From Shigella phage ESh25: a stretch of DNA of 64,000 bases. A program made the translations under genes and the position numbers. The stretch is taken from the sequence record ON528735. The stretch is one strand, 5' to 3'. This document shows positions 1 to 64,000 of this stretch, piece by piece (positions within the stretch are counted from its first letter, which is position 1; the number at the start of each line of letters is the position of its first letter). The notes beneath the pieces are model-generated. The model did no database searches. It was not told the origin of the DNA and saw only the letters and a program-made list of their open reading frames with translations.

Positions 1-136
1 TCATGCGTTTATGTAACTTGAGTATAATATAGCAAACTTCAAAACTATTTACATGAGTAACACGAACAGCATTACCATTAATGAGATAATACTGTCCCTT
101 TTTAATTTCTTTATCAACCACAACCATATCAAATCC
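1..136 (-). CDS. hypothetical early protein, N-terminal part (gene runs off window start)
   Basis: ATG at 136-134 with GAGGA Shine-Dalgarno 5 nt upstream; frame open to position 1; early promoter just upstream. Confidence 0.4.
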
Positions 137-157
137 TCAAAGGCAATTCATATGTTA

Positions 158-187
158 ATAATACCACGGTTTGAACTTGTTGTAAAC
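158..187 (-). promoter_or_regulatory. T4-type early promoter (-35 GTTTAC, -10 TATTAT, 18-nt spacer)
   Basis: GTTTAC at 187-182 and TATTAT at 163-158 on minus strand, A/T-rich upstream tract. Confidence 0.5.
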
Positions 188-285
188 AACTTTGTGAAAA
201 ATATTTTAGGGAATGACAAGAAGGGAACGATAGCTTAGAATGGTAATATACAGAATGCGAGAAAGAAAGGCCCAGAGGGCCCGTC

Positions 286-609
286 TTAATCTTCTATGAT
301 ATCTCTATCATATCCAAGTGAAATGAGAGTTTCTTTGAAGTGTTTAATGTTCTTTTGTCTAGAATCATTAATGAAAATGACAGGATACCGAATATTAAGA
401 GATGTGAATCCGGCGCGTTTGGCAAGAGATACAATCAGTGGACGATCATACTCAATCTTACCATTATTAGTAAGAACTTTATAAAAAGTAAAAGGAGCAT
501 TGAGCTCCTTTAGAAGTTTTGTAACTGATTGACATCCAGGACAACGACCTACTTCATCTGGAATTCCATAGACTTCAATCTTATTCTTTAAGTTCGAGTT
601 TTGTTCCAC
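286..609 (-). CDS. nrdH: glutaredoxin/NrdH-like redoxin (CPGC active site); start codon uncertain, possibly GTG at 609
   Basis: Thioredoxin-fold signature KIEVYG...CPGC; sits downstream of nrdG as in T4; N-terminal extension of the long ORF overlaps the upstream gene in another frame. Confidence 0.5.
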   Translation of the reverse strand: MEQNSNLKNKIEVYGIPDEVGRCPGCQSVTKLLKELNAPFTFYKVLTNNGKIEYDRPLIVSLAKRAGFTSLNIRYPVIFINDSRQKNIKHFKETLISLGYDRDIIED

Positions 610-892
610 GAGAAATAATTCCTTGGTAAGCCCAATAAGGAGGATTAACAGAATCCTCACCAGAGTTTTCTTCAGGAAAATAAACCTGGATAACGAAGCC
701 GGATTCATCAAAGGTAAAATAAACCGTAGGCAGTTCACCTAACAAATCGGCACGAGCGTTGATTTCTTCGAGGTCTTGTTCACGTCCAGTCCAGAAGCTT
801 GGGTTCAGACTACATTCATAGAAATAATAGTCATTACCGAACATATCAAAACCATTCCAACTCTCTACTACATACCGCTCAAAACTAATCAT
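581..892 (-). CDS. hypothetical protein (103 aa)
   Basis: Intact ORF with ATG start between nrdG and the redoxin gene; no recognisable motif. Confidence 0.55.
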   Translation of the reverse strand: MISFERYVVESWNGFDMFGNDYYFYECSLNPSFWTGREQDLEEINARADLLGELPTVYFTFDESGFVIQVYFPEENSGEDSVNPPYWAYQGIISRGTKLELKE

Positions 893-1226
893 AATTAATC
901 CTTTTTATCAAGAACCGCATTCAGCTTGTTAGTAATTTTATCCAGACGCTCATTGAACTCACTAGAAGATAAGCCCTTTTCTGGAGAAATTAAACTAATC
1001 ACGAAAAATATAGCAATAAAAGGAATAAGGAAAATAGCTCTCCAACTGCCATAAACAGAAAGAATGTTACAGTTGTAAGAAAATCAGCTAAACCTTTACG
1101 AAATTTATACATATTTACCCTTAATTAATTAACCAAGCATTGATAAGCACTAAACTATATTGCGAATAAAATTCTGGACCAAAATGAAAAATCATATCAT
1201 TTATAGTATCCATAATGTAATTCAAT

Positions 1227-1697
1227 TTAATCATGTGTCCACACCCCATCGGTATTTGACCAAAGTCGTTGATTATCTGATCCTCGCCACAGCTTTTTGG
1301 TCGGAAGATTTTTCTCATACTTCCCATCAATAATAACATCAACATATTTAAGCATTTCTAGTTGTTTAATATCTTCAAACTTATATCCTGTCCACAACCA
1401 AATGCTTTTATTGGGATAAAGATTTTTAATAGTTTGAACCACAGAGTGAATCACGTCTCTGTTATCAGGATAAAGAGGGTCACCTCCGGTTATAGTTAAT
1501 CCTTCTATATAATCATTATTCAAACATTCAATTAATTGTTCTAATGTTTCACCGGTGAATGGAATACCATTTCTAGCATTCCATGTTGATTTATTATAAC
1601 ACCCTTCGCATTTATGCAAACACCCCGTAACGAAAAGAACTGTCCTGCATCCAGGACCATTAACAAAGCAGCACGGGTATATTCTGTCATAATTCAT
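1227..1697 (-). CDS. nrdG: anaerobic ribonucleotide reductase activating protein (radical SAM)
   Basis: 156 aa, CxxxCxxC (CLHKCEGC) radical-SAM cluster motif; recalled near-identity to T4 NrdG. Confidence 0.95.
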   Translation of the reverse strand: MNYDRIYPCCFVNGPGCRTVLFVTGCLHKCEGCYNKSTWNARNGIPFTGETLEQLIECLNNDYIEGLTITGGDPLYPDNRDVIHSVVQTIKNLYPNKSIWLWTGYKFEDIKQLEMLKYVDVIIDGKYEKNLPTKKLWRGSDNQRLWSNTDGVWTHD

Positions 1698-2526
1698 TTA
1701 TATATTTCCAATTATAGCCTTCAACACTTTTACGTTCGCCATTTAAACATTTTAAAATATTTCCTTTGCTAGAAATATTAAAATATTTTGCTGCGTCTGG
1801 TATATAATTAAATGTTTTTAAAAGAACACCATCTTTATATGCGCCAAATAAATTAAGAGTATATTTTTCTCGAAGACGCTGATGTTTCCTTTTCATAACC
1901 TCAGGATTTGCATACGCCAACTTCAATGAATTTCTGTGTTTTTCTTTTACTTCAGGTTTTTGCATTGCTAACTTAGTTAGCCTGGAAATTTTATTTCTAA
2001 CTTCGTCAGTTTTCATTGCATTTGACAAATTTAATAAAGTTTTATTTCTAACTTCAGGTTTTTGCATTGCTAACTTAGTTAGTTCTCTATGTCTTTTTCT
2101 AAAATCGTCATCCTTCCATATATTTTTCGATAATTTTGACATAGAGCGGTGAAATAATTCCTTTTCACTGGAATACAATTTAAAAATTTCATCCAATTCA
2201 TCCGCATTAAATCTATCGGTATTCGAGTTTATCATTCTATGAAAGGCATAACACATTTTACTATTGCTTGTTTTAGCTAAATAGTAATGAGCTAACGCAT
2301 GGTCATAATATGACAAATTAACAATATTCCATTTATCTGTTTTATATTCAGGAAATATAGATTTGGGAAGCACGTGATGTGCTTCCGTTTTTCCTTTTAT
2401 TTTAGGATTATTATAATTTTTTGTTATCAAATCAACATATGACAATAGTAAATCATTATTTTCTTCAAATATTAAAGCTAATTTATCATTCACAAAATCG
2501 CAAGGATAAAATCTATCATAATTCAT
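1687..2526 (-). CDS. HNH-family homing endonuclease (Mob-like) inserted between nrdD and nrdG
   Basis: 279 aa; HNH-like motif EAHHVLPKS...N...DHALAHYY; repeated basic DNA-binding modules (LTKLAMQKPEV x2); first 13 codons copy the nrdG start. Confidence 0.85.
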   Translation of the reverse strand: MNYDRFYPCDFVNDKLALIFEENNDLLLSYVDLITKNYNNPKIKGKTEAHHVLPKSIFPEYKTDKWNIVNLSYYDHALAHYYLAKTSNSKMCYAFHRMINSNTDRFNADELDEIFKLYSSEKELFHRSMSKLSKNIWKDDDFRKRHRELTKLAMQKPEVRNKTLLNLSNAMKTDEVRNKISRLTKLAMQKPEVKEKHRNSLKLAYANPEVMKRKHQRLREKYTLNLFGAYKDGVLLKTFNYIPDAAKYFNISSKGNILKCLNGERKSVEGYNWKYINEL

Positions 2527-4340
2527 TGGTGTTTAACCCTATGCATGATTTCTTTATTTTTGCCAAGATTAAATCCGCGCTCGTTCGGATTTCCCAAATA
2601 ACCACATGTTCTTCTTATTGTGTTCATCTTTTTAGGATCAGTTTCTCCACAAATAGAACAAACAAATCCGTTTTCAGTAGGAGTCATTTCATGGGTACTT
2701 CCGCATGTAAAACACTTATCTACTGGCATATTAACACCAAAATAATCTAAATGCTGTGCAGCATAATCCCACACGGCCTCAAGACCTTTTAAGTTATTTT
2801 TCATATCAGGAAGTTCAACATAAGAAATGTGACCACCTGTCGCAATGAAATGATATGGCGCTTCACGAGAAATCTTTTCAAACGGAGTAATATTTTCTTC
2901 TACTGAAACATGGAAACTGTTAGTGTACCAGCCTTTATCAGTAACATCTTTTACGCTTCCATATTTTTCTGTATCGAGTTTACAGAAGCGATAACAAAGG
3001 TTTTCAGCAGGAGTCGAATATAAACTAAAAGCAAACCCAGTTCTTTCAGTCCACTGTTTAAGACGAGCATTCATTTTAGTTAAAATTTCTTGTCCAATAT
3101 CACGACCGACAAGAATATTCAATTCATGAATACCAATGTATCCTAAAGACACTGAACTTCTACCGTTTTTAAATAACTCAATTATGTCGTCATCAGGTTT
3201 AAGACGAACCCCGAATGCACCTTCTTGGTAAAGAATAGGAGCAACAGTCGCTTTAACTCCTTTTAAGGAACTAATTCTACACATCAAAGCTTCAAAACAT
3301 AAATCCATTCGTTCATTGAACAATTCGATAAATTTCTGTTCATTGAACTGTGTTCCAATATAAGAATCTAATGCGATACGAGGAAGATTCAGTGTTACAA
3401 CACCGAGATTATTACGTCCATCAAGAATTTCATTGCCAGTCGAATCTTTCCATACGCTCAAGAAACTACGACAACCCATTGGAGAAACAGGAATAGATGA
3501 GCCAGTGATAGCTTTATTGTTCTTAGCTGAAATAATATCAGGATACATTCTTTTGCTTGCGCACTCTAAAGCAAGTTGCTTAATGTCGTAATTCGGATCG
3601 TCTTTATAAAGATTAACGCCTTCTTCAACGAACATAACAAGCTTAGGGAAAATAGGAGTTATCCCATCACGACCAAGACCTTTAATACGATTTTTCAGAA
3701 TTGCTTTCTGAATCATTCGTTCAGTCCAGTCAGTTCCCGTACCAAATGTAATTGTTACAAAAGGCGTTTGTCCGTTTGAACTAAAGAGAGTGTTTACTTC
3801 ATATTCATAAGCTTGGAATGCATCGTATACATCTTTTTCTGTTTTAGATTGAGCATAATTTAACGCATCAGCGATTTGCCATTTTTCTGCATCCTCAATA
3901 TGTTTTGCATAGGTGCGTTTAACATAAGGAGAAAGTACTTTATCTACATTCGCAAAAGTCGTTCCGCCGTATTGGTGAGAAGCAACCTGTGCAGTAATTT
4001 GTGCCATAATTGCAGTAGCAACGCCAATTGATTTAGGAGTTTCAATCTGTGCATTACCAAGCTTAAATCCGTTCTCAAGCATTCCTTTTAAATCTACTAA
4101 ACAACAATTAGTAAATGGAAGAGCAGGGGAATAATCAATATCATGGAAATGAATAATTCCGCTTTCATGCGCTTTCATAATAAAAGACGGGACCATATTT
4201 TTGGCAATGTGTTTAGACACAATACCAGCCATAAGGTCCCGTTGAGTTGGAAAAACACGAGAATCTTTATTAGCATTCTCGTTTAAAAGGTCTTTATTAG
4301 TTTTATGAATCAATCCTTCAATTTCTTTTTCAATTGTCAT
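2523..4340 (-). CDS. nrdD: anaerobic ribonucleoside-triphosphate reductase (glycyl radical enzyme), continuous ORF without intron
   Basis: 605 aa uninterrupted ORF; C-terminal glycyl-radical region and Zn-ribbon cysteines; recalled near-identity to T4 NrdD. Confidence 0.95.
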   Translation of the reverse strand: MTIEKEIEGLIHKTNKDLLNENANKDSRVFPTQRDLMAGIVSKHIAKNMVPSFIMKAHESGIIHFHDIDYSPALPFTNCCLVDLKGMLENGFKLGNAQIETPKSIGVATAIMAQITAQVASHQYGGTTFANVDKVLSPYVKRTYAKHIEDAEKWQIADALNYAQSKTEKDVYDAFQAYEYEVNTLFSSNGQTPFVTITFGTGTDWTERMIQKAILKNRIKGLGRDGITPIFPKLVMFVEEGVNLYKDDPNYDIKQLALECASKRMYPDIISAKNNKAITGSSIPVSPMGCRSFLSVWKDSTGNEILDGRNNLGVVTLNLPRIALDSYIGTQFNEQKFIELFNERMDLCFEALMCRISSLKGVKATVAPILYQEGAFGVRLKPDDDIIELFKNGRSSVSLGYIGIHELNILVGRDIGQEILTKMNARLKQWTERTGFAFSLYSTPAENLCYRFCKLDTEKYGSVKDVTDKGWYTNSFHVSVEENITPFEKISREAPYHFIATGGHISYVELPDMKNNLKGLEAVWDYAAQHLDYFGVNMPVDKCFTCGSTHEMTPTENGFVCSICGETDPKKMNTIRRTCGYLGNPNERGFNLGKNKEIMHRVKHQ

Positions 4341-4810
4341 TTTAAACTCTTTCTAAGCTGCTTCTTAAATGAAGCTATTAATTGTGTTTTAGTGTCAGAT
4401 TCATTATATTCAAATCCTCTTTGAAGCATCTCAGCCATCATTTCCTCTTTTCCTAAACGAGAAAATTCCTTTGATTTATCTCCAACAAAGTTAGGGTGAA
4501 TATTATTTTGGGTGTAATCGGATTTTAAATAAGTAAGTAAATTTTCTAACCATTCAAGATAATCAACACCTTGCCCCTTTAAGCCAGAACGATTAAATTT
4601 ATGTTTCATTTGACCTTCTGCGGCATTGCAGAGATTACAAAGCAATCCACGTACCTTTCCTGCTTTTGGTCCATTTAATTCATGGTCATGGTCGAGGTGA
4701 TTAGCTTGAACATCAGGATTTAGTTCTCGTTGGCAAATTAAGCATTTACCGTTTTGTGCATCATAAAATTTCTGTTTTTCTTCTTTGTATAATTTGCCAG
4801 TCAATAGCAT
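4337..4810 (-). CDS. 49: endonuclease VII (Holliday junction resolvase)
   Basis: 157 aa, Zn-binding CLIC...CNLC and HLDHDHE motifs; recalled identity to T4 gp49. Confidence 0.95.
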   Translation of the reverse strand: MLLTGKLYKEEKQKFYDAQNGKCLICQRELNPDVQANHLDHDHELNGPKAGKVRGLLCNLCNAAEGQMKHKFNRSGLKGQGVDYLEWLENLLTYLKSDYTQNNIHPNFVGDKSKEFSRLGKEEMMAEMLQRGFEYNESDTKTQLIASFKKQLRKSLK

Positions 4811-4851
4811 AATAAACCCTTACCTTAAATAGATAAGGGTATTTATTATTT

Positions 4852-5337
4852 TCAAGTATTGTAAAACATTTGATTCAATCGCTTATATTGCCGAATCTTT
4901 TGGTCAGAAAAAGAAATTTGGGTTTCAAGCCATTCAATATATTCTGCCGCAGCTTGCATCAAATTTCCTTCATAGCCATCGTTATTTTCTTGTGCAGCTA
5001 ATTTAGCTAATGCGTATGAAATACGTTCACCTTGAAAATCAGCTTTAGGCTTCTGAACAACTTGATTAGTTCTATCTACAACTTCTTCAATTTCGCCATT
5101 TTCTACTGATTCAGTATTCCACAAGCACCAATACGTAATTGGCTTATCGTAGATGTTAATAATCTTTCCATCAGAAAGTTCAATTTCAATAATTCCAGTA
5201 TCAGGCTCTATATCATCTTCACATTCTTTTGCAAGTTCACGAACTTTAAAGACAGTACCTGCACTAAGTTCCGGCCAGTAATTACACAGCCCTTTATCAG
5301 CACGATTAATTCTAAACCACTTATCTACTGTAATCAT
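4852..5337 (-). CDS. pin: Pin, inhibitor of host Lon protease
   Basis: 161 aa from internal ATG (MITVDKW...); recalled near-identity to T4 Pin; early promoter upstream. Confidence 0.85.
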   Translation of the reverse strand: MITVDKWFRINRADKGLCNYWPELSAGTVFKVRELAKECEDDIEPDTGIIEIELSDGKIINIYDKPITYWCLWNTESVENGEIEEVVDRTNQVVQKPKADFQGERISYALAKLAAQENNDGYEGNLMQAAAEYIEWLETQISFSDQKIRQYKRLNQMFYNT

Positions 5338-5378
5338 GTCCCATCTCCATATCAATTATGTCATTTATTGTAGGTTCA

Positions 5379-5407
5379 TTATATACTGTTTCTTCATCAG
5401 TGTAAAC
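5379..5407 (-). promoter_or_regulatory. T4-type early promoter (-35 GTTTAC, -10 TATAAT)
   Basis: GTTTAC at 5407-5402, TATAAT at 5384-5379, 17-nt spacer, upstream of pin. Confidence 0.5.
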
Positions 5408-5460
5408 CGGTTCTTCCGGCTCTGGCTCTACTGTTCCCCATCTAGCCGCCCACCAAGGTT

Positions 5461-5781
5461 TTATAGCGTAATCCATTCTCGTATTGTCTGAGTTACTACA
5501 CGTTCACGGGGCTCGACTAGTTCAACAGTCGGAACTGCATAATACCAGTCAGAATGGTAAGAACCTGAGCGAGATTCATTTACAGACACATGTACGTTAT
5601 GTTTTGGACTAAAATAAACGCACTGCCGATATTGGCATTTGCCATCTTGTACCCAATCTTCTATTTCGACAGGTTTAAGATAATCCGAAAAATCGAAATC
5701 ATAATTTTCTGAAAATGCATCATGGTCTTCGATGATTTCGCTCAGAACTGCATCAACATCTAATTTATTTTCAATATTCAT
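5461..5781 (-). CDS. hypothetical protein (106 aa; 49.1 position)
   Basis: Intact ORF in conserved T4 gene order between nrdC and pin. Confidence 0.6.
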   Translation of the reverse strand: MNIENKLDVDAVLSEIIEDHDAFSENYDFDFSDYLKPVEIEDWVQDGKCQYRQCVYFSPKHNVHVSVNESRSGSYHSDWYYAVPTVELVEPRERVVTQTIREWITL

Positions 5782-5791
5782 TTTTCACCAA

Positions 5792-6001
5792 TTAATTTCG
5801 CAATTTATTAAGTTCTTCATCATCAATCCAGGATTCTAGTCCTGATGGCAGGTCACATTCAATTTCCCAAAGAAGTTCTTCAATTTTCTGAAGACGATCT
5901 AATTCTTCGGCTGGAATAGTAACCATTGACGGAGTTCTTGATACACTAATATCGTAAATCATATTTACCCCAGTTTGACCATGCAATCGCCATATTTCCA
6001 T
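5792..6001 (-). CDS. hypothetical protein (69 aa; 49.2 position)
   Basis: Intact ORF in compact early operon. Confidence 0.5.
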   Translation of the reverse strand: MEIWRLHGQTGVNMIYDISVSRTPSMVTIPAEELDRLQKIEELLWEIECDLPSGLESWIDDEELNKLRN

Positions 6002-6180
6002 TTAGAAATAGACTTTTCACCGTTAGAATAATAAACTTCGAGTTTAGCACGATTATTTTTAATTTGAATAACCTTTGCTGTCATCAAAGTTCCATACCCG
6101 TAATAAACTGCAACCTCATCACCTACATATACCGCGCTTCCGCGGTAGTCATGGATATAATCAGTTCCTTCGAGCATCAT
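5965..6180 (-). CDS. hypothetical protein (71 aa; 49.3 position)
   Basis: Intact ORF, start overlaps nrdC stop region. Confidence 0.5.
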   Translation of the reverse strand: MMLEGTDYIHDYRGSAVYVGDEVAVYYGYGTLMTAKVIQIKNNRAKLEVYYSNGEKSISKWKYGDCMVKLG

Positions 6181-6440
6181 TTAAAGTATTCCCGCAATTG
6201 GTCAAATCCACCAATATGACTTCCATCAGGAGCAAATACCTGGGGCATTGTTAAGCCGATTTGAGTATCACGACCTAGTTTAGTCAGAAGCTCAGCGATT
6301 TTCTCATCATCAAAAACACCTTTTTCCGGCATAATGTTGATAAATTCAAACGGCTGTTTCTTCACGGTCAAAAGACGTTTTGCATTATCGCAATACACGC
6401 ATTTATGAATGTTGCTATCATAACCATATACTTTAAACAT
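6177..6440 (-). CDS. nrdC: thioredoxin/glutaredoxin (hydrogen donor for ribonucleotide reductase)
   Basis: 87 aa, CVYC active site; recalled identity to T4 NrdC. Confidence 0.95.
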   Translation of the reverse strand: MFKVYGYDSNIHKCVYCDNAKRLLTVKKQPFEFINIMPEKGVFDDEKIAELLTKLGRDTQIGLTMPQVFAPDGSHIGGFDQLREYFK

Positions 6441-6441
6441 A

Positions 6442-6699
6442 TTATTCCTTAATTCCTAGTACTTGTTTAAAAGTCTCGTCGTAATCAAGACTTTGGCCCG
6501 TTTGTTCTTTATGTTTGTATATAATATCACTTACTTCTGATAGCATATTTTTATATGAACGAGTTAAAGCAGATTTAAGCACGCTGTATCTATCAGGAAA
6601 TTTACCATGTTCATTATAATAAGCTATTGCTAATTCACGGACTGCTTTTTCAGCAGCCTCCATATATTCTTTACGCTTGGTCATTTTCTTCTCGGTCAA
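6442..6699 (-). CDS. hypothetical protein (85 aa; nrdC.1 position)
   Basis: Intact ORF immediately upstream of nrdC. Confidence 0.6.
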
Positions 6700-6988
6700 A
6701 TCGGTGTTTACAATGGCGACATTTATAACGAAGATTACTAGTCTGCCAATGAACTAATTGTACCTGTTCAGTACCGCATTCAGGACATTTAGGAACGTTT
6801 TTAGAAGCCCTTTCGCGACGTTCAACCATAACCATAATGGCATCCCAAGCAGGAGGTTTAAAGTCTAAATCGTCACAACCATGAATCTTTCCACGCATTT
6901 CTAGATCGTCTTCTTCACCAGCCATAATAATTTTAATTAAACTGGAATTACTTGAAGCTGCAATGTCTTCTAATAGACGCTTTTTCAT
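6671..6988 (-). CDS. hypothetical Zn-ribbon protein (nrdC.2 position)
   Basis: CPECG...CRHC four-cysteine zinc ribbon near C-terminus. Confidence 0.55.
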
Positions 6989-7914
6989 TTCAATACCTCA
7001 ATAGCATTACGTAAACCATTTGCTTTTGCATTAAGAGCTTTTAACAATTTGGTGTGTTCGGCAATATGGGCTTCAACTTCAATCAAACGAGCATTGAGAT
7101 ATTCGCGTTCTTCGCTCAGATTATCAACCTTTTCTACTTTAGGCTCTTTTACAACTGTCTTATATGTATTAGGGTTCTTCAGTTTAATTAGAATGCGTGA
7201 ACTATATAACATTGAACCGTTATCTTCGGTTTCGTCATACATTTCTACTACGTCCATGATTTTTAACATCATGCGAAGTTTATAAGACAACGAACGAATA
7301 GTTTTGTTGTGCTTATTAATTTCTTTAGCTGTCATGGTGCCGAGATTACGTGAGTAATAATAAGGAACCTGGATATTAATTAATACTGATGAACCACCTG
7401 GCTTGTGTGTTACTTCATCAGCAATAACCCAGTCCTTAACGTGAACTGTATTTGTACGGTCATCGCCCGCGGTAAATAGTTTGCGAGCATGCTTAAAAAG
7501 CATATTCACTTGGTCATTGAATTGACAAGCAAATTTATCAGCAAATTTAGTTTCAGGAATGGTAGATAACCAATCAGCCAAATGGGTCTTTTTAACATCG
7601 TTAACAACAGTAAATTCAACCAAATCGGTTATAGATGTCTCAGATTTAATGAAGCTTGGCTTCATAAAGTTTTTAATGTTATCACGAGCTACAGTAGAAG
7701 ATAACATACGAGAACGTTTAAACCATTCAAGCAAATTACCTGACGAATGAGAATAAGCGTTTTGAGTATCTTTACAGATATGATTTTCCTGACCAACATA
7801 TTGAAGGAAATCACGAAGAATATTATTGATTACTGCTCTGTGTCCGATCTGATAATTACGGTGTTTAGTAATAAGACTGTCAAAATAATCAATATAATGT
7901 TTACGAGTTTTCAT
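6985..7914 (-). CDS. hypothetical protein (309 aa) with C-terminal coiled coil (nrdC.3 position)
   Basis: Long ORF; shares MKTR N-terminus and K[IY]MDVV motif with the 339-aa neighbour. Confidence 0.65.
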   Translation of the reverse strand: MKTRKHYIDYFDSLITKHRNYQIGHRAVINNILRDFLQYVGQENHICKDTQNAYSHSSGNLLEWFKRSRMLSSTVARDNIKNFMKPSFIKSETSITDLVEFTVVNDVKKTHLADWLSTIPETKFADKFACQFNDQVNMLFKHARKLFTAGDDRTNTVHVKDWVIADEVTHKPGGSSVLINIQVPYYYSRNLGTMTAKEINKHNKTIRSLSYKLRMMLKIMDVVEMYDETEDNGSMLYSSRILIKLKNPNTYKTVVKEPKVEKVDNLSEEREYLNARLIEVEAHIAEHTKLLKALNAKANGLRNAIEVLK

Positions 7915-7966
7915 GTTCTTCTCACTTGGTTAATGATTTATACTCCGAGCCATCCTTGGCTTTAAA

Positions 7967-8968
7967 TTACTTAATTAACTGTAAAGCTTGTTCAAGACGA
8001 TCAAGACGATTAACAGATTCTTCCCAAATCCTTTTAGCCTGCTCATATTCTTTCTGCGCTTTATTAGAAATTTCTAGAACTTCTTTATAAGCTTTTTCTA
8101 ATGCAATAACTTCTGGACGAATTTCTACCGGTTCAGGTGAATCGTCAAGATTATCCATTAGTTCCTCAAGGGTAGTTTCTTCTTTAGGAGTATTCACAAT
8201 TTCATCACATTTTTGCTGGTAAATTTCTTTATCAGTCGGTGAGCACGCACACTTTACTTCACGAAGGCTAATTATAATTTTATATCCTTCCCAACCACAC
8301 ATATTTTTGAAAGGATATGTATGAATACTTTTTACAGTTTCCATACAGCCCAAAACCGCCTCTAATTGATAAGTTATAGTGCTAGCAATTGAGAAAAATT
8401 TATTAATATTCTTTTGGTTAGCGTTTGGTGTAAAAAATCCATAATTCACAAAAATAGCTACTTTATTTTCATCAAGCTCATATTCTTTTACGATAATCAT
8501 ATCAGAAGCCAAAGGATGAATTTGACGATAATCGCCATAACATAATTTAGAAGCTGATTTTAGAATTTGTCCTTTGAAAAGTCTGAAATTACTAATCCAA
8601 CGACGAGTAAAAATATTCTTAGGGTCTTCTTTGGTATTAAGATGATAAGAATTAACATCACCGAACCAATTGTATCCTATTACACCTTTAGTTCGTTTAA
8701 TTTCTTTCCCAAAATTACCAAGAATATCCCGATTAACCAAATATGAAAGAAGACGAGACCCTTTAAAGATTATCTTAATATCATCTTTATCTACACGGCT
8801 AGAAATTTCACGAACTTCATGAATAAATTTACTGGAAGAAACAATACTTGCATCAATACTGCTGAGCCATTGATTGATAATAGAAAGAACAGCGTTCTGA
8901 CTAGACATGGGTTTAACTTTATCATCAATAACGCTATTGAATGATTTGATATATTCGTTACGAGTCAT
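7967..8968 (-). CDS. hypothetical protein (about 333 aa) with C-terminal coiled coil (nrdC.4 position)
   Basis: ATG at 8968 preceded by GAGGAG; the longer ORF start lies inside the promoter -10. Confidence 0.65.
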   Translation of the reverse strand: MTRNEYIKSFNSVIDDKVKPMSSQNAVLSIINQWLSSIDASIVSSSKFIHEVREISSRVDKDDIKIIFKGSRLLSYLVNRDILGNFGKEIKRTKGVIGYNWFGDVNSYHLNTKEDPKNIFTRRWISNFRLFKGQILKSASKLCYGDYRQIHPLASDMIIVKEYELDENKVAIFVNYGFFTPNANQKNINKFFSIASTITYQLEAVLGCMETVKSIHTYPFKNMCGWEGYKIIISLREVKCACSPTDKEIYQQKCDEIVNTPKEETTLEELMDNLDDSPEPVEIRPEVIALEKAYKEVLEISNKAQKEYEQAKRIWEESVNRLDRLEQALQLIK

Positions 8969-8996
8969 ATTAATCTCCTCAGTAGAAAGTAAGAAC

Positions 8997-9026
8997 ATTA
9001 TACCACATCCTTGTGGTAAAGTAAAC
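8997..9026 (-). promoter_or_regulatory. T4-type early promoter (-35 GTTTAC, -10 TATAAT)
   Basis: GTTTAC at 9026-9021, TATAAT at 9002-8997, 18-nt spacer. Confidence 0.55.
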
Positions 9027-10045
9027 TAGTTTAGTGCATTTAGTGCGTTGTTCAGTTTAGAACGTTGCTTCGTGAGATTTTTGACTTTTTCTTGTGCTTT
9101 TTCTAGCATCTTTTCAGCTTCTAACACTTCATTGGTCGCTTTAACGAGTTCATCATCTACTGCCTTAAGGGACTTCTCAATCGCATCCGCGTGCCATTTT
9201 TCAACAGGTTTAAGACTCGGATTTTCAATAGGAAGAAAATTCACTTTATTAAATTTCCATGCATCTTTATTACCTGAGCTATACATCCAAAATTTAGGAT
9301 CGTTTGATAAGCAATTAGATAAATTTAAGTTATCTTGCACTTCCTGCTTTTTCTCTTGCGGGACTTCGTCCTTTCTCAAAAAATCATATTTAAATGAAAC
9401 AACCATATCAAGTTCATATGTTGTTGTGTCTAATTTAAATCGTTCAAAACGAGGTAAAATCTTAGATTGAACAGCAGCAACAACATCCATATACTTAAAT
9501 GCTTCTGTCAGCTGTGATTTAAGGCATTCACAAATTGAAAGAGAATTTTTTGTATTAGGTTTAAAGCTAATTCGTGCAGTTCTATTATTTTCTTTTAACG
9601 GTCTTACTTCCATCTGAAGAGTATAACCATCAAATTTCAGGTTCTTTAAGTTAATGTCAGAACCTTTTAATCGACTAGCCGTCGACAAAATTTGCTTTAA
9701 TTGTTTACGGAATAGAGCAATAAATCTCCATTCAAGACGGTAATGATTTGGATTAAAAAATCCTGTTGATAAATCAACCTTACTCTGACCAACGCCTTGA
9801 ACAAATAGAGGATTTTTATAATCAATAGTTTTACAGAAATCGGTGAGCTGTTCGCGAGCAGTCATTTGCGTAATATATCCAGCTTTATCAAAATGTCGCA
9901 GCCATTCACTGCTATTCATATACTTAAAGTGAATGGAACTATTAACTCTATCAGGGTCTAAATTATTTTGGCACAAAAATGTCATAACATCACGAGTATA
10001 GCTGGCATTACGAACCATATCTTCAATTTGAGAACGAGTTTTCAT
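9026..10045 (-). CDS. hypothetical protein (339 aa) with C-terminal coiled coil (nrdC.5 position)
   Basis: Long intact ORF; paralog-like to the 309-aa ORF. Confidence 0.65.
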   Translation of the reverse strand: MKTRSQIEDMVRNASYTRDVMTFLCQNNLDPDRVNSSIHFKYMNSSEWLRHFDKAGYITQMTAREQLTDFCKTIDYKNPLFVQGVGQSKVDLSTGFFNPNHYRLEWRFIALFRKQLKQILSTASRLKGSDINLKNLKFDGYTLQMEVRPLKENNRTARISFKPNTKNSLSICECLKSQLTEAFKYMDVVAAVQSKILPRFERFKLDTTTYELDMVVSFKYDFLRKDEVPQEKKQEVQDNLNLSNCLSNDPKFWMYSSGNKDAWKFNKVNFLPIENPSLKPVEKWHADAIEKSLKAVDDELVKATNEVLEAEKMLEKAQEKVKNLTKQRSKLNNALNALN

Positions 10046-10053
10046 GGTGTTCC

Positions 10054-10941
10054 TTAAGATTTAAGTAAATCAACAATTTTAATTAATTTTTCACGTTCAG
10101 ATTTAGCTTTACTACTCAATCCAGATAGTCTGAATATTTCATCATCATATTGTTGAATAGAAATATTTAGCTCTTCAATTTGCTTATTAAAATAATCAAT
10201 TTGTTCAGAATGTTTTTCGTTACTACGAACTGGTACAGGTTTTGTAGGTAATTTAGATGAACTGGATTCATCCGGGCGATAAATTAAAATACAACTTGAA
10301 CCAATTGGACATTTTGCACCAGATGAATATTCTAATGTTCCGGCTTCTTTTAAAACTTCAAAAGCTAAACAGAGATGATGCCCCATATTAACATAATCTG
10401 TAGAGCGAGCTCTGACGTAATAATCATCTCCACGAGTGCTAAATTTAAAGCATTTAAGGTCTTCTGTATTATTGGTCTTAAAAATCATTTGTTTATCTAG
10501 ACCTTTAGCTAATCGAGCGCCTAATGCTAATAATCGTCGTTGATTTTCCCACAAATCCTCAATCATTTGATCGAATGATAATTTTGGCATTAGTCGACCA
10601 TAAAGGTCATATCCTTTATTATAATTGCGAAGAATTTCACTTGCATTAATACGAGACAATGCTCCAATTTTATTAAGGGCTTTCATAATGCGATTAGATA
10701 AACCCATTCCAGACCCGTTTGTTCGCTGTAAATGTTTTTCTAATCCAAATCCAATATCAACTTTAAATTTATCTAAAATTTCAGCATGAACATCTCTGTC
10801 AATAACATTCAAATCCAAAGTTGGGTTAAATCTATGAAAAAATTTATCTGGCTCTCCACGACGAAGTACAGTCCATTCATTCAATTTTTTATTAACTAAA
10901 GATTTAATTACTGCATTGACATTATTAATTACTACTGACAT
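10054..10941 (-). CDS. hypothetical protein (about 295 aa) with C-terminal coiled coil (nrdC.6 position)
   Basis: ATG at 10941 preceded by GAGGAA; the track start at 10962 is TTG. Confidence 0.6.
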   Translation of the reverse strand: MSVVINNVNAVIKSLVNKKLNEWTVLRRGEPDKFFHRFNPTLDLNVIDRDVHAEILDKFKVDIGFGLEKHLQRTNGSGMGLSNRIMKALNKIGALSRINASEILRNYNKGYDLYGRLMPKLSFDQMIEDLWENQRRLLALGARLAKGLDKQMIFKTNNTEDLKCFKFSTRGDDYYVRARSTDYVNMGHHLCLAFEVLKEAGTLEYSSGAKCPIGSSCILIYRPDESSSSKLPTKPVPVRSNEKHSEQIDYFNKQIEELNISIQQYDDEIFRLSGLSSKAKSEREKLIKIVDLLKS

Positions 10942-10948
10942 ATTTTCC

Positions 10949-11356
10949 TCACTCAATTTCAATTTTACTAAATATACAGAATAAGATGGAACAGACTATA
11001 TAAGCACCACACACAGATTGAACTAATACCATTCCAAAGAACCAAACGATATTATCAAACAATGTCTGTTTTACGTCGAAAGGACGTAAACTTACAGTAA
11101 TATTATCACCTTTTTCTATTGATGAATACATCTCTGGGGAAATATATTCACTAAATCTATAACCGTCTTTGAGTTCATATACGGCAATAAACGATAAACT
11201 AGACCCCTTTCCTTGAGTTCCTGTAAGGGTATTAACTACAGTAACATCATAATCTTTATAATGCATATAATCATTAATTGCGTAATAACCATATGCAATT
11301 ACTACGCATAAACAACATATCAATAAATTCAATCTTTTAATTATCAACTGTTTCAT
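10949..11356 (-). CDS. small membrane protein (135 aa; nrdC.7 position)
   Basis: Two hydrophobic segments (N- and C-terminal). Confidence 0.6.
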   Translation of the reverse strand: MKQLIIKRLNLLICCLCVVIAYGYYAINDYMHYKDYDVTVVNTLTGTQGKGSSLSFIAVYELKDGYRFSEYISPEMYSSIEKGDNITVSLRPFDVKQTLFDNIVWFFGMVLVQSVCGAYIVCSILFCIFSKIEIE

Positions 11357-11385
11357 AATAATCTCAATTAAAAGGGCTTAGAACC

Positions 11386-11411
11386 ATTATACCATCCTTG
11401 GTATAAAGCGG
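11386..11411 (-). promoter_or_regulatory. possible middle (MotA-box-like) promoter
   Basis: TATAAT at 11391-11386 with GCTTTA about 12 nt upstream instead of GTTTAC. Confidence 0.3.
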
Positions 11412-11939
11412 TTATGCGAGTACCGTCTTTAACCGTTCTTCAAACTTCCGAAGAGTATTTTGGCGTTCAGCTCTTTGCTTTTTGTAAGTTTCAATACGCT
11501 CTGAAATGAGAGTATATCGTTCATTTACTGATTCTTTCATAAAATCAGGAATTTCACGAGAAGCTTTAATCTCGTCAAATTTATCAATAACAACTTGCTC
11601 TTCAGCAATTAAGTTATCATACATCAAAATATCTTTCTTGATGAACTCAATATCTTCTTGAGTTACACGAGATAATTTAGATGCTTTATCCTTTTTGTAC
11701 TGTTCGTTAGTATCACGAGACCAGTGTAATGTACGATTTTTATTCGTATTCTTGTAAATTTCTACAATACCAATCTCATCGATAATAACGATCCAATTCC
11801 AACGGGATTTGTAAATTTGTCCTCCATCAACAGTGATTTCACCTCCGATTGAGATGTCATTAAAGAACTTGCTTTGTGCTTCTGATTTAAATTTACCATC
11901 GTTGTAATTTACCAGGTTGAAAATATCTTTAGCATTCAT
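11412..11939 (-). CDS. hypothetical protein (about 175 aa; nrdC.8 position)
   Basis: ATG at 11939 preceded by GGAGGA; upstream part of the long ORF is translated promoter/leader. Confidence 0.6.
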   Translation of the reverse strand: MNAKDIFNLVNYNDGKFKSEAQSKFFNDISIGGEITVDGGQIYKSRWNWIVIIDEIGIVEIYKNTNKNRTLHWSRDTNEQYKKDKASKLSRVTQEDIEFIKKDILMYDNLIAEEQVVIDKFDEIKASREIPDFMKESVNERYTLISERIETYKKQRAERQNTLRKFEERLKTVLA

Positions 11940-11967
11940 TTTCTGTTCCTCCGTAGTTGATAGTTGT

Positions 11968-11997
11968 ATAGTACCACAGAGGAACGGTCTTGTAAAC
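11968..11997 (-). promoter_or_regulatory. T4-type early promoter with conserved leader (ACAACTATCAAC)
   Basis: GTTTAC at 11997-11992, TACTAT at 11973-11968; 20-mer shared with promoters at 13407 and 28177. Confidence 0.6.
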
Positions 11998-11999
11998 AA

Positions 12000-12305
12000 C
12001 TAAAAGAAACTTCTTTCACAATTTTTTCCACTGAACCAAGCGCTCACTGCTTTCTTAGTCTCAGGAGCAGTGTTATCCATAAACCATTCAAAGGCAGCCT
12101 TTTTATGATTCTGGAGGGCTTCTCGGGCTTTAATCTGCTCACGGTCTATTAACACTAACATATGAGCCTTTCTTGTCACCATGGGCTTCTTATGATTTTT
12201 TGAATACTCCCAATCATTTGTCCATCGCATCGTTGTTGCGAACTGAAATACTGCTTCTTTAATTTTAGTTTCATAAATTTCACGAGCCTTTGAGTATAAC
12301 ATCAT
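12000..12305 (-). CDS. hypothetical protein (about 100 aa; nrdC.9 position)
   Basis: Three closely spaced ATGs with GGAGG nearby; exact start uncertain. Confidence 0.55.
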   Translation of the reverse strand: MMLYSKAREIYETKIKEAVFQFATTMRWTNDWEYSKNHKKPMVTRKAHMLVLIDREQIKAREALQNHKKAAFEWFMDNTAPETKKAVSAWFSGKNCERSFF

Positions 12306-12403
12306 TACCTCCATTTACCAGTTTAATTCTAGTCATCTTTTTGATGGCAGTCCATATAATCTATTTCTGAACTGCCTTTTTGTCATAGAAGACCTCTTAT
12401 GAA

Positions 12404-13372
12404 TTATTTCAGAAGAGTAACCTCAGCGATTTCTTCCCAACCGTTTTTGTCGGTCATAATAAAGTCAGCAAGATAAAGAGCAGTACGCAGTGAAACATTG
12501 CGTAAACGATTAACATTGACTTTCATCCATGATAATGCTTTATAAGTTTCTTCATCAGAAAGACCGCGCTTTTGCATCATGTCAGTTGAAAGAATAACAT
12601 CTTCAACCCTGACCATAATTTCTTCATTAGCGTGAACACCCAAATCCAAATAAACTGAGCGGGACACTAATGCTTGTAAATGTGGAGCAAGTTTAGTACC
12701 ACGGTCTAATTCGCGGTCAATGTCAACGTTTGTGATAAAAACAATCGTTCCTTTAAATTCAAACTCACGCTCAATGCCTTTTTCTTCTAAATAAGAAGAT
12801 GCAGTGCTCCAGCAGACTTTACGGGTCTCTCCAGTGTCCAGAGCAGCTTTTAGAAGATTAAGAATGTCCATATCAGAGAAAACATCCACATCATCAATCA
12901 AAAGGACAGAATTCGCTTCACGATTATTCCAAAGCTGCTCATAAAGACCAATACCAGAGATTTTACCGTTAATGCTTTTATATTCAATGTATCCATTATC
13001 ATTTGCTTTATTTAAAGCTTTATCTAAAGAATACGTTTTACCAATACCTGCTGCACCAGAGATAATTAATGAACGAATGTTTCCGTTAATAATACCATTC
13101 GTCATCATTCCCATAACATTAAATCTTTTATTAATGCGGGTTTTCATATCTTCATATGATTCTTTAACTTCTTCAACTTTTACACCATCATATGAAATGT
13201 CTGATTTGTAAACCCAAACACCGCGACGTTTACCGTCAATTTCAACAAAAACTTTACCATCTCCTTGTGCATCTACCGGAGCATTATCAGGGAACCACTC
13301 ACCTAAGAGTTCAAAAGTTCCAGAGATTTCTTTACCGAAGTAGATACCCTTATTAATAGTTACAGTTTTCAT
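12404..13372 (-). CDS. P-loop ATPase (Walker A GAAGIGKT, Walker B VLLIDDVD); nrdC.10 position
   Basis: Walker A and B motifs seen in translation; ATG at 13372 with GGAG 7 nt upstream (track start is TTG). Confidence 0.7.
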   Translation of the reverse strand: MKTVTINKGIYFGKEISGTFELLGEWFPDNAPVDAQGDGKVFVEIDGKRRGVWVYKSDISYDGVKVEEVKESYEDMKTRINKRFNVMGMMTNGIINGNIRSLIISGAAGIGKTYSLDKALNKANDNGYIEYKSINGKISGIGLYEQLWNNREANSVLLIDDVDVFSDMDILNLLKAALDTGETRKVCWSTASSYLEEKGIEREFEFKGTIVFITNVDIDRELDRGTKLAPHLQALVSRSVYLDLGVHANEEIMVRVEDVILSTDMMQKRGLSDEETYKALSWMKVNVNRLRNVSLRTALYLADFIMTDKNGWEEIAEVTLLK

Positions 13373-13406
13373 TTTATTCTCCAAATCCGTATCAGTTGAT
13401 AGTTGT

Positions 13407-13436
13407 ATAGTACTATAAAGCTTTATGCTTGTAAAC
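13407..13436 (-). promoter_or_regulatory. T4-type early promoter with conserved leader
   Basis: GTTTAC at 13436-13431, TACTAT at 13412-13407, A/T UP-like tract upstream. Confidence 0.6.
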
Positions 13437-13460
13437 CGTTTTGTGAAAAATTTTTGAAAT

Positions 13461-13484
13461 AAAAAAGGGAGCCCGAAGGCTCCC
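13461..13484 (-). terminator. rho-independent terminator (hairpin GGGAGCC-TTCG-GGCTCCC plus T run)
   Basis: Perfect 7-bp GC stem with tetraloop followed by TTTTTT on minus strand, directly after the stop at 13487. Confidence 0.6.
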
Positions 13485-13486
13485 TA

Positions 13487-14500
13487 TCATTTATAATAAC
13501 TTCGGTGGTTTTCAAGATAGACCTTCTCAAGGAAGTCATCCCAGAAACTCATGTCTACTTTTTGCTGCATACCGTTCTTAGAAGCTTCAGTAGATGCTGC
13601 TTCTACTTGATCGACCACATCTTCCAAAAACTCTTGAACTGTTTTAAATGGATGTTTACCCAACTTCACGTCGAGAATAAATGGAGCATCTTTGAGTGGA
13701 TAAACCAAGTCACCAGTTTTGTAAATTTCCAATAGTTGGAGTCCACCACGGCAAGCATGACTCAGAGCTTTCCAGTCAATACCTTCATTGGCTTCGGCCT
13801 TACGAGCACGTTCACCATATTCAGCATCTAATTTGTTCAGTGACTGCTTAAGCTCAATAAGAGAAAGCGTTGTCTGATATTTACGACCCAACACAGTGTA
13901 GAACGTTTGTGGGCCTGTTTTCTCATGATTATGGAACACCCATTCACAGAATTCGTTTTCTGGAAGACGATGCTTAATATCTTCAACTTTATTTCGACGC
14001 TGCTTAATGGAACCGTCTTCTTGGTAATCAACCCATTGCTCAGGGATTTGATTAACTACTTTCAATACATCACGTAATGCAGCCAAACGAGAACCCTTGA
14101 CACCGTATTTAGAAGCTTGCTTGCGGACATATCCTAAATAGGATTTCATGTTAGTCGTATAAAAACGAGAACGGTTGTCTTGGATAAATTTCCATACATC
14201 AGGCAAATCAGATTTAACCACTAGTTCAGGCGGAGTGTGAAGCATATCCAATGCTACAGTTTCACCATCTGCTGCTAATTTAAAGAAATACTTAAGACTG
14301 TATAGTTCATGGTCAATATCATCTTTAGTGTTTTTAGATGATGTGTTGTTAGTGTTTTTACTCATGTGCTCTTTGACATTTCCGATAAGAATATCGCGAG
14401 CAGGAGGAACAAAGATTTCTTTAAAATCTACATCAGATTCTGGGGTAGAAGTTCCATAAAGATGACTACCAAAATAGCTTTTCATTACTGTTTTCATCAT
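13487..14500 (-). CDS. Pol-beta-superfamily nucleotidyltransferase-fold protein (GS...G...SDVD motif); nrdC.11 position
   Basis: N-terminal YFGSHLYGTSTPESDVDF matches the GSx(n)G...[DE]h[DE]h nucleotidyltransferase signature. Confidence 0.65.
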   Translation of the reverse strand: MMKTVMKSYFGSHLYGTSTPESDVDFKEIFVPPARDILIGNVKEHMSKNTNNTSSKNTKDDIDHELYSLKYFFKLAADGETVALDMLHTPPELVVKSDLPDVWKFIQDNRSRFYTTNMKSYLGYVRKQASKYGVKGSRLAALRDVLKVVNQIPEQWVDYQEDGSIKQRRNKVEDIKHRLPENEFCEWVFHNHEKTGPQTFYTVLGRKYQTTLSLIELKQSLNKLDAEYGERARKAEANEGIDWKALSHACRGGLQLLEIYKTGDLVYPLKDAPFILDVKLGKHPFKTVQEFLEDVVDQVEAASTEASKNGMQQKVDMSFWDDFLEKVYLENHRSYYK

Positions 14501-14970
14501 TCAGCCTTATATTCAATAACAGGACATACTTTAGCTTTACGAGCTTTTAAAAATTCAACGATAACCGATTTCTTGGGTTGAATAGGAGGTAAACCTTTAT
14601 ACGCCCTATCAATATTTTCTACGTGTAAAGCATAATCCTTTTTCCATTTATAATCTTTATATTTTTCACGCAAATGTGCAGGAATAACAAATGAACCGAT
14701 AATAAGTAAAACAACCAAAAGCGCAAGTATAAATGCTGATGGAAGAAGAGTCCATAAACTACCGAAAATAAGCCAACGTTGTAGGCTTTCTGCACAAATA
14801 ATTGTTAGACCTGCGAGTATAGTACATCCGAAAAAAGAAACGAAAAATGTAGGGATAACAATAGACCAAAAGTATGCACACAGTGTCTTAGGTCGTTTCC
14901 ATTCGTCGTTAAACAGTTTGAATAATTTATAGTGCCAAGAGTTTTCATTAATAATCATAATTATAATCAT
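14497..14970 (-). CDS. membrane protein (157 aa, several transmembrane segments)
   Basis: Multiple hydrophobic helices in translation. Confidence 0.6.
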   Translation of the reverse strand: MIIIMIINENSWHYKLFKLFNDEWKRPKTLCAYFWSIVIPTFFVSFFGCTILAGLTIICAESLQRWLIFGSLWTLLPSAFILALLVVLLIIGSFVIPAHLREKYKDYKWKKDYALHVENIDRAYKGLPPIQPKKSVIVEFLKARKAKVCPVIEYKAE

Positions 14971-15488
14971 CCTTTCATTGAAGGTGTAACAGTTGTTAAA
15001 TACTTAATCATAGCCTCAGCTTCTGATTTTGATAATGAAATTTCTCCATTGTTTTGACGAATAGAAATAAAATCCGGATGACGGTCACCACCAGCTTTTA
15101 AAACACACATATAAGTATCAGTTTCATCTTCAATATTTGAAATGATTGAAGCAGTTCCACATGAATGCGGTTTTTGATAAATCAATACAGCTTTTCTTCC
15201 GCCATTTGACTGTTCATAAACTTTTAATACATCAAACAAATCACTTCTTTTATCAATAGCTAAAATGTTATTTTCATCTTCAACGTTAAATCCTTCGGAT
15301 ACTTCATAAAGTGTTACCCATAAATCGCCAATATCAATAACAGCGTTCACTTTTCCATGACTTTCAAGAGCATGACAAATTTTCTTGATTTCGTCATAAC
15401 TCATTTTAATAATATCATCTCCTTGAATAAGAAAGATGTCATTTTTAAATTCAACACGAATTAAACCACTTCCACTTGAAATAAACAT
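14967..15488 (-). CDS. hypothetical protein (173 aa), paralog of the adjacent 184-aa ORF
   Basis: Shares C-terminal motif S[KD]EA.A..[KN]YL..V.P[ST]M with neighbour. Confidence 0.6.
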   Translation of the reverse strand: MFISSGSGLIRVEFKNDIFLIQGDDIIKMSYDEIKKICHALESHGKVNAVIDIGDLWVTLYEVSEGFNVEDENNILAIDKRSDLFDVLKVYEQSNGGRKAVLIYQKPHSCGTASIISNIEDETDTYMCVLKAGGDRHPDFISIRQNNGEISLSKSEAEAMIKYLTTVTPSMKG

Positions 15489-15494
15489 ATTTCC

Positions 15495-16049
15495 TCACTT
15501 TGAAATCATAGTTGGAATGACAGAATCAAGATAATTCTTTAGCGCAATAGCTTCGTCTTTGGTAAATGTGACAATATGTGCTCGAGAATCATCATTTTGG
15601 CGAACAAGTACGACATCGCCATCTTCATAAGAAGTCTTGACATCCAAAGTCGTAGTATAGTTTGCAGCTACTGGATTAATAATGCTAGCACCGCGATCTT
15701 TAGCCCATTGAAGTTTAACCTTTTCGGGTGTTTCGACTGTTTCAGATTCCAAGAATTCTTTCACCTTGGCAACGAATGTTGCCCAATTGTTGATAGAAAG
15801 ACACATAAATTCAGTTTCAATATTACCGCCGTAAAGGCCACGATAAAAACGAACTTGGAGGTCGCCTGTAATATTAGTTACACCGGTAACTCCTGAGGGA
15901 GCATAAGATAAAATCGCAGCCAGTTCCATAGGAAGAATAGTAATACTATCGTCTTCCTGCGTCAGAACGTATACATTATCACGTTTTTCGATAACCAGGT
16001 CACCGAACAAATCAGTTGTTTCAATTACAGCTTTCATATTATTTACCAA
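15495..16049 (-). CDS. hypothetical protein (184 aa), paralog of the adjacent 173-aa ORF
   Basis: Conserved C-terminal motif shared with 14967-15488. Confidence 0.6.
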   Translation of the reverse strand: MVNNMKAVIETTDLFGDLVIEKRDNVYVLTQEDDSITILPMELAAILSYAPSGVTGVTNITGDLQVRFYRGLYGGNIETEFMCLSINNWATFVAKVKEFLESETVETPEKVKLQWAKDRGASIINPVAANYTTTLDVKTSYEDGDVVLVRQNDDSRAHIVTFTKDEAIALKNYLDSVIPTMISK

Positions 16050-16224
16050 TTAAAGTTTCAATATAAGAATCAAGATTTACTTTAGCTTCTTCCATAAGAA
16101 TTTTGTATTTAATCTTGTTAGCATGTCCGGAGAAAGCTGATTCATCAATAATTGTTGATGTATGAACAGCTCTACTATACGTCTCAATTAATTCTCTTAA
16201 TTTAAAAGCCTGCTCACTTGTCAT
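16039..16224 (-). CDS. hypothetical protein (61 aa)
   Basis: Short ORF; ATG overlaps the stop of an upstream 34-codon hydrophobic mini-ORF. Confidence 0.4.
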   Translation of the reverse strand: MTSEQAFKLRELIETYSRAVHTSTIIDESAFSGHANKIKYKILMEEAKVNLDSYIETLIGK

Positions 16225-16356
16225 TACATACTCCTTTGAACCATATCAATAATGTTATTCACCAGATTATAAGTAAACATTGGGTAATTATATTGAATCA
16301 TCACATACACAACAAACAAAACTTTCATTCTCTTCTCCTTGGCAGTTGACAAGATT

Positions 16357-16386
16357 ACTATACCATAACCTTGCCAACTTGTAAAC
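16357..16386 (-). promoter_or_regulatory. T4-type early promoter (-35 GTTTAC, -10 TATAGT)
   Basis: GTTTAC at 16386-16381, TATAGT at 16362-16357, 18-nt spacer. Confidence 0.5.
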
Positions 16387-16551
16387 CATTAAATGGCGTT
16401 TTCAATAAAATTCTGAAGCTTTGTGTGAGCATCAACCATGATTTTCATTTCTTCTTTGGCGAAAGCTGTACCTCTTTCCCGAGAAGAACATTCATAGTCA
16501 GAAACTGCATTAGCATATTCTTCAATTAGTTTCATTAAAAACATCTGCTTT

Positions 16552-16746
16552 TCAGTTTTCATTATTCCACCTAATCATTTCAAGATATTGAACTAACTTA
16601 GCTTTAGATTTATCCAAATCCTTTTTAGCTGTTGCTATACCGTCGTATGAATATCCTTCACAATGCTCAACTGCTAATTGGTATGAATCTATTTCAATAT
16701 CACGTGCTAATTTAATGATTTTTTCAAACTGTTCACGTGTTAGCAT
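16552..16746 (-). CDS. hypothetical protein (64 aa)
   Basis: Short ORF in tightly packed early operon. Confidence 0.45.
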   Translation of the reverse strand: MLTREQFEKIIKLARDIEIDSYQLAVEHCEGYSYDGIATAKKDLDKSKAKLVQYLEMIRWNNEN

Positions 16747-16748
16747 AC

Positions 16749-16952
16749 TTAAGCTCTCGTATTATGATCAATAATTTCATCAAGAAACATATCTAACGCT
16801 TCTATAGCATTATCCACTTTAGTTTCAAAGTCTTTAATGCCTTTATTCGAAATACCCGATGAATACCAAGCAAAGTCAATCAGCTCTTCATCTGCTTTAC
16901 GAATTGAAGCCACTAATTCCTTGATTTTATCTGCTTGCTCTATACTAATCAT
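16749..16952 (-). CDS. hypothetical protein (about 67 aa)
   Basis: ATG at 16952 shares a nucleotide with the upstream stop (TAATG coupling). Confidence 0.45.
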   Translation of the reverse strand: MISIEQADKIKELVASIRKADEELIDFAWYSSGISNKGIKDFETKVDNAIEALDMFLDEIIDHNTRA

Positions 16953-17140
16953 TATTCCACCACATATGACAGAGAGAATATTGCACACGCCATGTGAGTT
17001 GCAACTTCATCACACATATTATAACGTTTCTTAAGAAGTTCTACAAGTTCTTCACTAGTAACTTCATCCATGTCGACGAAAAAATCACCATTAATGATGA
17101 CGTAGATATTTCCTTCTTGATTAAGTGCTTCAATTTTCAT
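16952..17140 (-). CDS. hypothetical protein (about 62 aa)
   Basis: ATG at 17140 preceded by AAGAGGAG; the longer ORF start lies upstream of the promoter -10. Confidence 0.5.
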
Positions 17141-17167
17141 GATGTTCTCCTCTTTATCTAATAGTTG

Positions 17168-17197
17168 TATAGTATCACGGCTCAAACGAAAAGTAAA
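17168..17197 (-). promoter_or_regulatory. T4-type early promoter
   Basis: GTTTAC at 17197-17192, TACTAT at 17173-17168. Confidence 0.55.
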
Positions 17198-17208
17198 CCG
17201 GTAAAATG

Positions 17209-17229
17209 AAAAAAGTCTCCCGAAGGAGA
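17209..17229 (-). terminator. rho-independent terminator (GTCTCC-TTCG-GGAGAC plus T run)
   Basis: Hairpin followed by TTTTT on minus strand immediately after the stop at 17236. Confidence 0.55.
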
Positions 17230-17235
17230 CTAATG

Positions 17236-17622
17236 CTATTCGAGGGAAAGAAGATATTTACTTTGGTAAAACATTCCAGTAATATCATCTATCGTGCTTT
17301 GGATGGCTGGAGGCATTTCTTTATAAATGCTGTTAGATTGGTCTAGTATGCGATCAATCATTTTAATTGTGTCGGTAGGAAGTTTACTGGCATCTGGAAT
17401 TGAAGGCGTGTATTTTCTACCAGAATACCCCAAATATTGCTCACCAAATTTATCAATCAAATCTGGCAACTCGGAGAAAATAAAATCGTATGCTTTGTGT
17501 CTAGCATAACTTTTAGTTTCAAAATGTGCAGAATGAAAATAAGCTTGTGCAGCCATTAATAAACCTAAGTATTCATCTGCCTTTGAAGGTTTTCCACTTT
17601 GTGAAAAGTCGCTGAATTTCAT
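17236..17622 (-). CDS. hypothetical protein (128 aa; rI.-1 position)
   Basis: Intact ORF directly downstream of rI. Confidence 0.6.
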
Positions 17623-17912
17623 TCAGTCTCCAATTTAATGTTCATAATTCTAGCGTATGATTGTGCCATCTCCGCGCCTCGTTCTATACATTCAAAATCA
17701 GAAGAGCACGGGTCATTTTTATAGGTCGTTCTCATAAAACTATAGAACTGTTCAGATGATTCTACGCTTTTATTTTCAAAAAGCATATAAACATGTCTAA
17801 TACCAGATTCCATAAATTTATCAAAATGAGGATCGACATTCGCTTCAATTGGTGGAGATAAAGCAAATGACAATCCTAGCATGGCAAAAAGTGCCGTTGC
17901 TTTTAAGGCCAT
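17619..17912 (-). CDS. rI: lysis inhibition regulator rI (periplasmic, signal-anchor)
   Basis: 97 aa with N-terminal signal-anchor; recalled near-identity to T4 RI. Confidence 0.9.
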   Translation of the reverse strand: MALKATALFAMLGLSFALSPPIEANVDPHFDKFMESGIRHVYMLFENKSVESSEQFYSFMRTTYKNDPCSSDFECIERGAEMAQSYARIMNIKLETE

Positions 17913-17924
17913 AAAGGCCTCCTA

Positions 17925-18137
17925 TCATTTTTGTCCTGTATTTACTTTATGCCGATGCACGGCCTTAACTTTATCAAGGTATTTTTCAAAATTTCGCAAT
18001 CTAGTATAGTCTGCCGGAGATTGGTTGAGTGATACTTCTCGACGCAAAGCTGAAATGATATTTCCAACTTCCCTACGAATTTCATCTAATTGAAGCACAG
18101 TAAGATTGCGAAGTTGCTTTTCAGTTAATTGTAGCAT
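17925..18137 (-). CDS. hypothetical protein (70 aa)
   Basis: Intact ORF between tk and rI. Confidence 0.5.
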
Positions 18138-18179
18138 ATATACCCCTTTAGTTAGATAAACCTATTTATAACTTTTGCA

Positions 18180-18761
18180 CTAACCGAGCTTTTTAGTTAA
18201 TTCATTCCAATGTTTTCTGCACAAAGAAACATAAATTTCATCACCAATACAGATTTGATTACCTTCTTTAACCGGTGTTCCATCTTCCATTAATCGAGCT
18301 GTCATAATAGCCTTTTTACCACAATGACAAACTGCCTTTAGTTCAATAAGTTTATCTGCAATCGCCAAAAGTTCTTTAGAACCTTCAAATAATTTTCCAG
18401 CGAAATCAGTCCTTAGCCCATAAGCCATAACAGGAACATTATATGTATCAACAATTCGACTTAATTGATGCACCTGTTCAGTTTTTAAAAACTGAGCTTC
18501 ATCTACAAATACACAATGAATATCTTTTTGTGCTTCAGCCCATTTATAGAACTCGAAAATATCCATATCATCTGTAATAATATTCGCTTCCTGTTTAATT
18601 CCAATGCGAGAAACGACTTCACAGACAGAATCACGAGTATCAATAGCAGGCTTAAGAACTAATACACCCATTCCGCGTTCTTTATAATTATGTGCAGCAG
18701 TCAAAAGAGAAGCAGATTTTCCAGCATTCATTGCTGCGTAAGTAAAAATTAAACTCGCCAT
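18180..18761 (-). CDS. tk: thymidine kinase
   Basis: 193 aa, P-loop AMNAGKS and zinc-ribbon cysteines; recalled identity to T4 Tk. Confidence 0.95.
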   Translation of the reverse strand: MASLIFTYAAMNAGKSASLLTAAHNYKERGMGVLVLKPAIDTRDSVCEVVSRIGIKQEANIITDDMDIFEFYKWAEAQKDIHCVFVDEAQFLKTEQVHQLSRIVDTYNVPVMAYGLRTDFAGKLFEGSKELLAIADKLIELKAVCHCGKKAIMTARLMEDGTPVKEGNQICIGDEIYVSLCRKHWNELTKKLG

Positions 18762-18770
18762 ATCACCTTC

Positions 18771-18956
18771 TTAAAGCGTATTCACATAAGCTATTAATTC
18801 GTTTTCTTTCTTATCAAACCGATCAGCAAATTCTTCTTGCTGATCGGGAGATAGCGGGCCGTATTCATCATAAAAGGTGTTTGCTTCTGTATGCTCATCT
18901 AGAAGTTCATGGATAAGCTCAAACAATTTATCTTTTTGTTCTTTACTCAGACTCAT
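18771..18956 (-). CDS. hypothetical protein (61 aa; tk.1 position)
   Basis: Short acidic ORF upstream of tk. Confidence 0.5.
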   Translation of the reverse strand: MSLSKEQKDKLFELIHELLDEHTEANTFYDEYGPLSPDQQEEFADRFDKKENELIAYVNTL

Positions 18957-19126
18957 ATATTAATTTCCAGGAGTTTTAAAATAATTCGCTTTTGCTTAAA
19001 TATTTCCATAGTTAAATGACCAGTATCTTTTTGACCGATTCCAATGGCAAAACCTTTATTGACAGCGAGTTCAATTAAATTATCAAGCTCACGTAACACT
19101 TCATATTGTAACTCAAAACTATTCAT
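18953..19126 (-). CDS. hypothetical small protein (57 aa), below the ORF-track length cut-off
   Basis: ATG at 19126 to TGA at 18953; stop overlaps the next ATG (ATATGA coupling). Confidence 0.35.
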   Translation of the reverse strand: MNSFELQYEVLRELDNLIELAVNKGFAIGIGQKDTGHLTMEIFKQKRIILKLLEINI

Positions 19127-19350
19127 TTCGGTTTACCTTCTTTAACGAAATCAGGATAAGGATAAAATCCTGAATAAAATCCTTCACCTTTATGATTGAT
19201 GCATCCTTTATTAGAACAATAGCACCAATAATCGAAATCACAAGCCATTTCATCATTACATAAAGCAAAAACAACTGGCCATTCACACTTTTCGCAGTGG
19301 GCATTTTTAAGAATACTAGTTTGGCTCATAACCATGTAACCTTTAAACAA
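19123..19350 (-). CDS. hypothetical cysteine-rich protein (75 aa)
   Basis: Ten cysteines including CEKC and CYC pairs, zinc-binding-like. Confidence 0.5.
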   Translation of the reverse strand: MFKGYMVMSQTSILKNAHCEKCEWPVVFALCNDEMACDFDYWCYCSNKGCINHKGEGFYSGFYPYPDFVKEGKPK

Positions 19351-19538
19351 TATTCTTCTACATGTTGTTTACGACCTTTCCTATCAATAAAGGTATATTC
19401 AACGAATGTTCCAATATAGTCTTTATCTACATCATGTGGACTATTAATTGGGCATTTAGTACGGCAAATGCGTTCCCATTGACGAATAATTTCCACTTTG
19501 TTTTTAGGATCAAACGGATGCGGGTAATGTACTTTCAT
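19326..19538 (-). CDS. hypothetical protein (70 aa)
   Basis: Intact short ORF. Confidence 0.45.
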   Translation of the reverse strand: MKVHYPHPFDPKNKVEIIRQWERICRTKCPINSPHDVDKDYIGTFVEYTFIDRKGRKQHVEEYCLKVTWL

Positions 19539-19989
19539 AATCCACCACTATTAAATCAATATCAGGAGTAAACATGTCGATTAATTTAGAAACCTTATCC
19601 CAATCGCCGCCAGCAATACCGCAACCTATGCGTGGAATGTAAATTACTGGTTTAAACAAAAGGGTTTCTGCCTGTAGATTTAATTCTATCATGCAGTTTA
19701 CTAAAGCACCATAATCAAGATTAGGACCCGGTTCGTATTGTGTATACAGGTTATAGCATATACCAAATCCCGTAGGACTATGTTTAAAAACAATAGACAT
19801 ATCGCCTAATTTATCACGAGAACCGTACTCGGTAGTGGTTTTATCTATTTCTAAAATTTTGGGATAGGCTCTTGCTAATTGACCCGCTACGCCAGAGCCC
19901 ATTGTGTGGAAGCAATTGCACCCGTGCGCAATAATATTACCTTGAAGAAATAGGGCGACAATATCGCCCTTGATATATTTTACAATCAT
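19510..19989 (-). CDS. macro-domain-like protein (possible ADP-ribose-processing enzyme)
   Basis: 159 aa with N-terminal GDI...GNIIAHGCNC and glycine-rich GSGVAG motif resembling macro/Appr-1-p folds. Confidence 0.5.
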   Translation of the reverse strand: MIVKYIKGDIVALFLQGNIIAHGCNCFHTMGSGVAGQLARAYPKILEIDKTTTEYGSRDKLGDMSIVFKHSPTGFGICYNLYTQYEPGPNLDYGALVNCMIELNLQAETLLFKPVIYIPRIGCGIAGGDWDKVSKLIDMFTPDIDLIVVDYESTLPASV

Positions 19990-20327
19990 CTAGTACTCAA
20001 TCCTCGATTATAAGAATCTACTAAACGGTCAACCATTGAATGACAAGCGGCTTTATCTTTCTCCTCCGCAACTGAACATTCTAAAGTATTCCACTTTTTA
20101 GCATATCGTTTTAACAATGTATCATTTTTATATCTGCTTGATTTATCTCTTTCTCCGTCTTTATATGCATATATTAATTTCTGCGCAAATTCAGCTTGGC
20201 ATGCTTTATTTTTCCCACAATAATCCGCGGCAGTACGGTTTACATACTCTCTAATTTCAGTATATGATGTATCTGCTAACACAGAAAATGAAATTAATCC
20301 TATACATAAAACCAAAATTTTAGTCAT
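19986..20327 (-). CDS. small secreted/periplasmic protein (113 aa; vs position)
   Basis: N-terminal signal peptide-like segment MTKILVLCIGLISFSVLA. Confidence 0.55.
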   Translation of the reverse strand: MTKILVLCIGLISFSVLADTSYTEIREYVNRTAADYCGKNKACQAEFAQKLIYAYKDGERDKSSRYKNDTLLKRYAKKWNTLECSVAEEKDKAACHSMVDRLVDSYNRGLSTR

Positions 20328-20865
20328 TTACTATTTCCAAAAGTTTATTATTTTTAAGGTAATTAGCCTTTTCTAGGACTTCAGAAGCATATTTAGAACC
20401 TGCTTTAACATTCCATCCCGAATTATAAGAGGATATTGCTTTTCTTATATCGCCCTTATGTATATTTAACCAATAAGAAAGTTCAATGTACGCCCAGGAA
20501 GCTGAATTGGACCGTTTATTCAACATTCTTTTTATTTCAGCATCGGTCATATTATAACCAAGTTCCTTAACTCTTGCTCGCATAGTAGGCAAATAATTTT
20601 GGAACATTCCATAAGCGTGATGCTTTGGTTTAGATTTTAAATTAACTCCGCCAGAGCTTTCTTGCCATAAAATAGCAGCCATTATATGACCTAATCCGCT
20701 CTTGTGGATATTTTTGTGTGTTTTATATTTTCCATCCTTAGAAAATTGTTCCCCGAATTGATACGCGTAACGCATGTTATCGAGTTGGACATTACTGAAA
20801 GTATGCTCGGAGCTATGTGCCATCATTGAAATGGCCAATAGACCAGCGAGTAGTGCTTTTCTCAT
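20320..20865 (-). CDS. periplasmic lytic transglycosylase-like protein (vs.1 position)
   Basis: Signal peptide plus SLT-like QESSGG motif. Confidence 0.6.
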   Translation of the reverse strand: MRKALLAGLLAISMMAHSSEHTFSNVQLDNMRYAYQFGEQFSKDGKYKTHKNIHKSGLGHIMAAILWQESSGGVNLKSKPKHHAYGMFQNYLPTMRARVKELGYNMTDAEIKRMLNKRSNSASWAYIELSYWLNIHKGDIRKAISSYNSGWNVKAGSKYASEVLEKANYLKNNKLLEIVND

Positions 20866-20872
20866 GCTTACC

Positions 20873-21334
20873 TCATTGAGTTTTAATTACTGCTTTAGAA
20901 GCCTTTCCTGGTAAACGACGACTGTTGATAATTGCCATCCTACATTGAAGTGACGGGTTTTTGAACTTCTCATTAGGTTTACAAACCGTAAATCCAAGCC
21001 AAAGATTTCCATCTGTAATTTCCAAACGCCCAGGACGATATTCAACCCCATCAATAAAATCCTCGTCAATGTCAGGACGTGGAGGCATACTCAGGAATTC
21101 ATTAACTTCTAAAACATGGTCTTTTATTTTATGGAATAATTCAAAAACGTATGTCTCATCAATCTCCCGTTGAATTGCGCGATCAAGAAGATGTTGAGAA
21201 TATTTTAGATGAAACGATGAGACCCCTGCTGCTTTTGATGCCTCACGAATCTCATTGTTAATTTGACGAAACTCCGACTCAAAGTGACGACGGAGCTTAT
21301 TTCGACGGATAAAAACTTCTGTGTTGATAGTCAT
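20873..21334 (-). CDS. regB: RegB site-specific endoribonuclease
   Basis: 153 aa; recalled near-identity to T4 RegB; early promoter upstream. Confidence 0.9.
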   Translation of the reverse strand: MTINTEVFIRRNKLRRHFESEFRQINNEIREASKAAGVSSFHLKYSQHLLDRAIQREIDETYVFELFHKIKDHVLEVNEFLSMPPRPDIDEDFIDGVEYRPGRLEITDGNLWLGFTVCKPNEKFKNPSLQCRMAIINSRRLPGKASKAVIKTQ

Positions 21335-21361
21335 GTTATTCTCCTCTTAACTGATAGAAAA

Positions 21362-21391
21362 ATTATACCACAGTCAAGAGGAAAAGTAAAC
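21362..21391 (-). promoter_or_regulatory. T4-type early promoter (-35 GTTTAC, -10 TATAAT)
   Basis: GTTTAC at 21391-21386, TATAAT at 21367-21362. Confidence 0.55.
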
Positions 21392-21393
21392 AG

Positions 21394-21672
21394 TTATTCT
21401 TTAAATCTAATCAATTTATTCATAGACTTTGAAACTTCTGCACGAACCTCATGTAAGTTTTTAAGCTGTTCAAGACGCTGCTCATAGTAAGCAATTTCAT
21501 CTTCTTCGAGACAGTCCTGTGAATCTTCTTTAAGATAACGTGCATAGTCCTGAAAAGCTTTACGGACTACTTCCTGGAAGTCATCAAGACTTTGAATTTT
21601 CTTAGGAGCGGCAGATACACGACGAGGTGCAGTATAATACTCATAACCAAACCCTGCACTTAATTGAGCCAT
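21394..21672 (-). CDS. hypothetical protein (about 92 aa; vs.3 position)
   Basis: ATG at 21672 overlaps the upstream stop. Confidence 0.5.
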
Positions 21673-21935
21673 TAGTATTTTTCCTCTGGTTGGAACACTG
21701 CACGACAAGCCCACATACTGGCTTCTTTGAGTTTCGTTTTAGCAATAGTTAACTGATCGAGGCTTTCAGCATAATTCTTCGCGAGTTCATCATCTTCACA
21801 ATTATCTAGTGCTTCCCAGAATTCATCGTATAAAGCGTCAAAGATAAGTCCTAAACGAACTTCAGCGTCTTTAATAGCATTTACTTTACCGATTTTTTTC
21901 GTCGGTATGTGGCTTATAACCTTTAATATCTTCAA
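21672..21935 (-). CDS. acb2: Vs.4-like protein; candidate anti-CBASS cyclic-oligonucleotide sponge (Acb2-like)
   Basis: 87 aa at the vs.4 position of T4 gene order; T4 Vs.4 is the described Acb2. Confidence 0.5.
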
Positions 21936-22153
21936 TCATATTTGACTTCCTCACCAGTACATAAATCATATTCAACTAAACGAATAGGTTCATGAATGCC
22001 ATATCCTTGAACAGAAATTTCTGTCGTAGGATAAATTCCATTAATATCACCCATATTCCAGGCTTCATTAAATTGCTGTTCGCCTGAATTACTAAACCAC
22101 TCGGCGAAAGCATTTAGCACATCTTTAGAACCTTCAATAATTATCTTTGCCAT
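21932..22153 (-). CDS. hypothetical protein (73 aa; vs.5 position)
   Basis: Intact short ORF. Confidence 0.5.
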   Translation of the reverse strand: MAKIIIEGSKDVLNAFAEWFSNSGEQQFNEAWNMGDINGIYPTTEISVQGYGIHEPIRLVEYDLCTGEEVKYD

Positions 22154-22515
22154 TACAAACTCTCAGTAAAGGTACGAGCAATAACGTCGCGCTGCTGTTC
22201 CGGAGTCAGAGAGTTAAAGCGAACTGCATAACCGGATACACGGATGGTCAGCTGCGGATATTTTTCCGGATGCTTAACTGCATCTTCCAGAGTTTCGCGA
22301 CGCAGAACGTTAACGTTCAGGTGTTGACCACCTTCAATTTTAACTGTAGGCTGTTGCTCAATTTCAATTTCACGGGCATGCAAACCATAGAAAATTTCTG
22401 GGTCTACAAAAGAGTCCTCTTTAAAGGTTTTAGAGACAATAATTCGTGCTTGAATACCATCTTCAAAATAAATAGTACCTTTATGTGTGCCTTCAAGAAT
22501 TTGATATGCTTTCAT
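22153..22515 (-). CDS. autonomous glycyl radical cofactor (GrcA/YfiD-like)
   Basis: C-terminal 60 aa carry the RVSGYAVRF glycyl-radical motif; recalled near-identity to E. coli GrcA C-terminus. Confidence 0.85.
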
Positions 22516-22522
22516 ATAAACC

Positions 22523-22903
22523 TCAATTAGAAAATAAATTTATCCAAGATTGTTCTTTAATTAAAAATGGCTCAGAATCATATGCCATTAAACTTTGGGT
22601 GATTAGTCCTTTAAAAGGCCCATCAATAAATTCCATGGTAAAATATGGAATTTTATTCATTAGCCGTGCATTAGGAGCAGTACACAAAACTCTGCATCCT
22701 TTGAATACGCCTTTTTGTAATTTGTATTGCTTGGGATAAAATTCGCTCAAAATGTTATTATTTGCTAAAATTTCAAAATGATTCACCAATTTATTTTTAA
22801 TAGTTTTTGGCGAAAAATAAAGATATTCGAAAAGCTGAGTGTCTGTCATCATTGCATTCCGATTACGAAAAACTGTGGACGAGTAATACCACCAATGCAA
22901 CAT
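22523..22903 (-). CDS. hypothetical protein (126 aa; vs.7 position)
   Basis: Intact ORF. Confidence 0.5.
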
Positions 22904-23436
22904 TTAATATTACAGCAGCAGTGTACAGTGTCAATATGGACACTATAAATCTTATCCATATCAGGAGATTTGACAGGCTCATCAATTATATACAAAATTC
23001 GCGAAAGCGATAAACCTCTGAACTTGCTTCCTTTATTACCAATAAAACTGCGCACAGAATCAGTAAATAAACGAAAACGTATATCATCATTAGAATAACG
23101 CGAAAATTCCTTTTTAATATTATCTGCGGAAATTTTAGCGTAAGCTGAAGTATTAGAAAGAACAATAACTGTTCCACCGTCATACAACCAATTAGCGGCA
23201 AAATTAGTTACTGCAGTTGATTTACCAGATTGGCGTCCACCATCTAGTCGAAGTGTACAATATTGTTTAAGCAAGTCTTCAAATGGTGGGATATAATCGT
23301 TTTTACAAATTTCTTCTACTCTAGCATCAGAATGGTGTGTAAAAGCATTCATCAGGGATAGATAAGGACCAGTTAAAAATGTTCTCATTTTATTCTCTCT
23401 AAATTTGGGCCATTCCATGGCGCATGAATTGTCCAT
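22849..23436 (-). CDS. small P-loop NTPase-like protein (GRQSGKST); start uncertain (alternative ATG at 23388)
   Basis: Walker A GGRQSGKST and hhhhDEP Walker-B-like motif. Confidence 0.5.
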   Translation of the reverse strand: MDNSCAMEWPKFRENKMRTFLTGPYLSLMNAFTHHSDARVEEICKNDYIPPFEDLLKQYCTLRLDGGRQSGKSTAVTNFAANWLYDGGTVIVLSNTSAYAKISADNIKKEFSRYSNDDIRFRLFTDSVRSFIGNKGSKFRGLSLSRILYIIDEPVKSPDMDKIYSVHIDTVHCCCNIKCCIGGITRPQFFVIGMQ

Positions 23437-23533
23437 TTCTGTATTTACCCATTACCGCACTTGGGCTCGACCTTATTACAGGTTGGCGGGAATCCCTCAC
23501 AGAATCATGAGGTCCAGGTTATTCCCATGTTAT

Positions 23534-23950
23534 TTAAATGTAAATATTTTTGCCGTAATACTTATACCAGTGTGGCTTCATTAAAATTTTTTCATCGAGT
23601 CGTTGTTGACTCAACTTAATAGCTGATTTGCATGGATTATAATCATTTTTCCATTCTACTGGAATATCGCTGATGTCAGGAACTTCAGTATCTTTTATAC
23701 TGAACCCGCGTTTTAAGCATTCCGTTATAATGTCCGATTGACGCTTTCGCAAAAATTCTAACTTATCGTAAAAGAAAGTAACATGACCAGAACCTAAAAT
23801 AAATTTAGAAGATATTTTAAAATCTTTAACGCGCTTACCGTTTGCCACATGCTTACGAACTATACCAAAAACACGCGGCAATTCACGGTATTCTGCGATT
23901 AAATGTTGATCAGCAAGTTCAGATACTAAAGTCAAATTAATACGAGTCAT
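23534..23950 (-). CDS. denV: endonuclease V (pyrimidine dimer DNA glycosylase)
   Basis: 138 aa; recalled near-identity to T4 endo V. Confidence 0.95.
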
Positions 23951-23974
23951 TTTATCCCTCCAAGTAACTGTGAA

Positions 23975-24005
23975 TATACTATCACAATTCTAGGAGAAAG
24001 TAAAC
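23975..24005 (-). promoter_or_regulatory. T4-type early promoter (-35 GTTTAC, -10 TAGTAT)
   Basis: GTTTAC at 24005-24000, TAGTAT at 23980-23975, in the 60-bp e-denV gap. Confidence 0.5.
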
Positions 24006-24009
24006 AACT

Positions 24010-24540
<531 letters not shown>

Positions 24541-24996
24541 TTAAAAGAGGCTGTTCATTATTCGGTAAAGTGAAGGACCCATCACATATTGCCACTGAGT
24601 ACGAGGAATAAGAGCAAAAGCATCCATCTCTGGAATCATAACACCATCTTTATTTTCAAAATAAGACTCGCAATGGCAATTTCTAAACATCTCATGCTCT
24701 ACTGGAATCGTATAATAAAACAGCTGTAAGTCTTTATTACTAGAATATTTAAATACACCTAGGTCTTCTAGAAGGTCTGGATTATAATTGCTAAAACCGG
24801 TCTCTTCTAAGCATTCTCTTCGTGCTGCATCTAGTGCGCTCAAATCAGAATTTTCTACACGGCCTTTTGGAATATCCCAGCGATGTGCCATCATTCCAGG
24901 CTTACGAGAACCAGTAACCCGTCCCATGAATAAATCTTTATCTTCTGTCATAAAGATAATACCAGCTGATAATGTTTTCATTTTAATTTCCTGCAT
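24541..24996 (-). CDS. nudE: Nudix hydrolase
   Basis: 151 aa with Nudix box (RRECLEETG). Confidence 0.9.
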   Translation of the reverse strand: MQEIKMKTLSAGIIFMTEDKDLFMGRVTGSRKPGMMAHRWDIPKGRVENSDLSALDAARRECLEETGFSNYNPDLLEDLGVFKYSSNKDLQLFYYTIPVEHEMFRNCHCESYFENKDGVMIPEMDAFALIPRTQWQYVMGPSLYRIMNSLF

Positions 24997-25376
24997 TCGG
25001 TGATAAAATTATTTAAATTTTGAGTATATTTCTTTTCATCAAAAATCTTTTGCTGCCTACGTAAACGCCATGGCATTTCAATGAACGTGTACCATATCCC
25101 AGATAATATTGCTGCTGTAAAAATATTAACAAGTATGGTTAAAATAATCCAATCTCCCGTTCTGTCTACTGGACTTTCTCCAAAGAAGCAAAATACAAAT
25201 GATGTCACAGGAAAACTAATAATATACCACAGAATCATAATCTTATCTGTGAACCAATCAGTGTTCGTTAATTTAGCGCGACCATTATGAATACACACGA
25301 ATTTATCATCTGTTGCAGTAGATGGCTTAACTGGTTGATATCCCATTCTAAACTCCCTAATCAGCAAATTTTTCAT
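24978..25376 (-). CDS. membrane protein (132 aa; e.2 position)
   Basis: Hydrophobic transmembrane segments. Confidence 0.55.
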   Translation of the reverse strand: MKNLLIREFRMGYQPVKPSTATDDKFVCIHNGRAKLTNTDWFTDKIMILWYIISFPVTSFVFCFFGESPVDRTGDWIILTILVNIFTAAILSGIWYTFIEMPWRLRRQQKIFDEKKYTQNLNNFITECRKLK

Positions 25377-25462
25377 ATCTTCGGAACAGCCATTCTAGTC
25401 AACTCTATCAACTGAAATGCCATCATCCCCATCATCTAAATCATACCAGCGAGTTTTTAAAA

Positions 25463-25837
25463 TCATTTGATTTTCCTACAATCATTCACGAATTCTTTCA
25501 TTGATTCATTTTCAATATAAGACATGTAGTTATTATATTCTTTTAATTGTATTTTGTAATCCTTTTTTCTTTGCCAATTTATTTTAAAATTATCATAATG
25601 AAAATATAAAATAATACCAAAGAATGAAAATAATGAAATCGCTATAGTATAATGAAGTTCACTCCAAACTTCTATTATATCTACTATACCGCTGACATTA
25701 CTGCGGATGTTTAAAATAATACAGTCAATCATTAATCCAATAAGACTACCAGCAAGAGCTGCAGCCAACGCCACAGCAAAAATTAAAAATGACTCAGAAA
25801 AAGAATATTTGACTTTATTTAGTTTTGGCTTTTGCAT
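25463..25837 (-). CDS. membrane protein (124 aa; e.3 position)
   Basis: Two or three predicted transmembrane helices. Confidence 0.55.
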   Translation of the reverse strand: MQKPKLNKVKYSFSESFLIFAVALAAALAGSLIGLMIDCIILNIRSNVSGIVDIIEVWSELHYTIAISLFSFFGIILYFHYDNFKINWQRKKDYKIQLKEYNNYMSYIENESMKEFVNDCRKIK

Positions 25838-26232
25838 CGTGATTCCTTAACAAATTTCATAATTTCGTTAAATTCATGCATATCTAATTTAAGCTGGTGT
25901 TCCTTTTTAATCTTTTTACACTGAGCTTTCCATTCACGTACACGTTTACGATAATGCCTTCCTTGATACCAATATCCTACCCAATTTACAGGTACCAATA
26001 AAAATGGAACTACTAATGGAAGAATTAATACTAACAAAAATATTACGCCAGATTCAATATCAGTCATAAAGTCTATAACCATTCCAACAACCAATAGAAT
26101 TACAAATGATATAGCTGTCACAGGACCTATTAATACATCAGTAGGAATTAGCTGACGCTTTAGTTCATACTTCACAGGTTTACTTGGAAGGTATAGTGAT
26201 GGCTTTGACATATTCTCTACATTCCTTAACAA
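25819..26232 (-). CDS. membrane protein (137 aa; e.4 position)
   Basis: Hydrophobic helices; basic C-terminus. Confidence 0.55.
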   Translation of the reverse strand: MLRNVENMSKPSLYLPSKPVKYELKRQLIPTDVLIGPVTAISFVILLVVGMVIDFMTDIESGVIFLLVLILPLVVPFLLVPVNWVGYWYQGRHYRKRVREWKAQCKKIKKEHQLKLDMHEFNEIMKFVKESRCKSQN

Positions 26233-26785
26233 ATTTTTCTAATAATAAATCGCTTTCAAAATTAGGATTTTCCACGAATTTATCAAAAAGATCATCAACG
26301 ATAGTTAAGATATTCTTTTTATTAAGAATACGCTTATTTTCATATTTTGTTTCAGAGTCAACTATAAGAGTAAAGAAATATTTCTTTCCCTGAAATTTTA
26401 CCGTAGTATCAATATAGAACAAATTTGACTTTTGTAAATTACGTTTAAACCATGCGTCACTTAAACTGTAAACGCCAAGATAATCATAATCGTCGTTTAA
26501 ATAACATACTGTCCATTCAGGAGAAATGAAATCAGTAAATTCAACATCAAAATCACATGTTAATGAATGAATTGATTCAATACTGTTAATAAGTATTCCA
26601 GGACGTATTAAAGACTTTTTACCTTTATAAAATCCAGAAAGACTTTCATCAGTTTCATATGAAGAACCCCAATAATAATTACGTCCTTCTGCCATACGTT
26701 TAAGAGCATTTAATAATTGGTCTGGAACATCAACTTGTCTTTGGAATTCTTCAAACATTGAATTGAAATCACTTTGCATTTTCAT
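26180..26785 (-). CDS. hypothetical protein (201 aa; e.5 position)
   Basis: Intact ORF. Confidence 0.6.
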   Translation of the reverse strand: MKMQSDFNSMFEEFQRQVDVPDQLLNALKRMAEGRNYYWGSSYETDESLSGFYKGKKSLIRPGILINSIESIHSLTCDFDVEFTDFISPEWTVCYLNDDYDYLGVYSLSDAWFKRNLQKSNLFYIDTTVKFQGKKYFFTLIVDSETKYENKRILNKKNILTIVDDLFDKFVENPNFESDLLLEKFVKECREYVKAITIPSK

Positions 26786-26827
26786 TCCTATTTACTCCAA
26801 GTAATAGGGGCCGAAGCCCCTTTATCA

Positions 26828-27421
26828 TTATTTCAGAGAATTAATGTATTCCTGAACATCAGCAGAGGTAGTTTCAACCCCAGAAATATTGCCATTAAAG
26901 GTTTCAACTCGGGCAAGAGTATCTTCAATATCAACCTTAGTCAGCGCTGCAATTTCAACTACATCATCAGCAGTACTAATTCCGAGGGCATTAGCGGCGC
27001 GAGTTTCACGGATATATTCCAATTTAACTGCAAGTTCTTGGCGAGCATCATCTAACTCAACTACTTTCTTGGCGATTTCAATTCGCATTTCAGCATAACC
27101 ATCAGCTTTAGTAGTCAACTGCTCAGCTGTTCGACGATATAGTAAACCGAGTTTAGCATGCATTGTTACATCTTGACCTTCCGAAAGAAGCTTGCGAATT
27201 TCACGCTCTTTTGATTCGGCCTGCTTATTCTTTTCGACAATAAGTTCACGAATACGCTTTTCTTCATTAATAGATTTAACAGAAGCAGTTTTTAGATCTT
27301 TAATCTTATCAAGTAGTTTTGCTGCTGCAGCAGTATACTGTTCTTCAACAGATAGATTTTTAGCCATAGCAGAACCAAGTTTAGTGCGAATAAACTCAAC
27401 AATTTTCTTCAGTGTGTTCAT
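26828..27421 (-). CDS. coiled-coil protein, PspA/IM30-like (197 aa; e.6 position)
   Basis: Long heptad-rich helical sequence; GC tetraloop hairpin downstream at 26807-26820. Confidence 0.55.
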
Positions 27422-27477
27422 AGTATTTCCTTAGGTTGGTATAATTAGATAATATCACGTTTTAATAGATTGTAAAC

Positions 27478-27813
27478 TTATTCTTCGTCTAGCTCATCGA
27501 TAAAGACGTTGATGGCCTCGATAACGGCATCATTGATAGCCAATAAAATAAAATCATCGTCAGTACCTTTAGAAGATTCTAAAGCATTGATATATGCTTG
27601 GTTGGCGAGTTCCCAAGCCTTTTTAAAATAAGGAGCTTCATCATCGGGGCCAACGAAACGTACGCCTTCAAAGATACGTTTGGCATAATCTAACACCCAT
27701 TGTACAGGCATGTTTTGAGAACGTTCGTTAAACTCTTTAAAGTCCTTAGATTCAAAAAGCTCTTCAGGATAATTATTTCTATTACAAAAAGCTTTACTAA
27801 AGTTACGTTTCAT
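27478..27813 (-). CDS. hypothetical protein (111 aa; e.7 position)
   Basis: Intact ORF with own early promoter. Confidence 0.55.
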   Translation of the reverse strand: MKRNFSKAFCNRNNYPEELFESKDFKEFNERSQNMPVQWVLDYAKRIFEGVRFVGPDDEAPYFKKAWELANQAYINALESSKGTDDDFILLAINDAVIEAINVFIDELDEE

Positions 27814-27839
27814 AATGTTTTCCTCATTTGTATAGGCTC

Positions 27840-27869
27840 ATAATATCTCAATCATGAGCCTATGTAAAC
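27840..27869 (-). promoter_or_regulatory. T4-type early promoter (-35 GTTTAC, -10 TATTAT)
   Basis: GTTTAC at 27869-27864, TATTAT at 27845-27840; -10 embedded in an 8-bp inverted repeat. Confidence 0.5.
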
Positions 27870-28145
27870 TTATTTCATATTATTGAAATATTCTTCTGCG
27901 ATTTCGTCGTTATCATGGTAAACTTTAGAAGACAGTTTAACATAACTTTCAGCAGTGAACATGTTAATCACAACCTTTACAGTATACCACTGACCGTCTT
28001 CATTGCCCATTACCGCATAAGTTTCAAACATCGGATGATCAGGACCGATAACTTTAATATCATTCACTGTACGACCGAAATCTTCTGAAACACATTTCAT
28101 AAAGAAGTTGAACAGTTCGCCGTAATTATCCATTTCGTTCTCCAA
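27870..28145 (-). CDS. hypothetical protein (91 aa; e.8 position)
   Basis: Intact ORF downstream of early promoter. Confidence 0.55.
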   Translation of the reverse strand: MENEMDNYGELFNFFMKCVSEDFGRTVNDIKVIGPDHPMFETYAVMGNEDGQWYTVKVVINMFTAESYVKLSSKVYHDNDEIAEEYFNNMK

Positions 28146-28176
28146 GTTGTTTTCTGTATCAGTAGTTGATAGTTGT

Positions 28177-28206
28177 ATAGTACCATGGAAGAACAGGGAT
28201 GTAAAC
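28177..28206 (-). promoter_or_regulatory. T4-type early promoter with conserved leader
   Basis: GTTTAC at 28206-28201, TACTAT at 28182-28177; same 20-mer as at 11968 and 13407. Confidence 0.6.
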
Positions 28207-28336
28207 AGTTTTGTGAAAAAATTTTTAAAAAGTTTTAGGGAATTCTAGGGTCAGGAGGGGCAATTAAAAGATAGGATAATATATTATAAAGGGTAGAAAC
28301 TAAATGATGCCTAGAGAGGCCCGGAAAGGCCTAGAT

Positions 28337-28367
28337 ACCAAAAAGCCCCAACCTTTTGGTCGGGGCT
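28337..28367 (-). terminator. rho-independent terminator (GCCCCGACC-AAAA-GGTTGGGGC plus TTTTT)
   Basis: 9-bp GC-rich stem and T run on minus strand; near-identical copy at 28893-28921. Confidence 0.6.
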
Positions 28368-28374
28368 AAGAATG

Positions 28375-28848
28375 TTATTTGATTTGTTTAGCAGACCAAA
28401 TGTGGTCTTTAATAATTTTTTGGATGTCTTCAACATACTCTAGGTCATGAGCATGTGGGTTATCTTTGAAACTATAAGCACGAGCTAGCTTTTGGCCTTC
28501 AGTTTTGATTACTAAAAGCTCTTTAAGGATAGCTTCATATTTAGAGATAATTCCTTTAACAATATTTTTTTCTTGTGTAGTTTTAGGGTCTGCTTTAGGA
28601 GCAGGTTTACCCGAAGCCTTTGCAAAAGCAGCGCCAGTAGCAACCAAACTTTTCCAGGCCATACTAACTGCATTCCCTGTAAATCCTTCGGCTTTCATAT
28701 CACGAGCAAATTGGAATCGTGATTCATCGGAAGCATCTTTATAGGAATATTTACCCGCGGCAATGGCTGCTTTTGCGACAGCTTGAATTTCGGTGCTAGA
28801 TGCTTCATTTAACACCGCTTCATTTAAAAATTGAGCATATGATTTCAT
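28375..28848 (-). CDS. putative head internal protein with capsid-targeting-like N-terminus (MKSYAQFLNEA)
   Basis: N-terminus resembles the T4 IP capsid-targeting sequence MKTYQEFIAE; late promoter TATAAATA upstream; flanked by duplicated terminators. Confidence 0.5.
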   Translation of the reverse strand: MKSYAQFLNEAVLNEASSTEIQAVAKAAIAAGKYSYKDASDESRFQFARDMKAEGFTGNAVSMAWKSLVATGAAFAKASGKPAPKADPKTTQEKNIVKGIISKYEAILKELLVIKTEGQKLARAYSFKDNPHAHDLEYVEDIQKIIKDHIWSAKQIK

Positions 28849-28884
28849 CTTATTTCCTGTTTTAATTCGTGGTTTTAATATACT

Positions 28885-28892
28885 TATTTATA
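28885..28892 (-). promoter_or_regulatory. T4 late promoter (TATAAATA)
   Basis: Exact TATAAATA on minus strand about 35 nt upstream of the ATG at 28848. Confidence 0.5.
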
Positions 28893-28921
28893 CCAAAAAG
28901 CCCCAACCTTTCGGTCGGGGC
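28893..28921 (-). terminator. rho-independent terminator ending the tRNA/stable-RNA transcript
   Basis: GCCCCGACC-GAAA-GGTTGGGGC hairpin plus TTTTT on minus strand. Confidence 0.6.
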
Positions 28922-28924
28922 TAA

Positions 28925-29238
28925 GCCTTGCGGCAACCTTGTCGGGGTTCCACCTGCTAAGGCAAGTGTTTGTACGAAACGCCGGGATTCGAACCCGGTT
29001 ATTAAGCAGTTGACGCTACTTAATATTTTTAAAAGGCCATATCTCGACCATATCCGAACGTTCCGTCAAAAACGCTACTCGGCTTACGGCAAAGATATTT
29101 CCTCGAATCGATAATTCGGTGCGCCGTTTCTGCTGTGATATAAGGGGACATTAACAAAACATAAAGATTTATTAATGCCAGTCCTTAAACAGGGAACATC
29201 AGTCCGACGACTTACCGGTAGCGACCCGGCTTCTTGTT
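28925..29238 (-). ncRNA. structured non-coding region; includes a tRNA-like element (T-arm and acceptor stem, aberrant body), possible species-1/2-type stable RNA
   Basis: No plausible ORF; CCGGG-TTCGAAT-CCCGG T-arm at 28990-28974 with pairing CGGAACG/CGTTTCG acceptor-like stem but no canonical anticodon arm. Confidence 0.3.
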
Positions 29239-29314
29239 TGGTCGAGGCAGTAGGAATCGAACCTACGACCTAGGACTTAGAAGGTCCTTGCTCTTCCTTC
29301 TGAGCTATGCCTCG
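29239..29314 (-). tRNA. tRNA-Arg: tRNA-Arg (anticodon TCT)
   Basis: Cloverleaf folded by hand: 7-bp acceptor, anticodon loop CTTCTAA, T-loop TTCGATT, encoded CCA. Confidence 0.9.
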
Positions 29315-29318
29315 GATT

Positions 29319-29393
29319 TGGCGGACGTGATAGGATTCGAACCTATAACCAATCGCTTAACAGGCGATCGCTCTGCCATTGAGCTACACATCC
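29319..29393 (-). tRNA. tRNA-Asn: tRNA-Asn (anticodon GTT)
   Basis: Cloverleaf: acceptor GGATGTG/CACGTCC, anticodon loop CTGTTAA, T-loop TTCGAAT, CCA encoded. Confidence 0.85.
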
Positions 29394-29397
29394 AAAT

Positions 29398-29484
29398 TGG
29401 TGGGGAGTGGTGGAGTCGAACCACCCGAGTCGCAATGACAATGGATTTACAGTCCACACCGCTACCTCTACGGGATAACTCCCC
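29398..29484 (-). tRNA. tRNA-Tyr: tRNA-Tyr (anticodon GTA), long variable arm
   Basis: Cloverleaf: acceptor GGGGAGT/ACTCCCC, anticodon loop CTGTAAA, variable arm GTCATTGCGAC, discriminator A, CCA encoded. Confidence 0.85.
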
Positions 29485-29493
29485 AAATTAATT

Positions 29494-29568
29494 TGGTGGC
29501 CCTGGGTGGAATTGAACCACCATCTGGCGATTATGAGTCGCTTGCTTGAACCTTCCAGCTACAGGGCC
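29494..29568 (-). tRNA. tRNA-Ile: tRNA-Ile (anticodon CAT, lysidine-type) or Met
   Basis: Cloverleaf: acceptor GGCCCTG/CAGGGCC, anticodon loop CTCATAA; T4 tRNA-Ile carries a CAU-type anticodon. Confidence 0.85.
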
Positions 29569-29569
29569 T

Positions 29570-29646
29570 TGGTGCTGATTGACGGAATCGAACCGCCGAC
29601 CTTCTCATTACAAGTGAGTTGCTCTACCTACTGAGCTAAATCAGCA
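29570..29646 (-). tRNA. tRNA-Thr: tRNA-Thr (anticodon TGT)
   Basis: Cloverleaf: acceptor TGCTGAT/ATCAGCA, anticodon loop CTTGTAA, T-loop TTCGATT. Confidence 0.9.
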
Positions 29647-29650
29647 AAAC

Positions 29651-29740
29651 TGGCGGAGGCGATAGGATTTGAACCTATGAGTCGCCGGAGCGACTGCCGG
29701 TTTTCAAGACCGGTGCATTAAACCACTCTGCCACGCCTCC
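29651..29740 (-). tRNA. tRNA-Ser: tRNA-Ser (anticodon TGA), long variable arm
   Basis: Cloverleaf: acceptor GGAGGCG/CGCCTCC, anticodon loop CTTGAAA, long variable arm. Confidence 0.9.
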
Positions 29741-29746
29741 AAATAT

Positions 29747-30355
29747 TTATATATTGTTAATTTGATTTAGAATTCTTTTTGCTTGAGTATGACTTACGCC
29801 AATATGCTTAGCATATTTAGATAATTCACCCCGCTTAGAAAAATCATATAATTTAGAAATTTCTATTCTTCTTTTTCTTTCATCCGCAGAAACTTTTGCT
29901 TCGTTTGCTTTTGCTATTTTACGTTTAGCTTCTTGAGAATGAGTTTTACCAGCAAAGCCATTTTTCATTAATCCATTTGAAGACCATCCTTTTAATTTTC
30001 CGTTAGAATGTGCCTTTTTAACACCCAATGAAATTAATTCGCGTTGCTGATCTGTCATAGGATAATTATTTATATGATCCCATCCACCTTCACCTCCAAG
30101 TTTTAAATTATACACATCTGGTCTATTTAAAAACTCTTCTGTGACAATATTTTTCTCGGCTTCAAGCATAGATTCTTTATCATCAAAATACTCTAATATT
30201 TCTTTAGAAAAATTTTCTATGCCATATTTATCTTGGGCTCTTTTTAATAATTTACCAGAACCCATATATCCATCATCTAAATTTTCGGTAGAATGCACAC
30301 CAATATAAATTTTATTATTAATTTTATTTGTTATTTTATAAAGATAAAAATGCAT
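29747..30355 (-). CDS. segB: GIY-YIG homing endonuclease (SegB-like) embedded in the tRNA array
   Basis: GIY-YIG motif (YLYKITN...IYIGVHS) near N-terminus; likely start ATG 30355 with AGGGA Shine-Dalgarno (longer ORF runs to 30397). Confidence 0.8.
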   Translation of the reverse strand: MHFYLYKITNKINNKIYIGVHSTENLDDGYMGSGKLLKRAQDKYGIENFSKEILEYFDDKESMLEAEKNIVTEEFLNRPDVYNLKLGGEGGWDHINNYPMTDQQRELISLGVKKAHSNGKLKGWSSNGLMKNGFAGKTHSQEAKRKIAKANEAKVSADERKRRIEISKLYDFSKRGELSKYAKHIGVSHTQAKRILNQINNI

Positions 30356-30400
30356 ATCAGTCCCTAATAAAGAACTGAGCGTCTCACGACGAGTCATAAA

Positions 30401-30475
<75 letters not shown>

Positions 30476-30479
30476 AAAT

Positions 30480-30566
30480 TTGGTGCGAGAAGTGGGACTC
30501 GAACCCACAAGGAAATCATTCCGCAGCATTTTAAGTGCTGTGCCTTTACCAATTTGACCATTCTCG
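30480..30566 (-). tRNA. tRNA-Leu: tRNA-Leu (anticodon TAA), long variable arm
   Basis: Cloverleaf: acceptor GCGAGAA/TTCTCGC, anticodon loop CTTAAAA, T-loop TTCGAGT, CCA encoded. Confidence 0.9.
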
Positions 30567-30567
30567 C

Positions 30568-30640
30568 GCTGGGAATAAAGGACTCGAACCTTTGCATCTA
30601 GCAGTCAAAGTGCTATGCCTTACCAACTTGGCTAATTCCC
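30568..30640 (-). tRNA. tRNA-Gln: tRNA-Gln (anticodon TTG), CCA not encoded, 1 nt from tRNA-Leu (dimeric precursor)
   Basis: Cloverleaf: acceptor TGGGAAT/ATTCCCA, anticodon loop CTTTGAC; 3' end abuts tRNA-Leu 5' end. Confidence 0.9.
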
Positions 30641-30738
30641 AATTATTAACAAAGGCTCTCAAACAAGAACCCTTGATGATAGAGGGTATTAATCAGTGCG
30701 GTATGAGTTAATAATAACAAATAGTTCTTAAAGCATAT

Positions 30739-31026
30739 TTAACATTTATGATAATACATATTTACGATGCATTCAAGACCCAAAGGATTCTTGAAAATAT
30801 CATATTCAAGAAGACCTTTTTCTGTTTCAATAAAGAAATCAAAATTTACTGTATTAAATTTACGGTCTTCCTTCACTAATTTAACTTGAGAAGATGAACG
30901 GTCAATGTAAACTTTTTCAACTTCAAAACATGTTAAAATGCCATAATCATCAATCAAGGCTTTAGCTGCTTCTTGATCATATTTATATCCATTTTCAATG
31001 GATGATACTTTTGCATAAAAAATCAT
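30739..31026 (-). CDS. hypothetical protein (95 aa)
   Basis: Last gene of a three-gene early operon upstream of the tRNA array. Confidence 0.55.
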   Translation of the reverse strand: MIFYAKVSSIENGYKYDQEAAKALIDDYGILTCFEVEKVYIDRSSSQVKLVKEDRKFNTVNFDFFIETEKGLLEYDIFKNPLGLECIVNMYYHKC

Positions 31027-31028
31027 TA

Positions 31029-31418
31029 TCAGCCTTCATCAACAATAGTATGAGTGTGGGCATTTACAATTTGCCACCAATCAAAGCGATTAGAACCATA
31101 CATTGGTTTGTTCTCATTTTCTTTGATAATGTCACGGAGTTCATCTTCGGTAGCGGCTTTCGCGATTAAATCAGCATATCCACCGCGAGGATAATAATTA
31201 TCACCTGCAAAAAGTAAAAAGTTTGGTTTAATGTTATTGAACTCTTCAAGAGTAATAACTGTTCCACCAGGTTGAACAATATCTACATAACTATATCCTA
31301 ATTTTTGAGCAGCATCTACTGCTTCAAGCAAGGTATCATGAGCCCATCCAATTTGGCAATCTGGCTTTTCAGATGGATTAGCCTGATAATCTGCATATAC
31401 TTTATACATTTTACTCAC
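31029..31418 (-). CDS. hypothetical protein (129 aa)
   Basis: Intact ORF; no recognisable motif. Confidence 0.55.
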   Translation of the reverse strand: MSKMYKVYADYQANPSEKPDCQIGWAHDTLLEAVDAAQKLGYSYVDIVQPGGTVITLEEFNNIKPNFLLFAGDNYYPRGGYADLIAKAATEDELRDIIKENENKPMYGSNRFDWWQIVNAHTHTIVDEG

Positions 31419-31596
31419 CTTTAGAAATTTTATCCATAACGATAGCGATTAAACCAATTAAAAATGCTACTACAAGCGAAAACACATTTTCTGCTGTAGT
31501 TAATAATCCGCATATAAATCCAACAAACATTGAAAAACTAAAAGCAGAAGCAGAAATTGCAATAGCAACATTTCGAATTAATTCACAGCGTTTCAT
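31411..31596 (-). CDS. small membrane protein (about 61 aa)
   Basis: ATG at 31596 after promoter/leader; two hydrophobic helices. Confidence 0.5.
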   Translation of the reverse strand: MKRCELIRNVAIAISASAFSFSMFVGFICGLLTTAENVFSLVVAFLIGLIAIVMDKISKGE

Positions 31597-31636
31597 TTTA
31601 TTCTCCTCAGTAGTTGATAGGGTAATAGTATCACTA

Positions 31637-31666
31637 CTAAAACCCCGTGTAAACAACTTTGTGAAA
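31637..31666 (-). promoter_or_regulatory. T4-type early promoter (copy 1 of duplicated cassette)
   Basis: GTTTAC at 31666-31661, TACTAT at 31642-31637; about 35 nt upstream identical to the copy at 31956-32010. Confidence 0.55.
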
Positions 31667-31924
31667 TTATTTTAAATCTTCTAATCGTTTCTTCATCTTA
31701 GAACCATTTTTAGCGATTTCTCCTGCGTCAGAGCATAATGCTAAAAGTGCTTTAACTTTAGTTTGGTCTCCTTTAAAAGACGAAGGATCGACTGCAGCAG
31801 CAAGTTCTTTAATACGAGAGAAAAGACGCTCAGCTTCAGCTAAAGCCATTCCAAGCTTTACTTCCATACCATGAGAAGATTCAGTGATAATAGTTTCTGT
31901 AGCAAACTCTTTATAAGTTTTCAT
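31667..31924 (-). CDS. putative head internal protein with capsid-targeting-like N-terminus (MKTYKEFATE)
   Basis: N-terminus closely resembles the T4 IP capsid-targeting sequence MKTYQEFIAE; 85 aa; sits between duplicated promoter cassettes. Confidence 0.55.
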   Translation of the reverse strand: MKTYKEFATETIITESSHGMEVKLGMALAEAERLFSRIKELAAAVDPSSFKGDQTKVKALLALCSDAGEIAKNGSKMKKRLEDLK

Positions 31925-31955
31925 TTTTATTTTCCTAATTAATTTTGATGAGGTA

Positions 31956-31985
31956 ATAGTATCACTACCTCATCAGTGTGTAAAC
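31956..31985 (-). promoter_or_regulatory. T4-type early promoter (copy 2 of duplicated cassette)
   Basis: GTTTAC at 31985-31980, TACTAT at 31961-31956; -10 lies in the loop of a 9-bp inverted repeat GATGAGGTA/TACCTCATC. Confidence 0.55.
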
Positions 31986-31997
31986 AACTTTGTGAAA

Positions 31998-32682
<685 letters not shown>

Positions 32683-32683
<1 letters not shown>

Positions 32684-33408
32684 TATAGTACCTTTAGTGT
32701 ATTTTTAATTTTAGAAAAAAGTTCTTCAAGAGAACCATCGTTTGTAATTACTAAATCGCCATCACGAATTGGCAATCCAGCTTCTGTAATATGAGTATCA
32801 TTGGATTTTTGACCAGGACGAACTACATGAATTACTGTAGCACCCATCGCCCTAGCCGCATCCATTTCATGATCTTGACGAGTATCAGGAACGATATAAT
32901 AATCATAACCTGAGTTAAATTTATCAAGATAATCTAAAGCAAATAATTTTACCCAATACATGCGGTCGAAGTTATTAACAATCAAATCCGTACCTAGGGC
33001 TTGCATCAGACGACGGACTGACCATTGATCTTCAATATTATTTATAACGTCAATAATCTTGTTAAATGCTACGGAATTAACTGATTCTTGTCCTTCGTCA
33101 TCAAAAACAAACACACCCTTAATTGGGCTTTTACCATTAAGATAGCAAAATGCTTGTTCCATAATCGTGATTACTTCTAATTTAGTCAGATTTAAATTAG
33201 TCTCACGATCATAGTCAATTCCTTCAAACTCTTTACGAGTTAAGCAAGGATAGTCAGTGTTTGCTGCAAATACTCCCCATGCATAAGCCAATGCATCCTT
33301 AATAGGACCAGCAAGTTGGTATTTAACTGCAGAATAATTACTCATGATAAAATCTGCAGTAGTATCTTTTCCACTACGCTTTACACCACTTAAAAAGATT
33401 AGTTTCAT
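32683..33408 (-). CDS. 1: deoxynucleoside monophosphate kinase
   Basis: 241 aa from ATG 33408 (GAGGAG upstream); P-loop GVKRSGKDT; recalled near-identity to T4 gp1. Confidence 0.93.
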
Positions 33409-33457
33409 ATGTTTCTCCTCAAATTTAATTAAGATTATAACACACAAAACTGAAGCA

Positions 33458-33988
33458 TTAAACTTCTGCTATAATTTTTCCATCTTTTTCTACTTGAAAA
33501 TACGTATAAGGAATCGTTGCTGTACATACTAAAGCTGGGTCTGAATCTTCCGTGTAGCTAAATTCTACTTCAGACAGGTCAGAAACCCAAGGCTTATAAA
33601 AATTTATTGACATCACGATTTCAGTTTTACTATTATCTAAAATGTAAAGCGTAATGTATTCAGGACCTGTTTTTTGGGCAGTATTTTCGCCTGTAAGATA
33701 GTTACTAGTTCCTAGCATCCATTCATACATTCCTATCCACGACTTAAGTTCTTCATCAACTATAAATCTCACAATGAGTGGATCATACTCAAATGTAACA
33801 CCTGGACGTTGTGCTCGGCCCAGTCCAAACGGCCCAGTCACGGTATCAGTAACAGGTATTCTAATTCCTGGAATAGGAACTGACTGAGCGTTTAAAGTAA
33901 AAGCAGATGTAGTATTACTATGTGGTATTGATACTACAAAGTTAGTTGTATTTGCTTGGTTAAAAATTTGTTGCAGAGCTTGCGACAT
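33458..33988 (-). CDS. 3: gp3, tail tube terminator / sheath stabiliser
   Basis: 176 aa from ATG 33988 (GAGGAA upstream); T4 gene order 1-3-2-4. Confidence 0.85.
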   Translation of the reverse strand: MSQALQQIFNQANTTNFVVSIPHSNTTSAFTLNAQSVPIPGIRIPVTDTVTGPFGLGRAQRPGVTFEYDPLIVRFIVDEELKSWIGMYEWMLGTSNYLTGENTAQKTGPEYITLYILDNSKTEIVMSINFYKPWVSDLSEVEFSYTEDSDPALVCTATIPYTYFQVEKDGKIIAEV

Positions 33989-34094
33989 ATATTCCTCATA
34001 ATGCTTTATAACTGTTGGTGGTATAATGGGTCTAAGTCCCTTCCATTCAATTCCATTTAGAACAAACAACAGAAAAGAATGGAAGATAATAGAA

Positions 34095-34919
34095 TTAAAT
34101 ATTTGACCAGACTTTGTTTGCAGAGAAACGTTTTCCTTTTGAAACGAACTGCTGAAGTGGCATCAACACAACGTTCGCCCAGTCTTTCGGGGCGATTTCA
34201 ACAAGGCTACCCATAATATTACCAGGTATATATGCCTTAATCATTTGGTCTGCACCCCTAAATCCTTTCACTTGACTCCAATCAATTTTTAATTTCGTTT
34301 TATTAGTAATAGTAGGTGTATTTGAATATTGCTTTAAAAGCTCTTCTAGGAATTGCTGACGAGCTTTAGGTGGAATATAGTGCAAGTTCAATCCGTACAT
34401 TAAATTATGCTTACCTAAACCAAGGTAAATTATTAAAGGAAATTTATCCCAGTAAGGAAGAGTTTCCTTGTGTTTAGCATCATAAGCAAAAGCATATATT
34501 CGTCCCGGCTGCGGGCGAACAACTTTATGTCCTTTTACTTGCTTAATAGTTTCAGCAAACCACTTTCTGGTTTTATTATTAATTGCTGCACCTTCATTAC
34601 GAATTTTATCACGCAATGTTTGCCTGAATGAATTTATCATAAGCAGTTGTCTTTCTTGCTTATTGAGTTTATTCATTGGTTTTGATTCAAGCTTTTGAAT
34701 CTTTTCAGCCGTTTTAATTCCTGAAGCATATTTTGACATTGCCGAAGTAAACGTAGAGTATTTAATTCCTCTTTCTTCAGCAAATTGCTTTCCTGACATT
34801 CCTTTTGCTTTGGCCTTTTTATATTCAAGACCTATCTGAATCCATTTCTTTTCGTTTAATGATTGCTTAACCTTTGGAACTTGGGGAGTGCTTTCATTAA
34901 TTATTTGAAAAATAGCCAT
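34095..34919 (-). CDS. 2: gp2, DNA end protector protein
   Basis: 274 aa; T4 gene order and size. Confidence 0.85.
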
Positions 34920-35371
34920 TATGCCCCCTTAAAGCCAAGAGCTCGTAATCCATCTTCTGTTAGAATTCTAAATTTTATTCCACGCTTTTCAGCTAAAGAT
35001 TGCGCTGCTTTCCATTTGTCAGTATTAACGGAATATGTATAAATTTCATTCATAAATCTTTTCTTCGCTGCAGTTGTTAGATGTGCTGGTTTAACTGGTG
35101 GTTGTGTTTCTTTTTTAGGTTTTATTTCAATAAAAAATTCTTGTCCAGAAGAATCTTTCATCCAAATATCCATGAAGTATCTACGTTTTTTCCCTTCTGC
35201 ATTACAAAAATAAGGAATTACTGCTGTTTCACTACCCCATGCAATAATTTCTGGATTTTTATCTAACCATTCAAAAAAGAATTTTTCCCAATTTGATCTA
35301 TACGTAATTTTTTTAGGGTCACCTCTATACTTTGATATATTTTTAGGAACCCATTTTCCAGAATATGCCAT
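34919..35371 (-). CDS. 4: gp4, head completion protein
   Basis: 150 aa; T4 gene order and size. Confidence 0.85.
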
Positions 35372-35382
35372 TGGATTCTCCT

Positions 35383-35390
35383 TATAAATA
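35383..35390 (+). promoter_or_regulatory. T4 late promoter (TATAAATA) for gene 53
   Basis: Exact TATAAATA 29 nt upstream of the gene 53 ATG. Confidence 0.6.
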
Positions 35391-35418
35391 GATAATATAT
35401 TTATAAACAGGAGGGCCC

Positions 35419-36009
35419 ATGCTCTTTACATTTTTTGATCCGATTGAATATGCGGCCAAAACGGTGAATAAAAACGCGCCGACTATTCCTATGACAGATA
35501 TTTTTAGAAACTATAAAGACTATTTTAAACGCGCTCTTGCGGGATACCGCTTACGTACTTATTATATTAAAGGTTCACCACGCCCGGAAGAATTAGCAAA
35601 TACTATATATGGAAATCCACAGTTGTATTGGGTTTTATTGATGTGTAATGATAATTATGATCCATATTATGGATGGATTACTTCACAAGAAGCAGCTTAT
35701 CAAGCATCTATACAAAAATACAAAAATGTAGGTGGAGACCAAATAGTATATCATGTAAATGAGAATGGTGAAAAATTTTATAATTTAATATCATACGATG
35801 ATAATCCATATGTTTGGTATGACAAAGGTGATAAAGCTAGAAAATATCCTCAATATGAAGGAGCACTTGCTGCGGTCGATACGTATGAAGCTGCTGTTCT
35901 TGAAAATGAAAAACTTCGTCAAATAAAAATAATAGCAAAATCAGACATTAATTCATTTATGAACGACCTTATACGTATAATGGAGAAATCTTATGGAAAT
36001 GATAAGTAA
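35419..36009 (+). CDS. 53: gp53, baseplate wedge protein
   Basis: 196 aa; position upstream of gene 5. Confidence 0.9.
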   Translation: MLFTFFDPIEYAAKTVNKNAPTIPMTDIFRNYKDYFKRALAGYRLRTYYIKGSPRPEELANTIYGNPQLYWVLLMCNDNYDPYYGWITSQEAAYQASIQKYKNVGGDQIVYHVNENGEKFYNLISYDDNPYVWYDKGDKARKYPQYEGALAAVDTYEAAVLENEKLRQIKIIAKSDINSFMNDLIRIMEKSYGNDK

Positions 36010-37720
36010 TAACCTTAATTGGTTTGTTGGTGTTGTTGAAGATAGAATGGACCCATTAAAATTAGGTCGTGTTCGTGTTCGTGTGGTTGGTCTACATCCA
36101 CCTCAAAGAGCACAAGGCGATGTAATGGGTATTCCAACTGAAAAATTACCATGGATGTCAGTTATTCAACCTATAACTTCTGCAGCGATGTCAGGAATTG
36201 GAGGTTCTGTTACAGGGCCAGTAGAAGGAACTAGAGTTTATGGTCATTTTTTAGACAAATGGAAAACTAATGGAATTGTCCTTGGCACGTATGGTGGAAT
36301 AGTTCGCGAAAAACCGAATAGACTTGAAGGATTTTCTGATCCAACTGGGCAATATCCTAGACGTTTAGGAAATGATACGAACGTATTAAACCAAGGCGGA
36401 GAAGTAGGATATGATTCCTCTTCTAACGTTATTCAAGATAGTAACTTAGACACCGCAATAAATCCCGATGATAGACCACTATCAGAGATTCCAACCGATG
36501 ATAATCCAAATATGTCAATGGCTGAAATGCTTCGCCGTGATGAAGGATTAAGATTAAAAGTTTATTGGGATACCGAAGGATATCCGACAATTGGTATTGG
36601 TCATCTTATCATGAAGCAGCCAGTTCGTGATATGGCTCAAATTAATAAAGTTTTATCAAAACAAGTTGGTCGTGAAATTACAGGAAATCCAGGTTCTATT
36701 ACAATGGAAGAGGCGACGACTTTATTTGAGCGTGATTTGGCTGATATGCAACGTGACATTAAATCACATTCTAAAGTAGGACCAGTCTGGCAAGCTGTCA
36801 ACCGTTCTCGTCAAATGGCGTTAGAAAATATGGCATTTCAGATGGGTGTTGGTGGTGTAGCTAAATTTAACACAATGTTAACTGCTATGTTAGCAGGAGA
36901 TTGGGAAAAAGCGTATAAAGCCGGTCGTGATTCATTGTGGTATCAACAAACAAAGGGTCGTGCATCCCGTGTTACCATGATTATTCTTACGGGAAATTTG
37001 GAATCATATGGTGTTGAAGTGAAAACACCAGCTAGGTCTTTATCTGCAATGGCTGCTACTGTAGCTAAATCTTCTGACCCTGCTGATCCTCCTATTCCAA
37101 ATGACTCGAGAATTTTATTCAAAGAACCAGTTTCTTCATATAAAGGTGAGTATCCTTATGTGCATACGATGGAAACTGAAAGTGGACATATCCAAGAATT
37201 TGATGATACCCCTGGGCAAGAACGATACAGATTAGTTCATCCAACTGGAACTTATGAAGAAGTATCACCGTCAGGAAGAAGAACAAGAAAAACTGTTGAT
37301 AATTTGTATGATATAACAAATGCTGATGGTAATTTTTTGGTAGCCGGTGATAAAAAGACTAACGTCGGTGGATCAGAAATTTATTACAACATGGATAATC
37401 GTTTACATCAAATCGATGGAAGCAATACAATATTTGTACGTGGCGATGAAACTAAGACGGTTGAAGGTAATGGAACTATCCTAGTTAAAGGTAATGTTAC
37501 TATTGTAGTTGAAGGTAATGCTGACATTACAGTTAAAGGAGATGCTACCACTTTAGTTGAAGGTAATCAAACTAATACAGTAAATGGAAATCTTTCTTGG
37601 AAAGTTGCTGGGACAGTTGATTGGGACGTTGGTGGTGATTGGACAGAAAAAATGGCATCTATGAGTTCTATTTCATCTGGTCAATACACAATTGATGGAT
37701 CGAGGATTGACATTGGCTAA
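35993..37720 (+). CDS. 5: gp5, baseplate hub / tail-associated lysozyme
   Basis: 575 aa; OB-fold N-terminus, T4-lysozyme-like domain (MAEMLRRDEGLRLKVYWDTEGYPTIGIGH), C-terminal VxGxxxx beta-helix repeats. Confidence 0.97.
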   Translation: MEMISNNLNWFVGVVEDRMDPLKLGRVRVRVVGLHPPQRAQGDVMGIPTEKLPWMSVIQPITSAAMSGIGGSVTGPVEGTRVYGHFLDKWKTNGIVLGTYGGIVREKPNRLEGFSDPTGQYPRRLGNDTNVLNQGGEVGYDSSSNVIQDSNLDTAINPDDRPLSEIPTDDNPNMSMAEMLRRDEGLRLKVYWDTEGYPTIGIGHLIMKQPVRDMAQINKVLSKQVGREITGNPGSITMEEATTLFERDLADMQRDIKSHSKVGPVWQAVNRSRQMALENMAFQMGVGGVAKFNTMLTAMLAGDWEKAYKAGRDSLWYQQTKGRASRVTMIILTGNLESYGVEVKTPARSLSAMAATVAKSSDPADPPIPNDSRILFKEPVSSYKGEYPYVHTMETESGHIQEFDDTPGQERYRLVHPTGTYEEVSPSGRRTRKTVDNLYDITNADGNFLVAGDKKTNVGGSEIYYNMDNRLHQIDGSNTIFVRGDETKTVEGNGTILVKGNVTIVVEGNADITVKGDATTLVEGNQTNTVNGNLSWKVAGTVDWDVGGDWTEKMASMSSISSGQYTIDGSRIDIG

Positions 37721-37730
37721 TATACTTCCA

Positions 37731-38249
37731 ATGAGCGCTGATTTAGGAGAATCCATGGAAGGTTCTTCTATCGACGTCACCTTTACCGCTCAATTAGAAA
37801 CAGGTGAAACGTTAGTATCTATAAATATAACTAGTTACGAAGAAACTCCTGGGGTTTTAGTAGAAGAAAATCGCTTATATGGAACATATGAATCTGTGTT
37901 TGGATTTGGAGATGACGCGTTGAAATATCGTTTAAGCGATGAATTTAAAACTGCTGCTTCATGGGAAGAACTTCCTACTGATTCTGATACTCAGTTGTAT
38001 TTATGGAAAGCTCCTCAAAACCTCCAGAAGACATTCACTTACGAAGTAACATTAATATATGACTACCAAGAACAAAGTGAATCTGGAGGTTCTGGCAGTA
38101 ATTCTAGGTCATCTTCTGATACTACTGAACCGACGGATCCTCCTGCTCCAGTAAGAAAAACTCTAGTTAAAAATTACACAAAAACTATAGTTGGAAATTG
38201 GAGTCGTTGGGCTAATAAATTAAGAAGCTATGTATATGAGAGGTCATAA
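37731..38249 (+). CDS. 5.1: gp5.1-like baseplate-associated protein (start uncertain, alternative ATG 37755)
   Basis: ORF directly after gene 5; GGAGAA Shine-Dalgarno before ATG 37755. Confidence 0.6.
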
Positions 38250-38543
38250 ATGTCAGGATTGAGTTATGATAAGTGTGTTACTGCTGGCCATGAAGCGTGG
38301 CCTCCAACAGTTGTGAATGCTACGCAAAGTAAAGTATTCACTGGAGGAATTGCTGTTCTAGTAGCAGGCGATCCAATTACAGAACATACAGAAATTAAAA
38401 AGCCATATGAAACACATGGCGGAGTGACACAACCTAGAACTTCTAAGGTATATGTCACTGGAAAGAAAGCTGTTCAAATGGCTGATCCAATATCATGCGG
38501 TGATACTGTGGCTCAGGCATCATCTAAAGTATTCATTAAATAG
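38250..38543 (+). CDS. 5.4: gp5.4, PAAR-repeat spike tip protein
   Basis: 97 aa, Cys/His-containing PAAR-like sequence; position as in T4. Confidence 0.85.
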
Positions 38544-38551
38544 GATTTAAA

Positions 38552-40534
38552 ATGGCAAATACCCCTGTAAATTATCAATTAACAAGAACAGCAAATGCTA
38601 TTCCCGAGATATTCGTCGGGGGTACGTTTGCTGAAATAAAACAAAACCTCATTGAATGGCTTAATGGCCAAAATGAATTTTTGGATTATGATTTTGAAGG
38701 CTCAAGATTAAACGTTCTGTGTGACCTTTTAGCTTATAATACATTGTACATTCAACAGTTTGGTAATGCTGCTGTGTATGAAAGCTTTATGCGTACTGCT
38801 AACTTACGAAGTTCAGTTGTTCAAGCTGCACAAGATAACGGATATTTACCTACTTCAAAATCCGCTGCGCAGACCGAAATTATGTTAACATGCACCGACG
38901 CATTGAATAGGAATTACATTACTATTCCTCGCGGAACTCGCTTTTTAGCATATGCAAAAGATACTTCTGTTAATCCATATAACTTCGTTTCTACCGAAGA
39001 CGTTATTGCTATTCGTGATAAAAATAACCAATATTTTCCGCGTTTAAAATTGGCCCAGGGACGTATAGTAAGAACTGAAATCATTTATGATAAATTAACA
39101 CCTATTATCATTTATGATAAAAATATTGATAGAAACCAGGTTAAATTATATGTTGATGGAGCGGAATGGATTAACTGGACGAGAAAGTCAATGGTTCATG
39201 CTGGTTCAACATCAACGATTTACTATATGCGTGAAACTATTGATGGAAACACTGAATTCTATTTTGGTGAAGGTGAAATTTCTGTTAATGCTTCTGAAGG
39301 AGCTTTAACTGCCAATTATATCGGAGGTCTTAAACCTACTCAGAACTCTACGATTGTTATTGAGTACATCAGTACTAATGGTGCTGACGCGAACGGAGCA
39401 GTCGGATTTTCATACGCAGATACATTAACAAATATAACTGTTATCAATATTAATGAAAATCCAAACGATGACCCAGATTTTGTTGGGGCAGATGGAGGCG
39501 GTGATCCAGAAGATATTGAGCGTATTCGCGAATTGGGTACTATTAAACGCGAAACCCAGCAACGATGCGTAACTGCGACTGATTATGATACATTCGTTTC
39601 AGAGAGATTCGGTTCTATTATTCAGGCGGTTCAGACTTTCACTGATTCTACTAAACCTGGTTATGCATTTATTGCTGCTAAACCTAAATCAGGACTATAT
39701 TTAACTACTGTACAACGCGAAGATATTAAAAATTATCTCAAAGATTATAATTTAGCTCCTATTACACCATCAATTATTTCTCCTAATTATCTTTTTGTTA
39801 AGACTAATTTAAAAGTCACATATGCTTTAAATAAGCTGCAAGAATCAGAACAGTGGCTAGAAGGTCAAATAATTGATAAAATTGATCGTTATTATACCGA
39901 AGATGTAGAAATTTTTAACTCATCTTTCGCTAAGTCTAAGATGTTAACTTATGTAGATGATGCAGATCATTCTATCATTGGTTCATCAGCGACTATTCAA
40001 ATGGTTCGTGAAGTACAAAACTTCTATAAAACGCCTGAAGCTGGTATTAAATACAATAATCAAATAAAAGACCGTTCTATGGAATCTAATACGTTTTCAT
40101 TTAATTCTGGACGAAAAGTTGTAAATCCTGATACTGGTTTAGAAGAAGATGTATTATATGACGTTCGCATAGTATCAACAGACCGAGATTCTAAAGGAAT
40201 TGGTAAAGTTATTATTGGTCCATTTGCTTCTGGCGATGTTACAGAAAATGAAAACATTCAGCCATATACAGGCAATGATTTTAATAAATTAGCAAATTCT
40301 GATGGACGCGACAAATACTATGTTATCGGTGAAATAAATTATCCAGCTGATGTGATTTATTGGAATATCGCTAAAATTAATTTAACATCTGAAAAATTTG
40401 AAGTTCAGACTATTGAATTATATTCTGACCCAACCGATGATGTTATCTTTACTCGCGATGGTTCACTGATTGTATTTGAAAATGACTTACGTCCACAATA
40501 CTTAACTATCGATTTGGAGCCTATACCACAATGA
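38552..40534 (+). CDS. 6: gp6, baseplate wedge protein
   Basis: 660 aa; T4 gene order and size. Confidence 0.93.
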   Translation: MANTPVNYQLTRTANAIPEIFVGGTFAEIKQNLIEWLNGQNEFLDYDFEGSRLNVLCDLLAYNTLYIQQFGNAAVYESFMRTANLRSSVVQAAQDNGYLPTSKSAAQTEIMLTCTDALNRNYITIPRGTRFLAYAKDTSVNPYNFVSTEDVIAIRDKNNQYFPRLKLAQGRIVRTEIIYDKLTPIIIYDKNIDRNQVKLYVDGAEWINWTRKSMVHAGSTSTIYYMRETIDGNTEFYFGEGEISVNASEGALTANYIGGLKPTQNSTIVIEYISTNGADANGAVGFSYADTLTNITVININENPNDDPDFVGADGGGDPEDIERIRELGTIKRETQQRCVTATDYDTFVSERFGSIIQAVQTFTDSTKPGYAFIAAKPKSGLYLTTVQREDIKNYLKDYNLAPITPSIISPNYLFVKTNLKVTYALNKLQESEQWLEGQIIDKIDRYYTEDVEIFNSSFAKSKMLTYVDDADHSIIGSSATIQMVREVQNFYKTPEAGIKYNNQIKDRSMESNTFSFNSGRKVVNPDTGLEEDVLYDVRIVSTDRDSKGIGKVIIGPFASGDVTENENIQPYTGNDFNKLANSDGRDKYYVIGEINYPADVIYWNIAKINLTSEKFEVQTIELYSDPTDDVIFTRDGSLIVFENDLRPQYLTIDLEPIPQ

Positions 40535-43500
40535 CAGTAAAAGCACCTTCAGTCACTAGTCTCAGAATTTCCAAGTTATCCGCAAATCAGGTGCAAGTAC
40601 GCTGGGATGACGTTGGTGCTAATTTCTACTATTTTGTAGAAATCGCTGAGACAAAAACAAACTCGGGGGAAAATCTCCCGAGTAATCAATACAGATGGAT
40701 TAACTTAGGATATACTGCAAATAACAGCTTCTTTTTTGATGATGCTGACCCGTTGACATCATACATTATCAGAGTAGCTACGGCGGCTCAAGATTTTGAG
40801 CAGTCTGACTGGATTTATACCGAAGAGTTTGAAACTTTTGCTACGAATGCTTACACATTTCAAAATATGATTGAAATGCAATTAGCTAATAAATTCATTC
40901 AGGAAAAGTTCACTCTTAATAATTCTGATTATGTTAATTTTAATAATGACACCATAATGGCTGCATTGATGAATGAATCATTTCAGTTCAGCCCATCGTA
41001 TGCTGATGTCTCATCAATTAGTAATTTTATTATTGGTGAAAACGAGTATCATGAAATACAAGGTTCTATTCAGCAAGTATGTAAGGATATTAACCGAGTT
41101 TATTTGATGGAATCAGAAGGGATTCTATATCTTTTTGAGCGTTATCAACCCGTAGTTAAAGTATCAAATGATAAAGGACAAACTTGGAAAGCTGTAAAGC
41201 TCTTCAATGACCGTGTAGGATATCCTTTATCTAAGACTGTATATTACCAATCTGCGAACACTACATACGTTCTAGGATACGACAAGATTTTCTATGGCCG
41301 TAAATCGACTGACGTTAGATGGTCAGCAGATGATGTCAGATTCAGTTCACAGGATATAACATTTGCTAAATTAGGAGACCAACTTCATTTAGGATTCAAT
41401 GTTGAAATCTTCGCTACTTATGCTACTTTACCAGCGAATGTATACCGTATAGCTGAGGCTATTACTTGCACGGATGATTATATCTATGTTGTTGCCAGAG
41501 ATAAAGTTAGATACATAAAAACGAGTAATGCACCCATAGATTCTGATCCATTATCTCCAACATATTCGGAAAGACTTTTTGAACCTGACACAATGACTAT
41601 AACCGGAAATCCTAAAGCAGTATGCTATAAAATGGATTCTGTTGGTGATAAAGTTTTTGCTCTTATTATTGGTGAAGTTGAAACATTAAATGCCAATCCG
41701 AGAACATCAAAAATAATTGATTCTGCTGATAAAGGAATATATGTTTTAAACCATGATACGAAAACGTGGAAAAGAGTTTTTGGTAATACTGAAGAAGAAA
41801 GAAGACGTATTCAACCTGGATATGCGAATATGTCAACTGACGGTAAATTAGTTTCTCTGTCTTCGAGTAATTTTAAATTTTTAAGCGATAACGTTGTTAA
41901 TGACCCTGAAACTGCAGCAAAATATCAGTTAATTGGTGCTGTTAAATATGAATTTCCTCGTGAATGGTTAGCTGATAAGCATTATCATATGATGGCATTT
42001 ATAGCAGATGAAAAATCTGATTGGGAAACTTTTACGCCTCAGCCGATGAAATACTATGCAGAACCATTCTTTAACTGGTCTAAAAAATCTAACACGCGCT
42101 GTTGGATAAACAACTCTGATAGAGCTGTAGTAGTTTATGCTGATTTAAAATACACCAAAGTTATAGAAAATATTCCGGAAACATCACCAGATAGATTAGT
42201 TCATGAATACTGGGATGATGGTGATTGTACGATAGTAATGCCAAATGTTAAATTCACGGGATTTAAAAAATACGCGTCTGGGATGCTTTTTTATAAGTCT
42301 TCTGGTGAAATAATTTCTTACTATGATTTTAACTATCGAGTGAGAGACACGGTTGAAATAATTTGGAAGCCAACTGGAATATTTTTAAAAGCATTTTTAC
42401 AAAACCAAGAGCGCGAAACTCCTTGGTCTCCGGAAGAAGAGCATGGATTAGCTGATCCTGATTTAAGACCATTGATTGGCACAATGATGCCTGATTCTTA
42501 TTTGCTACAGGATTCTAATTTTGAGGCATTCTGCGAAGCATATATTCAGTATCTTTCTGATGGATATGGAACTCAGTATAATAATTTACGAAATTTAATT
42601 CGTAACCAATATCCGCGAGAAGAGCACGCGTGGGAATATTTGTGGTCAGAGATATATAAAAGAAACATTTATTTAAATGCTGATAAACGTGATGCTGTTA
42701 CAAGATTTTTTGAATCACGTAGCTATGATTTTTATTCTACTAAAGGAATTGAAGCATCATACAAATTTCTTTTTAAAGTTCTTTATAATGAAGAAGTTGA
42801 AATTGAAATTGAATCTGGAGCTGGTACTGAATATGATATAATCGTTCAATCTGATTCTTTGACCGAAGACTTAGTAGGACAAACGATTTATACAGCTACA
42901 GGAAGATGTAATGTTACTTATATAGAAAGAAGCTATTCTAATGGTAAATTGCAATGGACCGTAACTATTCATAATCTTTTGGGAAGATTAATTGCCGGTC
43001 AAGAAGTTAAAGCAGAAAGACTCCCTAGTTTCGAAGGCGAAATTATTCGCGGGGTTAAAGGAAAGGATTTGCTTCAAAATAATATAGACTATATTAATAG
43101 AAGTAGATCATATTATGTAATGAAAATTAAATCCAATTTACCTTCTTCCCGCTGGAAATCTGACGTTATTCGTTTTGTTCATCCAGTAGGATTTGGATTT
43201 ATAGCAATTACCCTTTTAACGATGTTTATTAATGTTGGTTTAACTCTTAAACACACAGAGACTATAATTAATAAATACAAAAACTACAAATGGGATTCTG
43301 GATTGCCTACTGAATATGCTGATAGAGTAGCTAAATTAACTCCAACTGGCGAAATTGAACATGATTCAGTAACAGGAGAAGCAATTTATGAACCTGGCCC
43401 AATGGCTGGTGTAAAATATCCTCTTCCTGATGACTATAATGCTGAAAATAGTAATTCAATATTTCAAGGTCAATTGCCTTCTGAACGACGCAAGTTAATG

Positions 43501-43629
43501 AGTCCTCTATTTGACGCATCTGGAACAACATTTGCACAGTTTAGGGATTTAGTTAATAAACGTCTAAAAGATAATATAGGAAATCCAAGAGACCCTGAAA
43601 ATCCAACACAGGTTAAAATAGATGAATGA
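40531..43629 (+). CDS. 7: gp7, baseplate wedge initiator
   Basis: 1032 aa; T4 gene order and size. Confidence 0.93.
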   Translation: MTVKAPSVTSLRISKLSANQVQVRWDDVGANFYYFVEIAETKTNSGENLPSNQYRWINLGYTANNSFFFDDADPLTSYIIRVATAAQDFEQSDWIYTEEFETFATNAYTFQNMIEMQLANKFIQEKFTLNNSDYVNFNNDTIMAALMNESFQFSPSYADVSSISNFIIGENEYHEIQGSIQQVCKDINRVYLMESEGILYLFERYQPVVKVSNDKGQTWKAVKLFNDRVGYPLSKTVYYQSANTTYVLGYDKIFYGRKSTDVRWSADDVRFSSQDITFAKLGDQLHLGFNVEIFATYATLPANVYRIAEAITCTDDYIYVVARDKVRYIKTSNAPIDSDPLSPTYSERLFEPDTMTITGNPKAVCYKMDSVGDKVFALIIGEVETLNANPRTSKIIDSADKGIYVLNHDTKTWKRVFGNTEEERRRIQPGYANMSTDGKLVSLSSSNFKFLSDNVVNDPETAAKYQLIGAVKYEFPREWLADKHYHMMAFIADEKSDWETFTPQPMKYYAEPFFNWSKKSNTRCWINNSDRAVVVYADLKYTKVIENIPETSPDRLVHEYWDDGDCTIVMPNVKFTGFKKYASGMLFYKSSGEIISYYDFNYRVRDTVEIIWKPTGIFLKAFLQNQERETPWSPEEEHGLADPDLRPLIGTMMPDSYLLQDSNFEAFCEAYIQYLSDGYGTQYNNLRNLIRNQYPREEHAWEYLWSEIYKRNIYLNADKRDAVTRFFESRSYDFYSTKGIEASYKFLFKVLYNEEVEIEIESGAGTEYDIIVQSDSLTEDLVGQTIYTATGRCNVTYIERSYSNGKLQWTVTIHNLLGRLIAGQEVKAERLPSFEGEIIRGVKGKDLLQNNIDYINRSRSYYVMKIKSNLPSSRWKSDVIRFVHPVGFGFIAITLLTMFINVGLTLKHTETIINKYKNYKWDSGLPTEYADRVAKLTPTGEIEHDSVTGEAIYEPGPMAGVKYPLPDDYNAENSNSIFQGQLPSERRKLMSPLFDASGTTFAQFRDLVNKRLKDNIGNPRDPENPTQVKIDE

Positions 43630-44626
43630 TTCAAGTGTTATCTATCGTGCGATAGTTACTTCAAAATTTAGAACAGAAAAAATGTTGAATTTTTATAATT
43701 CAATTGGGAGTGGTCCGGATAAAAACACTATCTTTATCACATTTGGAAGATCAGAACCGTGGTCATCAAATGAAAATGAGGTGGGCTTTGCTCCACCTTA
43801 TCCAACTGATTCTGTATTGGGTGTAACTGACATGTGGACTCATATGATGGGAACCGTAAAGGTTCTTCCATCTATGCTTGATGCGGTTATTCCTCGTAGA
43901 GATTGGGGAGATACTAGATATCCGGATCCATACACATTTAGAATTAACGATATTGTAGTGTGTAACTCAGCTCCTTACAATGCTACTGAATCAGGCGCAG
44001 GCTGGTTAGTATATCGTTGTTTAGATGTTCCTGATACTGGAATGTGTTCAATAACATCTTTAACTGATAAGGATGAATGCCTCAAATTAGGTGGAAAATG
44101 GACACCTTCTGTTAGGTCAATGACTCCGCCTGAAGGCCGAGGAGATGCTGAAGGAACAATTGAACCCGGAGACGGGTATGTGTGGGAATATCTTTTTGAG
44201 ATTCCGCCTGATGTATCTATAAATAGATGCACGAATGAATATATCGTGGTTCCTTGGCCTGAGGAATTAAAAGAAGACCCGACTAGATGGGGGTATGAAG
44301 ATAATCTCACTTGGCAACAAGATGATTTTGGATTAATTTACCGTGTTAAGGCAAATACTATCCGTTTTAAAGCATATTTAGATTCAGTTTATTTTCCTGA
44401 AGCTGCATTGCCGGGAAATAAAGGATTTAGACAAATATCAATAATTACGAATCCTCTTGAAGCTAAAGCTCATCCAAATGACCCAAACGTTAAAGCTGAA
44501 AAGGATTATTATGACCCAGAAGATTTAATGAGGCATTCGGGTGAAATGATTTATATGGAAAATAGGCCACCTATTATTATGGCAATGGATCAAACAGAAG
44601 AAATCAATATTCTGTTTACATTTTAA
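43622..44626 (+). CDS. 8: gp8, baseplate wedge protein
   Basis: 334 aa; T4 gene order and size. Confidence 0.93.
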   Translation: MNDSSVIYRAIVTSKFRTEKMLNFYNSIGSGPDKNTIFITFGRSEPWSSNENEVGFAPPYPTDSVLGVTDMWTHMMGTVKVLPSMLDAVIPRRDWGDTRYPDPYTFRINDIVVCNSAPYNATESGAGWLVYRCLDVPDTGMCSITSLTDKDECLKLGGKWTPSVRSMTPPEGRGDAEGTIEPGDGYVWEYLFEIPPDVSINRCTNEYIVVPWPEELKEDPTRWGYEDNLTWQQDDFGLIYRVKANTIRFKAYLDSVYFPEAALPGNKGFRQISIITNPLEAKAHPNDPNVKAEKDYYDPEDLMRHSGEMIYMENRPPIIMAMDQTEEINILFTF

Positions 44627-44631
44627 ATTAA

Positions 44632-44654
44632 GGGAGCCCATGGGCTCCCTTTTT
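44632..44654 (+). terminator. rho-independent terminator after gene 8
   Basis: Hairpin GGGAGCCCA/TGGGCTCCC followed by TTTTT. Confidence 0.6.
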
Positions 44655-44657
44655 CTT

Positions 44658-44665
44658 TATAAATA
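44658..44665 (+). promoter_or_regulatory. T4 late promoter (TATAAATA) for gene 9
   Basis: Exact TATAAATA 25 nt upstream of the gene 9 ATG. Confidence 0.6.
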
Positions 44666-44689
44666 CTATAAACTCATAAGGAAACCGCT

Positions 44690-45556
44690 ATGTTCATTCA
44701 AGAACCAAAGAAATTGATTGATACCGGCGAAATTGGTAACGCTTCTACTGGTGATATCTTATTCGACGGTGGTAATAAAATTAATAGTGATTTTAACGCA
44801 ATTTATAATGCGTTTGGCGATCAGCGTAAAATGGCAGTAGCAAATGGCACCGGAGCTGATGGTCAAATTATCCATGCTACTGGATATTATCAAAAACACT
44901 CTATTGCTGAGTATGCAACTCCAGTAAAAGTTGGCACTAGACATGATATTGATACCTCTACTGTAGGTGTTAAAGTTATCATTGAAAGAGGAGAACTTGG
45001 CGATTGTGTTGAATTCATTAATTCTAATGGATCAATATCAGTTACTAATCCTTTAACGATTCAGGCTATTGATTCAATTAAAGGTGTTTCAGGTAATTTG
45101 GTAGTAACTACTCCATATAGTAAAGTTACTTTACGCTGTATTTCATCTGATAATTCTACGTCGGTTTGGAATTATTCTATTGAAAGCATGTTTGGTCAAA
45201 AGGAATCACCAGTTGAAGGTACGTGGAATATTTCTACATCTGGATCAGTTGACATTCCATTGTTTCATCGCACTGAATATAACATGGCTAAATTGTTAGT
45301 TACATGCCAGTCAGCAGATGGAAGAAAAATTAAAACAGCAGAAATAAATATTCTTGTGGATATTGTTAATTCAGAGGTCATTTCTTCTGAATATGCTGTC
45401 ATGCGAGTTGGGAATGAAACCGAAGAAGACGAAATCGCTAATATTGCATTTAGTATTAAAGAAAATTATGTAACGGCGACTATAAGTTCTTCAACTGTCG
45501 GTATGAGAGCAGCAGTTAAAGTTATCGCTACGCAGAAAATCGGGGTGGCTCAATAA
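44690..45556 (+). CDS. 9: gp9, baseplate wedge / long tail fiber socket
   Basis: 288 aa; T4 gene order and size. Confidence 0.93.
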   Translation: MFIQEPKKLIDTGEIGNASTGDILFDGGNKINSDFNAIYNAFGDQRKMAVANGTGADGQIIHATGYYQKHSIAEYATPVKVGTRHDIDTSTVGVKVIIERGELGDCVEFINSNGSISVTNPLTIQAIDSIKGVSGNLVVTTPYSKVTLRCISSDNSTSVWNYSIESMFGQKESPVEGTWNISTSGSVDIPLFHRTEYNMAKLLVTCQSADGRKIKTAEINILVDIVNSEVISSEYAVMRVGNETEEDEIANIAFSIKENYVTATISSSTVGMRAAVKVIATQKIGVAQ

Positions 45557-47361
45557 TGAAACAAAATATTAATATCGGTAATGTTGTAGATGATGGTACC
45601 GGTGACTACCTGCGTAAAGGTGGTATAAAAATAAATGAAAACTTTGATGAGCTTTATTACGAGCTTGGTGACGGTGATGTTCCATATTCAGCTGGTGCCT
45701 GGAAAACTTATAATGCTTCATCAGGACAAACATTAGCAGCAGAATGGGGAAAATCATATGCCATTAACACTTCATCTGGAAGAGTAACTCTACAACTTCC
45801 TAAAGGAACAGTTAATGATTATAATAAAGTAATTAAAGCTAGGGATGTATTTGCAACATGGAATGTTAATCCAGTTACTCTAGTAGCCGCTTCTGGTGAT
45901 ACTATTAAAGGATCATCGTCATCAGTTGAAATTAATGTTCAATTTAGCGATTTAGAGTTAGTTTATTGTGCTCCAGGACGTTGGGAATATGTCAAAAACA
46001 AACAAATTGACAAAATTATTAGTTCAGATATTAGTAATGTAGCACGTAAAGAATTTTTAGTCGAAGTTCAAGGACAAACAGACTTTTTAGATGTTTTCCG
46101 TGGAACTAGCTATAATGTTAATAACATCCGAGTAAAACACCGCGGTAATGAATTATATTACGGCGATGTATTTAGTGAAAACAGTGACTTTGGCTCTCCT
46201 GGGGAAAATGAAGGAGAATTGATTCCTCTTGATGGATTTAATATTAGGTTAAGACAGCCTTGTAATATTGGTGACACTGTTCAAATTGAAACATTTATGG
46301 ATGGTGTATCACAGTGGAGAAGTTCATATACAAGACGCCAAATAAAAGTATTAGATTCAAAATTAACGTCAAAAACTTCTTTAGAAGGAAGTATTTACGT
46401 TACTGATTTATCAACAATGAAATCAATTCCATTCTCTGCATTTGGATTAATTCCTGGAGAACCTATTAATCCTAATTCTCTTGAAGTTCGTTTTAATGGA
46501 ATTTTACAACAACAAGCTGGAACAGCCGGATATCCTCTGTTTTTGTGTGAAGGTGCTAATTCAGATACGCAAGCAGGATGTATATCTCTTGGTGGTGAAT
46601 GGAAAGAATCGAATACAGATTATTCTATAGAATATGAAGATGGAAAACCTGTCAGTCTTTTATTTGATAGAAAATTTGAATCTGGCGATATAATCGTTAT
46701 AACATGGTTCAATAATGATTTAGGAACTCTTTTAGAAAAAGATGACATTATTGAATTAACTGATGACCGTTATGTTAGTAAAGGATCATCTACTGAAGTT
46801 ACTGGTGATGTAGCCTTAACAGATTTTGATAAAATCGGTTGGCCAAATGTTGAAAAAGTTGATTCTTATACTAGAACGTATAATTCAATATCATCTATTT
46901 TCGACAGCATTTATCCTGTTGGTTCAATTTATGAAAATGCTATAAACCCAAATAATCCGGTGACTTATATGGGATTTGGTTCATGGAAATTATTTGGTAA
47001 AGGGCAGGTTTTAGTAGGATGGAATGATGATGTTACGGATCCAAACTTTGCTTTAAACAATAATGATTTAGATTCTAGCGGAAATCCTTCACATACTGCC
47101 GGTGGAACAGTTGGAACAACAACAGTGACACTTGAGAATGCAAATCTTCCTGCGACTAAAACTGATGAAAGGGTTTTAATTGAAGATGAAAATGGATCAG
47201 TTATTATTGGAGGTTGTCAATATGACCCAGACGAAACTGGTCCTATATATACAAAATATCGTGAAGACTACGCAACAACAAACTCTTCACATACTCCTCC
47301 TGCTAATATTAGTAATATTCAACCGTCTATTACTGTATACCGTTGGATAAGGATTGCATAA
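45556..47361 (+). CDS. 10: gp10, baseplate wedge / short tail fiber attachment
   Basis: 601 aa; T4 gene order. Confidence 0.93.
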
Positions 47362-48020
47362 TGAGTTTACTTAATAATAAAGCGGGAGTTATTTCCCGCT
47401 TAGCAGATTTTCTTGGTTTTAGAACTAAGAAAAATGATATTTCGGTTATGAATAATCAGCCAGTAGGCGCTGTAACAATTTCACAAATAGCAAAAGGTTT
47501 TTATGACCCAAATGTAGAATCTGCTATCAATGATGTTAGAAATATGGCAGAGCAACAGGTTGGAGCTGTATTAGTTAATATAAGCGGCGTATCTCCTACT
47601 GGCGTGCAACAAACCGACTATTGGTCATTTGAAGGAACTGTTACTGATACTTCAGCCAAACCAGGTGACCCAGTTATTGTTAACATGTTTGGTATTCCAG
47701 TTAAAGCTACTAATGGAATGACTTCAATCGAATTTACCAGTGCCGTTAGAACAGCTCTACAGGAAATGGTTGCAAAATTTATTGCAATTGATTCATTTGA
47801 AGACCATCCTACCATAGGAAATAAAATACAAGTTAAGTATTTAGATAACCAAGAACATATCTTAGAACAATACTCTGATAAAGGAATTACTTTCAAACAA
47901 GAAATAATTTCTCCTTCTAAACCCGGATACGGAACTTGGCAATTATTAGGTGCGCAAACTGTTACGCTAGATAGTCACACACAACCTACGGTATTTTATT
48001 ATTTTGAGAGAATAGCATGA
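47361..48020 (+). CDS. 11: gp11, baseplate wedge / short tail fiber connector
   Basis: 219 aa from ATG 47361 (TAATG overlap with the gene 10 stop); recalled T4 N-terminus [17 protein letters not shown]. Confidence 0.9.
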
Positions 48021-49573
48021 GTAACAATACATATCAGCACGTATCAAATGAATCAAAATATGTTAAATTCGATCCTACTGGATCGAATTTTCCTGACACT
48101 GTCACGACAGTGCAGTCTGCATTATCAAAAATAAGTAATATCGGCGTAAATGGTATTCCTGATGCAACTATGGAAGTTAAAGGAATAGCAATGATTGCGT
48201 CAGAGCAAGAGGTTTTAGATGGAACTAATAATTCTAAAATCGTTACACCAGCTACATTAGCAACAAGATTATTGTATCCAAATGCTACTGAAACTAAGTA
48301 TGGTTTAACGCGCTATTCAACAAATGAAGAAACATTAGAAGGCTCAGATAATAATTCATCAATAACGCCGCAAAAACTGAAATACCATACTGATGATGTG
48401 TTCCAAAATAGATATTCGTCTGAGTCGTCAAACGGGGTTATTAAAATATCATCAACACCTGCAGCTTTGGCTGGAGTTGATGATACTACGGCAATGACTC
48501 CATTAAAAACCCAAAAACTTGCAATAAAATTAATTTCACAAATAGCTCCTTCCGAAGATACTGCATCAGAATCTGTGAGAGGTGTAGTTCAATTATCTAC
48601 TGTTGCGCAAACTCGTCAAGGAACTCTCCGCGAAGGATATGCAATTTCTCCGTATACCTTTATGAATTCTGTTGCAACACAAGAATATAAGGGTGTTATA
48701 CGTTTAGGAACACAATCGGAAATTAACAGTAATTTAGGAGATGTTGCAGTAACAGGTGAAACACTAAATGGTCGAGGAGCTACTGGTTCTATGCGTGGGG
48801 TGGTAAAATTAACGACGCAAGCCGGTATTGCCCCTGAAGGTGATAGCTCTGGAGCATTAGCATGGAACGCAGATGTAATTAATACTCGTGGTGGACAAAC
48901 TATTAATGGTTCTTTAAATTTAGACCATCTTACAGCAAACGGAATTTGGTCGCGCGGCGGAATGTGGAAAAATGGCGATCAACCTGTTGCCACTGAAAGA
49001 TATGCGTCAGAAAGGGTTCCAGTTGGAACTATTATGATGTTTGCGGGAGATTCGGCACCTCCGGGTTGGATTATGTGCCACGGTGGAACAGTGTCAGGAG
49101 ATCAATATCCTGATTATAGAAACACAGTTGGAACAAGATTTGGTGGGGATTGGAATAATCCAGGGATTCCTGATATGCGAGGTCTTTTCGTCAGAGGAGC
49201 TGGCACAGGAGGTCATATTTTAAATCAACGAGGACAAGATGGTTACGGGAAGGATAGACTTGGTGTAGGATGTGACGGAATGCATGTCGGTGGTGTTCAG
49301 GCACAACAAATATCATACCATAAACATGCTGGTGCCTGGGGGGAAAATGGAAATAACAGAGGTTATGCACCGTTTGGCGCATCTAATGGCAATGGATATT
49401 TGGGCAATGGTAGAAGCGCCGACTGGGACAACCATTTGTTCTTTACTAATGACGGATTTGAAATGGGTGGTCCTCGTGACTCGTTCGGCACGTTAAATCG
49501 CGAAGGATTAATTGGTTATGAAACTAGACCATGGAATATATCATTAAACTATATTATTAAAATTCATTACTAA
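48017..49573 (+). CDS. 12: gp12, short tail fiber
   Basis: 518 aa; position and glycine-rich C-terminal receptor-binding region. Confidence 0.9.
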
Positions 49574-49582
49574 GGATTACAA

Positions 49583-51040
49583 ATGATTGAATTAAAAGAG
49601 TTACCTTTTGTTGATAACGTTCCTGGCGAAGGCCAGGAGCGTATTTCATGGATTAAAAATGGTGAAGAAATATTAGGAGCTAGTACTAAGTATGGAAACG
49701 ATGGATCAATGAATAGACCAACTGTTTCCGTGTTTAAAAATGTTGAGGTTCTTGACGAAAATATAGGAATTCTTAAAACAGCATTAGAAACATCCCAGGA
49801 AGATATTAAAACCATTCAGGGTATCTTAGATGTATCTGGTGATATAGAAGCTTTATCGCAAATAAGTATCAATAAAAAGGATATCACTGATCTTAAAACG
49901 CTTACGAGTGAACATACCGAAATATTAAATGGAACTAATAATACTGTCGATAGCATTCTTGCTGACATTGGTCCATTTAATTCGCAAGCAAATTCAGTTT
50001 ATAGAACGATTAGAAATGATTTGTTATGGATTAAAAGGGAATTAGGACAATATGCTGGGCAAGACATTAACGGTCTTCCTGTTGTAGGAAATAGCAGCAC
50101 GGGTATGAAGCACCGTATCATTAATAATACAGATGCTATAACTTCCCAAGGAATACGCCTAAGTGATTTGGAAGAAAAATTTATTGAATCTGATGTAGGT
50201 TCACTGACAATTGAAGTCGGAAATCTTAGACAAGAGCTTGGACAAAGACCGTCTTCATTCAGTGAAAGCATATATTCACGTGTTCATAATTTAGATCAAT
50301 CGCAGATTAATCTTAGTTCCGAAATTAAATCTATCAAAACTTCTATTGGATATCCAGGAAATACTTCAATAATCACAGATGTTAACACTAATACCCAAGA
50401 AATTTCAGCTTTAAATGATGAACTAAATAAAAGCGGAGGTGTTAAACAGCGATTAACTGTCATTGAAACATCAATTGGCTCAGATGATATTCCTTCTAGT
50501 ATTAAAGGTCAAATTAAAGATAATACTACCTCTATTGAGTCTTTAAATGGAATTGTAGGTGAAAACACCTCGTCTGGTTTAAGAGCTAATGTTTCGTGGT
50601 TAAACCAAATTGTTGGAACTGATTCTAGCGGTGGACAACCTTCTCCTCCTGGGTCTCTTTTAAATAGAATTTCAACAGTTGAAACTTCCGTTAATAGATT
50701 GAACAATGATGTTCAAAACTTACAAGTTGAAATTGGTAATAACAATTCCGGAATTAAAGGACAAGTTGTAGCATTAAATAAATTAGTAAATGGAACAAAT
50801 CCAAATGGCTCAACTGTCGAAGAACGCGGATTGACTAATTCAATAAAAGCTAATGAGACTAACATTGCTTCAATTAATCAAGAGATTCGTAGCATTAAAA
50901 GCGATGTATCTTCATTACAAAGGGATGTTCAGACTTTACAGGAAGCAGGTTATATCCCTGAAGCTCCAAAAGATGGCCAAGCTTACGTTCGTAAAGACGG
51001 CGAATGGGTACTACTTTCTACCTTTTTATCACCAGCATAA
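49583..51040 (+). CDS. wac: fibritin (whisker antigen control)
   Basis: 485 aa; coiled-coil heptads and C-terminal foldon ([27 protein letters not shown]). Confidence 0.95.
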
Positions 51041-51043
51041 CAT

Positions 51044-51070
51044 GGGGCCGCAAGGCCCCAAAGGATTTTT
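51044..51070 (+). terminator. hairpin terminator after wac (GGGGCCGCAAGGCCCC)
   Basis: GC hairpin followed by a T-containing tract. Confidence 0.5.
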
Positions 51071-51072
51071 AA

Positions 51073-52774
<1,702 letters not shown>

Positions 52775-52815
52775 TAAATATTATAAACTAATTAAAGCCC
52801 AGATTAGGAGAAATC

Positions 52816-55953
<3,138 letters not shown>

Positions 55954-55984
55954 ATATATTAAAGCATATTAAAGAGGATTAAAA

Positions 55985-57964
55985 ATGACTTTATTATCTC
56001 CGGGCATTGAGCTCAAAGAAACTACGGTTCAAAGCACCGTGGTTAATAACTCTACTGGTACAGCAGCTTTGGCCGGTAAATTCCAGTGGGGTCCTGCTTT
56101 TCAGATTAAACAGGTTACAAATGAAGTAGATTTAGTTAATACTTTTGGTCAACCAACCGCTGAAACTGCTGACTATTTTATGTCTGCGATGAATTTCTTA
56201 CAGTACGGAAATGACTTACGAGTAGTTCGTGCTGTTGATAGAGATACCGCTAAAAACTCATCTCCGATTGCTGGTAATATTGAATACACAATTTCTACCC
56301 CAGGTAGTAACTATGCAGTTGGAGATAAAATCACGGTCAAATATGTTTCAGATGATATTGAAACTGAAGGTAAAATTACTGAAGTAGACGCAGATGGAAA
56401 AATTAAGAAAATTAATATTCCTACTGCAAAAATTATCGCTAAAGCTAAAGAAGTCGGTGAATATCCGGAATTAGGTTCTAACTGGACTGCGGAAATTTCT
56501 TCGTCTTCCTCTGGTTTAGCTGCAGTAATAACTCTTGGAAAAATTATTACTGATTCTGGTATTTTATTAGCTGAAATTGAAAATGCTGAAGCTGCTATGA
56601 CAGCGGTTGACTTTCAAGCAAATCTCGAAAAATACGGAATTCCAGGAGTAGTAGCTCTTTATCCAGGCGAATTAGGCGATAAAATTGAAATTGAAATTGT
56701 ATCTAAAGCTGACTATGCAAAAGGAGCTTCTGCATTACTCCCAATTTATCCAGGTGGTGGTACTCGTGCATCTACTGCTAAAGCAGTGTTTGGATATGGA
56801 CCACAAACTGATTCACAGTACGCTATTATAGTTCGTCGTAATGATGCTATTGTTCAAAGTGTTGTTCTTTCAACTAAGCGTGGTGAAAAAGATATTTACG
56901 ATAGTAACATCTATATCGATGACTTTTTCGCAAAAGGTGGTTCAGAATATATTTTTGCAACTGCACAAAACTGGCCAGAAGGCTTCTCTGGAATTTTAAC
57001 TCTTTCTGGTGGATTATCATCAAATGCTGAAGTAACAGCAGGAGATTTGATGGAAGCTTGGGACTTCTTTGCTGACCGTGAATCTGTAGATGTTCAACTG
57101 TTTATTGCGGGTTCTTGTGCCGGTGAATCTTTAGAAACAGCATCTACTGTCCAAAAACACGTCGTTTCAATTGGGGATGCTCGTCAAGATTGCTTAGTAT
57201 TGTGCTCACCACCACGTGAAACTGTAGTTGGAATTCCTGTAACTCGCGCTGTTGATAACTTAGTCAATTGGAGAACCGCAACAGGTTCATACACTGATAA
57301 TAACTTTAATATCAGTTCAACCTACGCAGCAATTGATGGTAACTATAAGTATCAGTATGACAAATATAATGATGTGAATCGTTGGGTTCCATTAGCAGCT
57401 GATATTGCTGGTTTATGCGCAAGAACTGATAACGTTTCTCATACTTGGATGTCTCCAGCTGGTTATAATCGTGGCCAAATTTTGAACGTTATTAAACTGG
57501 CTATTGAAACTCGCCAAGCTCAGCGCGACCGTTTATACCAAGAAGCTATTAACCCGGTAACTGGCACAGGTGGCGATGGTTACGTATTGTATGGTGATAA
57601 AACAGCTACTTCTGTTCCTTCTCCGTTTGATCGTATTAACGTTCGTCGTCTGTTTAATATGTTGAAAACTAATATCGGACGTAGTTCAAAATATCGTTTG
57701 TTCGAATTAAACAACGCGTTTACTCGTTCATCATTCCGCACAGAAACTGCCCAGTACTTACAGGGAATTAAAGCTCTCGGTGGAATTTATGAATATCGTG
57801 TAGTTTGCGATACAACAAATAACACTCCGTCAGTAATTGATAGAAATGAGTTTGTTGCAACATTCTACATCCAACCGGCTCGTAGTATAAATTATATCCA
57901 ACTTAATTTCGTCGCAACTGCTACTGGTGCAGATTTTGATGAGTTAACTGGTCTTGCAGGTTAA
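55985..57964 (+). CDS. 18: gp18, tail sheath protein
   Basis: 659 aa; T4 gene order and size. Confidence 0.97.
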   Translation: MTLLSPGIELKETTVQSTVVNNSTGTAALAGKFQWGPAFQIKQVTNEVDLVNTFGQPTAETADYFMSAMNFLQYGNDLRVVRAVDRDTAKNSSPIAGNIEYTISTPGSNYAVGDKITVKYVSDDIETEGKITEVDADGKIKKINIPTAKIIAKAKEVGEYPELGSNWTAEISSSSSGLAAVITLGKIITDSGILLAEIENAEAAMTAVDFQANLEKYGIPGVVALYPGELGDKIEIEIVSKADYAKGASALLPIYPGGGTRASTAKAVFGYGPQTDSQYAIIVRRNDAIVQSVVLSTKRGEKDIYDSNIYIDDFFAKGGSEYIFATAQNWPEGFSGILTLSGGLSSNAEVTAGDLMEAWDFFADRESVDVQLFIAGSCAGESLETASTVQKHVVSIGDARQDCLVLCSPPRETVVGIPVTRAVDNLVNWRTATGSYTDNNFNISSTYAAIDGNYKYQYDKYNDVNRWVPLAADIAGLCARTDNVSHTWMSPAGYNRGQILNVIKLAIETRQAQRDRLYQEAINPVTGTGGDGYVLYGDKTATSVPSPFDRINVRRLFNMLKTNIGRSSKYRLFELNNAFTRSSFRTETAQYLQGIKALGGIYEYRVVCDTTNNTPSVIDRNEFVATFYIQPARSINYIQLNFVATATGADFDELTGLAG

Positions 57965-57970
57965 TTGATT

Positions 57971-58609
57971 ATGGGGCTTCGGCCCCTATTCTCGAGGAAA
58001 CAAGTGATTATTTCTAAGTTTGTTACAATAAAACCAAGAAATCATTCAAAAATGTGGTCGACAATTCTGGGATATAAAGTATCATATCATGATACAGTAT
58101 CTGTTCCAATAGAATTAATGCCAAAGAATAGTAATAAAATAGTTGACGCTAAATGTGATTTGTGTGGTACTAAATTTAGTAGAAGCATTCAACTTTTAAA
58201 TAGAACACCCACACATGCGTGTAGAAAATGTAGCATTAAACAAGTTGCTATTAAAAATTCGGAAGTTCAATCTGGAATAAGCAGACCATGGCAAAGAGGT
58301 GATAAACATCCTCGATGGACTGGCAAAAGAAAAGAGTTTGCATTATATGCTAGTAGAGTTCATTCTATAACTAAGTCAGCTAAAATAAGAAAAATCTGGT
58401 CAAAATGGCCAAATGCTGATAAAATAGGAGTGTGTGGCGTAGAAGGTGCTTACCAACTCGATCATAAAGTATCTATCAAATATGGATTTGATAATTTAAT
58501 TCCGCCGGAAATTATAGCAAGCGTAAAAAATTTAGAAATAATCACTTGGGAATCTAACCGAGAAAAGTCAAAAAGAAATAGCGTAGATCTTTGGGATTTA
58601 CTAGAATGA
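57971..58609 (+). CDS. putative HNH-family homing endonuclease inserted between genes 18 and 19 (start uncertain, alternative ATG 58052)
   Basis: C-x2-C...C-x2-C zinc-finger cysteines plus HNH-like QLDHKVSIKYGF...N...W.SN motif; basic protein. Confidence 0.55.
   Translation: MGLRPLFSRKQVIISKFVTIKPRNHSKMWSTILGYKVSYHDTVSVPIELMPKNSNKIVDAKCDLCGTKFSRSIQLLNRTPTHACRKCSIKQVAIKNSEVQSGISRPWQRGDKHPRWTGKRKEFALYASRVHSITKSAKIRKIWSKWPNADKIGVCGVEGAYQLDHKVSIKYGFDNLIPPEIIASVKNLEIITWESNREKSKRNSVDLWDLLE
57973..57986 (+). terminator. GC tetraloop hairpin after gene 18 (GGGGC-TTCG-GCCCC)
   Basis: Perfect 5-bp GC stem with TTCG loop; same element in mRNA sense at 26820-26807 on minus strand. Confidence 0.45.
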
Positions 58610-58616
58610 TTCTAAA

Positions 58617-58634
58617 GGCCTGTTTCGGCAGGCC
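58617..58634 (+). terminator. hairpin (GGCCTG-TTTCG-GCAGGCC) after the HNH ORF
   Basis: 6-bp GC stem directly followed by a late promoter. Confidence 0.4.
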
Positions 58635-58635
58635 A

Positions 58636-58643
58636 TATAAATA
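58636..58643 (+). promoter_or_regulatory. T4 late promoter (TATAAATA), distal, for gene 19
   Basis: Exact TATAAATA. Confidence 0.55.
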
Positions 58644-58694
58644 CACTATATCCTTAATTCTTTAATTCTATATGCCCTAGGTTAAACATAGGGA

Positions 58695-58702
58695 TATAAA
58701 TA
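58695..58702 (+). promoter_or_regulatory. T4 late promoter (TATAAATA), proximal, for gene 19
   Basis: Exact TATAAATA 14 nt upstream of the gene 19 ATG. Confidence 0.6.
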
Positions 58703-58716
58703 CTACAGAGGCTAAT

Positions 58717-59208
58717 ATGTTTGTAGATGATGTAACACGAGCGTTTGAATCTGGTGATTTTGCTCGACCTAACTTATTCCAAGTAGAAATTTCTTATCTT
58801 GGACAAAATTTTACGTTTCAATGTAAAGCCACTGCTTTACCAGCTGGTATTGTAGAAAAAATTCCAGTCGGTTTTATGAACCGTAAAATTAACGTAGCAG
58901 GTGATCGTACATTCGATGACTGGACTGTTACAGTAATGAACGATGAGGCACATGATGCTCGCCAGAAGTTCGTTGATTGGCAAAGCATTGCTGCGGGGCA
59001 AGGAAACGAAATTACTGGTGGAAAACCTGCAGAGTATAAAAAGAGCGCTATCGTTCGTCAATATGCTCGTGACGCTAAAACAGTAACAAAAGAAATTGAA
59101 ATTAAAGGTCTGTGGCCTACTAACGTGGGTGAACTTCAATTAGATTGGGATTCAAACAATGAAATCCAAACCTTTGAAGTAACTCTCGCTCTCGATTATT
59201 GGGAATAA
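58717..59208 (+). CDS. 19: gp19, tail tube protein
   Basis: 163 aa; T4 gene order and size. Confidence 0.97.
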   Translation: MFVDDVTRAFESGDFARPNLFQVEISYLGQNFTFQCKATALPAGIVEKIPVGFMNRKINVAGDRTFDDWTVTVMNDEAHDARQKFVDWQSIAAGQGNEITGGKPAEYKKSAIVRQYARDAKTVTKEIEIKGLWPTNVGELQLDWDSNNEIQTFEVTLALDYWE

Positions 59209-59240
59209 AATGAATGGGGAGAAATCCCCATCCTGCTTAA

Positions 59241-60865
<1,625 letters not shown>

Positions 60866-60866
<1 letters not shown>

Positions 60867-61111
60867 TGGAAGGTTTAATTGAAGCTATTAAATCAAACGA
60901 CCTCGTAGCCGCTCGTAAATTATTTGCTGAAGCCATGGCTGCAAGAACGATTGATTTAATTAAAGAAGAAAAAATCGCTATCGCTCGTAATTTCTTAATC
61001 GAAGGTGAAGAACCTGAAGACGAGGATGAAGATGAAGATGATGACGAAGATAGCGATGATAAAGACGACAAAAAAGACAAAGACTCTGACGAAGACGAGG
61101 ATGATGAATAA
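60866..61111 (+). CDS. 67: gp67, prohead core protein (acidic C-terminus)
   Basis: 81 aa with poly-Asp/Glu tail; T4 gene order. Confidence 0.9.
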
Positions 61112-61536
61112 TGCTTCTGATCCCTGAAACTCATGAATTAGTTCTCGAGAATGTCGAAGCACTTATTCCTGAAGCACAGGGTCGCTTTGACGAATTGTCT
61201 TCTGCTTTAAATAAAGACGATATAAATACAATTGTCGAGAATATGCTTGATGATGAAACTGATTTAGCGGTTGCATTAGCTTCTATTAATGAAAATATGC
61301 CGTTAAATGAATTTATCGTTAAACATGTTTCTGCCCGTGGTGAAATTACTCGCACTAAAGATCGCAAAACCCGCGAACGTAATGCATTTCAAACTACCGG
61401 GTTGTCTAAAGCAAAACGTAGACAAATTGCTCGTAAAGCTACCAAAACGAAGATTGCCAATCCAGCAGGTCAATCTCGTGCTCAGCGTAAGCGTAAAAAA
61501 GCTCTTAAACGCCGTAAAGCATTAGGATTAAGCTAA
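61111..61536 (+). CDS. 68: gp68, prohead core protein
   Basis: 141 aa; T4 gene order. Confidence 0.9.
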
Positions 61537-62174
61537 TGAATGAACCCCAATTACTAATTGAAACTTGGGGTCAACCTGGCGAAATTATTGATGGCGTACC
61601 AATGCTTGAATCTCATGATGGAAAAGACTTAGGTTTAAAACCGGGTTTATACATCGAAGGAATATTCATGCAAGCGGAAGTCGTCAATAGAAATAAACGT
61701 CTTTATCCAAAACGTATATTAGAAAAAGCGGTAAAAGACTATATTAATGAGCAAGTTTTAACTAAACAAGCTCTCGGAGAATTAAATCATCCTCCACGCG
61801 CTAATGTTGACCCGATGCAAGCCGCTATCATTATAGAAGATATGTGGTGGAAAGGAAATGACGTATACGGACGAGCTCGTGTTATTGAAGGTGACCACGG
61901 TCCTGGAGATAAATTAGCAGCTAATATTCGTGCCGGATGGATTCCAGGAGTTTCTTCTCGTGGATTAGGTTCATTGACTGACACAAATAAAGGTTATCGT
62001 ATCGTAAACGAAGGATTCAAATTAACTGTAGGTGTTGATGCAGTATGGGGTCCAAGTGCTCCAGATGCATGGGTAACTCCTAAGGAAATTACCGAATCAC
62101 AGACGGCGGAAGCCGATACAAGTGCCGATGACGCCTATATGGCTCTCGCAGAGGCCATGAAAAAAGCGTTATAA
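61536..62174 (+). CDS. 21: gp21, prohead core protease
   Basis: 212 aa; T4 gene order and size. Confidence 0.95.
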   Translation: MNEPQLLIETWGQPGEIIDGVPMLESHDGKDLGLKPGLYIEGIFMQAEVVNRNKRLYPKRILEKAVKDYINEQVLTKQALGELNHPPRANVDPMQAAIIIEDMWWKGNDVYGRARVIEGDHGPGDKLAANIRAGWIPGVSSRGLGSLTDTNKGYRIVNEGFKLTVGVDAVWGPSAPDAWVTPKEITESQTAEADTSADDAYMALAEAMKKAL

Positions 62175-62177
62175 ATA
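62170..62177 (+). promoter_or_regulatory. T4 late promoter (TATAAATA) for gene 22
   Basis: Exact TATAAATA overlapping the gene 21 stop codon. Confidence 0.55.
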
Positions 62178-62204
62178 TTATTATCTAAACAACAGGACTA
62201 CAAA

Positions 62205-63014
62205 ATGCTTAAAGAACAACTGATTGCCGAAGCGCAGAAAATTGATGCTTCCGTTGCTCTTGATAGTATTTTCGAATCAGTTAATATTTCTCCGGAAGCA
62301 AAAGAAACTTTCGGCACTGTATTCGAAGCTACCGTCAAGCAGCACGCCGTTAAATTAGCTGAATCTCATATCGCTAAAATTGCTGAAAAAGCAGAAGAAG
62401 AAGTAGAAAAAAATAAAGAAGAAGCAGAAGAAAAAGCTGAGAAGAAAATCGCTGAGCAAGCTTCTAAATTCCTTGACCATCTTGCAAAAGAATGGCTCAC
62501 TGAAAATAAATTAGCAGTTGATAAAGGCATCAAAGCCGAACTGTTTGAATCCATGCTTGGTGGATTAAAAGAGCTCTTTGTTGAACACAACGTTGTTGTT
62601 CCAGAAGAATCAGTTGATGTTGTAGCTGAAATGGAAGAAGAGCTGCAAGAACATAAAGAAGAATCAGCTCGTCTGTTCGAAGAACTCAATATGCGCGACG
62701 CATATATCAATTATGTGCAGCGTGAAGTGGCATTGAGCGAAAGTACTAAAGATCTGACTGAGTCTCAAAAAGAAAAAGTCTCTGCTCTGGTCGAAGGTAT
62801 GGATTATTCAGATGCATTCTCAAGTAAATTGAGTGCCATCGTAGAAATGGTGAAGAAGTCTAATAAAGATGAAAGCACTATTACTGAGAGTATAAATACT
62901 CCTGATACTGAAGCAGCCGGACTGAATTTCGTCACTGAAGCTGTAGAAGATAAAACTGCACCTGGTGCAGAAGATATTGTAAGTGTATATGCGAAAGTCG
63001 CATCTCGTTTCTAA
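62205..63014 (+). CDS. 22: gp22, prohead core scaffold protein
   Basis: 269 aa, acidic coiled-coil; T4 gene order. Confidence 0.95.
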   Translation: MLKEQLIAEAQKIDASVALDSIFESVNISPEAKETFGTVFEATVKQHAVKLAESHIAKIAEKAEEEVEKNKEEAEEKAEKKIAEQASKFLDHLAKEWLTENKLAVDKGIKAELFESMLGGLKELFVEHNVVVPEESVDVVAEMEEELQEHKEESARLFEELNMRDAYINYVQREVALSESTKDLTESQKEKVSALVEGMDYSDAFSSKLSAIVEMVKKSNKDESTITESINTPDTEAAGLNFVTEAVEDKTAPGAEDIVSVYAKVASRF

Positions 63015-63032
63015 TTTTAAAGGTTAACACAA

Positions 63033-64000
63033 ATGACTATCAAAACTAAAGCTGAACTTTTGAACAAATGGAAGCCATTACTGGAAGGTGAAGGTTTACC
63101 GGAAATTGCTAATAGCAAACAAGCGATTATCGCTAAAATCTTTGAAAACCAGGAAAAAGATTTCCAGACAGCTCCAGAGTACAAAGACGAAAAAATCGCC
63201 CAGGCATTTGGTTCTTTCTTAACAGAAGCTGAAATCGGTGGTGACCACGGTTACAACGCTACTAACATCGCTGCTGGTCAGACTTCTGGCGCAGTAACTC
63301 AGATTGGCCCAGCTGTTATGGGTATGGTACGTCGTGCTATTCCTAACCTGATTGCTTTCGATATTTGTGGTGTTCAGCCGATGAACAGCCCGACTGGCCA
63401 GGTATTCGCACTGCGCGCAGTATATGGTAAAGACCCAATCGCTTCCGGTGCTAAAGAAGCATTCCACCCAATGTATGGTCCAGATGCAATGTTCTCTGGT
63501 CAGGGTGCTGCTAAGAAATTCGCTGCTTTGAAAGCAAGTGATACTCTTGAAGTCGGAACTATTTACACTCACTTCTTCCAGGAAACTGGTACAGTATATC
63601 TGCAAGCTACAGCAGCTAAACAAATTGATTCAGGCGCATCTGACGCAGACAAATTAGATGCTGAAATTAAGAAACAAATGGAAGCTGGTGTACTGGTAGA
63701 AATCGCTGAAGGTATGGCTACTTCTATCGCTGAACTTCAGGAAGGTTTCAACGGTTCTACCGATAACCCATGGAATGAAATGGGCTTCCGTATCGATAAA
63801 CAAGTTATCGAAGCTAAATCTCGTCAGCTGAAAGCTGCTTACTCTATTGAATTAGCACAAGACCTCCGCGCTGTTCATGGTATGGATGCTGATGCTGAAC
63901 TGTCTGGTATTCTGGCTACAGAAATTATGCTGGAAATCAACCGCGAAGTTGTTGATTGGATTAACTACTCCGCTCAGGTTGGTAAATCTGGTATGACCCT
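63033..64000 (+). CDS. 23: gp23, major capsid protein (5' part; continues beyond window end)
   Basis: ATG at 63033; translation MTIKTKAELLNKWKPLLEGEG... matches recalled T4 gp23 N-terminus; no stop before window end. Confidence 0.97.
   Translation, partial: MTIKTKAELLNKWKPLLEGEGLPEIANSKQAIIAKIFENQEKDFQTAPEYKDEKIAQAFGSFLTEAEIGGDHGYNATNIAAGQTSGAVTQIGPAVMGMVRRAIPNLIAFDICGVQPMNSPTGQVFALRAVYGKDPIASGAKEAFHPMYGPDAMFSGQGAAKKFAALKASDTLEVGTIYTHFFQETGTVYLQATAAKQIDSGASDADKLDAEIKKQMEAGVLVEIAEGMATSIAELQEGFNGSTDNPWNEMGFRIDKQVIEAKSRQLKAAYSIELAQDLRAVHGMDADAELSGILATEIMLEINREVVDWINYSAQVGKSGMT

Follow-up and report, generated by a model that had tools for sequence, protein, structure and literature searches.

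How can a selfish gene enter a junction in which two genes meet in an ATGA overlap, with no intergenic space between them, and both neighbours survive? The junction between nrdD and nrdG in Shigella phage ESh25, a Tequatrovirus, raises this question. The window analysed here is a 64,000-nt stretch of record ON528735. The sequence-only reading had placed a homing-endonuclease gene of the HNH type between nrdD and nrdG, and its coordinates all hold, with the three genes on the minus strand. It had taken this gene for an insertion, and comparison of junctions bears this out: the insert is absent in most relatives, in which nrdD directly abuts nrdG. What had escaped recognition is that the slot is the mobC site of T4, where the nrdD–mobC–nrdG arrangement has been known for decades.

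Layout of the junction

The features of the locus are listed from nrdD towards nrdG in window coordinates.

2523–4340, minus strand: nrdD, large subunit of the anaerobic ribonucleotide reductase (605 aa, intron-free); its TGA stop shares ATGA (2523–2526) with the endonuclease ATG
2487–2526, minus strand: upstream repeat copy, resident native-type nrdG nt 1–40, now endonuclease codons 1–13 (+1 nt)
1687–2526, minus strand: complete endonuclease ORF, 279 aa, assigned to the MobC family of HNH homing endonucleases from PHROG matches, hhalign and dN/dS
1698–2486, minus strand: endonuclease body, codons 14–277, cassette-specific DNA missing from insert-free relatives
2275–2391, minus strand: H-N-H core (putative beta-beta-alpha-metal), residues 46–84
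1939–2082, minus strand: 42-nt internal repeat (spacing 102 nt) that encodes repeated helical LTKLAMQKPEV.. units, putative DNA-binding linker
1711–1824, minus strand: putative C-terminal DNA-binding module, NUMOD1/I-HmuI-NUMOD-like, residues 235–272, ending in GYNWKYINEL
1687–1689, minus strand: endonuclease stop TGA within nrdG codons 3–4, the same stop position as in T4 mobC
1658–1697, minus strand: downstream repeat copy, cassette-borne replacement nrdG nt 1–40 of the MNYDRIYPCCFVN allele, the functional nrdG start
1642–1657, minus strand: inverted repeat GTCCTGGATGCAGGAC (nrdG codons 14–19, GPGCR), directly 3' of the insertion point
1227–1697, minus strand: nrdG, radical-SAM activase, 156 aa (Pfam Fer4_12, E 1.4e-48, and Radical_SAM)

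The endonuclease ORF overlaps nrdD by 4 nt and nrdG by 11 nt, the latter because its TGA occupies nrdG nt 9–11. A good Shine-Dalgarno is absent upstream of both the endonuclease and the nrdG start, and sigma-70 and late-promoter scans showed nothing notable within the insert. Translation of the endonuclease would be coupled to that of nrdD, and nrdG would be read by re-initiation after the endonuclease. Coupling of the three genes had been proposed earlier, and the overlaps are compatible with it. There is no further in-frame ATG near the endonuclease start, and phage PST has GTT in place of the GTG at codon 12. The upstream repeat copy gives the ORF its sole conserved start codon and retains the native overlap (ATGA) with the nrdD stop. 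The protein is predicted to begin with MNYDRFYPCDFVNDK.

A divergent relative of T4 MobC

The 279-aa protein matches PHROG 655 (homing endonuclease, E 7e-37) and PHROG 12434 (HNH endonuclease, E 7e-15). For the protein itself, no family rose above threshold in sequence searches of Pfam, NCBIfam and PDB, HNH included, and its membership of the HNH family is therefore established via T4 MobC. In hhalign the protein aligns with residues 26–85 of T4 MobC at 98.5% probability (E 2.5e-15). T4 MobC passes the Pfam HNH model (PF01844) with 27.6 bits against a cutoff of 21.4, and the match lies inside the same residues. The HNH core also matches T4 MobC by BLASTP (E 1e-7), and a global alignment to MobC reaches z = 11 against shuffles (z = 4.8 for the C-terminal halves). 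Homology thus extends along the length of MobC, at a low identity of about 31% (65/210 MobC residues in the global alignment; 38% over 60 aa locally). Residues H50, H51, N67, H76 and H80 are invariant in a family alignment of nine sequences, in agreement with the H-N-H motif and its His-His general base, Asn and metal-binding His residues. The C-terminal module scores 21.1 bits with PF22083 and 17.3 bits with PF07453, each under the curated cutoff. Fold searches with a full-length model returned matches dominated by the helical linker, and with a model of the domain by itself the HNH match was weak. As judged from these alignments, the 279-aa ORF encodes a diverged MobC-family endonuclease of the HNH type.

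The arrangement in T4 agrees with the window in the slot between nrdD and nrdG, the orientation, the 4-nt and 11-nt overlaps and the stop position inside nrdG. T4 MobC likewise has an nrdG-derived N-terminus (MNYDRIY), a homologous H-N-H core, a GY.WKY..EL C-terminus and an end (..DEL and stop) lying over the nrdG start. It is shorter, however, with 210 aa against the 279 aa of the window protein, which has additional helical repeat units. Decay past codon 7 is seen in the nrdG-derived upstream codons of T4, whose downstream nrdG start retains D10. By per-bin difference counts, the T4 nrdG beside mobC is Jiaodavirus-like over nt ~40–312, whereas the foreign-looking stretch in the window runs to ~40–90 nt. 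The T4 stretch has the pattern that would be expected of a long co-conversion tract.

The nrdG-like N-terminus is absent in distant members of the family. A homolog in T6, with an alignment beginning at query residue 4, had suggested the N-terminal peptide to be a family feature; this was rejected, as the T6 sequence has no nrdG-like start. In phage VR7 the homolog is found elsewhere in the genome, and its surroundings contain neither nrdD nor nrdG.

Two alleles of the nrdG start

The endonuclease ORF starts with ATGAATTATGA (MNYDRFYPCDFVN). The same 11-mer opens nrdG 829 nt downstream, where the encoded peptide is MNYDRIYPCCFVN. The insert had been described as flanked by directly repeated copies of the nrdG 5' end, and this is confirmed. 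The 11-mer occurs at two sites only in the window, against 0.17 expected. The 41-mers of the two ORF starts match at 31/41 positions, and the next-best match on either strand of the whole window is 24/41. The N-terminal peptides of the endonuclease and NrdG agree at 11/13 residues (next best 6/13 among 74 ORF starts). A repeat search on the window recovered the same direct pair (D2; 41 nt, 78% identity, spacing 829). The repeat is far beyond chance, and chance is excluded.

The upstream copy is of the resident type. It is identical at 39/40 positions to nrdG nt 1–40 of RB14 and fully identical to other insert-free Tequatrovirus alleles. Its Jiaodavirus counterpart matches native Jiaodavirus nrdG (PKO111/KPN6) at 41/41 nt. 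In other insert-bearing genomes the upstream copy has synonymous polymorphisms of the resident type. A cassette origin for the T/G variation at nt 36 of this copy was considered and rejected, since it is one of these resident polymorphisms.

The downstream copy has 8–10 differences from the native allele in its first 39 nt (F6I, D10C and synonymous changes), while the remaining nrdG differs by about 1%. Counted along the gene, 13 differences fall in the first ~78 nt versus 5 in the other 393 nt. The peptide MNYDRIYPCCFVN is common to Tequatrovirus and Jiaodavirus carriers, with about seven synonymous differences between the genera. At the DNA level the downstream copy is identical to the nrdG start beside segH in T6 and near-identical to that of U5, which is without an insert. 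Compared in this way, the two copies are distinct alleles with separate histories: the upstream one is resident, and the downstream one is foreign, recoded and linked to the endonuclease across genera.

The junction comparison places the insertion not between the genes but inside nrdG: it is in frame, follows nt ~40 (codon 13) and immediately precedes the conserved Gly-Pro-Gly codons. The resident first 13 codons of nrdG are now the endonuclease N-terminus, and replacement codons 1–13 at the 3' end of the cassette restore a complete nrdG. With a resident upstream copy and a cassette-linked downstream allele, the mobile unit is therefore endonuclease codons 14–279 plus the replacement nrdG 5' end. 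An insertion of the intron or intein type was rejected on ORF structure alone, because nrdG is a separate complete ORF restored by the duplicated replacement 5' end. The inverted repeat GTCCTGGATGCAGGAC is also present in native nrdG alleles and is presumed to be part of conserved sequence belonging to the target.

Spread, cleavage site and rival readings

The junction is shared by more than 800 records; ~24–31 of them have the insert, and hundreds of close relatives lack it. Such sporadic presence at one precise site is a hallmark of homing genes. All 7 of the insert-bearing Tequatrovirus genomes examined, and one metagenomic contig, share the architecture. The endonuclease body has diverged by 1.75%, compared with 4.0% for nrdD and 4.7% for nrdG. 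Between the window and UFV-AREG1 there are 0/789 differences in the body and 45/1275 in nrdD. PST and TadeuszReichstein also have identical bodies (0/789), yet their upstream copies differ at nt 36, which puts the left end of the shared tract at most 5 nt from the junction. On the right-hand side the shared tract reaches 30–90 nt into nrdG. Both the localised tract of co-conversion and a body that has diverged less than the DNA on either side are again as expected for a homing gene, and the latter indicates recent lateral spread. Against the Jiaodavirus copy, the window ORF gives a dN/dS of 0.08 at a dS of ~0.9. The endonuclease ORF is under purifying selection and has recently spread among diverged genomes.

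The MNYDRIYPCC allele of nrdG was found in 77 records, almost all beside an endonuclease gene. It accompanies three such genes, most often segH, and occurs after segH in T6 and after mobC in ELT1. Rarely it is endonuclease-free, as in U5, ESh24 and ERS-1. In IMG/VR, scans with the recoded nrdG start and for protein relatives turned up no copy of the element, only insert-free nrdG starts; these loci served as additional native nrdG alleles.

Our preferred reading, to which we give a probability of about 0.6, is a free-standing MobC-family HNH cassette at the classical T4 mobC site, lying in frame inside nrdG with a replacement 5' end, that homes by cleavage at the insertion point and confers immunity. 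The enzyme would cut or nick insert-free nrdG at, or a few nt from, the insertion point. Repair of the break off a co-infecting insert-bearing genome would then copy the endonuclease body together with the replacement 5' end. The carrier would be protected by the recoded copy, in which codon 10 changes from GAT to TGC at all three bases, and by the split site. Residues 1–7 of NrdG lie outside the region homologous to PFL activase, and residue 10 aligns to Gly there; the recoding is therefore plausibly tolerated. Recombination within the shared ATGAATTATGA could delete the element precisely and leave insert-free MNYDRIYPCC alleles such as that of U5. Phage free-standing endonucleases are reportedly able to cut carrier and non-carrier genomes alike, which weakens the argument for immunity. 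Since the MNYDRIYPCC allele also occurs with segH and ELT1-type mobC, it may instead reflect immunity to another nuclease, or shared ancestry.

The architecture could be as described and the cut site still lie elsewhere, deeper in nrdG or in nrdD, with MNYDRIYPCC a hitch-hiking allele or an immunity allele selected by SegH. The association of this allele with three different endonuclease genes, segH foremost, is in line with this, as are the D10-retaining nrdG start beside T4 mobC and the extent of the right-hand tract. Other T-even free-standing endonucleases (SegG, MobE) also cleave away from their own genes (2010 review). The left junction argues otherwise. Two independent entries, into Tequatrovirus and into Jiaodavirus, share the identical left-junction nucleotide with resident sequence up to it, and within Tequatrovirus the identical tract ends within the few nt given above. 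A left edge at the junction is the expectation for a break at the insertion point and not for a distant cut with long co-conversion. The MNYDRIYPCC peptide has moreover been kept with the endonuclease across a dS of ~0.9. We therefore regard a distant cut as unlikely.

We consider it very unlikely that the element is domesticated or decaying, with the ORF kept only for nrdG translation (polarity, embedded signals) and the nuclease no longer active or mobile. nrdG does lack a good ribosome-binding site and overlaps the endonuclease stop, and a metagenomic variant has one internal helical repeat unit deleted. The 2010 review notes that embedded expression signals favour the retention of such genes, and it lists MobC activity as not determined, never having been demonstrated, and the target as unknown. 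The low dN/dS, however, is protein-wide, covering both the HNH core and the DNA-binding end, and goes beyond mere maintenance of an ORF. The invariant catalytic H/N/H residues and the recent lateral spread of the body also speak against this reading.

The direct repeat had previously been explained as the footprint of the insertion, which would have doubled the recipient's first ~13 nrdG codons in place, with the copies drifting later. This part of the sequence-only reading fell, and a simple target-site duplication is in our judgement a very slim prospect. The insert is indeed flanked exactly by a direct repeat, and one duplication must have occurred when the cassette first formed. The junction is also able to duplicate: Sf25 has an endonuclease-free, 177-nt tandem duplication there. 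Duplicated codons in relatives without any endonuclease had been named as the observation that would count against the finding, and Sf25 answers loosely to that description; its duplication is of a different kind, and the finding is therefore not refuted. In a transposon-type duplication both flanks would derive from the same recipient sequence and, in a young insertion, be identical. Here they are two alleles with different phylogenetic affinities. They differ at ~9–10/41 positions next to an nrdG that is only ~1% from insert-free relatives, and the upstream copy fits each resident lineage whereas the downstream copy fits a trans-genus, cassette-linked allele, so that the two-genus comparison contradicts doubling in place. 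Break-repair homing is not known to give rise to target-site duplications. The chance that the likeness is a coincidence or an annotation artefact, with the true endonuclease start internal, is negligible, as it has nothing but AT-rich genome composition in its favour and is opposed by the 11-mer, 41-mer and peptide statistics, by the lack of an alternative conserved start codon and by recurrence of the pattern in a second genus, where the nrdG sequence involved is native to that genus.

The gene segH, for a GIY-YIG homing endonuclease, takes the place of mobC in T6, RB3 and other phages (Sandegren et al. 2005, as cited in the 2010 review). It shares the nrdD/nrdG junction, the identical MNYDRIYPCC nrdG start after it and a stop overlapping the nrdG ATG. 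It differs in nuclease family, in having its own start past an 88-nt spacer and no nrdG-derived N-terminus, and in being accompanied by a recoded nrdD 3' end. The T-even cases of intronless homing (SegF/gene 56, SegG/gene 32, MobE/nrdB; 2010 review) likewise have a free-standing endonuclease gene beside its presumed target gene, a promoter-less cassette on host signals, localised flanking co-conversion and a variant target sequence in carriers. Those genes, however, sit between genes and cut at a distance, whereas here the target ORF is interrupted at the presumed cut site. The cassette thus has an intron- or intein-like position in its target ORF, yet there is no splicing.

Mobile ORFs (mORFs) of fungal mitochondria that bring along a C-terminal gene segment of foreign origin (Allomyces macrogynus atp6; Glomus atp6, atp9, cox2 and nad3; PMC3630166) offer a further parallel. 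There, too, an endonuclease ORF lies in frame in a host gene and supplies a diverged substitute for the end that it displaces; the native end stays on the far side and is the same as in close relatives (PMC3630166). The phage cassette is the mirror image: in the fungi it is the 3' end that is exchanged, with the native end left as an untranslated or pseudogene remnant, whereas here the exchange is at the 5' end and the native codons serve again as the endonuclease start. The fungal nucleases are LAGLIDADG or GIY-YIG enzymes of organelle genomes, compared with an HNH enzyme of a phage here.

The cassette is largely an ordinary variant of known phage homing-endonuclease biology. The comparison fixes the insertion point inside nrdG to a single nucleotide position and defines the mobile unit. 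It thereby answers the opening question, as it shows a way for a selfish gene to enter a gapless junction and leave both neighbours alive. It yields a predicted target for a MobC-type enzyme (native nrdG nt ~20–56) and a predicted resistant allele, and several nuclease families converge on this one small segment of a conserved gene. A wider proposal, which we advance tentatively and with the odds somewhat against it, is that MobC-family cassettes are 'gene-start replacement' elements. They would home to the nrdG GPG codons, capture the resident start and carry a recoded 5' end that repairs nrdG and immunises the carrier. One immune allele (MNYDRIYPCC) would be shared or contested by three unrelated nucleases (this HNH enzyme, T4-type MobC and the GIY-YIG SegH) and be left as a resistant scar after precise loss (U5, ESh24, ERS-1). 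If true, this would be the first phage counterpart, and the first at the 5' end, of the fungal mORF mechanism, and would give MobC a specific predicted cut site. For annotation, the architecture explains why gene callers mis-start nrdG and label the endonuclease inconsistently in these phages. In the annotation of Yersinia phage PST, the window's gene is named mobC.

The nrdD–nrdG junction and its inserts

The region is that of a Tequatrovirus, with 96–99% identity to Jbel, Paracelsus, UFV-AREG1, Ozark and others by megablast. The gene layout of window positions 1–6000, on the minus strand, is as follows:

4337–4810, minus strand: gene 49 (endonuclease VII)
2523–4340, minus strand: nrdD, 605 aa, uninterrupted
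1687–2526, minus strand: endonuclease ORF, 279 aa
1227–1697, minus strand: nrdG
beyond nrdG, minus strand: nrdH-like and 55.x genes

The endonuclease start codon and the nrdD stop share the sequence ATGA, and nucleotides 9–11 of nrdG form the endonuclease stop TGA. The same 11-mer, ATGAATTATGA, opens both the endonuclease ORF and nrdG at a spacing of 829 nt. The sequence-only reading had noticed this repeated nrdG start, and it is borne out: the 11-mer occurs at these two sites only in 64 kb (0.17 expected), the two 41-mers are identical at 31 of 41 positions (next-best match on either strand, 24/41), and the encoded N-termini, MNYDRFYPCDFVN and MNYDRIYPCCFVN, share 11 of 13 residues (next best among 74 ORF starts, 6/13).

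In hundreds of close relatives (RB14, RB51, AR1 and others) the junction is insert-free and nrdD abuts nrdG with an ATGA overlap, which marks the endonuclease gene as an insertion. The 829-nt insert is present in about 24–31 records, and other variants occur at the same junction.

Variants of the nrdD–nrdG junction
T4 mobC: +622 nt
GIY-YIG gene annotated segH: T6, RB3, PP01 and others
the window's endonuclease gene: +829 nt
177-nt tandem duplication without an endonuclease gene: Sf25, ~796–1149 of its extracted locus

In Sf25 the duplicated stretch takes in the final ~75 nt of nrdD and the initial ~100 nt of nrdG. It may be the scar of a repair event, an artefact of assembly, or a precursor that offers such cassettes a "landing pad". 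In a review of T4 mobile elements, mobC is entered among the free-standing HNH genes, at nrdG/nrdD, with its activity not determined and its target unknown; according to the same review, segH takes its place in some phages. The record of Yersinia phage PST names the window's endonuclease gene mobC. The window's nrdD (2523–4340, minus strand) is without the group I intron and I-TevII, both of which PST carries together with the endonuclease; the intron with I-TevII and the endonuclease thus assort independently.

Resident and cassette-borne nrdG starts

We aligned both copies of the repeat with the insert-free junction of RB14. The copy upstream, which is fused to the endonuclease, is the 5′ end of native nrdG, with one difference at a position that is polymorphic among insert-free phages. 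The diverged copy is the downstream one, which now heads nrdG. The native start, MNYDRFYPCDFVNG, was found in each of the nine insert-free Tequatrovirus junctions that we looked at first, and the window's nrdG differs from that of RB14 at 13 of the first 78 nt and at 5 of the other 393. This comparison with insert-free T4-like genomes, which had been proposed as a check, confirmed both the insert and the native left copy.

An endonuclease homolog, 86% identical, occupies the same place in Klebsiella Jiaodaviruses (Roth78 and others). The insert-free Jiaodaviruses PKO111 and KPN6 have the nrdG start ATGAATTTCGACAGAATCTACCCTTCTGACTTTGTGAATGG (MNFDRIYPSDFVNG). The Roth78 endonuclease ORF begins with exactly the native Jiaodavirus 41 nt, followed by ..GAT AAG.. 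of the endonuclease body, and its downstream nrdG start, MNYDRIYPCCFVNG, encodes the window's peptide with about seven synonymous differences. In both genera, therefore, the resident copy is the left one, and the one on the right comes with the cassette. The insertion junction lies at one identical nucleotide position in both, after ..GTN AAT G and right before GGN CCN GG (Gly-Pro-Gly). This defines the mobile unit as endonuclease codons 14–279 plus nrdG nt 1–~40, in frame inside nrdG. The insertion had been read as duplicating the target's first ~13 codons. The flanking repeat stands, but the two copies do not both derive from the recipient, one being the resident and the other the cassette allele in two genera; overall, the earlier observation held and its interpretation held in part.

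Directly downstream of the insertion point is a perfect 6-bp inverted repeat, GTCCTG-GATG-CAGGAC (window 1642–1657, minus strand; nrdG codons 14–19); RB14 has a 7-bp version. The repeat may belong to the recognition site or form a hairpin in the mRNA. Jiaodaviruses, with or without the insert, also have a 72–77-aa ORF over the nrdD end and the nrdG (or endonuclease) start (e.g. 2796–3029 and ~797–1030 of their loci), labelled MazG-like in one record.

The protein, its predicted expression and signs of mobility

Pfam gave no HNH call for the window protein, and the NUMOD-type matches at its C-terminus were all sub-threshold. PHROGs matched a homing endonuclease (E 7e-37) and an HNH endonuclease (E 7e-15). 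A search of 5.8 billion proteins yielded a family of eight clusters that shows the HNH sequence motif, with H50, H51, N67, H76 and H80 invariant. T4 MobC scores 27.6 bits with Pfam HNH (cutoff 21.4), and the family profile aligns with exactly this part of MobC at 98.5% probability. Over their full lengths the window protein and MobC can also be aligned (z = 11, ~31% identity), and both have a GY.WKY..EL C-terminus. We therefore file it as a putative divergent MobC-family HNH endonuclease. The gene contains a 42-nt direct repeat (90% identity, 102-nt spacing; window 1939–2082, minus strand) encoding repeated LTKLAMQKPEV.. helices. The metagenomic variant P0002 has one such unit deleted but retains the nrdG-fused design, and a TA insertion shifts its endonuclease stop to just upstream of the nrdG ATG. 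A VR7 homolog, aligned in two pieces that cover 46% of the query at 55.7% identity, lies between genes 49.3 and 49.1 (1417–2097 of the VR7 locus); there, gene 49 is followed by a small hypothetical ORF and 55.8, and nrdD and nrdG appear to be missing from this position.

The nrdG-like N-terminus is absent from distant family members (T6 mobB-like, P0004–P0008), and no other start codon is conserved among the endonucleases; in PST the GTG of codon 12 reads GTT. For these reasons, we infer that translation of the endonuclease starts at the resident nrdG ATG. The endonuclease would thereby start in the sequence context of native nrdG, ATGA overlap with nrdD included. The present nrdG start lacks a good Shine-Dalgarno sequence, and the endonuclease stop follows 8 nt downstream of it; nrdG is therefore likely translated by re-initiation after the endonuclease. 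These features support the suggested translational coupling of nrdD, endonuclease and nrdG. Given such coupling, endonuclease nonsense mutations would probably be polar on nrdG. No promoter-like or late-promoter motif of note was seen within the insert; the whole window has 20 occurrences of the T4 late-promoter motif TATAAATA (~10 expected), with none in 1100–4900.

Between the window's genus and Jiaodavirus, dN/dS is 0.08 at dS ~0.9, with similar values for the HNH and C-terminal halves. Seven insert-bearing Tequatroviruses have an invariant architecture, and their divergence is 1.75% in the endonuclease body, 4.0% in nrdD and 4.7% in nrdG. The body is identical between the window and UFV-AREG1 (0/789 differences; nrdD, 45/1275) and between PST and TadeuszReichstein (0/789). 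In the latter pair the upstream copy differs at nt 36, 5 nt from the junction, and the nearest differences on the right-hand side are 30–90 nt into nrdG. Repair of a break at the insertion point predicts just such a sharp left edge. A break there would leave the recipient its own nrdG codons 1–13, and repair would copy everything from the break to the right-hand homology, the spare nrdG 5′ end included. The feature is real and is a probably active homing-endonuclease cassette of the MobC family at a known site.

The recoded allele elsewhere and comparison with known systems

The recoded nrdG 5′ end found downstream of the endonuclease, which we call the MNYDRIYPCC allele, occurs in 77 records, and nearly all of the 60 listed have an endonuclease gene directly upstream. 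In T6 (segH) the nrdG start is DNA-identical to the window's downstream copy. ELT1, with a T4-type mobC, also has the allele; T4 nrdG has another recoded start that retains D10. The insert-free phages U5, ESh24 and ERS-1 carry the allele straight after the native nrdD end in differing nrdG backgrounds (T4-like body in ERS-1). These are candidate scars of precise loss, by crossover in the common ATGAATTATGA, or candidate resistant alleles; an ancestral or selected resistant allele fits equally well.

Codon 10 is altered at all three bases in both genera (GAT/GAC to TGC). The PFL-activase-homologous region of NrdG does not include residues 1–7, and in PFL-activase a Gly stands opposite residue 10, so NrdG plausibly tolerates the change. 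The target would comprise native nrdG codons ~6–13 and the conserved GPGCR codons, and the recoded copy and the interruption of the site may jointly protect carriers. Since segH and mobC are found with this allele too, the odds that the recoded copy confers immunity to this particular enzyme are roughly even.

The closest relative, T4 mobC, shares with the window's gene the slot, the overlaps, the stop position and a start derived from nrdG, and its protein is homologous; unlike in the window, the nrdG-derived start of mobC has decayed after codon 7. Beside mobC, nrdG nt ~40–312 of T4 and ELT1 are Jiaodavirus-like and not Tequatrovirus-like in per-bin difference counts, and the 3′ third is ordinary Tequatrovirus. 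This looks like a long co-conversion tract from a Jiaodavirus-like donor. The cassette fits the intronless homing of seg and mob genes but, unlike them, lies within its target ORF and interrupts it. Among described mechanisms, the nearest in concept is that of the fungal mitochondrial mORF, an in-frame endonuclease ORF whose foreign C-terminal segment takes the place of the native one (Allomyces atp6; Glomus atp6, atp9, cox2, nad3). The window shows its mirror image, with the 5′ end replaced, and differs in reusing the displaced native end as the endonuclease's own start. In a search that left the 2005 key paper on the locus outside, we found no earlier description of in-frame capture of the nrdG start, a cassette-borne 5′ end or an endonuclease-linked allele. 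The captured start, the replacement 5′ end and the common endonuclease-linked allele are testable details of a known-site cassette.

In segH-bearing T6 (740–800 of its locus) and in ELT1 (740–811), the last ~12 nrdD codons are recoded (..NLGKMKEMVKRVKHA*); in ELT1 what is left of the native 3′ end of nrdD (ATGCATAGGGTTAAACACCA) comes next. On the nrdD side, this mirrors the arrangement of a replacement end plus a displaced native end. In TadeuszReichstein, gene 49 and nrdD flank a second endonuclease gene, which is GIY-YIG-like and overlaps both slightly (464–1285 of its locus), and the first ~20 codons of its nrdD (1276–1365) are heavily recoded, MSLEKDVLNFISNKDKELN.. in place of the native MTIEKEIEGLIHKTNKDLLN...

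Follow-up and report, generated by a model that had tools for sequence, protein, structure and literature searches.

Early promoters (Pe) of phage T4 are UP/-35/TGn/-10 promoters with additional consensus regions, in which GTTTAC occupies -36 to -31 and the -10 element -12 to -7 (Hinton 2010, PMC2988021; Nolan et al. 2006, PMC1524935). Cassettes termed PeSLs consist of an A/T-rich region, early promoter, stem-loop, Shine-Dalgarno and ATG, are concentrated in variable regions and adjoin indels; they were described for RB49/phi1 (Arbiol et al. 2010, PMC2839356) and for T4/PST and KVP40/nt-1 (Comeau et al. 2014, PMC4122927), the latter paper giving TTTACW-N17-TAYWAT as the consensus for T4/PST promoters. 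In a PeSL (promoter-early stem-loop) the stem-loop lies inside the promoter or just ahead of it and can stop or attenuate transcription arriving from upstream, and in this model recombination of one cassette with its neighbour gives deletions and mini-circles. The Shine-Dalgarno regions of T4 early mRNAs carry RegB/S1 strong sites with the consensus GGAGRAYARAA (Uzan and Miller 2010, PMC3014915).

We analyzed a window of 64,000 nt from Shigella phage ESh25 (ON528735), a Tequatrovirus (T4-like phage) with up to 98.7% identity to known phages. The initial annotation had reported an identical 20-mer repeated three times with a shorter version at 17161, and an exact search of the window bore this out: AGTTGATAGTTGTATAGTAC, as written on the plus strand, was found at 11955-11974, 13394-13413 and 28164-28183. 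No fourth copy was present in the window even at up to three mismatches, and 100 dinucleotide-preserving shuffles gave 0 matches, the chance expectation being none. The short version is 14 nt long (TACTATACAACTAT, 17174-17161 on the minus strand) and has its GTTTAC at 17198-17193. A search for the pattern GTTTAC-N16-19-TACTATAC returned 4 matches vs 0 expected, and an unbiased repeat search recovered the same four sites as one family (D4); its largest families (D1-D3) were early-promoter pieces too. The coordinates 13394 and 17161 were as first given, and the other two (11954 and 28163) were each off by one. Read on the minus (coding) strand, every copy of the 20-mer follows the order GTTTAC-N18-TACTAT-ACAACT-A-TCAACT, so that the spacing of 18 nt originally assigned to the repeat is right when measured from GTTTAC to TACTAT and becomes 17 nt when measured to the first base of the 20-mer. 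All four sites share one orientation and lie 22-37 nt upstream of the Shine-Dalgarno/ATG of a minus-strand gene, as follows.

11937..11997, minus strand: nrdC.8 cassette, with GTTTAC 11997-11992, spacer, TGg, -10, start region, leader ACGGAGGAACAGAAA and ATG 11939-11937
11955..11974, minus strand: 20-mer copy 1, promoter of the nrdC.8 homologue, -10 TACTAT 11973-11968, predicted +1 11961
13370..13485, minus strand: nrdC.10 cassette, with terminator 13485-13466, UP element at about 13459-13437, GTTTAC 13436-13431, -10, leader GATACGGATTTGGAGAATAAA and ATG 13372-13370
13394..13413, minus strand: 20-mer copy 2, promoter of the nrdC.10 homologue, -10 13412-13407, predicted +1 13400
17138..17231, minus strand: short-version cassette of the mobD.5 homologue, with terminator 17231-17214, GTTTAC 17198-17193, the 14-nt version 17174-17161, predicted +1 17162 and ATG 17140-17138
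28131..28232, minus strand: e.8 cassette, with UP element at about 28232-28207, GTTTAC 28206-28201, TGg, -10, leader ACTGATACAGAAAACAACTTGGAGAACGAA and ATG 28133-28131
28164..28183, minus strand: 20-mer copy 3, promoter of the e.8 homologue, -10 28182-28177, predicted +1 28170
28335..28370, minus strand: intrinsic terminator, 138 nt upstream of the e.8 promoter

Placed on a T4 early promoter, the 20-mer runs from -13 to +7. In the mRNA sense it comprises G (-13), TACTAT (-12 to -7), ACAACT (-6 to -1), A (+1) and TCAACT (+2 to +7), and GTTTAC, 17 nt ahead of it, falls at -36 to -31. A -35 GTTTAC(A), a 17-nt spacer (counted from TTTACA) and a TAnnnT -10 were present at all four sites, each of which also fits TTTACW-N17-TAYWAT. 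The extended -10 (TGn) was found at three of the four: TGg at nrdC.8 and e.8, and TGa at mobD.5. The T4 UP-element consensus AAAATTTTTCACAAA was present at two of the four sites; the UP element (family consensus aAaAAatTTTcAcAAA, repeat family D3) was clear at nrdC.10 and e.8, partial at nrdC.8 (GGAAAAAATTGTGAAAGAAG) and weak at mobD.5, where the terminator T-run fills that position. In sharing GTTTAC, -10, TGn, an A/T-rich UP region and the start-region consensus, upstream of early genes and on the same strand, these sites differ in nothing of substance from the T4 promoters: they belong to another Tequatrovirus isolate, and the nrdC.10 copy in the window has TAg before the -10, where T4 and other relatives have TGg.

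In T4 the same 20-mer stands ahead of nrdC.8, nrdC.10 and e.8, at the three orthologous places, and the T4 orthologues nrdC.8, nrdC.10, e.8 and mobD.5 all belong to the early class in T4 RNA-seq. The T4 GenBank record holds no promoter features; the public record of Yersinia phage fPS-2 has predicted early promoters at the sites orthologous to nrdC.8, mobD.5 and e.8. Promoters at the same two genes also occur in Mosigvirus JS09 and Dhakavirus MX01, where the core is CTATCAA. When we drew a consensus from 29 non-orthologous Pe of the window and its relatives (...aAaAAatTTTcAcAAAattGTTTACAt...attgTGgTAtTATa.acCTATcAAcTa), the 20-mer agreed with it nearly throughout, from -13 to +7. Among IMG/VR Tequatrovirus contigs, the exact 20-mer stood ahead of at least seven unrelated genes, one of them starting MSKVTYIIKASNDV, which we take to be motA. 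The identity of the copies is explained by their match to the family consensus and not by a recent duplication in this genome, since T4 has the same three copies and promoters occur at the same genes in other genera. Architecture, identical orthologous copies in T4, early RNA-seq class and the fPS-2 annotation support the initial assignment as an early promoter. Its description as a conserved leader applies to the approximately 7 nt of the 20-mer that are predicted to be transcribed; the remainder is promoter core.

Downstream, the leader and Shine-Dalgarno modules are also common to unrelated genes, and GGAG occurs in the Shine-Dalgarno of all four leaders, as in RegB/S1 sites. The nrdC.10 leader GGAGAATAAAA matches the RegB strong-site consensus exactly and is a candidate site, the e.8 leader GGAGAACGAAA has one mismatch, and the nrdC.8 and mobD.5 leaders have GGAG but fit poorly over the A-rich 3' part. 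The element is separate from the 20-mer, 20-35 nt further downstream. Over-extension of N-termini by the ORF track, which had been suspected, proved true for all four genes: each mechanical call begins at a TTG, which precedes the ATG at 11939 by 60 nt, that at 13372 by 12 nt, that at 17140 by 45 nt and that at 28133 by 12 nt, and proteins read from these ATGs matched their PHROG profiles over the full length.

Upstream of three of the four sites lie G+C-rich terminator hairpins with T-runs (13485-13466, 17231-17214 and 28367-28344), confirming that some copies are paired with GC hairpin terminators, which are separate upstream elements rather than hairpins of the promoters' own. Their distance to the -35 is 30 nt at nrdC.10 and 16 nt at mobD.5. 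At nrdC.8, where GTTTAC begins 3 nt after the stop codon of the upstream gene, a search for hairpins and T-runs found no terminator or stem-loop, and no hairpin was found inside the promoters of the 20-mer class (z 0.4, -0.7, 1.0 and -0.2). The e.8 terminator at 28335..28370 belongs to a 36-nt direct repeat whose other arm, 97% identical (repeat family D8), lies at 28890..28925 on the minus strand. The two arms bracket a gene at 28375-28848, and T4 lacks the DNA between them.

The likeness to promoter-stem-loop modules, raised from the sequence at the outset, fits what the PeSL papers describe, and the 2014 paper covers the T4/PST genus. The nrdC.10 site behaves as the PeSL model predicts. The gap between nrdC.11 and nrdC.10, which holds this promoter, is a hotspot of insertion: relatives show at least five configurations, and about 10 of 31 spread-sampled genomes carry an insert; the junctions fall inside the promoter or leader, at GTTTACA, CTATCAA, GGAGAATAAAATGAAAACT or the UP/-35 segment (39-nt repeat, HY01). 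T4, UGKSEcP2 and other relatives have a breakpoint at the terminator upstream of e.8. In contrast to the PeSL model, the 20-mer class has no hairpin in the promoter, nrdC.8 has no stem-loop, the e.8 stem-loop is 138 nt away, and the nrdC.8 and mobD.5 sites show no association with indels in about 500 genomes. The nrdC.8 site was contiguous in 498 genomes and the mobD.5 site in 499, with Sf25 the one exception at mobD.5; no genome lacking nrdC.9-nrdC.10 was seen in this collection-wide check. The expected coincidence of synteny breakpoints with these cassettes was found at the nrdC.10 hotspot and the e.8 upstream terminator and failed at nrdC.8 and mobD.5.

Related promoters elsewhere in the window provided further cases.

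23950..24050, minus strand: early promoter upstream of denV, GTTTAC 24005
27421..27914, minus strand: two early promoters around the gene at the e.7 position, GTTTAC 27869 and 27477
31596..31699, minus strand: related early promoter, GTTTAC 31654, start region TACCCTATCAACT

At the 31654 locus, a gene of about 275 bp, flanked by a 24-nt promoter repeat, is inserted in AndreasVesalius, UGKSEcP2 and Ge15. At the denV promoter, internal-protein genes are inserted in T4, UGKSEcP2 and slur08, with a 43-nt promoter repeat on either side of the insert in UGKSEcP2. The e.7 position holds an unrelated gene in KMB40, HY01 and UGKSEcP2, with junctions just past the start site of the first promoter and in the leader of the next gene. 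Overall, inserts lay between repeats of promoter or terminator sequence 17-55 nt long, and genomes with a single copy at the 31654 and 24005 loci carried hybrids of the two flanking promoters. Eleven of 39 breakpoint clusters fell in Pe cassettes, which account for 5.8% of the sequence (binomial 9e-6 against a uniform null, when viable indels are expected in non-coding DNA anyway, here mostly promoter cassette). Of 13 Pe in the region, 5 were breakpoints and 8 had none among eight relatives, and many breakpoints lay away from promoters (for example 23533, 15630-16220, the mobD region and the tk.x genes).

Given the observed sequence architecture, T4 orthology, family consensus and repeat-flanked insertions, the three 20-mers and the short copy are very probably T4-type Pe cores that delimit small units and also act as short homologies for gene exchange. 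Host sigma-70 RNA polymerase would recognize the four sites straight after infection, with no need of phage protein synthesis, and transcripts would begin about 7 nt past the -10, at the predicted 11961, 13400, 17162 and 28170, and cross a leader of 22-37 nt to the GGAG-type Shine-Dalgarno and ATG of the nrdC.8, nrdC.10, mobD.5 and e.8 homologues; promoter activity and exact start sites are predictions from the sequence here. Each promoter, with its upstream intrinsic terminator where present, would bound one small transcription unit. As in the PeSL model, the repeated cassettes of 20-100 bp may serve as short homologies for the gain, loss and swap of cassettes between related phages, and the indels were probably produced by recombination within cassettes rather than being merely tolerated there.

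It is possible, if rather doubtful, that the sites are early promoters and nothing else, such that the cassettes are not recombination substrates and the coincidence with indels is a by-product: insertions would survive only in non-coding gaps, inserted genes would bring their own promoters, and promoter likeness would reflect convergent selection on RNA polymerase binding. Three of the four cassettes indeed lack a breakpoint among eight relatives, two sites are contiguous across the collection, the e.8 breakpoints are at the upstream terminator, and insertions also occur at junctions with no promoter, such as 23533. A 20-mer at the family consensus is what selection alone would produce, and the RegB match of the nrdC.10 leader gives further selective ground for likeness. 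Against this, inserts sit between direct repeats of promoter pieces, with hybrid promoters in the single-copy genomes. Moreover, a spacer that RNA polymerase does not read, aagac[ct]gttcctctgtg, is common to the promoters of two unrelated genes (nrdC.8 and an MKKIIKAI gene), and one gene has a swapped -10 block in an otherwise identical promoter.

Two other accounts seem far less probable. One takes the block CTATCAAC (approximately -2 to +6) for a separate functional element that is not part of RNA polymerase recognition, such as an operator for early shut-off or a 5'-end mRNA signal. The block is kept in promoters of unrelated genes across three genera, and reviews call early-promoter shut-off not understood and the extra Pe consensus regions without known role. 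Its conservation is moderate, however (about 0.6-0.8 bits at each position); it is missing from several Pe of the window that look strong (9026, 27477 and 187), and RNA family and structure searches gave no match. Start-site and discriminator preferences are common among strong sigma-70 promoters, which also counts against a separate element. The start block differs by lineage, being ACAACTATCAA in Tequatrovirus and, at the same genes, A/GGACCTATCAA in Mosigvirus and Dhakavirus; that it acts as a control element in its own right, perhaps as the target of T4 early-promoter shut-off, with its flavours kept uniform within a genome by gene conversion between paralogous promoters, is improbable. 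That the repeats are copies of some small mobile element (MITE-like, or the target of a homing endonuclease) with a chance likeness to promoters was already disfavoured and is extremely unlikely. Such an element would suit the several near-identical copies per genome ahead of unrelated genes, and relatives do have homing endonuclease genes in the region, but terminal inverted repeats and target-site duplications are both absent, every copy points the same way as its Shine-Dalgarno/ATG and keeps a fixed distance to it, the nrdC.8, nrdC.10 and e.8 copies are orthologous and stable across the genus, and similarity fades into the general promoter consensus with no element boundaries.

The repeat is real but already known: it restates two established points, the great length and close likeness of the early promoters of T4 and the coincidence of promoter/terminator cassettes with the gain and loss of genes among T4-type phages, and the shuffling idea, published for this genus as PeSLs (Comeau et al. 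2014), holds here in part. For annotation, the analysis gives the true starts of four genes and marks four predicted early transcription units with their terminators. The comparison adds the modest refinement that just some of the cassettes are active breakpoints, 5 of 13 in this region among the eight relatives. The gap between nrdC.11 and nrdC.10 is a natural cassette-insertion site in T4-like phages, and could suit a search for accessory genes or engineered insertions.

An exact-match search located three identical copies of the 20-mer AGTTGATAGTTGTATAGTAC on the plus strand (11955-11974, 13394-13413 and 28164-28183), as the initial annotation had claimed, albeit with two of its coordinates off by one. 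On the minus strand the three copies read GTACTATACAACTATCAACT, and the reported upstream GTTTAC was present in every case, with 18 nt from GTTTAC to TACTAT. The shorter version said to lie at 17161 was also found, as GTTTAC at 17198 followed by TACTATACAACTAT at 17174-17161 on the minus strand. No extra copies with three or fewer mismatches occurred in the window, 100 shuffles gave 0 matches, and the combined pattern of GTTTAC plus core matched 4 times against 0 expected. Family D4 of an unbiased repeat search (positions 1-36000) consisted of the same four sites, and the three largest families of that search were promoter pieces too.

The window belongs to a Tequatrovirus, with identity of up to 98.7% to Escherichia phage KMB40 over 11000-18000, and the region is the minus-strand early block nrdD...nrdC.x...mobD.x...rI...tk...vs...regB...denV...e...e.8...tRNAs. 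Each site precedes one gene of this block, and intrinsic terminator hairpins lie upstream of three of the four, in line with the pairing proposed for some of them.

Genes, predicted promoters and intrinsic terminators at the four sites
nrdC.8 homologue, ATG 11939, minus strand: 20-mer promoter upstream; no intrinsic terminator at this site
nrdC.10 homologue, ATG 13372, minus strand: 20-mer promoter upstream; terminator 13485-13466, minus strand, 30 nt upstream of the -35
mobD.5 homologue, ATG 17140, minus strand: short-version promoter upstream; terminator 17231-17214, minus strand, 16 nt upstream of the -35
e.8 homologue, ATG 28133, minus strand: 20-mer promoter upstream; terminator 28367-28344, minus strand, 138 nt upstream of the -35

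Proteins translated from these ATGs gave end-to-end PHROG profile matches. The mechanical ORF starts were TTG codons 60, 12, 45 and 12 nt too far upstream, running through leader and promoter, so the suspected over-extension of N-termini was real.

By the T4 convention, in which GTTTAC occupies -36 to -31 and the -10 element -12 to -7, the 20-mer reads G (-13), TACTAT (-10), ACAACT (-6 to -1), A (+1) and TCAACT (+2 to +7), and the start-site block of this promoter class is CTATCAAC. The start sites predicted in this way are 11961, 13400, 17162 and 28170, and only about 7 nt of the 20-mer would belong to the leader. Around 13 further minus-strand sites in the window have GTTTAC-N17/18-TAnnnT followed by a Shine-Dalgarno sequence and ATG. 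Alignment of 29 such non-orthologous promoters, drawn from the window and its relatives, gave the consensus aAaAAatTTTcAcAAAattGTTTACAt...attgTGgTAtTATa.acCTATcAAcTa, and the 20-mer appears to be essentially that consensus over -13 to +7. This fits a review in which T4 early promoters comprise UP, -35, TGn and -10 elements plus additional regions of consensus (PMC2988021). A generic sigma-70 scan was uninformative in such A/T-rich DNA (92 sites versus 81 +/- 9 in shuffles); only the T4-specific pattern was non-random. The T4 orthologues of all four genes are of the early class in time-resolved RNA-seq, and the fPS-2 record has predicted early promoters marked at nrdC.8, mobD.5 and e.8, three of the orthologous sites. 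We located no experimental start sites for the four promoters, the papers found naming other early promoters (Pe40.4, Pe57.9 and Pe69.9), and the T4 GenBank record carries no promoter features.

Within all three copies of the 20-mer we noted a tandem heptamer, CAACTAT-CAACTAC; three ACTAT/ACTAC units thus follow each other at 7-nt spacing, so that -10-like hexamers recur 3' of the main -10. The nrdC.10 promoter of the window reads TAgTACTAT (minus-strand A at 13414) versus TGgTACTAT in T4, KMB40, UGKSEcP2 and slur08, one base change having removed the extended -10 TGn in the ESh25 isolate.

A recent duplication within the ESh25 genome is ruled out, since T4 and some 500 relatives have these copies in front of the same genes. 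In T4 the exact 20-mer lies at the three orthologous places (nrdC.8, nrdC.10 and e.8), indicating that the repeat is a feature of the genus and not an event in this genome; T4 has an additional copy with three mismatches upstream of denV. A mobile element is ruled out by the fixed orientation, the fixed distance to start codons and the lack of element ends. Beyond the genus, Mosigvirus JS09 (1040-1133 and 2543-2598 of the sequence compared) and Dhakavirus MX01 (1146-1211 and 2546-2600) have promoters at the same places of nrdC.8 and nrdC.10, with the start region (A/G)GACCTATC(A/G)A and the core CTATCAA retained in three of four.

In JS09 and MX01 both promoters carry (A/G)GACCTATCAA, versus ACAACTATCAA in Tequatrovirus. 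Because both differ by genus in like manner, the paralogous promoters co-vary by lineage, which suggests that gene conversion or lineage-specific selection may act on them. Among IMG/VR Tequatrovirus contigs, the promoter of a gene beginning MKKI[IV]KAI differs between two contigs (L021 and L010): the spacer (aagactgttcct..gtgg) is shared, but the -10 block is TACTATACAA in one and TAGTATTACC in the other. The replacement is patch-like, the rest of the promoter being identical.

The likeness to published promoter-stem-loop (PeSL) modules, an idea put forward for RB49/phi1 (PMC2839356) and extended to the T4/PST pair (PMC4122927), held in part: the T4/PST consensus TTTACW-N17-TAYWAT fits the sites. 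No hairpin was found inside the 20-mer promoters (z ~0), their stem-loops being the separate upstream terminators. In five other early promoters (minus-strand -35 starting at 27869, 31985, 31654, 24005 and 16386) a strong hairpin (z -2.1 to -5.7; -13.5 to -21.6 kcal/mol) has the -10 in its loop, one arm in the -35/-10 spacer and the other just past the -10, and these match the commonest PeSL subclasses of phi1 (PMC2839356). The window has two classes of early promoter, the 20-mer class without a hairpin and the hairpin class. Such a hairpin would form solely in read-through RNA or extruded DNA, and it may serve as an attenuator, a processing site or a recombination aid.

There is indeed a conserved leader, as proposed, but downstream of the 20-mer, which is itself mostly promoter. 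At least seven unrelated genes in IMG/VR Tequatrovirus contigs have the exact 20-mer ahead of them; one of these, with a product beginning MSKVTYIIKASNDV, we take to be motA. The sequence 3' of the 20-mer is modular. Module GATACGGATTTGGAGAATAAAATG is common to nrdC.10 and one other gene (MKFKFYY), and a lipoprotein-like gene has it either lacking the initial G or preceded by ACT; ACTGATACAGA is common to e.8 and the presumed motA; and ACGGAGGAACA.AAATG, accompanied by the spacer aagac[ct]gttcctctgtg, occurs both at nrdC.8 and at an unrelated gene (MKKIIKAI). GGAG forms part of the Shine-Dalgarno in each of the four window leaders. The RegB/S1 strong-site consensus GGAGRAYARAA is matched exactly in the nrdC.10 leader (GGAGAATAAAA) and with one mismatch in that of e.8. 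Leader conservation would be due partly to common descent of cassettes and partly to a known post-transcriptional signal. An Rfam search of 11800-29400 returned only two tRNAs and a sub-threshold chance match, with no RNA element in the leaders.

We looked for synteny breakpoints in eight related genomes and then in the whole phage collection, chaining segments with overlapping ends allowed, since flanking repeats make ends overlap. The expectation that the repeats lie at breakpoints held for nrdC.10 and for the upstream terminator of e.8, but not for nrdC.8 and mobD.5, which were contiguous in 498 and 499 genomes, respectively. The nrdC.11/nrdC.10 gap is an insertion hotspot, with an insert in about 10 of 31 spread-sampled genomes.

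Arrangement of the nrdC.11/nrdC.10 gap
Window, T4 and KMB40: terminator, promoter, nrdC.10
UGKSEcP2: same promoter, leader and ATGAAAACT ahead of two inserted genes, beyond which nrdC.10 has a different early promoter
AndreasVesalius: divergence directly after GTTTACA, into another gene
slur08: both inserts present
HY01: fifth insert, with a 39-nt UP/-35 repeat on its flanks

At e.8 the breakpoint is the upstream terminator, one arm of a direct repeat of 36 nt, 97% identical (28335-28370 and 28890-28925), around gene 28375-28848 (phrog_2280, N-terminus MKSYAQFLNEA); T4 lacks this gene and has a single terminator copy, and other phages (L030-L032) have extra genes inserted there. The sole exception at mobD.5 was Shigella phage Sf25 (1150-1240 of its sequence, equivalent to window 17140-17290), where a deletion has removed the terminator, UP element and -35 together with the 3' end of the upstream gene and left the junction ctgtgGTACTATACAACTATCG, similar to the nrdC.8 version of the promoter. 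None of 498 full-length matches lacked nrdC.9-nrdC.10, as a deletion between the nrdC.10 and nrdC.8 promoters would produce.

Other early promoters also coincided with breakpoints. The single hybrid promoter at 31654 corresponds in three relatives to two promoters around an extra gene, with a 24-nt repeat; three relatives have an unrelated gene in place of the one between 27869 and 27477; and 24005 is an insertion place of internal-protein genes, flanked in UGKSEcP2 by a 43-nt repeat. In total, 11 of 39 breakpoint clusters fell in promoter cassettes, which make up 5.8% of the sequence (binomial 9e-6), a generous null since non-coding DNA is where viable indels would be expected in any case. 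Eight of 13 promoters had no breakpoint among the eight relatives, and several indels had no promoter at the junction. The initial observation is real and its interpretation essentially right, and all of these findings match what is already known of T4 early promoters and of PeSL-type cassettes in Tequatrovirus.

Much of the swapped cargo is made up of small genes that begin MK[TS]Y.EF (window 31676-31924, minus strand; relatives' inserts at the equivalents of 23533, 24005 and 31637), an N-terminus that we take to resemble the capsid-targeting sequence of T4 internal proteins. The T4 internal-protein locus was the first reported case of such shuffling, and the minus-strand gene at 31924 matched phrog_3499, an internal head protein. 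The tRNA cluster (29140-30770) is another indel-rich block, in which relatives have gained or lost tRNA genes and a homing-endonuclease gene, apparently independently of early promoters. Finally, a sign change of GC skew near 36 kb suggests that the minus-strand early/middle block gives way to plus-strand genes there.

Follow-up and report, generated by a model that had tools for sequence, protein, structure and literature searches.

The closest described counterpart of the genes analysed here is mobD.1 of phage T4, whose product (Y05I_BPT4) is a two-domain protein matched by the Pfam models T4_y05I_N (PF24449) and T4_y05I_C (PF24448) and belonging to phrog_1502. A literature search found no paper on the function of mobD.1, y05I, PF24448/9 or DUF7438. 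T4 also carries free-standing homing endonuclease genes (mobD and other mob/seg genes), which show a classic pattern: the endonuclease gene in one phage, other DNA in its place in another, and conserved flanks on either side. A further point of comparison is structural. PC4-like domains, of which PC4 is the prototype, form a class that also holds Pur-alpha, SP_0782 and the MS2/PP7 coat proteins. Their type I topology is b-b-b-b-a-linker-b-b-b-b-a and their type II topology b-b-b-b-a; swapped helices pack on the sheet of the partner repeat, and type II domains are dimeric (Janowski and Niessing 2020).

The two-copy MobD.1 locus of ESh25

We analysed a 64-kb window of the Shigella phage ESh25 genome. 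The initial annotation had singled out two adjacent ORFs of 173 and 184 aa, proposed as a tandem paralog pair that belongs to an accessory module beside a membrane protein, at the place where T4 carries mobD. The features of the locus are as follows.

16357..16385, minus strand: sigma-70-type promoter-like site (TTTACA, 17-nt spacer, TATAGT, TG extension)
16224..16328, minus strand: mobD.2, a 34-aa hydrophobic peptide (recognised by sequence; named mobD.2 in RB18 and T4)
16039..16224, minus strand: 61-aa DUF7438 protein (Pfam DUF7438, E 3e-14)
15495..16037, minus strand: MobD.1 ortholog, 180 aa, with T4_y05I_N and T4_y05I_C domains
14967..15488, minus strand: second MobD.1/Y05I-family paralog, 173 aa (RB32ORF097c), identified by Pfam and by BLASTP against its neighbour
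15195-15488, minus strand: T4_y05I_N domain of the 173-aa paralog, about aa 1-98
14970-15194, minus strand: T4_y05I_C domain of the 173-aa paralog, aa 99-173
14497..14970, minus strand: small basic membrane protein, 157 aa (RB32ORF096c; phrog_944, E 4e-50)
13487..14500, minus strand: nrdC.11 nucleotidyltransferase (phrog_388, E 9e-137; Pfam RlaP, E 2e-11)
13466..13485, minus strand: intrinsic-terminator-like hairpin (8 bp stem, 6 GC pairs, then a T run)

The 184-aa ORF (15495-16049, minus strand) is a mechanical reading frame opened by a TTG at 16049. In relatives the ATG at 16037, one base past the stop of the 61-aa gene, is the annotated start and gives 180 aa, which is the more likely length of this protein. 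The genes follow one another in the order mobD.2 (the first past the promoter-like site), the 61-aa DUF7438 gene, MobD.1, its paralog, the 157-aa membrane protein and nrdC.11, which would be the last gene of the transcription unit; the promoter-like site and the terminator-like hairpin bound the run. Only 6 nt separate the 173-aa gene from the MobD.1 gene, the first ATG of the membrane-protein gene overlaps the stop of the 173-aa gene (the annotation of relatives places its start at 14958), and its own stop overlaps the start of nrdC.11. Since stops and starts overlap or nearly abut, the tightly packed run from mobD.2 to nrdC.11 is likely to be translationally coupled. The promoter-like site, a consensus match only, had the top score of the scan (10 of 12 matches), and the scan returned no more sites in total than shuffled controls. 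Neither mobD nor a third member of the MobD.1 family was found within the window.

The two versions of the C-terminal motif, KSEAEAMIKYLTTVTPSM and KDEAIALKNYLDSVIPTM, are both present in the ORFs. BLASTP aligned the 173-aa and 184-aa proteins with 49/173 identities (28%) at E 4e-8 (single comparison), and because this one alignment spans nearly the whole length, the N-terminal halves are also related, beyond the motif. T4_y05I_N matched the two proteins with 117.3 bits (E 5e-34) and 110.1 bits (E 9e-32), respectively, and T4_y05I_C with 82.0 bits (E 4e-23) and 64.2 bits (E 1e-17), the curated gathering scores being 24.9 and 27 bits; both proteins also matched phrog_1502 at E about 1e-66. The genes are adjacent, on the same strand and of the same domain architecture, as expected of tandem paralogs with supported full-length similarity. 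These sequence comparisons show the two ORFs to be diverged paralogs within the T4 MobD.1 (Y05I) family, and the relationship first noticed in the C-terminal motif and the weakly similar N-terminal halves is borne out statistically. At 28% identity the duplication is old. Strictly taken, the sequences are compatible either with duplication in situ or with recombinational capture of a divergent allele.

The pair is already catalogued: the family is in Pfam, and GenBank KF208315 (phage PST) names the two genes MobD.1-1 (the 173-aa gene) and MobD.1-2. Other GenBank names, namely 'molybdopterin-guanine dinucleotide biosynthesis protein MobD', 'thioredoxin', 'helicase loader' and 'putative SSB', have no domain evidence behind them and look like name-transfer artefacts.

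Replacement by mobD in T4 and distribution of the pair

The annotation of RB18 gives the name mobD.1 to the gene syntenic with the 180-aa gene. T4 MobD.1 matches both Pfam models, the N-terminal one more strongly (147 bits), and the upstream gene is thus the positional and sequence ortholog of mobD.1; T4 accordingly keeps one copy. The ESh25 ortholog shares with T4 MobD.1 the two-domain architecture, the direction of transcription and the position upstream of the nrdC.11 side. The two proteins are 46% identical overall; their C-terminal 45 residues are nearly identical, whereas the N domains are different alleles.

The flanks of the locus are 94-96% identical to T4 at the DNA level (95.8% in the nrdC.11 region), and blastn finds no T4 match for the segment 15629-16213. 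Of the paralog, T4 retains about 19 nt of the 5' end, located after mobD.1, and otherwise has no counterpart. Both the T4 annotation and the blastn comparison place mobD between nrdC.11 and mobD.1. Thus, the initial annotation was right that mobD occupies this place in T4, but needs refining: T4 keeps mobD.1, and it is the 28%-identical second copy and the partner membrane gene that are missing. Their place in T4 and the phages closest to it is taken by mobD, a free-standing HNH homing-endonuclease gene that replaced both. The exchange follows the pattern of other mob/seg insertions, with ESh25 carrying the displaced DNA, which is itself no endonuclease.

The paralog pair is the common Tequatrovirus state. 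Its layout occurs in about 430 phage records, with the 173-aa paralog at least 90% identical in about 433, and the T4 layout in about 47, where mobD is at least 95% identical. The paralog lineage (RB32ORF097c type) was found in Tequatrovirus only. A neighbour-joining tree places the single copies of Mosigvirus and Dhakavirus with MobD.1 and the paralogs in a clade of their own. MobD.1 occurs as alleles of just 46% identity in genomes that are about 95% identical elsewhere, and the 61-aa DUF7438 gene, which has no T4 counterpart, accompanies the ESh25 allele in most relatives sampled. Fusion and deletion forms were also seen (P0011, SP21535, P0051). A profile search at full sensitivity across 1.84 billion representative proteins returned only 29 matches: the family itself, its fragments and short unnamed proteins like those of T4-like phages. 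The exception, P0048 (1572 aa, 12 weak matches), is spurious, as its matches sit on a 46-aa Cys-containing tandem repeat without the family motif.

In the 157-aa membrane protein, two hydrophobic stretches, each about 30 residues long, suggest 2 to 4 membrane spans; its tail is basic. The protein gave tblastn matches in 937 phage records, and its N-terminal and C-terminal motifs are conserved across genera. A relationship to T4 NrdC.7 was considered and rejected (E 0.037 across 39 residues). In each of the six Tevenvirinae genera or groups sampled (Tequatrovirus, Mosigvirus, Dhakavirus, Winklervirus, Moonvirus and a Klebsiella T4-like phage), the phrog_944 gene is directly preceded by an ORF with a C domain, a new result, and this ORF keeps its place even where the N domain is missing. 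In the more distant Aeromonas P19 and Erwinia jumbo phage, the membrane gene is present and no y05I domain was detected. T4 keeps MobD.1, and no homolog of the membrane protein was detected in its positions 1-61000, which argues that MobD.1 does not strictly depend on that partner. As the region is syntenic, the adjacency may also be a matter of common descent and not of functional coupling.

Purifying selection acts on both y05I genes and on the membrane gene. Among eight Tequatrovirus genomes (dS up to about 0.18), dN/dS was about 0.17 for the paralog, 0.11 for its N domain alone and about 0.11 for the membrane gene, and the reading frames were unbroken in all eight. The same genes are dispensable in the laboratory and repeatedly broken in nature. 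Viable genome-reduced T4 mutants lost a fragment labelled nrdC.11-mobD.3 by its authors; both y05I genes are frameshifted in T2, mobD.1 is broken by a 55-bp duplication in KMB40, and the y05I genes are disrupted in ECO4 and deleted in some metagenomic variants. Purifying selection on genes that are often broken or deleted is a new observation here. Together with the tight packing, the tolerated loss in T4 and the natural knock-outs agree with the proposal of an accessory module adjoining a membrane protein.

Predicted fold and internal repeat

AlphaFold predicts the secondary structure b4-a-b4-a for the N domain, followed by b5-a for the C domain; pLDDT is about 90 in the N domain and about 84 in a separate model of the C domain. 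The predicted N-domain strands are E2-5, E8-15, E17-22, E25-29, E49-53, E56-60, E67-70 and E75-78; one helix (H31-43) follows the fourth strand and the other (H81-98) comes last. The prediction therefore has the b-b-b-b-a units of PC4-like topology, with one extra strand in the C domain. Comparison of profiles with hhalign indicates homology between the C-terminal domain and the first of the predicted beta-beta-beta-beta-alpha units, which is a new result (probability 92%, E 7.7e-7, a score reached by none of 100 column shuffles). For repeat 2, hhalign detected no similarity to repeat 1 or to the C domain (E 0.12-0.14).

In Foldseek searches of the PDB, the best match of the predicted C domain, which comprises five strands and a helix, was MoSub1/PC4 (probability 0.95, TM 0.51, E 0.2), followed by Pur-alpha repeat III (E 0.77), SP_0782 (E 2.3) and the MS2/fr coat proteins; all C-domain matches to solved structures were insignificant (E at least 0.19). 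The whole 173-aa model had no PDB match at E 1e-3 (E at least 0.03), and its highest-ranked alignments were long and poor (rmsd 17-22 A). Within that search, the best domain-level match of the N domain was SsgB (probability 0.75, E 0.32), which recruits proteins and is no nucleic-acid binder. Against viral predicted structures, Foldseek returned only the family and uncharacterised Bacillus and Streptomyces phage proteins without a functional label. The family profile had a single match among the sequences of solved structures, CsoS1D at E 0.38, which we took as noise, and the Pfam scan gave no PurA, Whirly or PC4 match at E up to 0.1. Because every Foldseek match to a solved structure is insignificant, the PC4-like assignment rests on topology and weak matches, and the predicted fold resembles PC4/PUR-type domains only weakly, also a new result.

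The likeness to Pur-alpha, whose three PUR repeats combine type I and type II PC4-like domains, would lie in the layout: the ESh25 proteins also have three predicted b-b-b-b-a units, with units 1 and 2 making up one domain and unit 3 standing apart and able, in principle, to dimerise. They differ from Pur-alpha in being much smaller (units of about 45-75 aa), acidic in character, unlike nucleic-acid binders, and without a PurA match in Pfam. In size and in predicted sheet-plus-helix topology, the stand-alone C-domain proteins of other T4-like phages (70-87 aa) resemble the homodimeric PC4/Sub1 and the bacterial PC4-like proteins SP_0782 and YdbC, likewise homodimers. Unlike PC4/Sub1-type ssDNA-binding proteins, however, the ESh25 C domain is predicted with five strands, not four, and the MobD.1 C domain lacks a conserved basic/aromatic surface or a significant structural E-value.

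Competing explanations and a proposed mechanism

The Pfam label 'putative transcription factor' would make the paralogs ssDNA- or RNA-binding regulators that target nucleic acid of the phage or the host early in infection, in the manner of PC4, Whirly or Pur-alpha, with the membrane protein unrelated to their function. The predicted b4-a repeats share the topology of PC4-like domains, the majority of which bind nucleic acids; the C domain finds its closest PDB matches in a Sub1/PC4-DNA complex, Pur-alpha repeat III and SP_0782; and the genes lie among nucleotide-metabolism genes (nrdC.11 nucleotidyltransferase, tk). Yet both proteins and nearly all their relatives are acidic (pI 4.2-5.3), and the conserved strand positions in alignment A2 are alternating hydrophobic residues, likely belonging to the core, with no conserved basic/aromatic set between them. 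Moreover, the Foldseek E-values are insignificant, PurA, Whirly and PC4 are unmatched in Pfam at E up to 0.1, and the nearest domain-level match of the N domain, SsgB, recruits proteins instead of binding nucleic acid. We therefore consider direct nucleic-acid binding unlikely. That the genes are decaying, functionless remnants retained by linkage alone is far less probable still. Disrupted forms in T2, ECO4 and KMB40, deletions in some metagenomic variants and the replacement in T4, where the region is dispensable in the laboratory, would fit such decay. Against it stand intact frames in 8/8 Tequatrovirus genomes, dN/dS values of 0.17 (paralog) and 0.11 (N domain of the paralog), and conservation of the paralog at 90% identity or more in about 433 records.

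The origin of the second copy is a separate question. It might be a very divergent allele or ortholog from another T4-like phage that recombined in beside a resident mobD.1, and the strong mosaicism of the locus makes this conceivable: MobD.1 has alleles of 46% identity within genomes that are ~95% identical elsewhere, cassettes such as the 61-aa gene are present in some relatives and absent from others, and chimeras of the two copies exist. However, no phage was found with a 097c-type protein as the sole copy at the locus; the 097c clade, confined to Tequatrovirus, always stands beside a mobD.1-type gene or is fused with one, and the orientation, architecture and adjacency of the pair are those predicted for a tandem duplication. 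Capture keeps a minor share of the probability, somewhat larger than that of nucleic-acid binding.

On balance, the observations are probably best explained by diverged MobD.1 paralogs that dimerise and act with the membrane protein in an early host-interaction module. Each protein would consist of three predicted beta-beta-beta-beta-alpha units, with units 1 and 2 forming the N domain and unit 3 the C domain. As this layout is that of Pur-alpha, we propose that homodimers, or heterodimers of the two paralogs, form through the conserved C-terminal unit. The target would be held by the fast-diverging acidic N domain. The C domain is proposed to work with, or dock on, the basic-tailed membrane protein, since its gene almost always lies directly upstream of the membrane gene; the soluble y05I proteins have a pI of 4.6-4.9, versus 9.45 for the membrane protein. 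The predicted function is that of an acidic, dimerising accessory protein working with a membrane protein, and the module would serve an early, non-essential host interaction (for example host takeover or counter-defence) rather than act as a classical DNA-binding transcription factor. Neither paralog matched a PADLOC-DB profile, the membrane protein did so at noise level only, and an NCBIfam scan gave no meaningful match.

A more specific version, which we put forward as speculative and doubtful, is that MobD.1/Y05I represents a lineage, specific to phages, of three-repeat PC4-like proteins re-purposed from binding nucleic acid to binding protein, in which the C repeat heterodimerises and docks on the membrane tail and the N domain sets specificity. 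If true, Pur-alpha would be the only other protein type known to unite an intramolecular type I with a dimerising type II PC4-like domain.

The pair is a real but ordinary feature, and a T4 specialist will find nothing surprising in it. The finding mainly tidies annotation: two-copy MobD.1 is the standard Tequatrovirus state, from which T4 departs through its mobD homing-endonuclease gene. The locus is a clear example of such a gene displacing accessory genes, and also of deep allelic dimorphism within otherwise near-identical phage genomes. The repeat shared by unit 1 and the C domain, the weak PC4/PUR-like resemblance and the position of the C-domain gene upstream of the membrane gene are starting points for experiments. 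Should the proposed three-repeat lineage prove correct, the locus would encode an early membrane-associated host-takeover or counter-defence module that docks on a basic cytoplasmic tail and bears a hypervariable N domain.

Identity and setting of the tandem pair

The initial annotation described a 173-aa and a 184-aa ORF as tandem paralogs sharing a C-terminal motif. Both ORFs and both stated motifs are present in the window, and the paralogy was borne out by pairwise alignment: BLASTP returned one alignment, practically full length, at 28% identity and with statistical support (E = 4e-8). Both proteins carry T4_y05I_N and T4_y05I_C, far over the curated Pfam cut-offs, and share one PHROG, phrog_1502; a profile scan of the 64-kb window found neither domain in any other ORF. 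The 184-aa ORF is a mechanical TTG-start version; translation from the ATG at 16037, one base past the 61-aa gene's stop, yields the 180 aa that relatives annotate. T4 MobD.1 also hits the two Pfam models, with 147 bits for the N domain, and was thus taken as the Y05I protein behind the model names. In RB18, the syntenic 180-aa gene is annotated mobD.1 and the following two are RB32ORF097c and RB32ORF096c. Many deposited sequences match the window proteins at 97-100% identity. We regard these gene identities as nearly certain. The finding of a tandem pair is correct but ordinary: the family already has Pfam and PHROG entries, and in the GenBank record of Yersinia phage PST the two genes are named MobD.1-2 and MobD.1-1, indicating that the paralogy had been noticed previously.

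Hundreds of Tequatrovirus genomes (T4-like coliphages) share 96-99% identity with the 4.3-kb stretch around the pair; at least 80% of it is covered in 424 records, and Escherichia phage vB-Eco-KMB40 is the nearest relative. Every gene of the locus lies on the minus strand. Named after the RB18 and T4 annotations, the genes run along transcription as tk, rI.1, rI, rI.-1, mobD.5, mobD.4, mobD.3, mobD.2a, mobD.2, the 61-aa gene, the 184-aa, 173-aa and 157-aa ORFs, nrdC.11 and nrdC.10, with stops and starts overlapping or almost abutting throughout. This order agrees with the earlier placement of the pair between a membrane-protein gene and small ORFs, and T4 does have mobD here (nrdC.11, mobD, mobD.1).

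Features of the locus (window coordinates)
17231-17214, terminator-like hairpin after rI.-1
16749-16988, minus strand, 79-aa ORF (mobD.4), DUF7438 (Pfam)
16552-16746, minus strand, 64-aa ORF (mobD.3), DUF7438 (Pfam)
16389-16562, minus strand, 57-aa ORF (mobD.2a), DUF7438 (Pfam)
16385-16357, minus strand, sigma-70-type promoter-like site (TTTACA, 17-nt spacer, TATAGT, TG extension), the region's best match
16039-16224, minus strand, 61-aa ORF, DUF7438 (Pfam)
13485-13466, terminator-like hairpin after nrdC.11

The promoter-like site lies directly upstream of mobD.2; the promoter scan of the region was overall not above shuffled controls, so the site is a consensus match only. From this site, the hairpins and the packed genes, we infer one transcription unit. 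The four small DUF7438 genes (16039-16988, minus strand) make up a second tandem paralog array in the window; in T4 the family is present as mobD.3 and mobD.4, and the 61-aa copy is absent. Between nrdC.11 and nrdC.10, T2 (locus L004, 4488-5104) has two additional ORFs, one of them annotated 'RNA polymerase ADP-ribosylase'; both are absent from the window and from T4.

Several GenBank/RefSeq product names in records matching window 12404-17622 resemble name-transfer errors. The mobD.x genes and MobD.1 are labelled 'molybdopterin-guanine dinucleotide biosynthesis protein MobD', nrdC.10 and nrdC.11 'thioredoxin', the 61-aa DUF7438 protein 'helicase loader' and rI.-1 'starvation-inducible transcriptional regulator'. 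The domain scans back only the nucleotidyltransferase call, for nrdC.11.

Divergence, disruption and the T4 arrangement

In a neighbour-joining tree of full-length family members, the single-copy y05I genes from Mosigvirus and Dhakavirus grouped with MobD.1, and the 173-aa type and a T2-type variant (56% identical) formed a clade of their own that was found in Tequatrovirus alone. The tree is consistent with an old tandem duplication after which the downstream copy diverged fast; alternatively, the second copy may be a divergent allele captured by recombination. Sequence comparison shows a highly mosaic locus. Window and T4 MobD.1 are 46% identical, the difference being concentrated in residues 1-135, and eight otherwise similar genomes hold two deep MobD.1 allele classes next to a paralog that is 93-100% identical. 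Both classes circulate in otherwise near-identical Tequatrovirus genomes, a deep allelic dimorphism. Single-copy chimeras with a MobD.1-type (T4-type) N domain and a paralog-type C domain (database protein P0011; Shigella phage SP21535, L007 2686-3225) look like products of unequal recombination between tandem copies. In Salmonella phage KM16 (Moonvirus, locus L011), two tandem ORFs carry the y05I C domain only (1994-2281 and 2262-2501), so duplication at this site occurred more than once in Tevenvirinae.

Nei-Gojobori dN/dS was 0.17 for the paralog, 0.11 for the membrane gene and about 0.35-0.5 for MobD.1, with synonymous sites saturated in the MobD.1 comparisons. By these substitution patterns, they are real genes on which purifying selection acts. 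They are also dispensable and frequently lost: viable genome-reduced T4 mutants lack a large fragment labelled nrdC.11-mobD.3. In T2 (PV648363.1, L004 1940-3019) both y05I genes are frameshifted, each going out of frame after about 45-55 codons and returning for the C-terminal part. Fragments from other T2 records stand as separate proteins in a viral structure library, so the interruption is probably genuine and not a sequencing error. In KMB40 (L002), a perfect 55-bp tandem duplication (about 15770-15825 of the window) shifts the frame and splits mobD.1 into two ORFs; the window version is intact. In a metagenomic deletion variant (P0051), residues 1-50 of MobD.1 are joined to the C-terminal end region of NrdC.11.

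Aligned to T4 DNA, nrdC.11 is 95.8% identical, and an 87.5%-identity block covers the last 135 nt of mobD.1 and 25 nt downstream, the latter containing the start codon of the 173-aa gene and the codons just after it. No match was found between nrdC.11 and this block; T4 thus still has a stub of the second paralog. The site of the remaining 173-aa gene and of the membrane gene is occupied in T4 by mobD, an HNH homing-endonuclease gene; a review of T4 mobile elements counts it among the free-standing endonuclease genes and places its insertion between nrdC.11 and mobD.1. Across the phage collection, about 433 records have the 173-aa protein at 90% identity or more, and about 47 have MobD at 95% or more; two copies are the usual state, to which T4 is the exception. 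Window 15629-16213 (the N-terminal two-thirds of mobD.1 and the 61-aa gene) had no blastn match in T4 (L003 7418-7818), and its flanks are 87-96% identical to T4.

Domains, predicted folds and nucleic-acid binding

Searched at full sensitivity, a set of 1.84 billion representative proteins gave only 29 profile matches: full-length members, fragments, a group of C-domain-alone proteins (70-87 aa) and the repeat protein P0048, which was dismissed as spurious. AlphaFold2 predicted the N domain (pLDDT about 90) as four strands, helix, four strands, helix, and the C domain alone (23-sequence alignment, pLDDT 83.6) as five strands and a C-terminal helix, on which the shared motif of the initial annotation falls. 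Profile-profile comparison matched unit 1 (residues 1-45) to the C domain with a probability of 91.7% (E = 7.7e-7), a score approached by none of 100 column-shuffled controls, nor by a reversed control. The common signature is visible by eye (LTQEDDSITI..E.AAIL versus VRQNDDS...VTFTK.EA.AL). Judged by these profiles, the first strand-helix unit is homologous to the C domain; the same method found no sequence similarity of the second unit to units 1 and 3.

Sequence-profile and structure searches gave no significant match of y05I proteins to a solved structure. The best C-domain matches were a Sub1/PC4-DNA complex (probability 0.95, TM 0.51, insignificant E of 0.2) and, also at insignificant E, Pur-alpha repeat III, SP_0782 and the MS2 and fr coat proteins. 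A review of PC4-like domains makes PC4 the prototype of a b-b-b-b-a class that also includes SP_0782, the coat proteins of PP7 and MS2, and Pur-alpha, which it names as the one protein known to have both a type I (intramolecular) and a type II (dimerising) domain. The y05I proteins resemble a miniature Pur-alpha layout, with two units in one domain and a separate third, which may be the origin of the Pfam label 'putative transcription factor'. For the N domain, the best domain-level match was SsgB (probability 0.75, structural E insignificant), which recruits FtsZ and whose trimer has been described as 'whirly' in shape. Since the Pfam scan found no PurA, Whirly or PC4 match and the structural E-values are insignificant, we take this as a weak PC4/PUR-like resemblance, not as membership. 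The main rival reading, binding of ssDNA or RNA, is what the Pfam label implies; we consider it unlikely, as the pair is acidic (pI 4.6-4.9, and 4.2-5.3 in nearly all relatives) and the conserved predicted-strand positions are alternating hydrophobics, likely core, with no conserved basic or aromatic set between them.

The linked membrane protein and a candidate mechanism

By tblastn, the 157-aa membrane protein matches 937 phage records. It has a pI of 9.45, two long hydrophobic stretches and conserved termini (N-terminal NSWHYK...SLCxYFW, C-terminal FLKARKxKxCPxIxF); it had no assignment in Pfam, NCBIfam or PADLOC. In the membrane-protein alignment (A3; 14497-14970, minus strand), two cysteines are invariant in nine genera or groups, one in the N-terminal SLCxYFW and one in the C-terminal KxCPxIxF, both flanked by basic residues.

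Profiles for the N domain, the C domain and the membrane protein were run against the ORFs in the retrieved loci. A C-domain ORF lies directly upstream of the membrane gene (phrog_944) in Tequatrovirus, two Mosigvirus phages and Dhakavirus JS10; a C-domain-only gene holds this position in Winklervirus X20 and a Klebsiella T4-like phage, as do the two tandem ORFs of KM16. In Aeromonas phage P19 and an Erwinia jumbo phage, the scan detected no y05I domain beside the membrane gene. The repeated pairing, even without the N domain, suggests joint action by the C domain and the membrane protein. It could also be synteny by descent, and T4 is a further caution, as it retains MobD.1 and a scan of its first 61 kb gave no homolog of the membrane protein.

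In the mechanism that we consider most likely, each y05I protein would be an acidic PC4-like protein of three units. Its conserved C-terminal unit would mediate dimerisation, perhaps between the two paralogs, its variable N domain would bind a target, and the proteins would cooperate with the small basic membrane protein in an early, non-essential, host-interacting module. As a whole, we put this mechanism forward tentatively, as somewhat doubtful.

All together, this analysis adds the internal repeat, the weak PC4/PUR-like resemblance, the membrane-gene linkage and the stub in T4, which shows the displacement of two genes by mobD; all four are experimental leads rather than surprises.

What the first reader, a model, noticed from the sequence alone, without database searches (positions are those of the whole stretch)
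19510..19989. Macro-domain-like protein in the tk-vs accessory cluster
The 159-aa product shows macro (ADP-ribose binding/processing) hallmarks. T-even phages ADP-ribosylate host proteins, and several host defences use ADP-ribose chemistry, so this could reverse or degrade ADP-ribose-based modifications or signals.
Basis: inference. Interest (0 to 1): 0.4.

Follow-up and report, generated by a model that had tools for sequence, protein, structure and literature searches.

The report
Phage macrodomain Tk.4/AdfM, anti-DarT2 enzyme
This is the T4-family gene tk.4, a real macrodomain (ADP-ribose-removing) enzyme; knocking it out of phage T4 was recently shown to make T4 sensitive to the bacterial DarTG2 defence, so the finding is correct but already known.

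Summary
The 159-aa ORF at 19510..19989 (minus strand) is real. It lies between tk.3 and vs in a Tequatrovirus genome that is 99% identical to Shigella phage CM8. It passes Pfam's Macro threshold. AlphaFold2 gives pLDDT 94, and the model matches TARG1, Poa1p, BT1257 and DarG macrodomains at TM 0.72-0.76.

It is the positional orthologue of T4 tk.4. A 2025 preprint named that gene adfM: it was the only significant hit in a transposon screen on a DarTG2 host, and a clean knockout sensitised T4 to DarTG2. Nobody has tested the enzyme activity of Tk.4.

Two refinements come from this work:
- **Divergent allele.** The window protein is only 58% identical to T4 Tk.4. It sits in a divergent island (37-68% DNA identity) between flanks that are 92-100% identical. 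This allele is at least as common as T4's in sequenced phages.
- **Different subclass from DarG.** The catalytic lysine of DarG and TARG1 is replaced by an invariant glutamine (Q84). The same is true of Streptomyces SCO6735, where Gln85 is essential for removing ADP-ribose from thymidine. PhiKZ's protein, also named AdfM, is a true DarG-type macrodomain and barely resembles Tk.4.

The gene is already known, and interest is low.

The parts
19510..19989 (-). tk.4 / adfM coding sequence, 159 aa, a single macrodomain with no extra domain
   Evidence: ORF. Pfam Macro 32 bits against cut-off 22. PHROG 335 E=1.2e-71. AF2 pLDDT 94.1, with ordered secondary structure from residue 2 to 151 and only residues 156-159 below pLDDT 50. 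Foldseek top hits are macrodomains. Named tk.4 in related records.
19963..19968 (-). Codons G8-D9 of the N-terminal 'KGD' motif. In macrodomains the Asp contacts the adenine (general knowledge of the fold).
   Evidence: G8 and D9 are invariant across window Tk.4, T4 Tk.4, SCO6735, BT1257 and three more distant homologues, one of them confirmed bacterial.
19912..19926 (-). Codons H22-G-C-N25-C26, the loop that faces the distal ribose. N25 aligns with PhiKZ gp104 N23 and with the Asn of the DarG VNTVN motif. G23 aligns with SCO6735 Val25.
   Evidence: H22, G23, N25 and C26 are invariant in 87 family members. Alignments. The N23A mutation reduces PhiKZ AdfM activity (PMC13309987). The backbone of SCO6735 Val25 is proposed to hold the catalytic water (PMC9411070).
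19885..19899 (-). Codons G31-S-G33-V-A35, the first glycine-rich (phosphate-binding) loop
   Evidence: G33 and A35 are invariant and G31 nearly invariant in the family. G31 and G33 are invariant across all macrodomains aligned.
19738..19752 (-). Codons N80-L-Y-T-Q84. Q84 occupies the position of the catalytic lysine of DarG (K80) and TARG1 (K84), and of the essential Gln85 of SCO6735.
   Evidence: N80, Y82 and Q84 are invariant in 87 homologues. Column equivalence is shown. SCO6735 numbering was derived from the 5e3b chain sequence, which carries a 20-residue tag offset. Q85A and Q85E abolish SCO6735 activity.
19600..19635 (-). Codons P119-RIGCGIAGGD-W130, the second glycine-rich (diphosphate-binding) loop. 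It is nearly the same as PRIGCGLAGGTW in SCO6735 and PRIGCGLAGGKW in BT1257, and unlike PPLGVGNGGLDW in DarG.
   Evidence: P119, G122, G124 and W130 are invariant in the family. Alignments.
19536..19882 (.). Divergent allelic island relative to phage T4 (37-68% DNA identity), with conserved flanks
   Evidence: Sliding 60-nt identity of window against T4. The proteins are 58% identical. vs, vs.1 and most of tk.3 are 92-100% identical.
19986..20327 (-). vs (modifier of valyl-tRNA synthetase), the upstream neighbour. Its stop overlaps the tk.4 start (ATGA), which suggests co-transcription and translational coupling.
   Evidence: ORF list and sequence. Annotation in related records.
19326..19538 (-). 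tk.3, the downstream neighbour. Its start lies 29 nt inside the 3' end of tk.4.
   Evidence: In T4 the same junction is a 4-nt overlap.

Best explanation
The gene encodes a stand-alone macrodomain ADP-ribosyl glycohydrolase, the Tk.4/AdfM orthologue of a T4-like phage. When the host toxin DarT2 attaches ADP-ribose to thymidine N3 in TNTC motifs of single-stranded phage DNA, replication stalls. Tk.4 binds the ADP-ribose in the canonical macrodomain cleft and cleaves the ribose-thymine bond, restoring a replicable template. The cleft is formed by G8-D9, H22-N25, G31-G33 and P119-W130. Catalysis most likely follows the lysine-independent route proposed for Streptomyces SCO6735. In that route a glutamine (here Q84) positions the substrate, and a backbone-held water starts the reaction. 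This differs from the lysine-dependent chemistry of DarG and TARG1. What is shown: the macro fold and motif conservation (here); the anti-DarTG2 phenotype of the T4 orthologue (literature); and that Gln-type macrodomains can remove ADP-ribose from thymidine (literature, SCO6735). What is inferred: that this 58%-identical allele does the same, and that Tk.4 acts by hydrolysis.
For: Fold: Pfam Macro above threshold, AF2 pLDDT 94.1, Foldseek top hits TARG1/Poa1p/BT1257/DarG. Best NCBIfam and PADLOC models are DarG, both weak. Orthology to T4 tk.4: same slot between tk.3 and vs, 58% identity over 155 aa at E=1e-70, the first 38 nt identical, and flanks 92-100% identical. Function of the orthologue: tk.4 was the only significant HIDEN-SEQ hit on a DarTG2 host, and the clean knockout became DarTG2-sensitive. 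T4 lacking adfA and adfN stays DarTG2-resistant, so another factor was expected. Mechanism: Q84 is invariant in 87 homologues and aligns with DarG K80, TARG1 K84 and SCO6735 Q85. SCO6735 removes dT-ADPr efficiently, rescues cells from DarT, and is inactivated by Q85A/E. By sequence the window protein is closer to BT1257 (41.5 bits) and SCO6735 (35.0) than to Mtb DarG (26.7). A different phage macrodomain, PhiKZ gp104, removes DarT2-made ADP-ribose from DNA in vitro, so the strategy works in phages.
Against: No biochemical assay exists for any Tk.4 allele; the preprint itself says only that enzymatic removal 'seems likely'. The tested protein is the T4 allele, and 42% of residues differ here. 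Tk.4 is acidic (pI 5.0) and lacks the longer lysine-bearing loop (K89, K93) that was suggested to help SCO6735 grip ssDNA. However, PhiKZ gp104 is equally acidic (pI 5.05) and is active on DNA. The N-terminal H-x-C-N-C motif and the strong sequence and structure matches to Poa1p also fit small-molecule ADP-ribose chemistry. The key genetic evidence is a preprint.
Confidence: 0.75

Rival explanations
1. It is a small-molecule ADP-ribose-processing enzyme, as the legacy 'phosphatase' annotation implies. It would act as an ADP-ribose-1''-phosphate phosphatase or O-acetyl-ADP-ribose deacetylase like yeast Poa1p, clearing NAD-derived metabolites during infection.
For: Poa1p is among the best sequence hits (1.6e-9) and structure hits (TM 0.76). 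The H22-x-C-N-C motif matches Poa1p's H23-S-C-N-C (alignment), and H23A and S30A Poa1p mutants exist as PDB entries. Public records call the protein 'phosphatase', 'A1pp phosphatase motif' or 'Poa1p-like'.
Against: The only phenotype known for the orthologue is sensitivity to DarTG2, a DNA ADP-ribosylating system. The sequence match to Poa1p covers mainly the N-terminal half (residues 3-79). The diphosphate loop and the N..Q motif match SCO6735/BT1257 instead. No source of ADP-ribose-1''-phosphate is known in T4 infection (my own knowledge, not tested).
Confidence: 0.07
2. Its main substrates are ADP-ribosylated proteins or RNA. These could be Glu/Asp-linked mono-ADP-ribose placed by host defence transferases, or marks placed by the phage's own Alt/ModA/ModB enzymes. 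DNA repair would then be a side activity.
For: SCO6735 and TARG1, both close structural relatives, also de-modify proteins. T-even phages carry ADP-ribosyltransferases (established knowledge; references listed).
Against: The T4 transposon screen found tk.4 depleted specifically with DarTG2. Alt, ModA and ModB modify arginine, which macrodomains are not known to cleave (established knowledge).
Confidence: 0.07
3. It neutralises DarT2 without catalysis, either by binding the toxin directly (interaction-inhibition) or by sequestering ADP-ribose-containing molecules.
For: Catalytically dead SCO6735, DarG and TARG1 all inhibit DarT in vitro, SCO6735 most strongly. Toxin binding would also give a reason for allelic diversification.
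Against: Every active-site motif is invariant across 87 homologues spanning 38-97% identity, as expected for an enzyme. The protein lacks DarG's C-terminal DarT-binding domain: it is 159 aa and matches only positions 2-142 of the 338-position DarG model.
Confidence: 0.05
4. The window allele has drifted to a different specificity than T4 AdfM, for example other ADP-ribosylated bases or RNA, and no longer counters DarTG2.
For: Only 58% identity to the tested allele, concentrated in an island with conserved flanks.
Against: All 14 family-invariant residues are kept. The model is confidently a complete macrodomain. The allele sits in the same slot and is common, with 312 phage records at 90% identity or more. 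This argues for a maintained, equivalent function.
Confidence: 0.06

Closest known systems
T4 Tk.4 = AdfM (anti-DarT factor Macrodomain), bioRxiv 10.1101/2025.11.20.689424
   Same: Same genomic slot between tk.3 and vs. Same size and fold. Identical first 38 nt. All family-invariant residues shared.
   Different: Only 58% amino-acid identity. There is a 4-residue C-terminal extension that creates a 29-nt overlap with tk.3. This allele is untested.
Streptomyces coelicolor SCO6735 (PDB 5e3b) and Bacteroides BT1257 (2afc/2fg1): Gln-type ALC1-like macrodomains
   Same: Closest solved relatives by sequence. They share H-x-C-N, N-x-x-x-Q and PRIGCG-x-AGG-x-W motifs. The glutamine sits at the catalytic-lysine position. 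SCO6735 hydrolyses dT-ADPr and rescues cells from DarT. All are free-standing single-domain proteins.
   Different: About 25-27% identity. Tk.4 has a loop after Q84 that is 5 residues shorter and lacks K89/K93. SCO6735 K34 aligns with S32. Tk.4 is acidic (pI 5.0 against 9.7). Tk.4 is phage-encoded, whereas SCO6735 is a chromosomal stress-response gene.
DarG (DarG2) antitoxin macrodomain of DarTG2 (PDB 5m3i, 5m31)
   Same: Same fold (TM 0.73-0.75). Best NCBIfam and PADLOC model. Presumed same substrate, ADP-ribosyl-thymidine in ssDNA.
   Different: Catalytic K80 is replaced by Q84. The diphosphate loop differs. There is no C-terminal DarT-binding domain. It scores 27.7 bits against a family cut-off of 250.
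PhiKZ gp104 'AdfM' of nucleus-forming phages (Cell Rep 2026, PMC13309987)
   Same: A phage-encoded stand-alone macrodomain that counters DarTG2. It has the same name and is acidic.
   Different: A different macrodomain subclass. gp104 keeps the DarG FPTK motif and scores 90.7 bits to Mtb DarG but only 10.5 bits to window Tk.4. gp104 has been tested biochemically; Tk.4 has not.
Human TARG1/OARD1 and yeast Poa1p
   Same: Top structural matches. TARG1 also cleaves dT-ADPr (PMC12879935). Poa1p shares the H-x-C-N-C motif.
   Different: The TARG1 K84/D125 dyad is absent (Q84, and A126 at the D125 column). The Poa1p sequence match is confined mostly to the N-terminal half.

Membership tests
Macro domain superfamily (Pfam PF01661) | Profile score above Pfam's gathering threshold | tested here: met
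   32 bits against cut-off 22, covering profile positions 2-117 of 118
Macro domain superfamily (Pfam PF01661) | Three-layer alpha/beta/alpha macro fold | tested here: met
   AF2 pLDDT 94.1, pTM 0.89. All 50 Foldseek matches listed are macrodomains or proteins designed on one, best TM 0.72-0.76.
Macro domain superfamily (Pfam PF01661) | Binds ADP-ribose | not testable with these tools
   Both glycine-rich loops and the KGD Asp are conserved, but binding needs an experiment.
Tk.4/AdfM of Tevenvirinae | Positional orthology: gene between tk.3 and vs, on the same strand | tested here: met
Tk.4/AdfM of Tevenvirinae | Full-length homology to T4 Tk.4 | tested here: met
   58% identity over 155 aa with no gaps, E=1e-70. 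Scores 223 bits against the family profile, compared with 205 for T4 Tk.4.
Tk.4/AdfM of Tevenvirinae | Protects the phage against DarTG2 | not testable with these tools
   Shown only for the T4 allele
Gln-type ALC1-like macrodomains (SCO6735/BT1257) | Glutamine at the position of the DarG/TARG1 catalytic lysine | tested here: met
   Q84 is invariant in 87 homologues and aligned with SCO6735 Q85 and the BT1257 Gln
Gln-type ALC1-like macrodomains (SCO6735/BT1257) | PRIGCG-x-AGG-x-W diphosphate loop and H-x-C-N loop | tested here: met
   PRIGCGIAGGDW and HGCN in the window, against PRIGCGLAGGTW and HVCN in SCO6735
Gln-type ALC1-like macrodomains (SCO6735/BT1257) | Extended lysine-bearing mobile loop after the Gln (K89, K93), described as the extra element of the SCO6735 subclass | tested here: not met
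   The Tk.4 loop is 5 residues shorter and has no lysines (QYEPGPN against QHGMKTGSKGAP) (feature described)
DarG antitoxin (NCBIfam NF048014) | Equivalog score at or above the curated cut-off | tested here: not met
   27.7 bits against cut-off 250
DarG antitoxin (NCBIfam NF048014) | Catalytic lysine (K80) in the FPTK motif | tested here: not met
   Q84 lies at that column
DarG antitoxin (NCBIfam NF048014) | C-terminal DarT-binding domain and an adjacent darT gene | tested here: not met
   159 aa, matching only positions 2-142 of the 338-position model. The neighbours are vs and tk.3.
TARG1/OARD1 | Lys84/Asp125 catalytic dyad | tested here: not met
   Q84 at the K84 column, and A126 at the D125 column (PRIGCGIAGG against PRIGCGLDRL)
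Poa1p-like ADP-ribose-1''-phosphate phosphatase | His23 and Ser30 of the H-S-C-N-C-N-G-S motif (residues mutated in PDB 6lfs and 6lft) | tested here: inconclusive
   H22 is present and T29 aligns with S30 (alignment). The sequence match covers mainly residues 3-79. Phosphatase activity is not testable here.

The most novel reading that the evidence does not exclude
T4-like phages recruited their anti-DarT2 enzyme from the free-standing, lysine-less SCO6735/BT1257-type macrodomains, not from the DarG antitoxin. It is therefore a mechanistically distinct invention, independent of PhiKZ's 'AdfM'. The sharply bounded allelic island in tk.4 would reflect ongoing selection on something beyond product hydrolysis. 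One possibility is direct binding of different DarT2 variants. Another is a shifted substrate range, such as other ADP-ribosylated bases or RNA.
Probability: 0.15. Interest if true: 0.5.

Novelty: already known. Interest (0 to 1): 0.2.

Why it matters
DNA ADP-ribosylation by DarT toxins is a widespread antiphage defence, and phage enzymes that erase the mark help decide host range. Knowing that this common Tequatrovirus allele is an AdfM orthologue helps predict which therapeutic or model phages resist DarTG2. The finding adds no new biology beyond the 2025 preprint. Two modest refinements are useful to specialists. First, Tk.4-type AdfM is a Gln-type macrodomain like SCO6735, not a DarG-like lysine enzyme, so DarG-derived catalytic mutants and inhibitors may not transfer to it. 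Second, two unrelated macrodomain subclasses now share the name AdfM.

Tried and rejected
- **Promoter and terminator scan, 18000-24000.** It found 21 promoter-like sites against 23.4 expected, so it says nothing about expression.
- **'Stolen DarG antitoxin' origin.** I considered this and rejected it. The NCBIfam DarG score is 27.7 against a cut-off of 250, the catalytic lysine is absent, there is no C-terminal domain, and the one bacterial homologue whose neighbourhood I examined (Pelagimonas, 40% identity) is a stand-alone gene among housekeeping genes with no darT next to it.
- **Equivalence with PhiKZ AdfM.** Rejected. BLASTP finds only a 23-residue match at 23 bits, and phmmer gives 10.5 bits.
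- **Duplicated ipI/ip5/57B block.** I checked whether the duplication annotated in phage CM8 is present in the window. It is not; only a 69-nt repeat was found.
- **Survey of viral NAD/ADP-ribose systems (PMC9503650).** My term search of it for T4/T4-like phages, DarG and ALC1 returned nothing on a T4 macrodomain.
- **Overall charge as a proxy for DNA binding.** Uninformative: Tk.4 is acidic, but so is the DNA-active PhiKZ gp104.
- **Not done.** I did not run the large representative-protein search, a second structure prediction or the viral fold library, because the answer was already clear.

Full report
**1. The observation**

The minus strand carries an ATG-to-stop ORF of 159 codons at exactly 19510..19989. 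Its ATG overlaps the stop codon of the upstream gene as ATGA (sequence). Its last 29 nt overlap the start of the next ORF downstream.

The window is a Tequatrovirus genome. The stretch 18000-21500 is 99.1% identical to Shigella phage CM8, and 473 phage records cover at least 80% of it. In annotated relatives the gene order is tk, small tk.x ORFs, tk.3, tk.4, vs, vs.1, regB, and this ORF is tk.4.

**2. Is it a macrodomain?**

Yes, by four independent lines of evidence:
- **Pfam.** PF01661 Macro scores 32 bits against a curated cut-off of 22 and covers almost the whole profile.
- **PHROGs.** The protein falls in family 335, annotated 'phosphatase', at E=1.2e-71.
- **Solved structures by sequence.** A single-sequence search finds only macrodomains at significant E-values: BT1257, yeast Poa1p, SCO6735, M. 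tuberculosis DarG and human TARG1. A profile built from 87 homologues sharpens these to between 4e-19 and 2e-10.
- **Predicted structure.** An AlphaFold2 model built on that alignment has mean pLDDT 94.1 and pTM 0.89. Only the last four residues are disordered. Foldseek against the PDB returns TARG1, Poa1p, BT1257 and DarG macrodomains at TM 0.72-0.76 with probability 1.00.

**3. What is already known about this gene**

The T4 reference record already annotates tk.4 as 'phosphatase; contains A1pp phosphatase motif'. Other records call it 'macro domain protein', 'Poa1p-like family protein' or 'RNase III inhibitor'.

The decisive paper is a 2025 preprint on transposon mapping of T4 (bioRxiv 10.1101/2025.11.20.689424). 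It infected a host expressing the DarTG2 toxin-antitoxin defence and found tk.4 as the single significant conditionally essential gene. A clean tk.4 knockout became sensitive to DarTG2. The authors renamed the gene adfM, for anti-DarT factor Macrodomain. They state that enzymatic removal of ADP-ribose from DNA 'seems likely' but did not assay it.

This fits earlier work showing that T4 lacking both adfA and adfN stays DarTG2-resistant, so a further factor had to exist (PMC11825919). DarT2 ADP-ribosylates thymidine in ssDNA, and the modified DNA cannot be replicated.

**4. How the window's gene relates to the tested T4 gene**

It is the positional orthologue but a divergent allele. The proteins are 58% identical over 155 residues without gaps.

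A 60-nt sliding comparison of window and T4 DNA shows a sharply bounded island:
- vs and vs.1: 92-100% identity.
- Most of tk.3: 93-97% identity.
- The first ~100 nt of tk.4: 80-92% identity, with the first 38 nt identical.
- The interior of tk.4 (19536-19882): 37-68% identity.

This pattern indicates an allele exchanged by recombination rather than gradual drift.

Both alleles are common. In the phage collection, 312 records carry the window type at 90% identity or more. For the T4 type, 224 records are at 90% or more, and a further 159 are at 80-90%. More distant homologues occur in about 2,800 phage records across many genera. All 14 residues that are invariant in the 87-sequence family alignment are by construction present in the window protein, and the T4 protein keeps them too.

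**5. Mechanism**

Aligning the window and T4 proteins with verified PDB sequences shows that Tk.4 is not a DarG-type enzyme. The Mtb DarG and T. aquaticus DarG sequences were checked. BT1257 and SCO6735 were checked.

The catalytic lysine of DarG (K80, in FPTK) and of TARG1 (K84) is replaced by Gln84, which is invariant in the family. The TARG1 partner Asp125 is also absent. The same glutamine is found in BT1257 and in Streptomyces SCO6735 (ANMIGQ). With the 20-residue tag offset of chain 5e3b, that residue is Gln85.

The SCO6735 paper reports the following (PMC9411070):
- The enzyme removes thymidine-linked ADP-ribose more efficiently than DarG or TARG1.
- It rescues E. coli from DarT.
- It is completely inactivated by Q85A or Q85E.
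- It probably uses a water molecule held by the backbone of Val25. That residue aligns with G23 here.

Tk.4 also shares the H-x-C-N loop and the PRIGCG-x-AGG-x-W diphosphate loop with SCO6735 and BT1257, but not with DarG (PPLGVGNGGLDW). In pairwise scores the window protein is nearest to BT1257 (41.5 bits) and SCO6735 (35.0), ahead of Mtb DarG (26.7).

My best explanation is that Tk.4 binds the ADP-ribose on modified thymidine and hydrolyses the ribose-base bond by the Gln-type, lysine-independent route. Two differences from SCO6735 temper this. The loop after the Gln is five residues shorter and lacks the lysines proposed to hold ssDNA, and the protein is acidic (pI 5.0 against 9.7). The DNA-active PhiKZ enzyme is equally acidic, so overall charge is not an argument against DNA activity.

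**6. Two different proteins share the name AdfM**

A 2026 Cell Reports paper independently named PhiKZ gp104 'AdfM'. It showed in vitro that gp104 removes DarT2-made ADP-ribose from an oligonucleotide and that the N23A mutation weakens it (PMC13309987).

I translated the published gene sequence. gp104 keeps the DarG FPTK motif. It scores 90.7 bits to Mtb DarG but only 10.5 bits to the window Tk.4, and BLASTP finds only a 23-residue match between the two. The conserved Asn does align (N25 here).

The two 'AdfM' proteins are therefore different macrodomain subclasses, apparently recruited separately. The one bacterial relative of Tk.4 whose neighbourhood I inspected is a stand-alone gene among housekeeping genes with no darT neighbour. 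Tk.4 also fails the DarG equivalog test (27.7 against 250 bits) and has no C-terminal DarT-binding domain. The 'orphan antitoxin' picture that fits T4's NADAR protein AdfN is not supported for Tk.4.

**7. Rival explanations**

- **Small-molecule 'phosphatase' (Poa1p-like).** It rests on good N-terminal similarity and the H-x-C-N-C motif. It does not explain the DarTG2 phenotype. I give it about 0.07.
- **Protein or RNA de-ADP-ribosylation as the main role.** This is possible as a side activity, since SCO6735 and TARG1 have it. The T4 screen found tk.4 depleted only with DarTG2. About 0.07.
- **Non-catalytic toxin binding.** It has a precedent in SCO6735, but the active site is invariant across the family. 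About 0.05.
- **Loss or shift of specificity in this allele.** It cannot be excluded without an experiment. About 0.06.

**8. Verdict**

The specific function is already in the literature for the orthologue, and identical or near-identical copies of this protein are in hundreds of public phage records. I rate novelty as 'already known' and interest as low (0.2).

The residual value lies in three points: the Gln-type classification, the non-equivalence of the two AdfM proteins, and the allelic island. Each is testable with simple biochemistry and an allele swap.

Noticed in passing
window 19952-19970 (within tk.4 codons 7-13): A near-perfect hairpin, AGGGCGATATTGTCGCCCT (8-bp stem, 3-nt loop), sits in the 5' end of tk.4. 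It lies inside a 38-nt block that is identical to T4 even though the rest of the gene has diverged to 37-68% identity. It could be chance codon choice in the conserved KGDIVAL motif, an RNA element, or a recombination boundary.
   Followed up: partly
window 18957-19325: The stretch between tk.2 and tk.3 has no blastn match to T4. Instead of T4's tk.1, the window carries small RB32ORF110c/111c-type ORFs (18953-19126 and 19123-19329/19350). This is a second hyperplastic spot next to the tk.4 island.
   Followed up: partly
window 19510-19538: tk.4 ends 29 nt inside tk.3, whereas T4 has a 4-nt ATGA overlap. The window allele's four extra C-terminal residues (PASV, pLDDT below 50) create the overlap.
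   Followed up: yes
window 24541-24996 (-): A 151-aa ORF on the same strand, 4.5 kb downstream, lies at the position of the gene annotated 'nudix hydrolase' in phage CM8. It is probably T4's e.1/NudE, which is reported to hydrolyse ADP-ribose. It could dispose of the ADP-ribose released by Tk.4. This is speculation and was not tested.
   Followed up: no
window 31614-31682 and 31945-32013: A 69-nt direct repeat (86% identity, 331 nt apart) with a conserved GTGTAAACAACTTTGTGAAATTATTTTAAATC core. By position it falls about 1 kb downstream of the region matching CM8's tRNA cluster, among small hypothetical ORFs before the internal-protein genes. It is possibly a repeated regulatory element.
   Followed up: no
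L005 35151-37273 (Shigella phage CM8 record): The CM8 annotation shows a tandem repeat of the ipI/ip5/57B (acb1-like) gene block. No such duplication was found in the corresponding part of the window (31500-37000).
   Followed up: partly
L003 5001-5459 (Pelagimonas phthalicica chromosome): A bacterial homologue of Tk.4 (40% identity, with the HGCNCFHTMG and YTQ motifs conserved) is a stand-alone gene among housekeeping genes with no DarT neighbour. This suggests a free-living Tk.4-like macrodomain clade in bacteria whose role is unknown.
   Followed up: partly

Follow-up and report, generated by a model that had tools for sequence, protein, structure and literature searches.

A one-base insertion near the start of vs.4 in a T4-like phage sequence: a candidate natural loss-of-function allele of the Acb2 sponge

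The anti-CBASS genes of T-even phages are vs.4 (acb2) and, as the second, acb1. Vs.4 of T4 (NP_049728; PDB 7UQ2) assembles into a helical-hairpin hexamer, which takes up three cGAMP molecules, with a Kd of about 30 nM for 3',3'-cGAMP, in pockets that are each built from two protomers (PMC10097602). Within the pocket, Y8 and F82 stack on the bases, while Y8, H11, K23, and R79 make polar contacts, and Y8 and F82 mutants do not inhibit the effector CapV (PMC10097602). CapV is likewise not inhibited by T12I, a loss-of-function allele recovered from a screen, in which a helix cap is removed (PMC10097602). T4-Acb2 binds dinucleotides only and does not bind cA3 or cAAG (PMC10312549). The Acb2 of the Pseudomonas phage PaMx33 (Huiting et al. 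2023; PMC10312549) is similar in that it belongs to PF24729 and forms its pocket from N-terminal Y11 and K26, but it is only about 24% identical to T4-Acb2 and binds cyclic trinucleotides too. Homologues of Vs.4 were gathered within PHROG 717 by Jenson et al. (2023; PMC10097602). For Vs.4/Acb2, family and fold as well as ligand and mechanism are settled knowledge, to which the gene itself adds nothing new.

The gene is dispensable on hosts without CBASS (PMC10097602), and a reason to lose it is known in the Panoptes defence. The inactive variant Acb2-Y8A does not activate Panoptes, and among 15 T4 escapers of Panoptes, 14 were mutated in acb2/vs.4, with frameshifts among the mutations (PMC12657218). 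T2 is not restricted by Panoptes, and a natural mutation is thought to disrupt its dinucleotide site (PMC12657218).

The DNA analysed here, the window, is a 64-kb segment of a T4-like phage (Tequatrovirus). Many deposited genomes are 96-97% identical to it over 24 kb; none is identical, and none exceeds about 97%. The genes were assigned from the ORF list together with the annotations of AR1, RB14, RB27, and T4, except for the 87-aa ORF, which comes from the ORF list, and acb1, which was identified by its match to the Acb1 structure PDB 7T26 (E=4.1e-62).

19986-20327, minus strand: vs
20320-20865, minus strand: vs.1
20873-21334, minus strand: regB
21394-21672, minus strand: vs.3, 92 aa
21672-21935, minus strand: 87-aa ORF with a TTG start, in the vs.4 slot
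21932-22153, minus strand: vs.5, 73 aa
22153-22515, minus strand: vs.6/GrcA
between vs.6/GrcA and denV, minus strand: vs.7 and vs.8
23534-23950, minus strand: denV
24010-24504, minus strand: e
31998-32453, minus strand: acb1 (gene 57B), 151 aa, intact

The T-even position of vs.4, between vs.3 and vs.5 and downstream of regB, is kept, as judged by synteny with T4, AR1, RB14, and RB27, and the 87-aa ORF occupies it. In this respect the initial annotation, which had placed the ORF at the vs.4 position, was right; it had also counted the ORF as the fourth gene past regB, which the local gene order corrects to the second. The similarity to T4 Vs.4/Acb2 that it proposed is borne out by alignment: residues 12-87 of the ORF match the T4 Vs.4 structure 7UQ2 with E=6.7e-45, the ORF scores 56.5 bits against Pfam PF24729 (Acb2_Tad1_hairpin; cutoff 27), and PHROG 717 matches it with E=7.5e-25. 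From these matches, we regard it as essentially certain that a Tequatrovirus vs.4/acb2 orthologue occupies this locus.

An ORF of 87 codons is indeed present at 21672-21935 on the minus strand, as first reported, but it is not the native gene, and its TTG boundary is mechanical. The elements of the native gene are as follows.

21949-21952, minus strand: GAGG, a Shine-Dalgarno-like element, read from the sequence
21937-21939, minus strand: native vs.4 ATG, placed by DNA alignment with AR1, Ge15, RB14, RB27, T4, and T2
21886-21939, minus strand: native 5' segment of 17 codons and a premature TAA (21886-21888), carrying Tyr8, His11, and Thr12
21893-21899: homopolymer with a 1-nt insertion, T7 on the plus strand and A7 on the coding strand, from the relatives' alignments
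21672-21893, minus strand: intact vs.4 body in the +1 frame, Ile16-Tyr88 and TAA (21672-21674), from alignment

On the coding strand, the window reads GAC GAA AAA AAT CGG TAA where RB27-type relatives read GAC GAA AAA ATC GGT AAA, with a run of six A's (A6), and T4-type relatives read GAA GAG AAA ATC at the same run. Because of the one extra base that turns A6 into A7, the native frame closes after 17 codons, and the native 5' segment, which lies in another frame than the 87-aa ORF, is cut off from the gene body. No frame runs uninterrupted from the native start through the hairpin domain. The 87-aa ORF begins at TTG because the ORF lister carried the +1 frame as far upstream as a start-like codon allowed. 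That TTG, at 21935, comes immediately after an in-frame TGA. Residues 1-11 of the ORF are thus the true 5' end translated in the wrong frame and have no match in Vs.4, and residues 12-87 correspond to Vs.4/Acb2 residues 13-88. When one A was removed in silico, we recovered a protein of 88 residues that shares 97% identity with T4 Vs.4 and 99% with AR1 Vs.4, and the Pfam match was extended from positions 8-58 of 58 for the 87-aa ORF to positions 1-58, at 71 bits. In a comparison with RB27 that begins 23 nt before the ATG and runs into the start of vs.3, the window has one extra A and eight substitutions, all of which lie downstream of the run. A compensating second indel was sought over this stretch, and there is none. 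Downstream of the run, vs.4 has undergone no further decay and its functional residues are all kept, as would be expected both after a very recent mutation and in the case of an error.

To evaluate what the frameshift costs the protein, we aligned the TTG-initiated product to T4 Vs.4. It has Ile, Ile, and Pro at the positions of Tyr8, His11, and Thr12, so the N-terminal aromatic residue that stacks on the base (Tyr8 in T4, Tyr11 in PaMx33) is replaced by Ile. In the body, the ligand residues K23 (the salt-bridge Lys, K26 in PaMx33), S74, R79, and F82 are conserved, as are the hexamer-interface residues L29, F33, A66, A73, and A77 (roles from PMC10097602). We considered residual trinucleotide binding and rejected it for this lineage, since the residues blamed for its lack in the T4 type (Y37, A57, L60, D61, and T64) are all present; no alternative ligand site is expected because T4-type Acb2 is without a trinucleotide site. 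As written, the sequence is predicted to encode no functional cyclic-dinucleotide sponge. The proposal that the 87-aa protein is a cyclic-oligonucleotide sponge is therefore unsupported for this sequence, with the frame shifted at codon 15/16 and Tyr8, His11, and Thr12 replaced, and would be fully right should the extra A have arisen in sequencing. On the same grounds, cGAMP binding is predicted to be negative for the 87-aa ORF product and positive for the A6-corrected protein.

It is conceivable that A7 is real and that function is partly rescued in expression, or that the TTG product has a residual role, although we consider either highly unlikely. Rescue might occur by slippage of RNA polymerase on A7, with one A lost or two gained, or by a +1 slip of tRNA-Lys on AAA-A. 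A runs are generally known as slippage sites; seven A's are, however, also generally known to be short for efficient transcriptional slippage, and no stimulator (a rare or stop codon in the A site) lies beside the lysine codons. Alternatively, initiation at the TTG might yield a Tyr8-less protein with another role, such as hexamer formation or coupling to vs.3. In the window and in T2 alike, no stop interrupts the +1 frame between the TTG and the natural end of the gene, and the TGA of vs.5 (21932-21934), 5 nt past the native vs.4 ATG, overlaps the TTG (TTGA) in a geometry that can permit re-initiation. The GAGG lies 9 nt upstream of the native ATG and 13 nt from the TTG, and the ATG, at good spacing from the GAGG, should prevail over the TTG in initiation; moreover, Y8 mutants are inactive (PMC10097602, PMC12657218). 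That both natural 5' frameshifts, in the window and in T2, fall in the same frame class might hint at use of the +1 frame, but chance alone gives two out of two in 25% of cases. Two further routes were rejected. A programmed -1 frameshift on A-AAA-AAT would lead into a frame that ends four codons on (…KKSVK*), whereas the body lies in the +1 frame, and internal restart would have no start codon to use, since the stretch from the frameshift to Met75 contains neither ATG nor GTG nor TTG in frame.

A different concern is whether the extra base exists in the phage at all. We consider it a serious possibility, though one we lean slightly against, that the extra A is a homopolymer error of sequencing or assembly and that the real phage has A6 and a normal 88-aa sponge. 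A single-base change in homopolymer length is the classic form of such an error. With a 101-nt query, 123 phage records were identical to the window apart from the extra base, so that a single base in the A run is the sole difference from them, and none of the 312 matching records carries it; across vs.3-vs.5, each of the fetched relatives aligns to the window with one gap and no more. The A7 string was absent from metagenome contigs and GTDB genome contigs, among which the A6 control string was found in 2 metagenome contigs. In IMG/VR the A7 string was not found, but neither was the A6 control string, so that this search is uninformative. An error would also account for the absence of further decay in vs.4, for an A7 allele that is found nowhere else, and for the recovery, on removal of one A, of an 88-aa Vs.4 with a full-length Pfam match.

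Against an error, we measured how the rest of the window behaves. About 62 kb of it was aligned to three relatives and a T4 segment (bov9_1, PhiZZ23, S1P5QW, and T4), and every indel with a length that is not a multiple of 3 was listed. Of the indels unique to the window, only the vs.4 insertion shifts a coding frame without being compensated; the remaining indels were paired or compensated in divergent stretches, or intergenic. There are 50 A/T runs of at least 6 in the window, and only the vs.4 run breaks a gene. With the scan clean and the other 49 A/T runs without a coding frameshift, we rejected a systematic homopolymer error in the assembly. Also counting against an error are the genuine 5' frameshift of vs.4 in T2, described below, and the known selective reason to lose Acb2 (Panoptes; PMC12657218).

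The scan also turned up window-specific intergenic length differences of 1-2 nt, in short homopolymers or AT-rich spacers. They lie at 1038-1116 (between 892 and 1121), at 26821 (between the ORFs 26180-26785 and 26828-27421), at 31928 (upstream of a minus-strand start), and at 51070 (between wac and gene 13).

The closest natural counterpart is the vs.4 allele of T2 (NC_054931; 4591-4855 on the minus strand of the compared T2 sequence). There, codons 7-8 have lost 2 nt, and the ATG frame runs into a stop at codon 8 (MIEDIKG*). In the T2 record, the annotated CDS starts at the same TTG as the window ORF, in the +1 frame (LKILRDKPHTEEKIG…), and is without Tyr8. The two alleles are alike in that each is frameshifted within the first 15 codons, has an ORF only from the TTG, and is without Tyr8. 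They differ in that T2 keeps His11 and Thr12, whereas the window, with its 1-nt insertion at codon 15/16, loses both, and in that the T2 deletion recurs in all eight T2-lineage records (the T2 records and SV76) and in no other record, whereas the window allele has been seen once. The insertion lies 16 nt downstream of the T2 deletion and is independent of it, with the same qualitative outcome. Compared with T4 Vs.4/Acb2 itself (PMC10097602), the window has the same locus and residues 16-88 that are 97% identical, but its frame is broken after codon 15, with Tyr8, His11, and Thr12 left in a detached 17-codon ORF. The laboratory T4 escapers of Panoptes (PMC12657218) resemble it in carrying loss-of-function frameshifts in the same gene (as well as stops and deletions), but they were experimentally selected.

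Other recorded disruptions of the vs.4 slot in Straboviridae are rare. In Mosigvirus EP32a, the slot is damaged, with about 42 codons kept (695-823 of the compared sequence) and regB directly after; the deletion removes vs.3 too. In Slopekvirus kp20, the Vs.4 match comes in two tblastn pieces (401-660 of the compared sequence), and no CDS is annotated.

Our best explanation, which we would back and doubt in equal measure, is that the window carries a genuine loss-of-function allele of vs.4, analogous to that of T2. A runs are classic slippage hotspots in T4. We postulate that replication slippage from A6 to A7 put everything past codon 15 out of frame. Translation from the native ATG would then end after a 17-residue peptide, and the gene body would be readable only from the poorly placed TTG, giving a product that, if made, would be without Tyr8, His11, and Thr12 of the dinucleotide pocket and probably inactive. 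Intact Vs.4 keeps cyclic dinucleotides from CBASS effectors, a function that would be lost in the A7 allele. The expected phenotype would be a phage that has no cGAMP sponge, does not present the Acb2-sensing trigger to Panoptes, and is more sensitive to cGAMP-type CBASS, with the intact nuclease-type Acb1 left as its only anti-CBASS factor. We favour this loss-of-function reading because the run is prone to slippage, vs.4 is dispensable, Panoptes counter-selects it, acb1 is intact, and the rest of the window is clean. Against a genuine allele count, besides the homopolymer setting, that A7 occurs in no other record searched and that vs.4 is strongly conserved: in 1223 of 1231 Straboviridae records, at least 80% of the protein is spanned by one match, in a tblastn coverage test that would itself miss a frameshift so near the 5' end.

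With a real extra A, the phage would follow T2 as the second natural T-even isolate without the dinucleotide sponge; the phenomenon has been described only recently, and the allele would at most add a second case from nature. Such an Acb2-off allele, arisen independently of that of T2, would support selection in the field by defences that sense the sponge. It would also bear on the recently posed CBASS-versus-Panoptes dilemma and predict which hosts the phage can infect, which is relevant when T4-like phages are chosen for therapy or for defence-system screens. Automatic ORF calling would annotate an 87-aa "Acb2" and, with it, CBASS evasion, while the sequence as written predicts the opposite phenotype.

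We also considered that the A run might be a reversible on/off switch for Acb2, slipping between A6 and A7, with the window caught in the off state; we think this quite improbable. If it were true, the on state would evade cGAMP-CBASS but trigger Panoptes, and the off state would evade Panoptes while relying on Acb1, so that, in a lytic phage, an anti-defence gene would be under the control of a homopolymer contingency locus.

The frameshift may reach beyond vs.4. The vs.4 stop overlaps the ATG of vs.3 (TAATG, 21670-21674), and from this overlap translation of vs.3 is probably coupled to that of vs.4. Early termination of vs.4 about 210 nt upstream could, via lost coupling, lower vs.3 expression. 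In a profile search, the only match for the vs.3 product was weak and sub-threshold, to Tex_N.

Farther along, the spacer between vs.8 and denV is only 97 nt (23437-23533), and the internal-protein gene is absent at this hypervariable spot, where AR1, bov9_1, and PhiZZ23 have an Ip4-like gene of about 474 nt. The spacer between denV and e is only 59 nt (23951-24009), at another hypervariable spot that is without internal-protein genes here and where T4 has ipII and ipIII.
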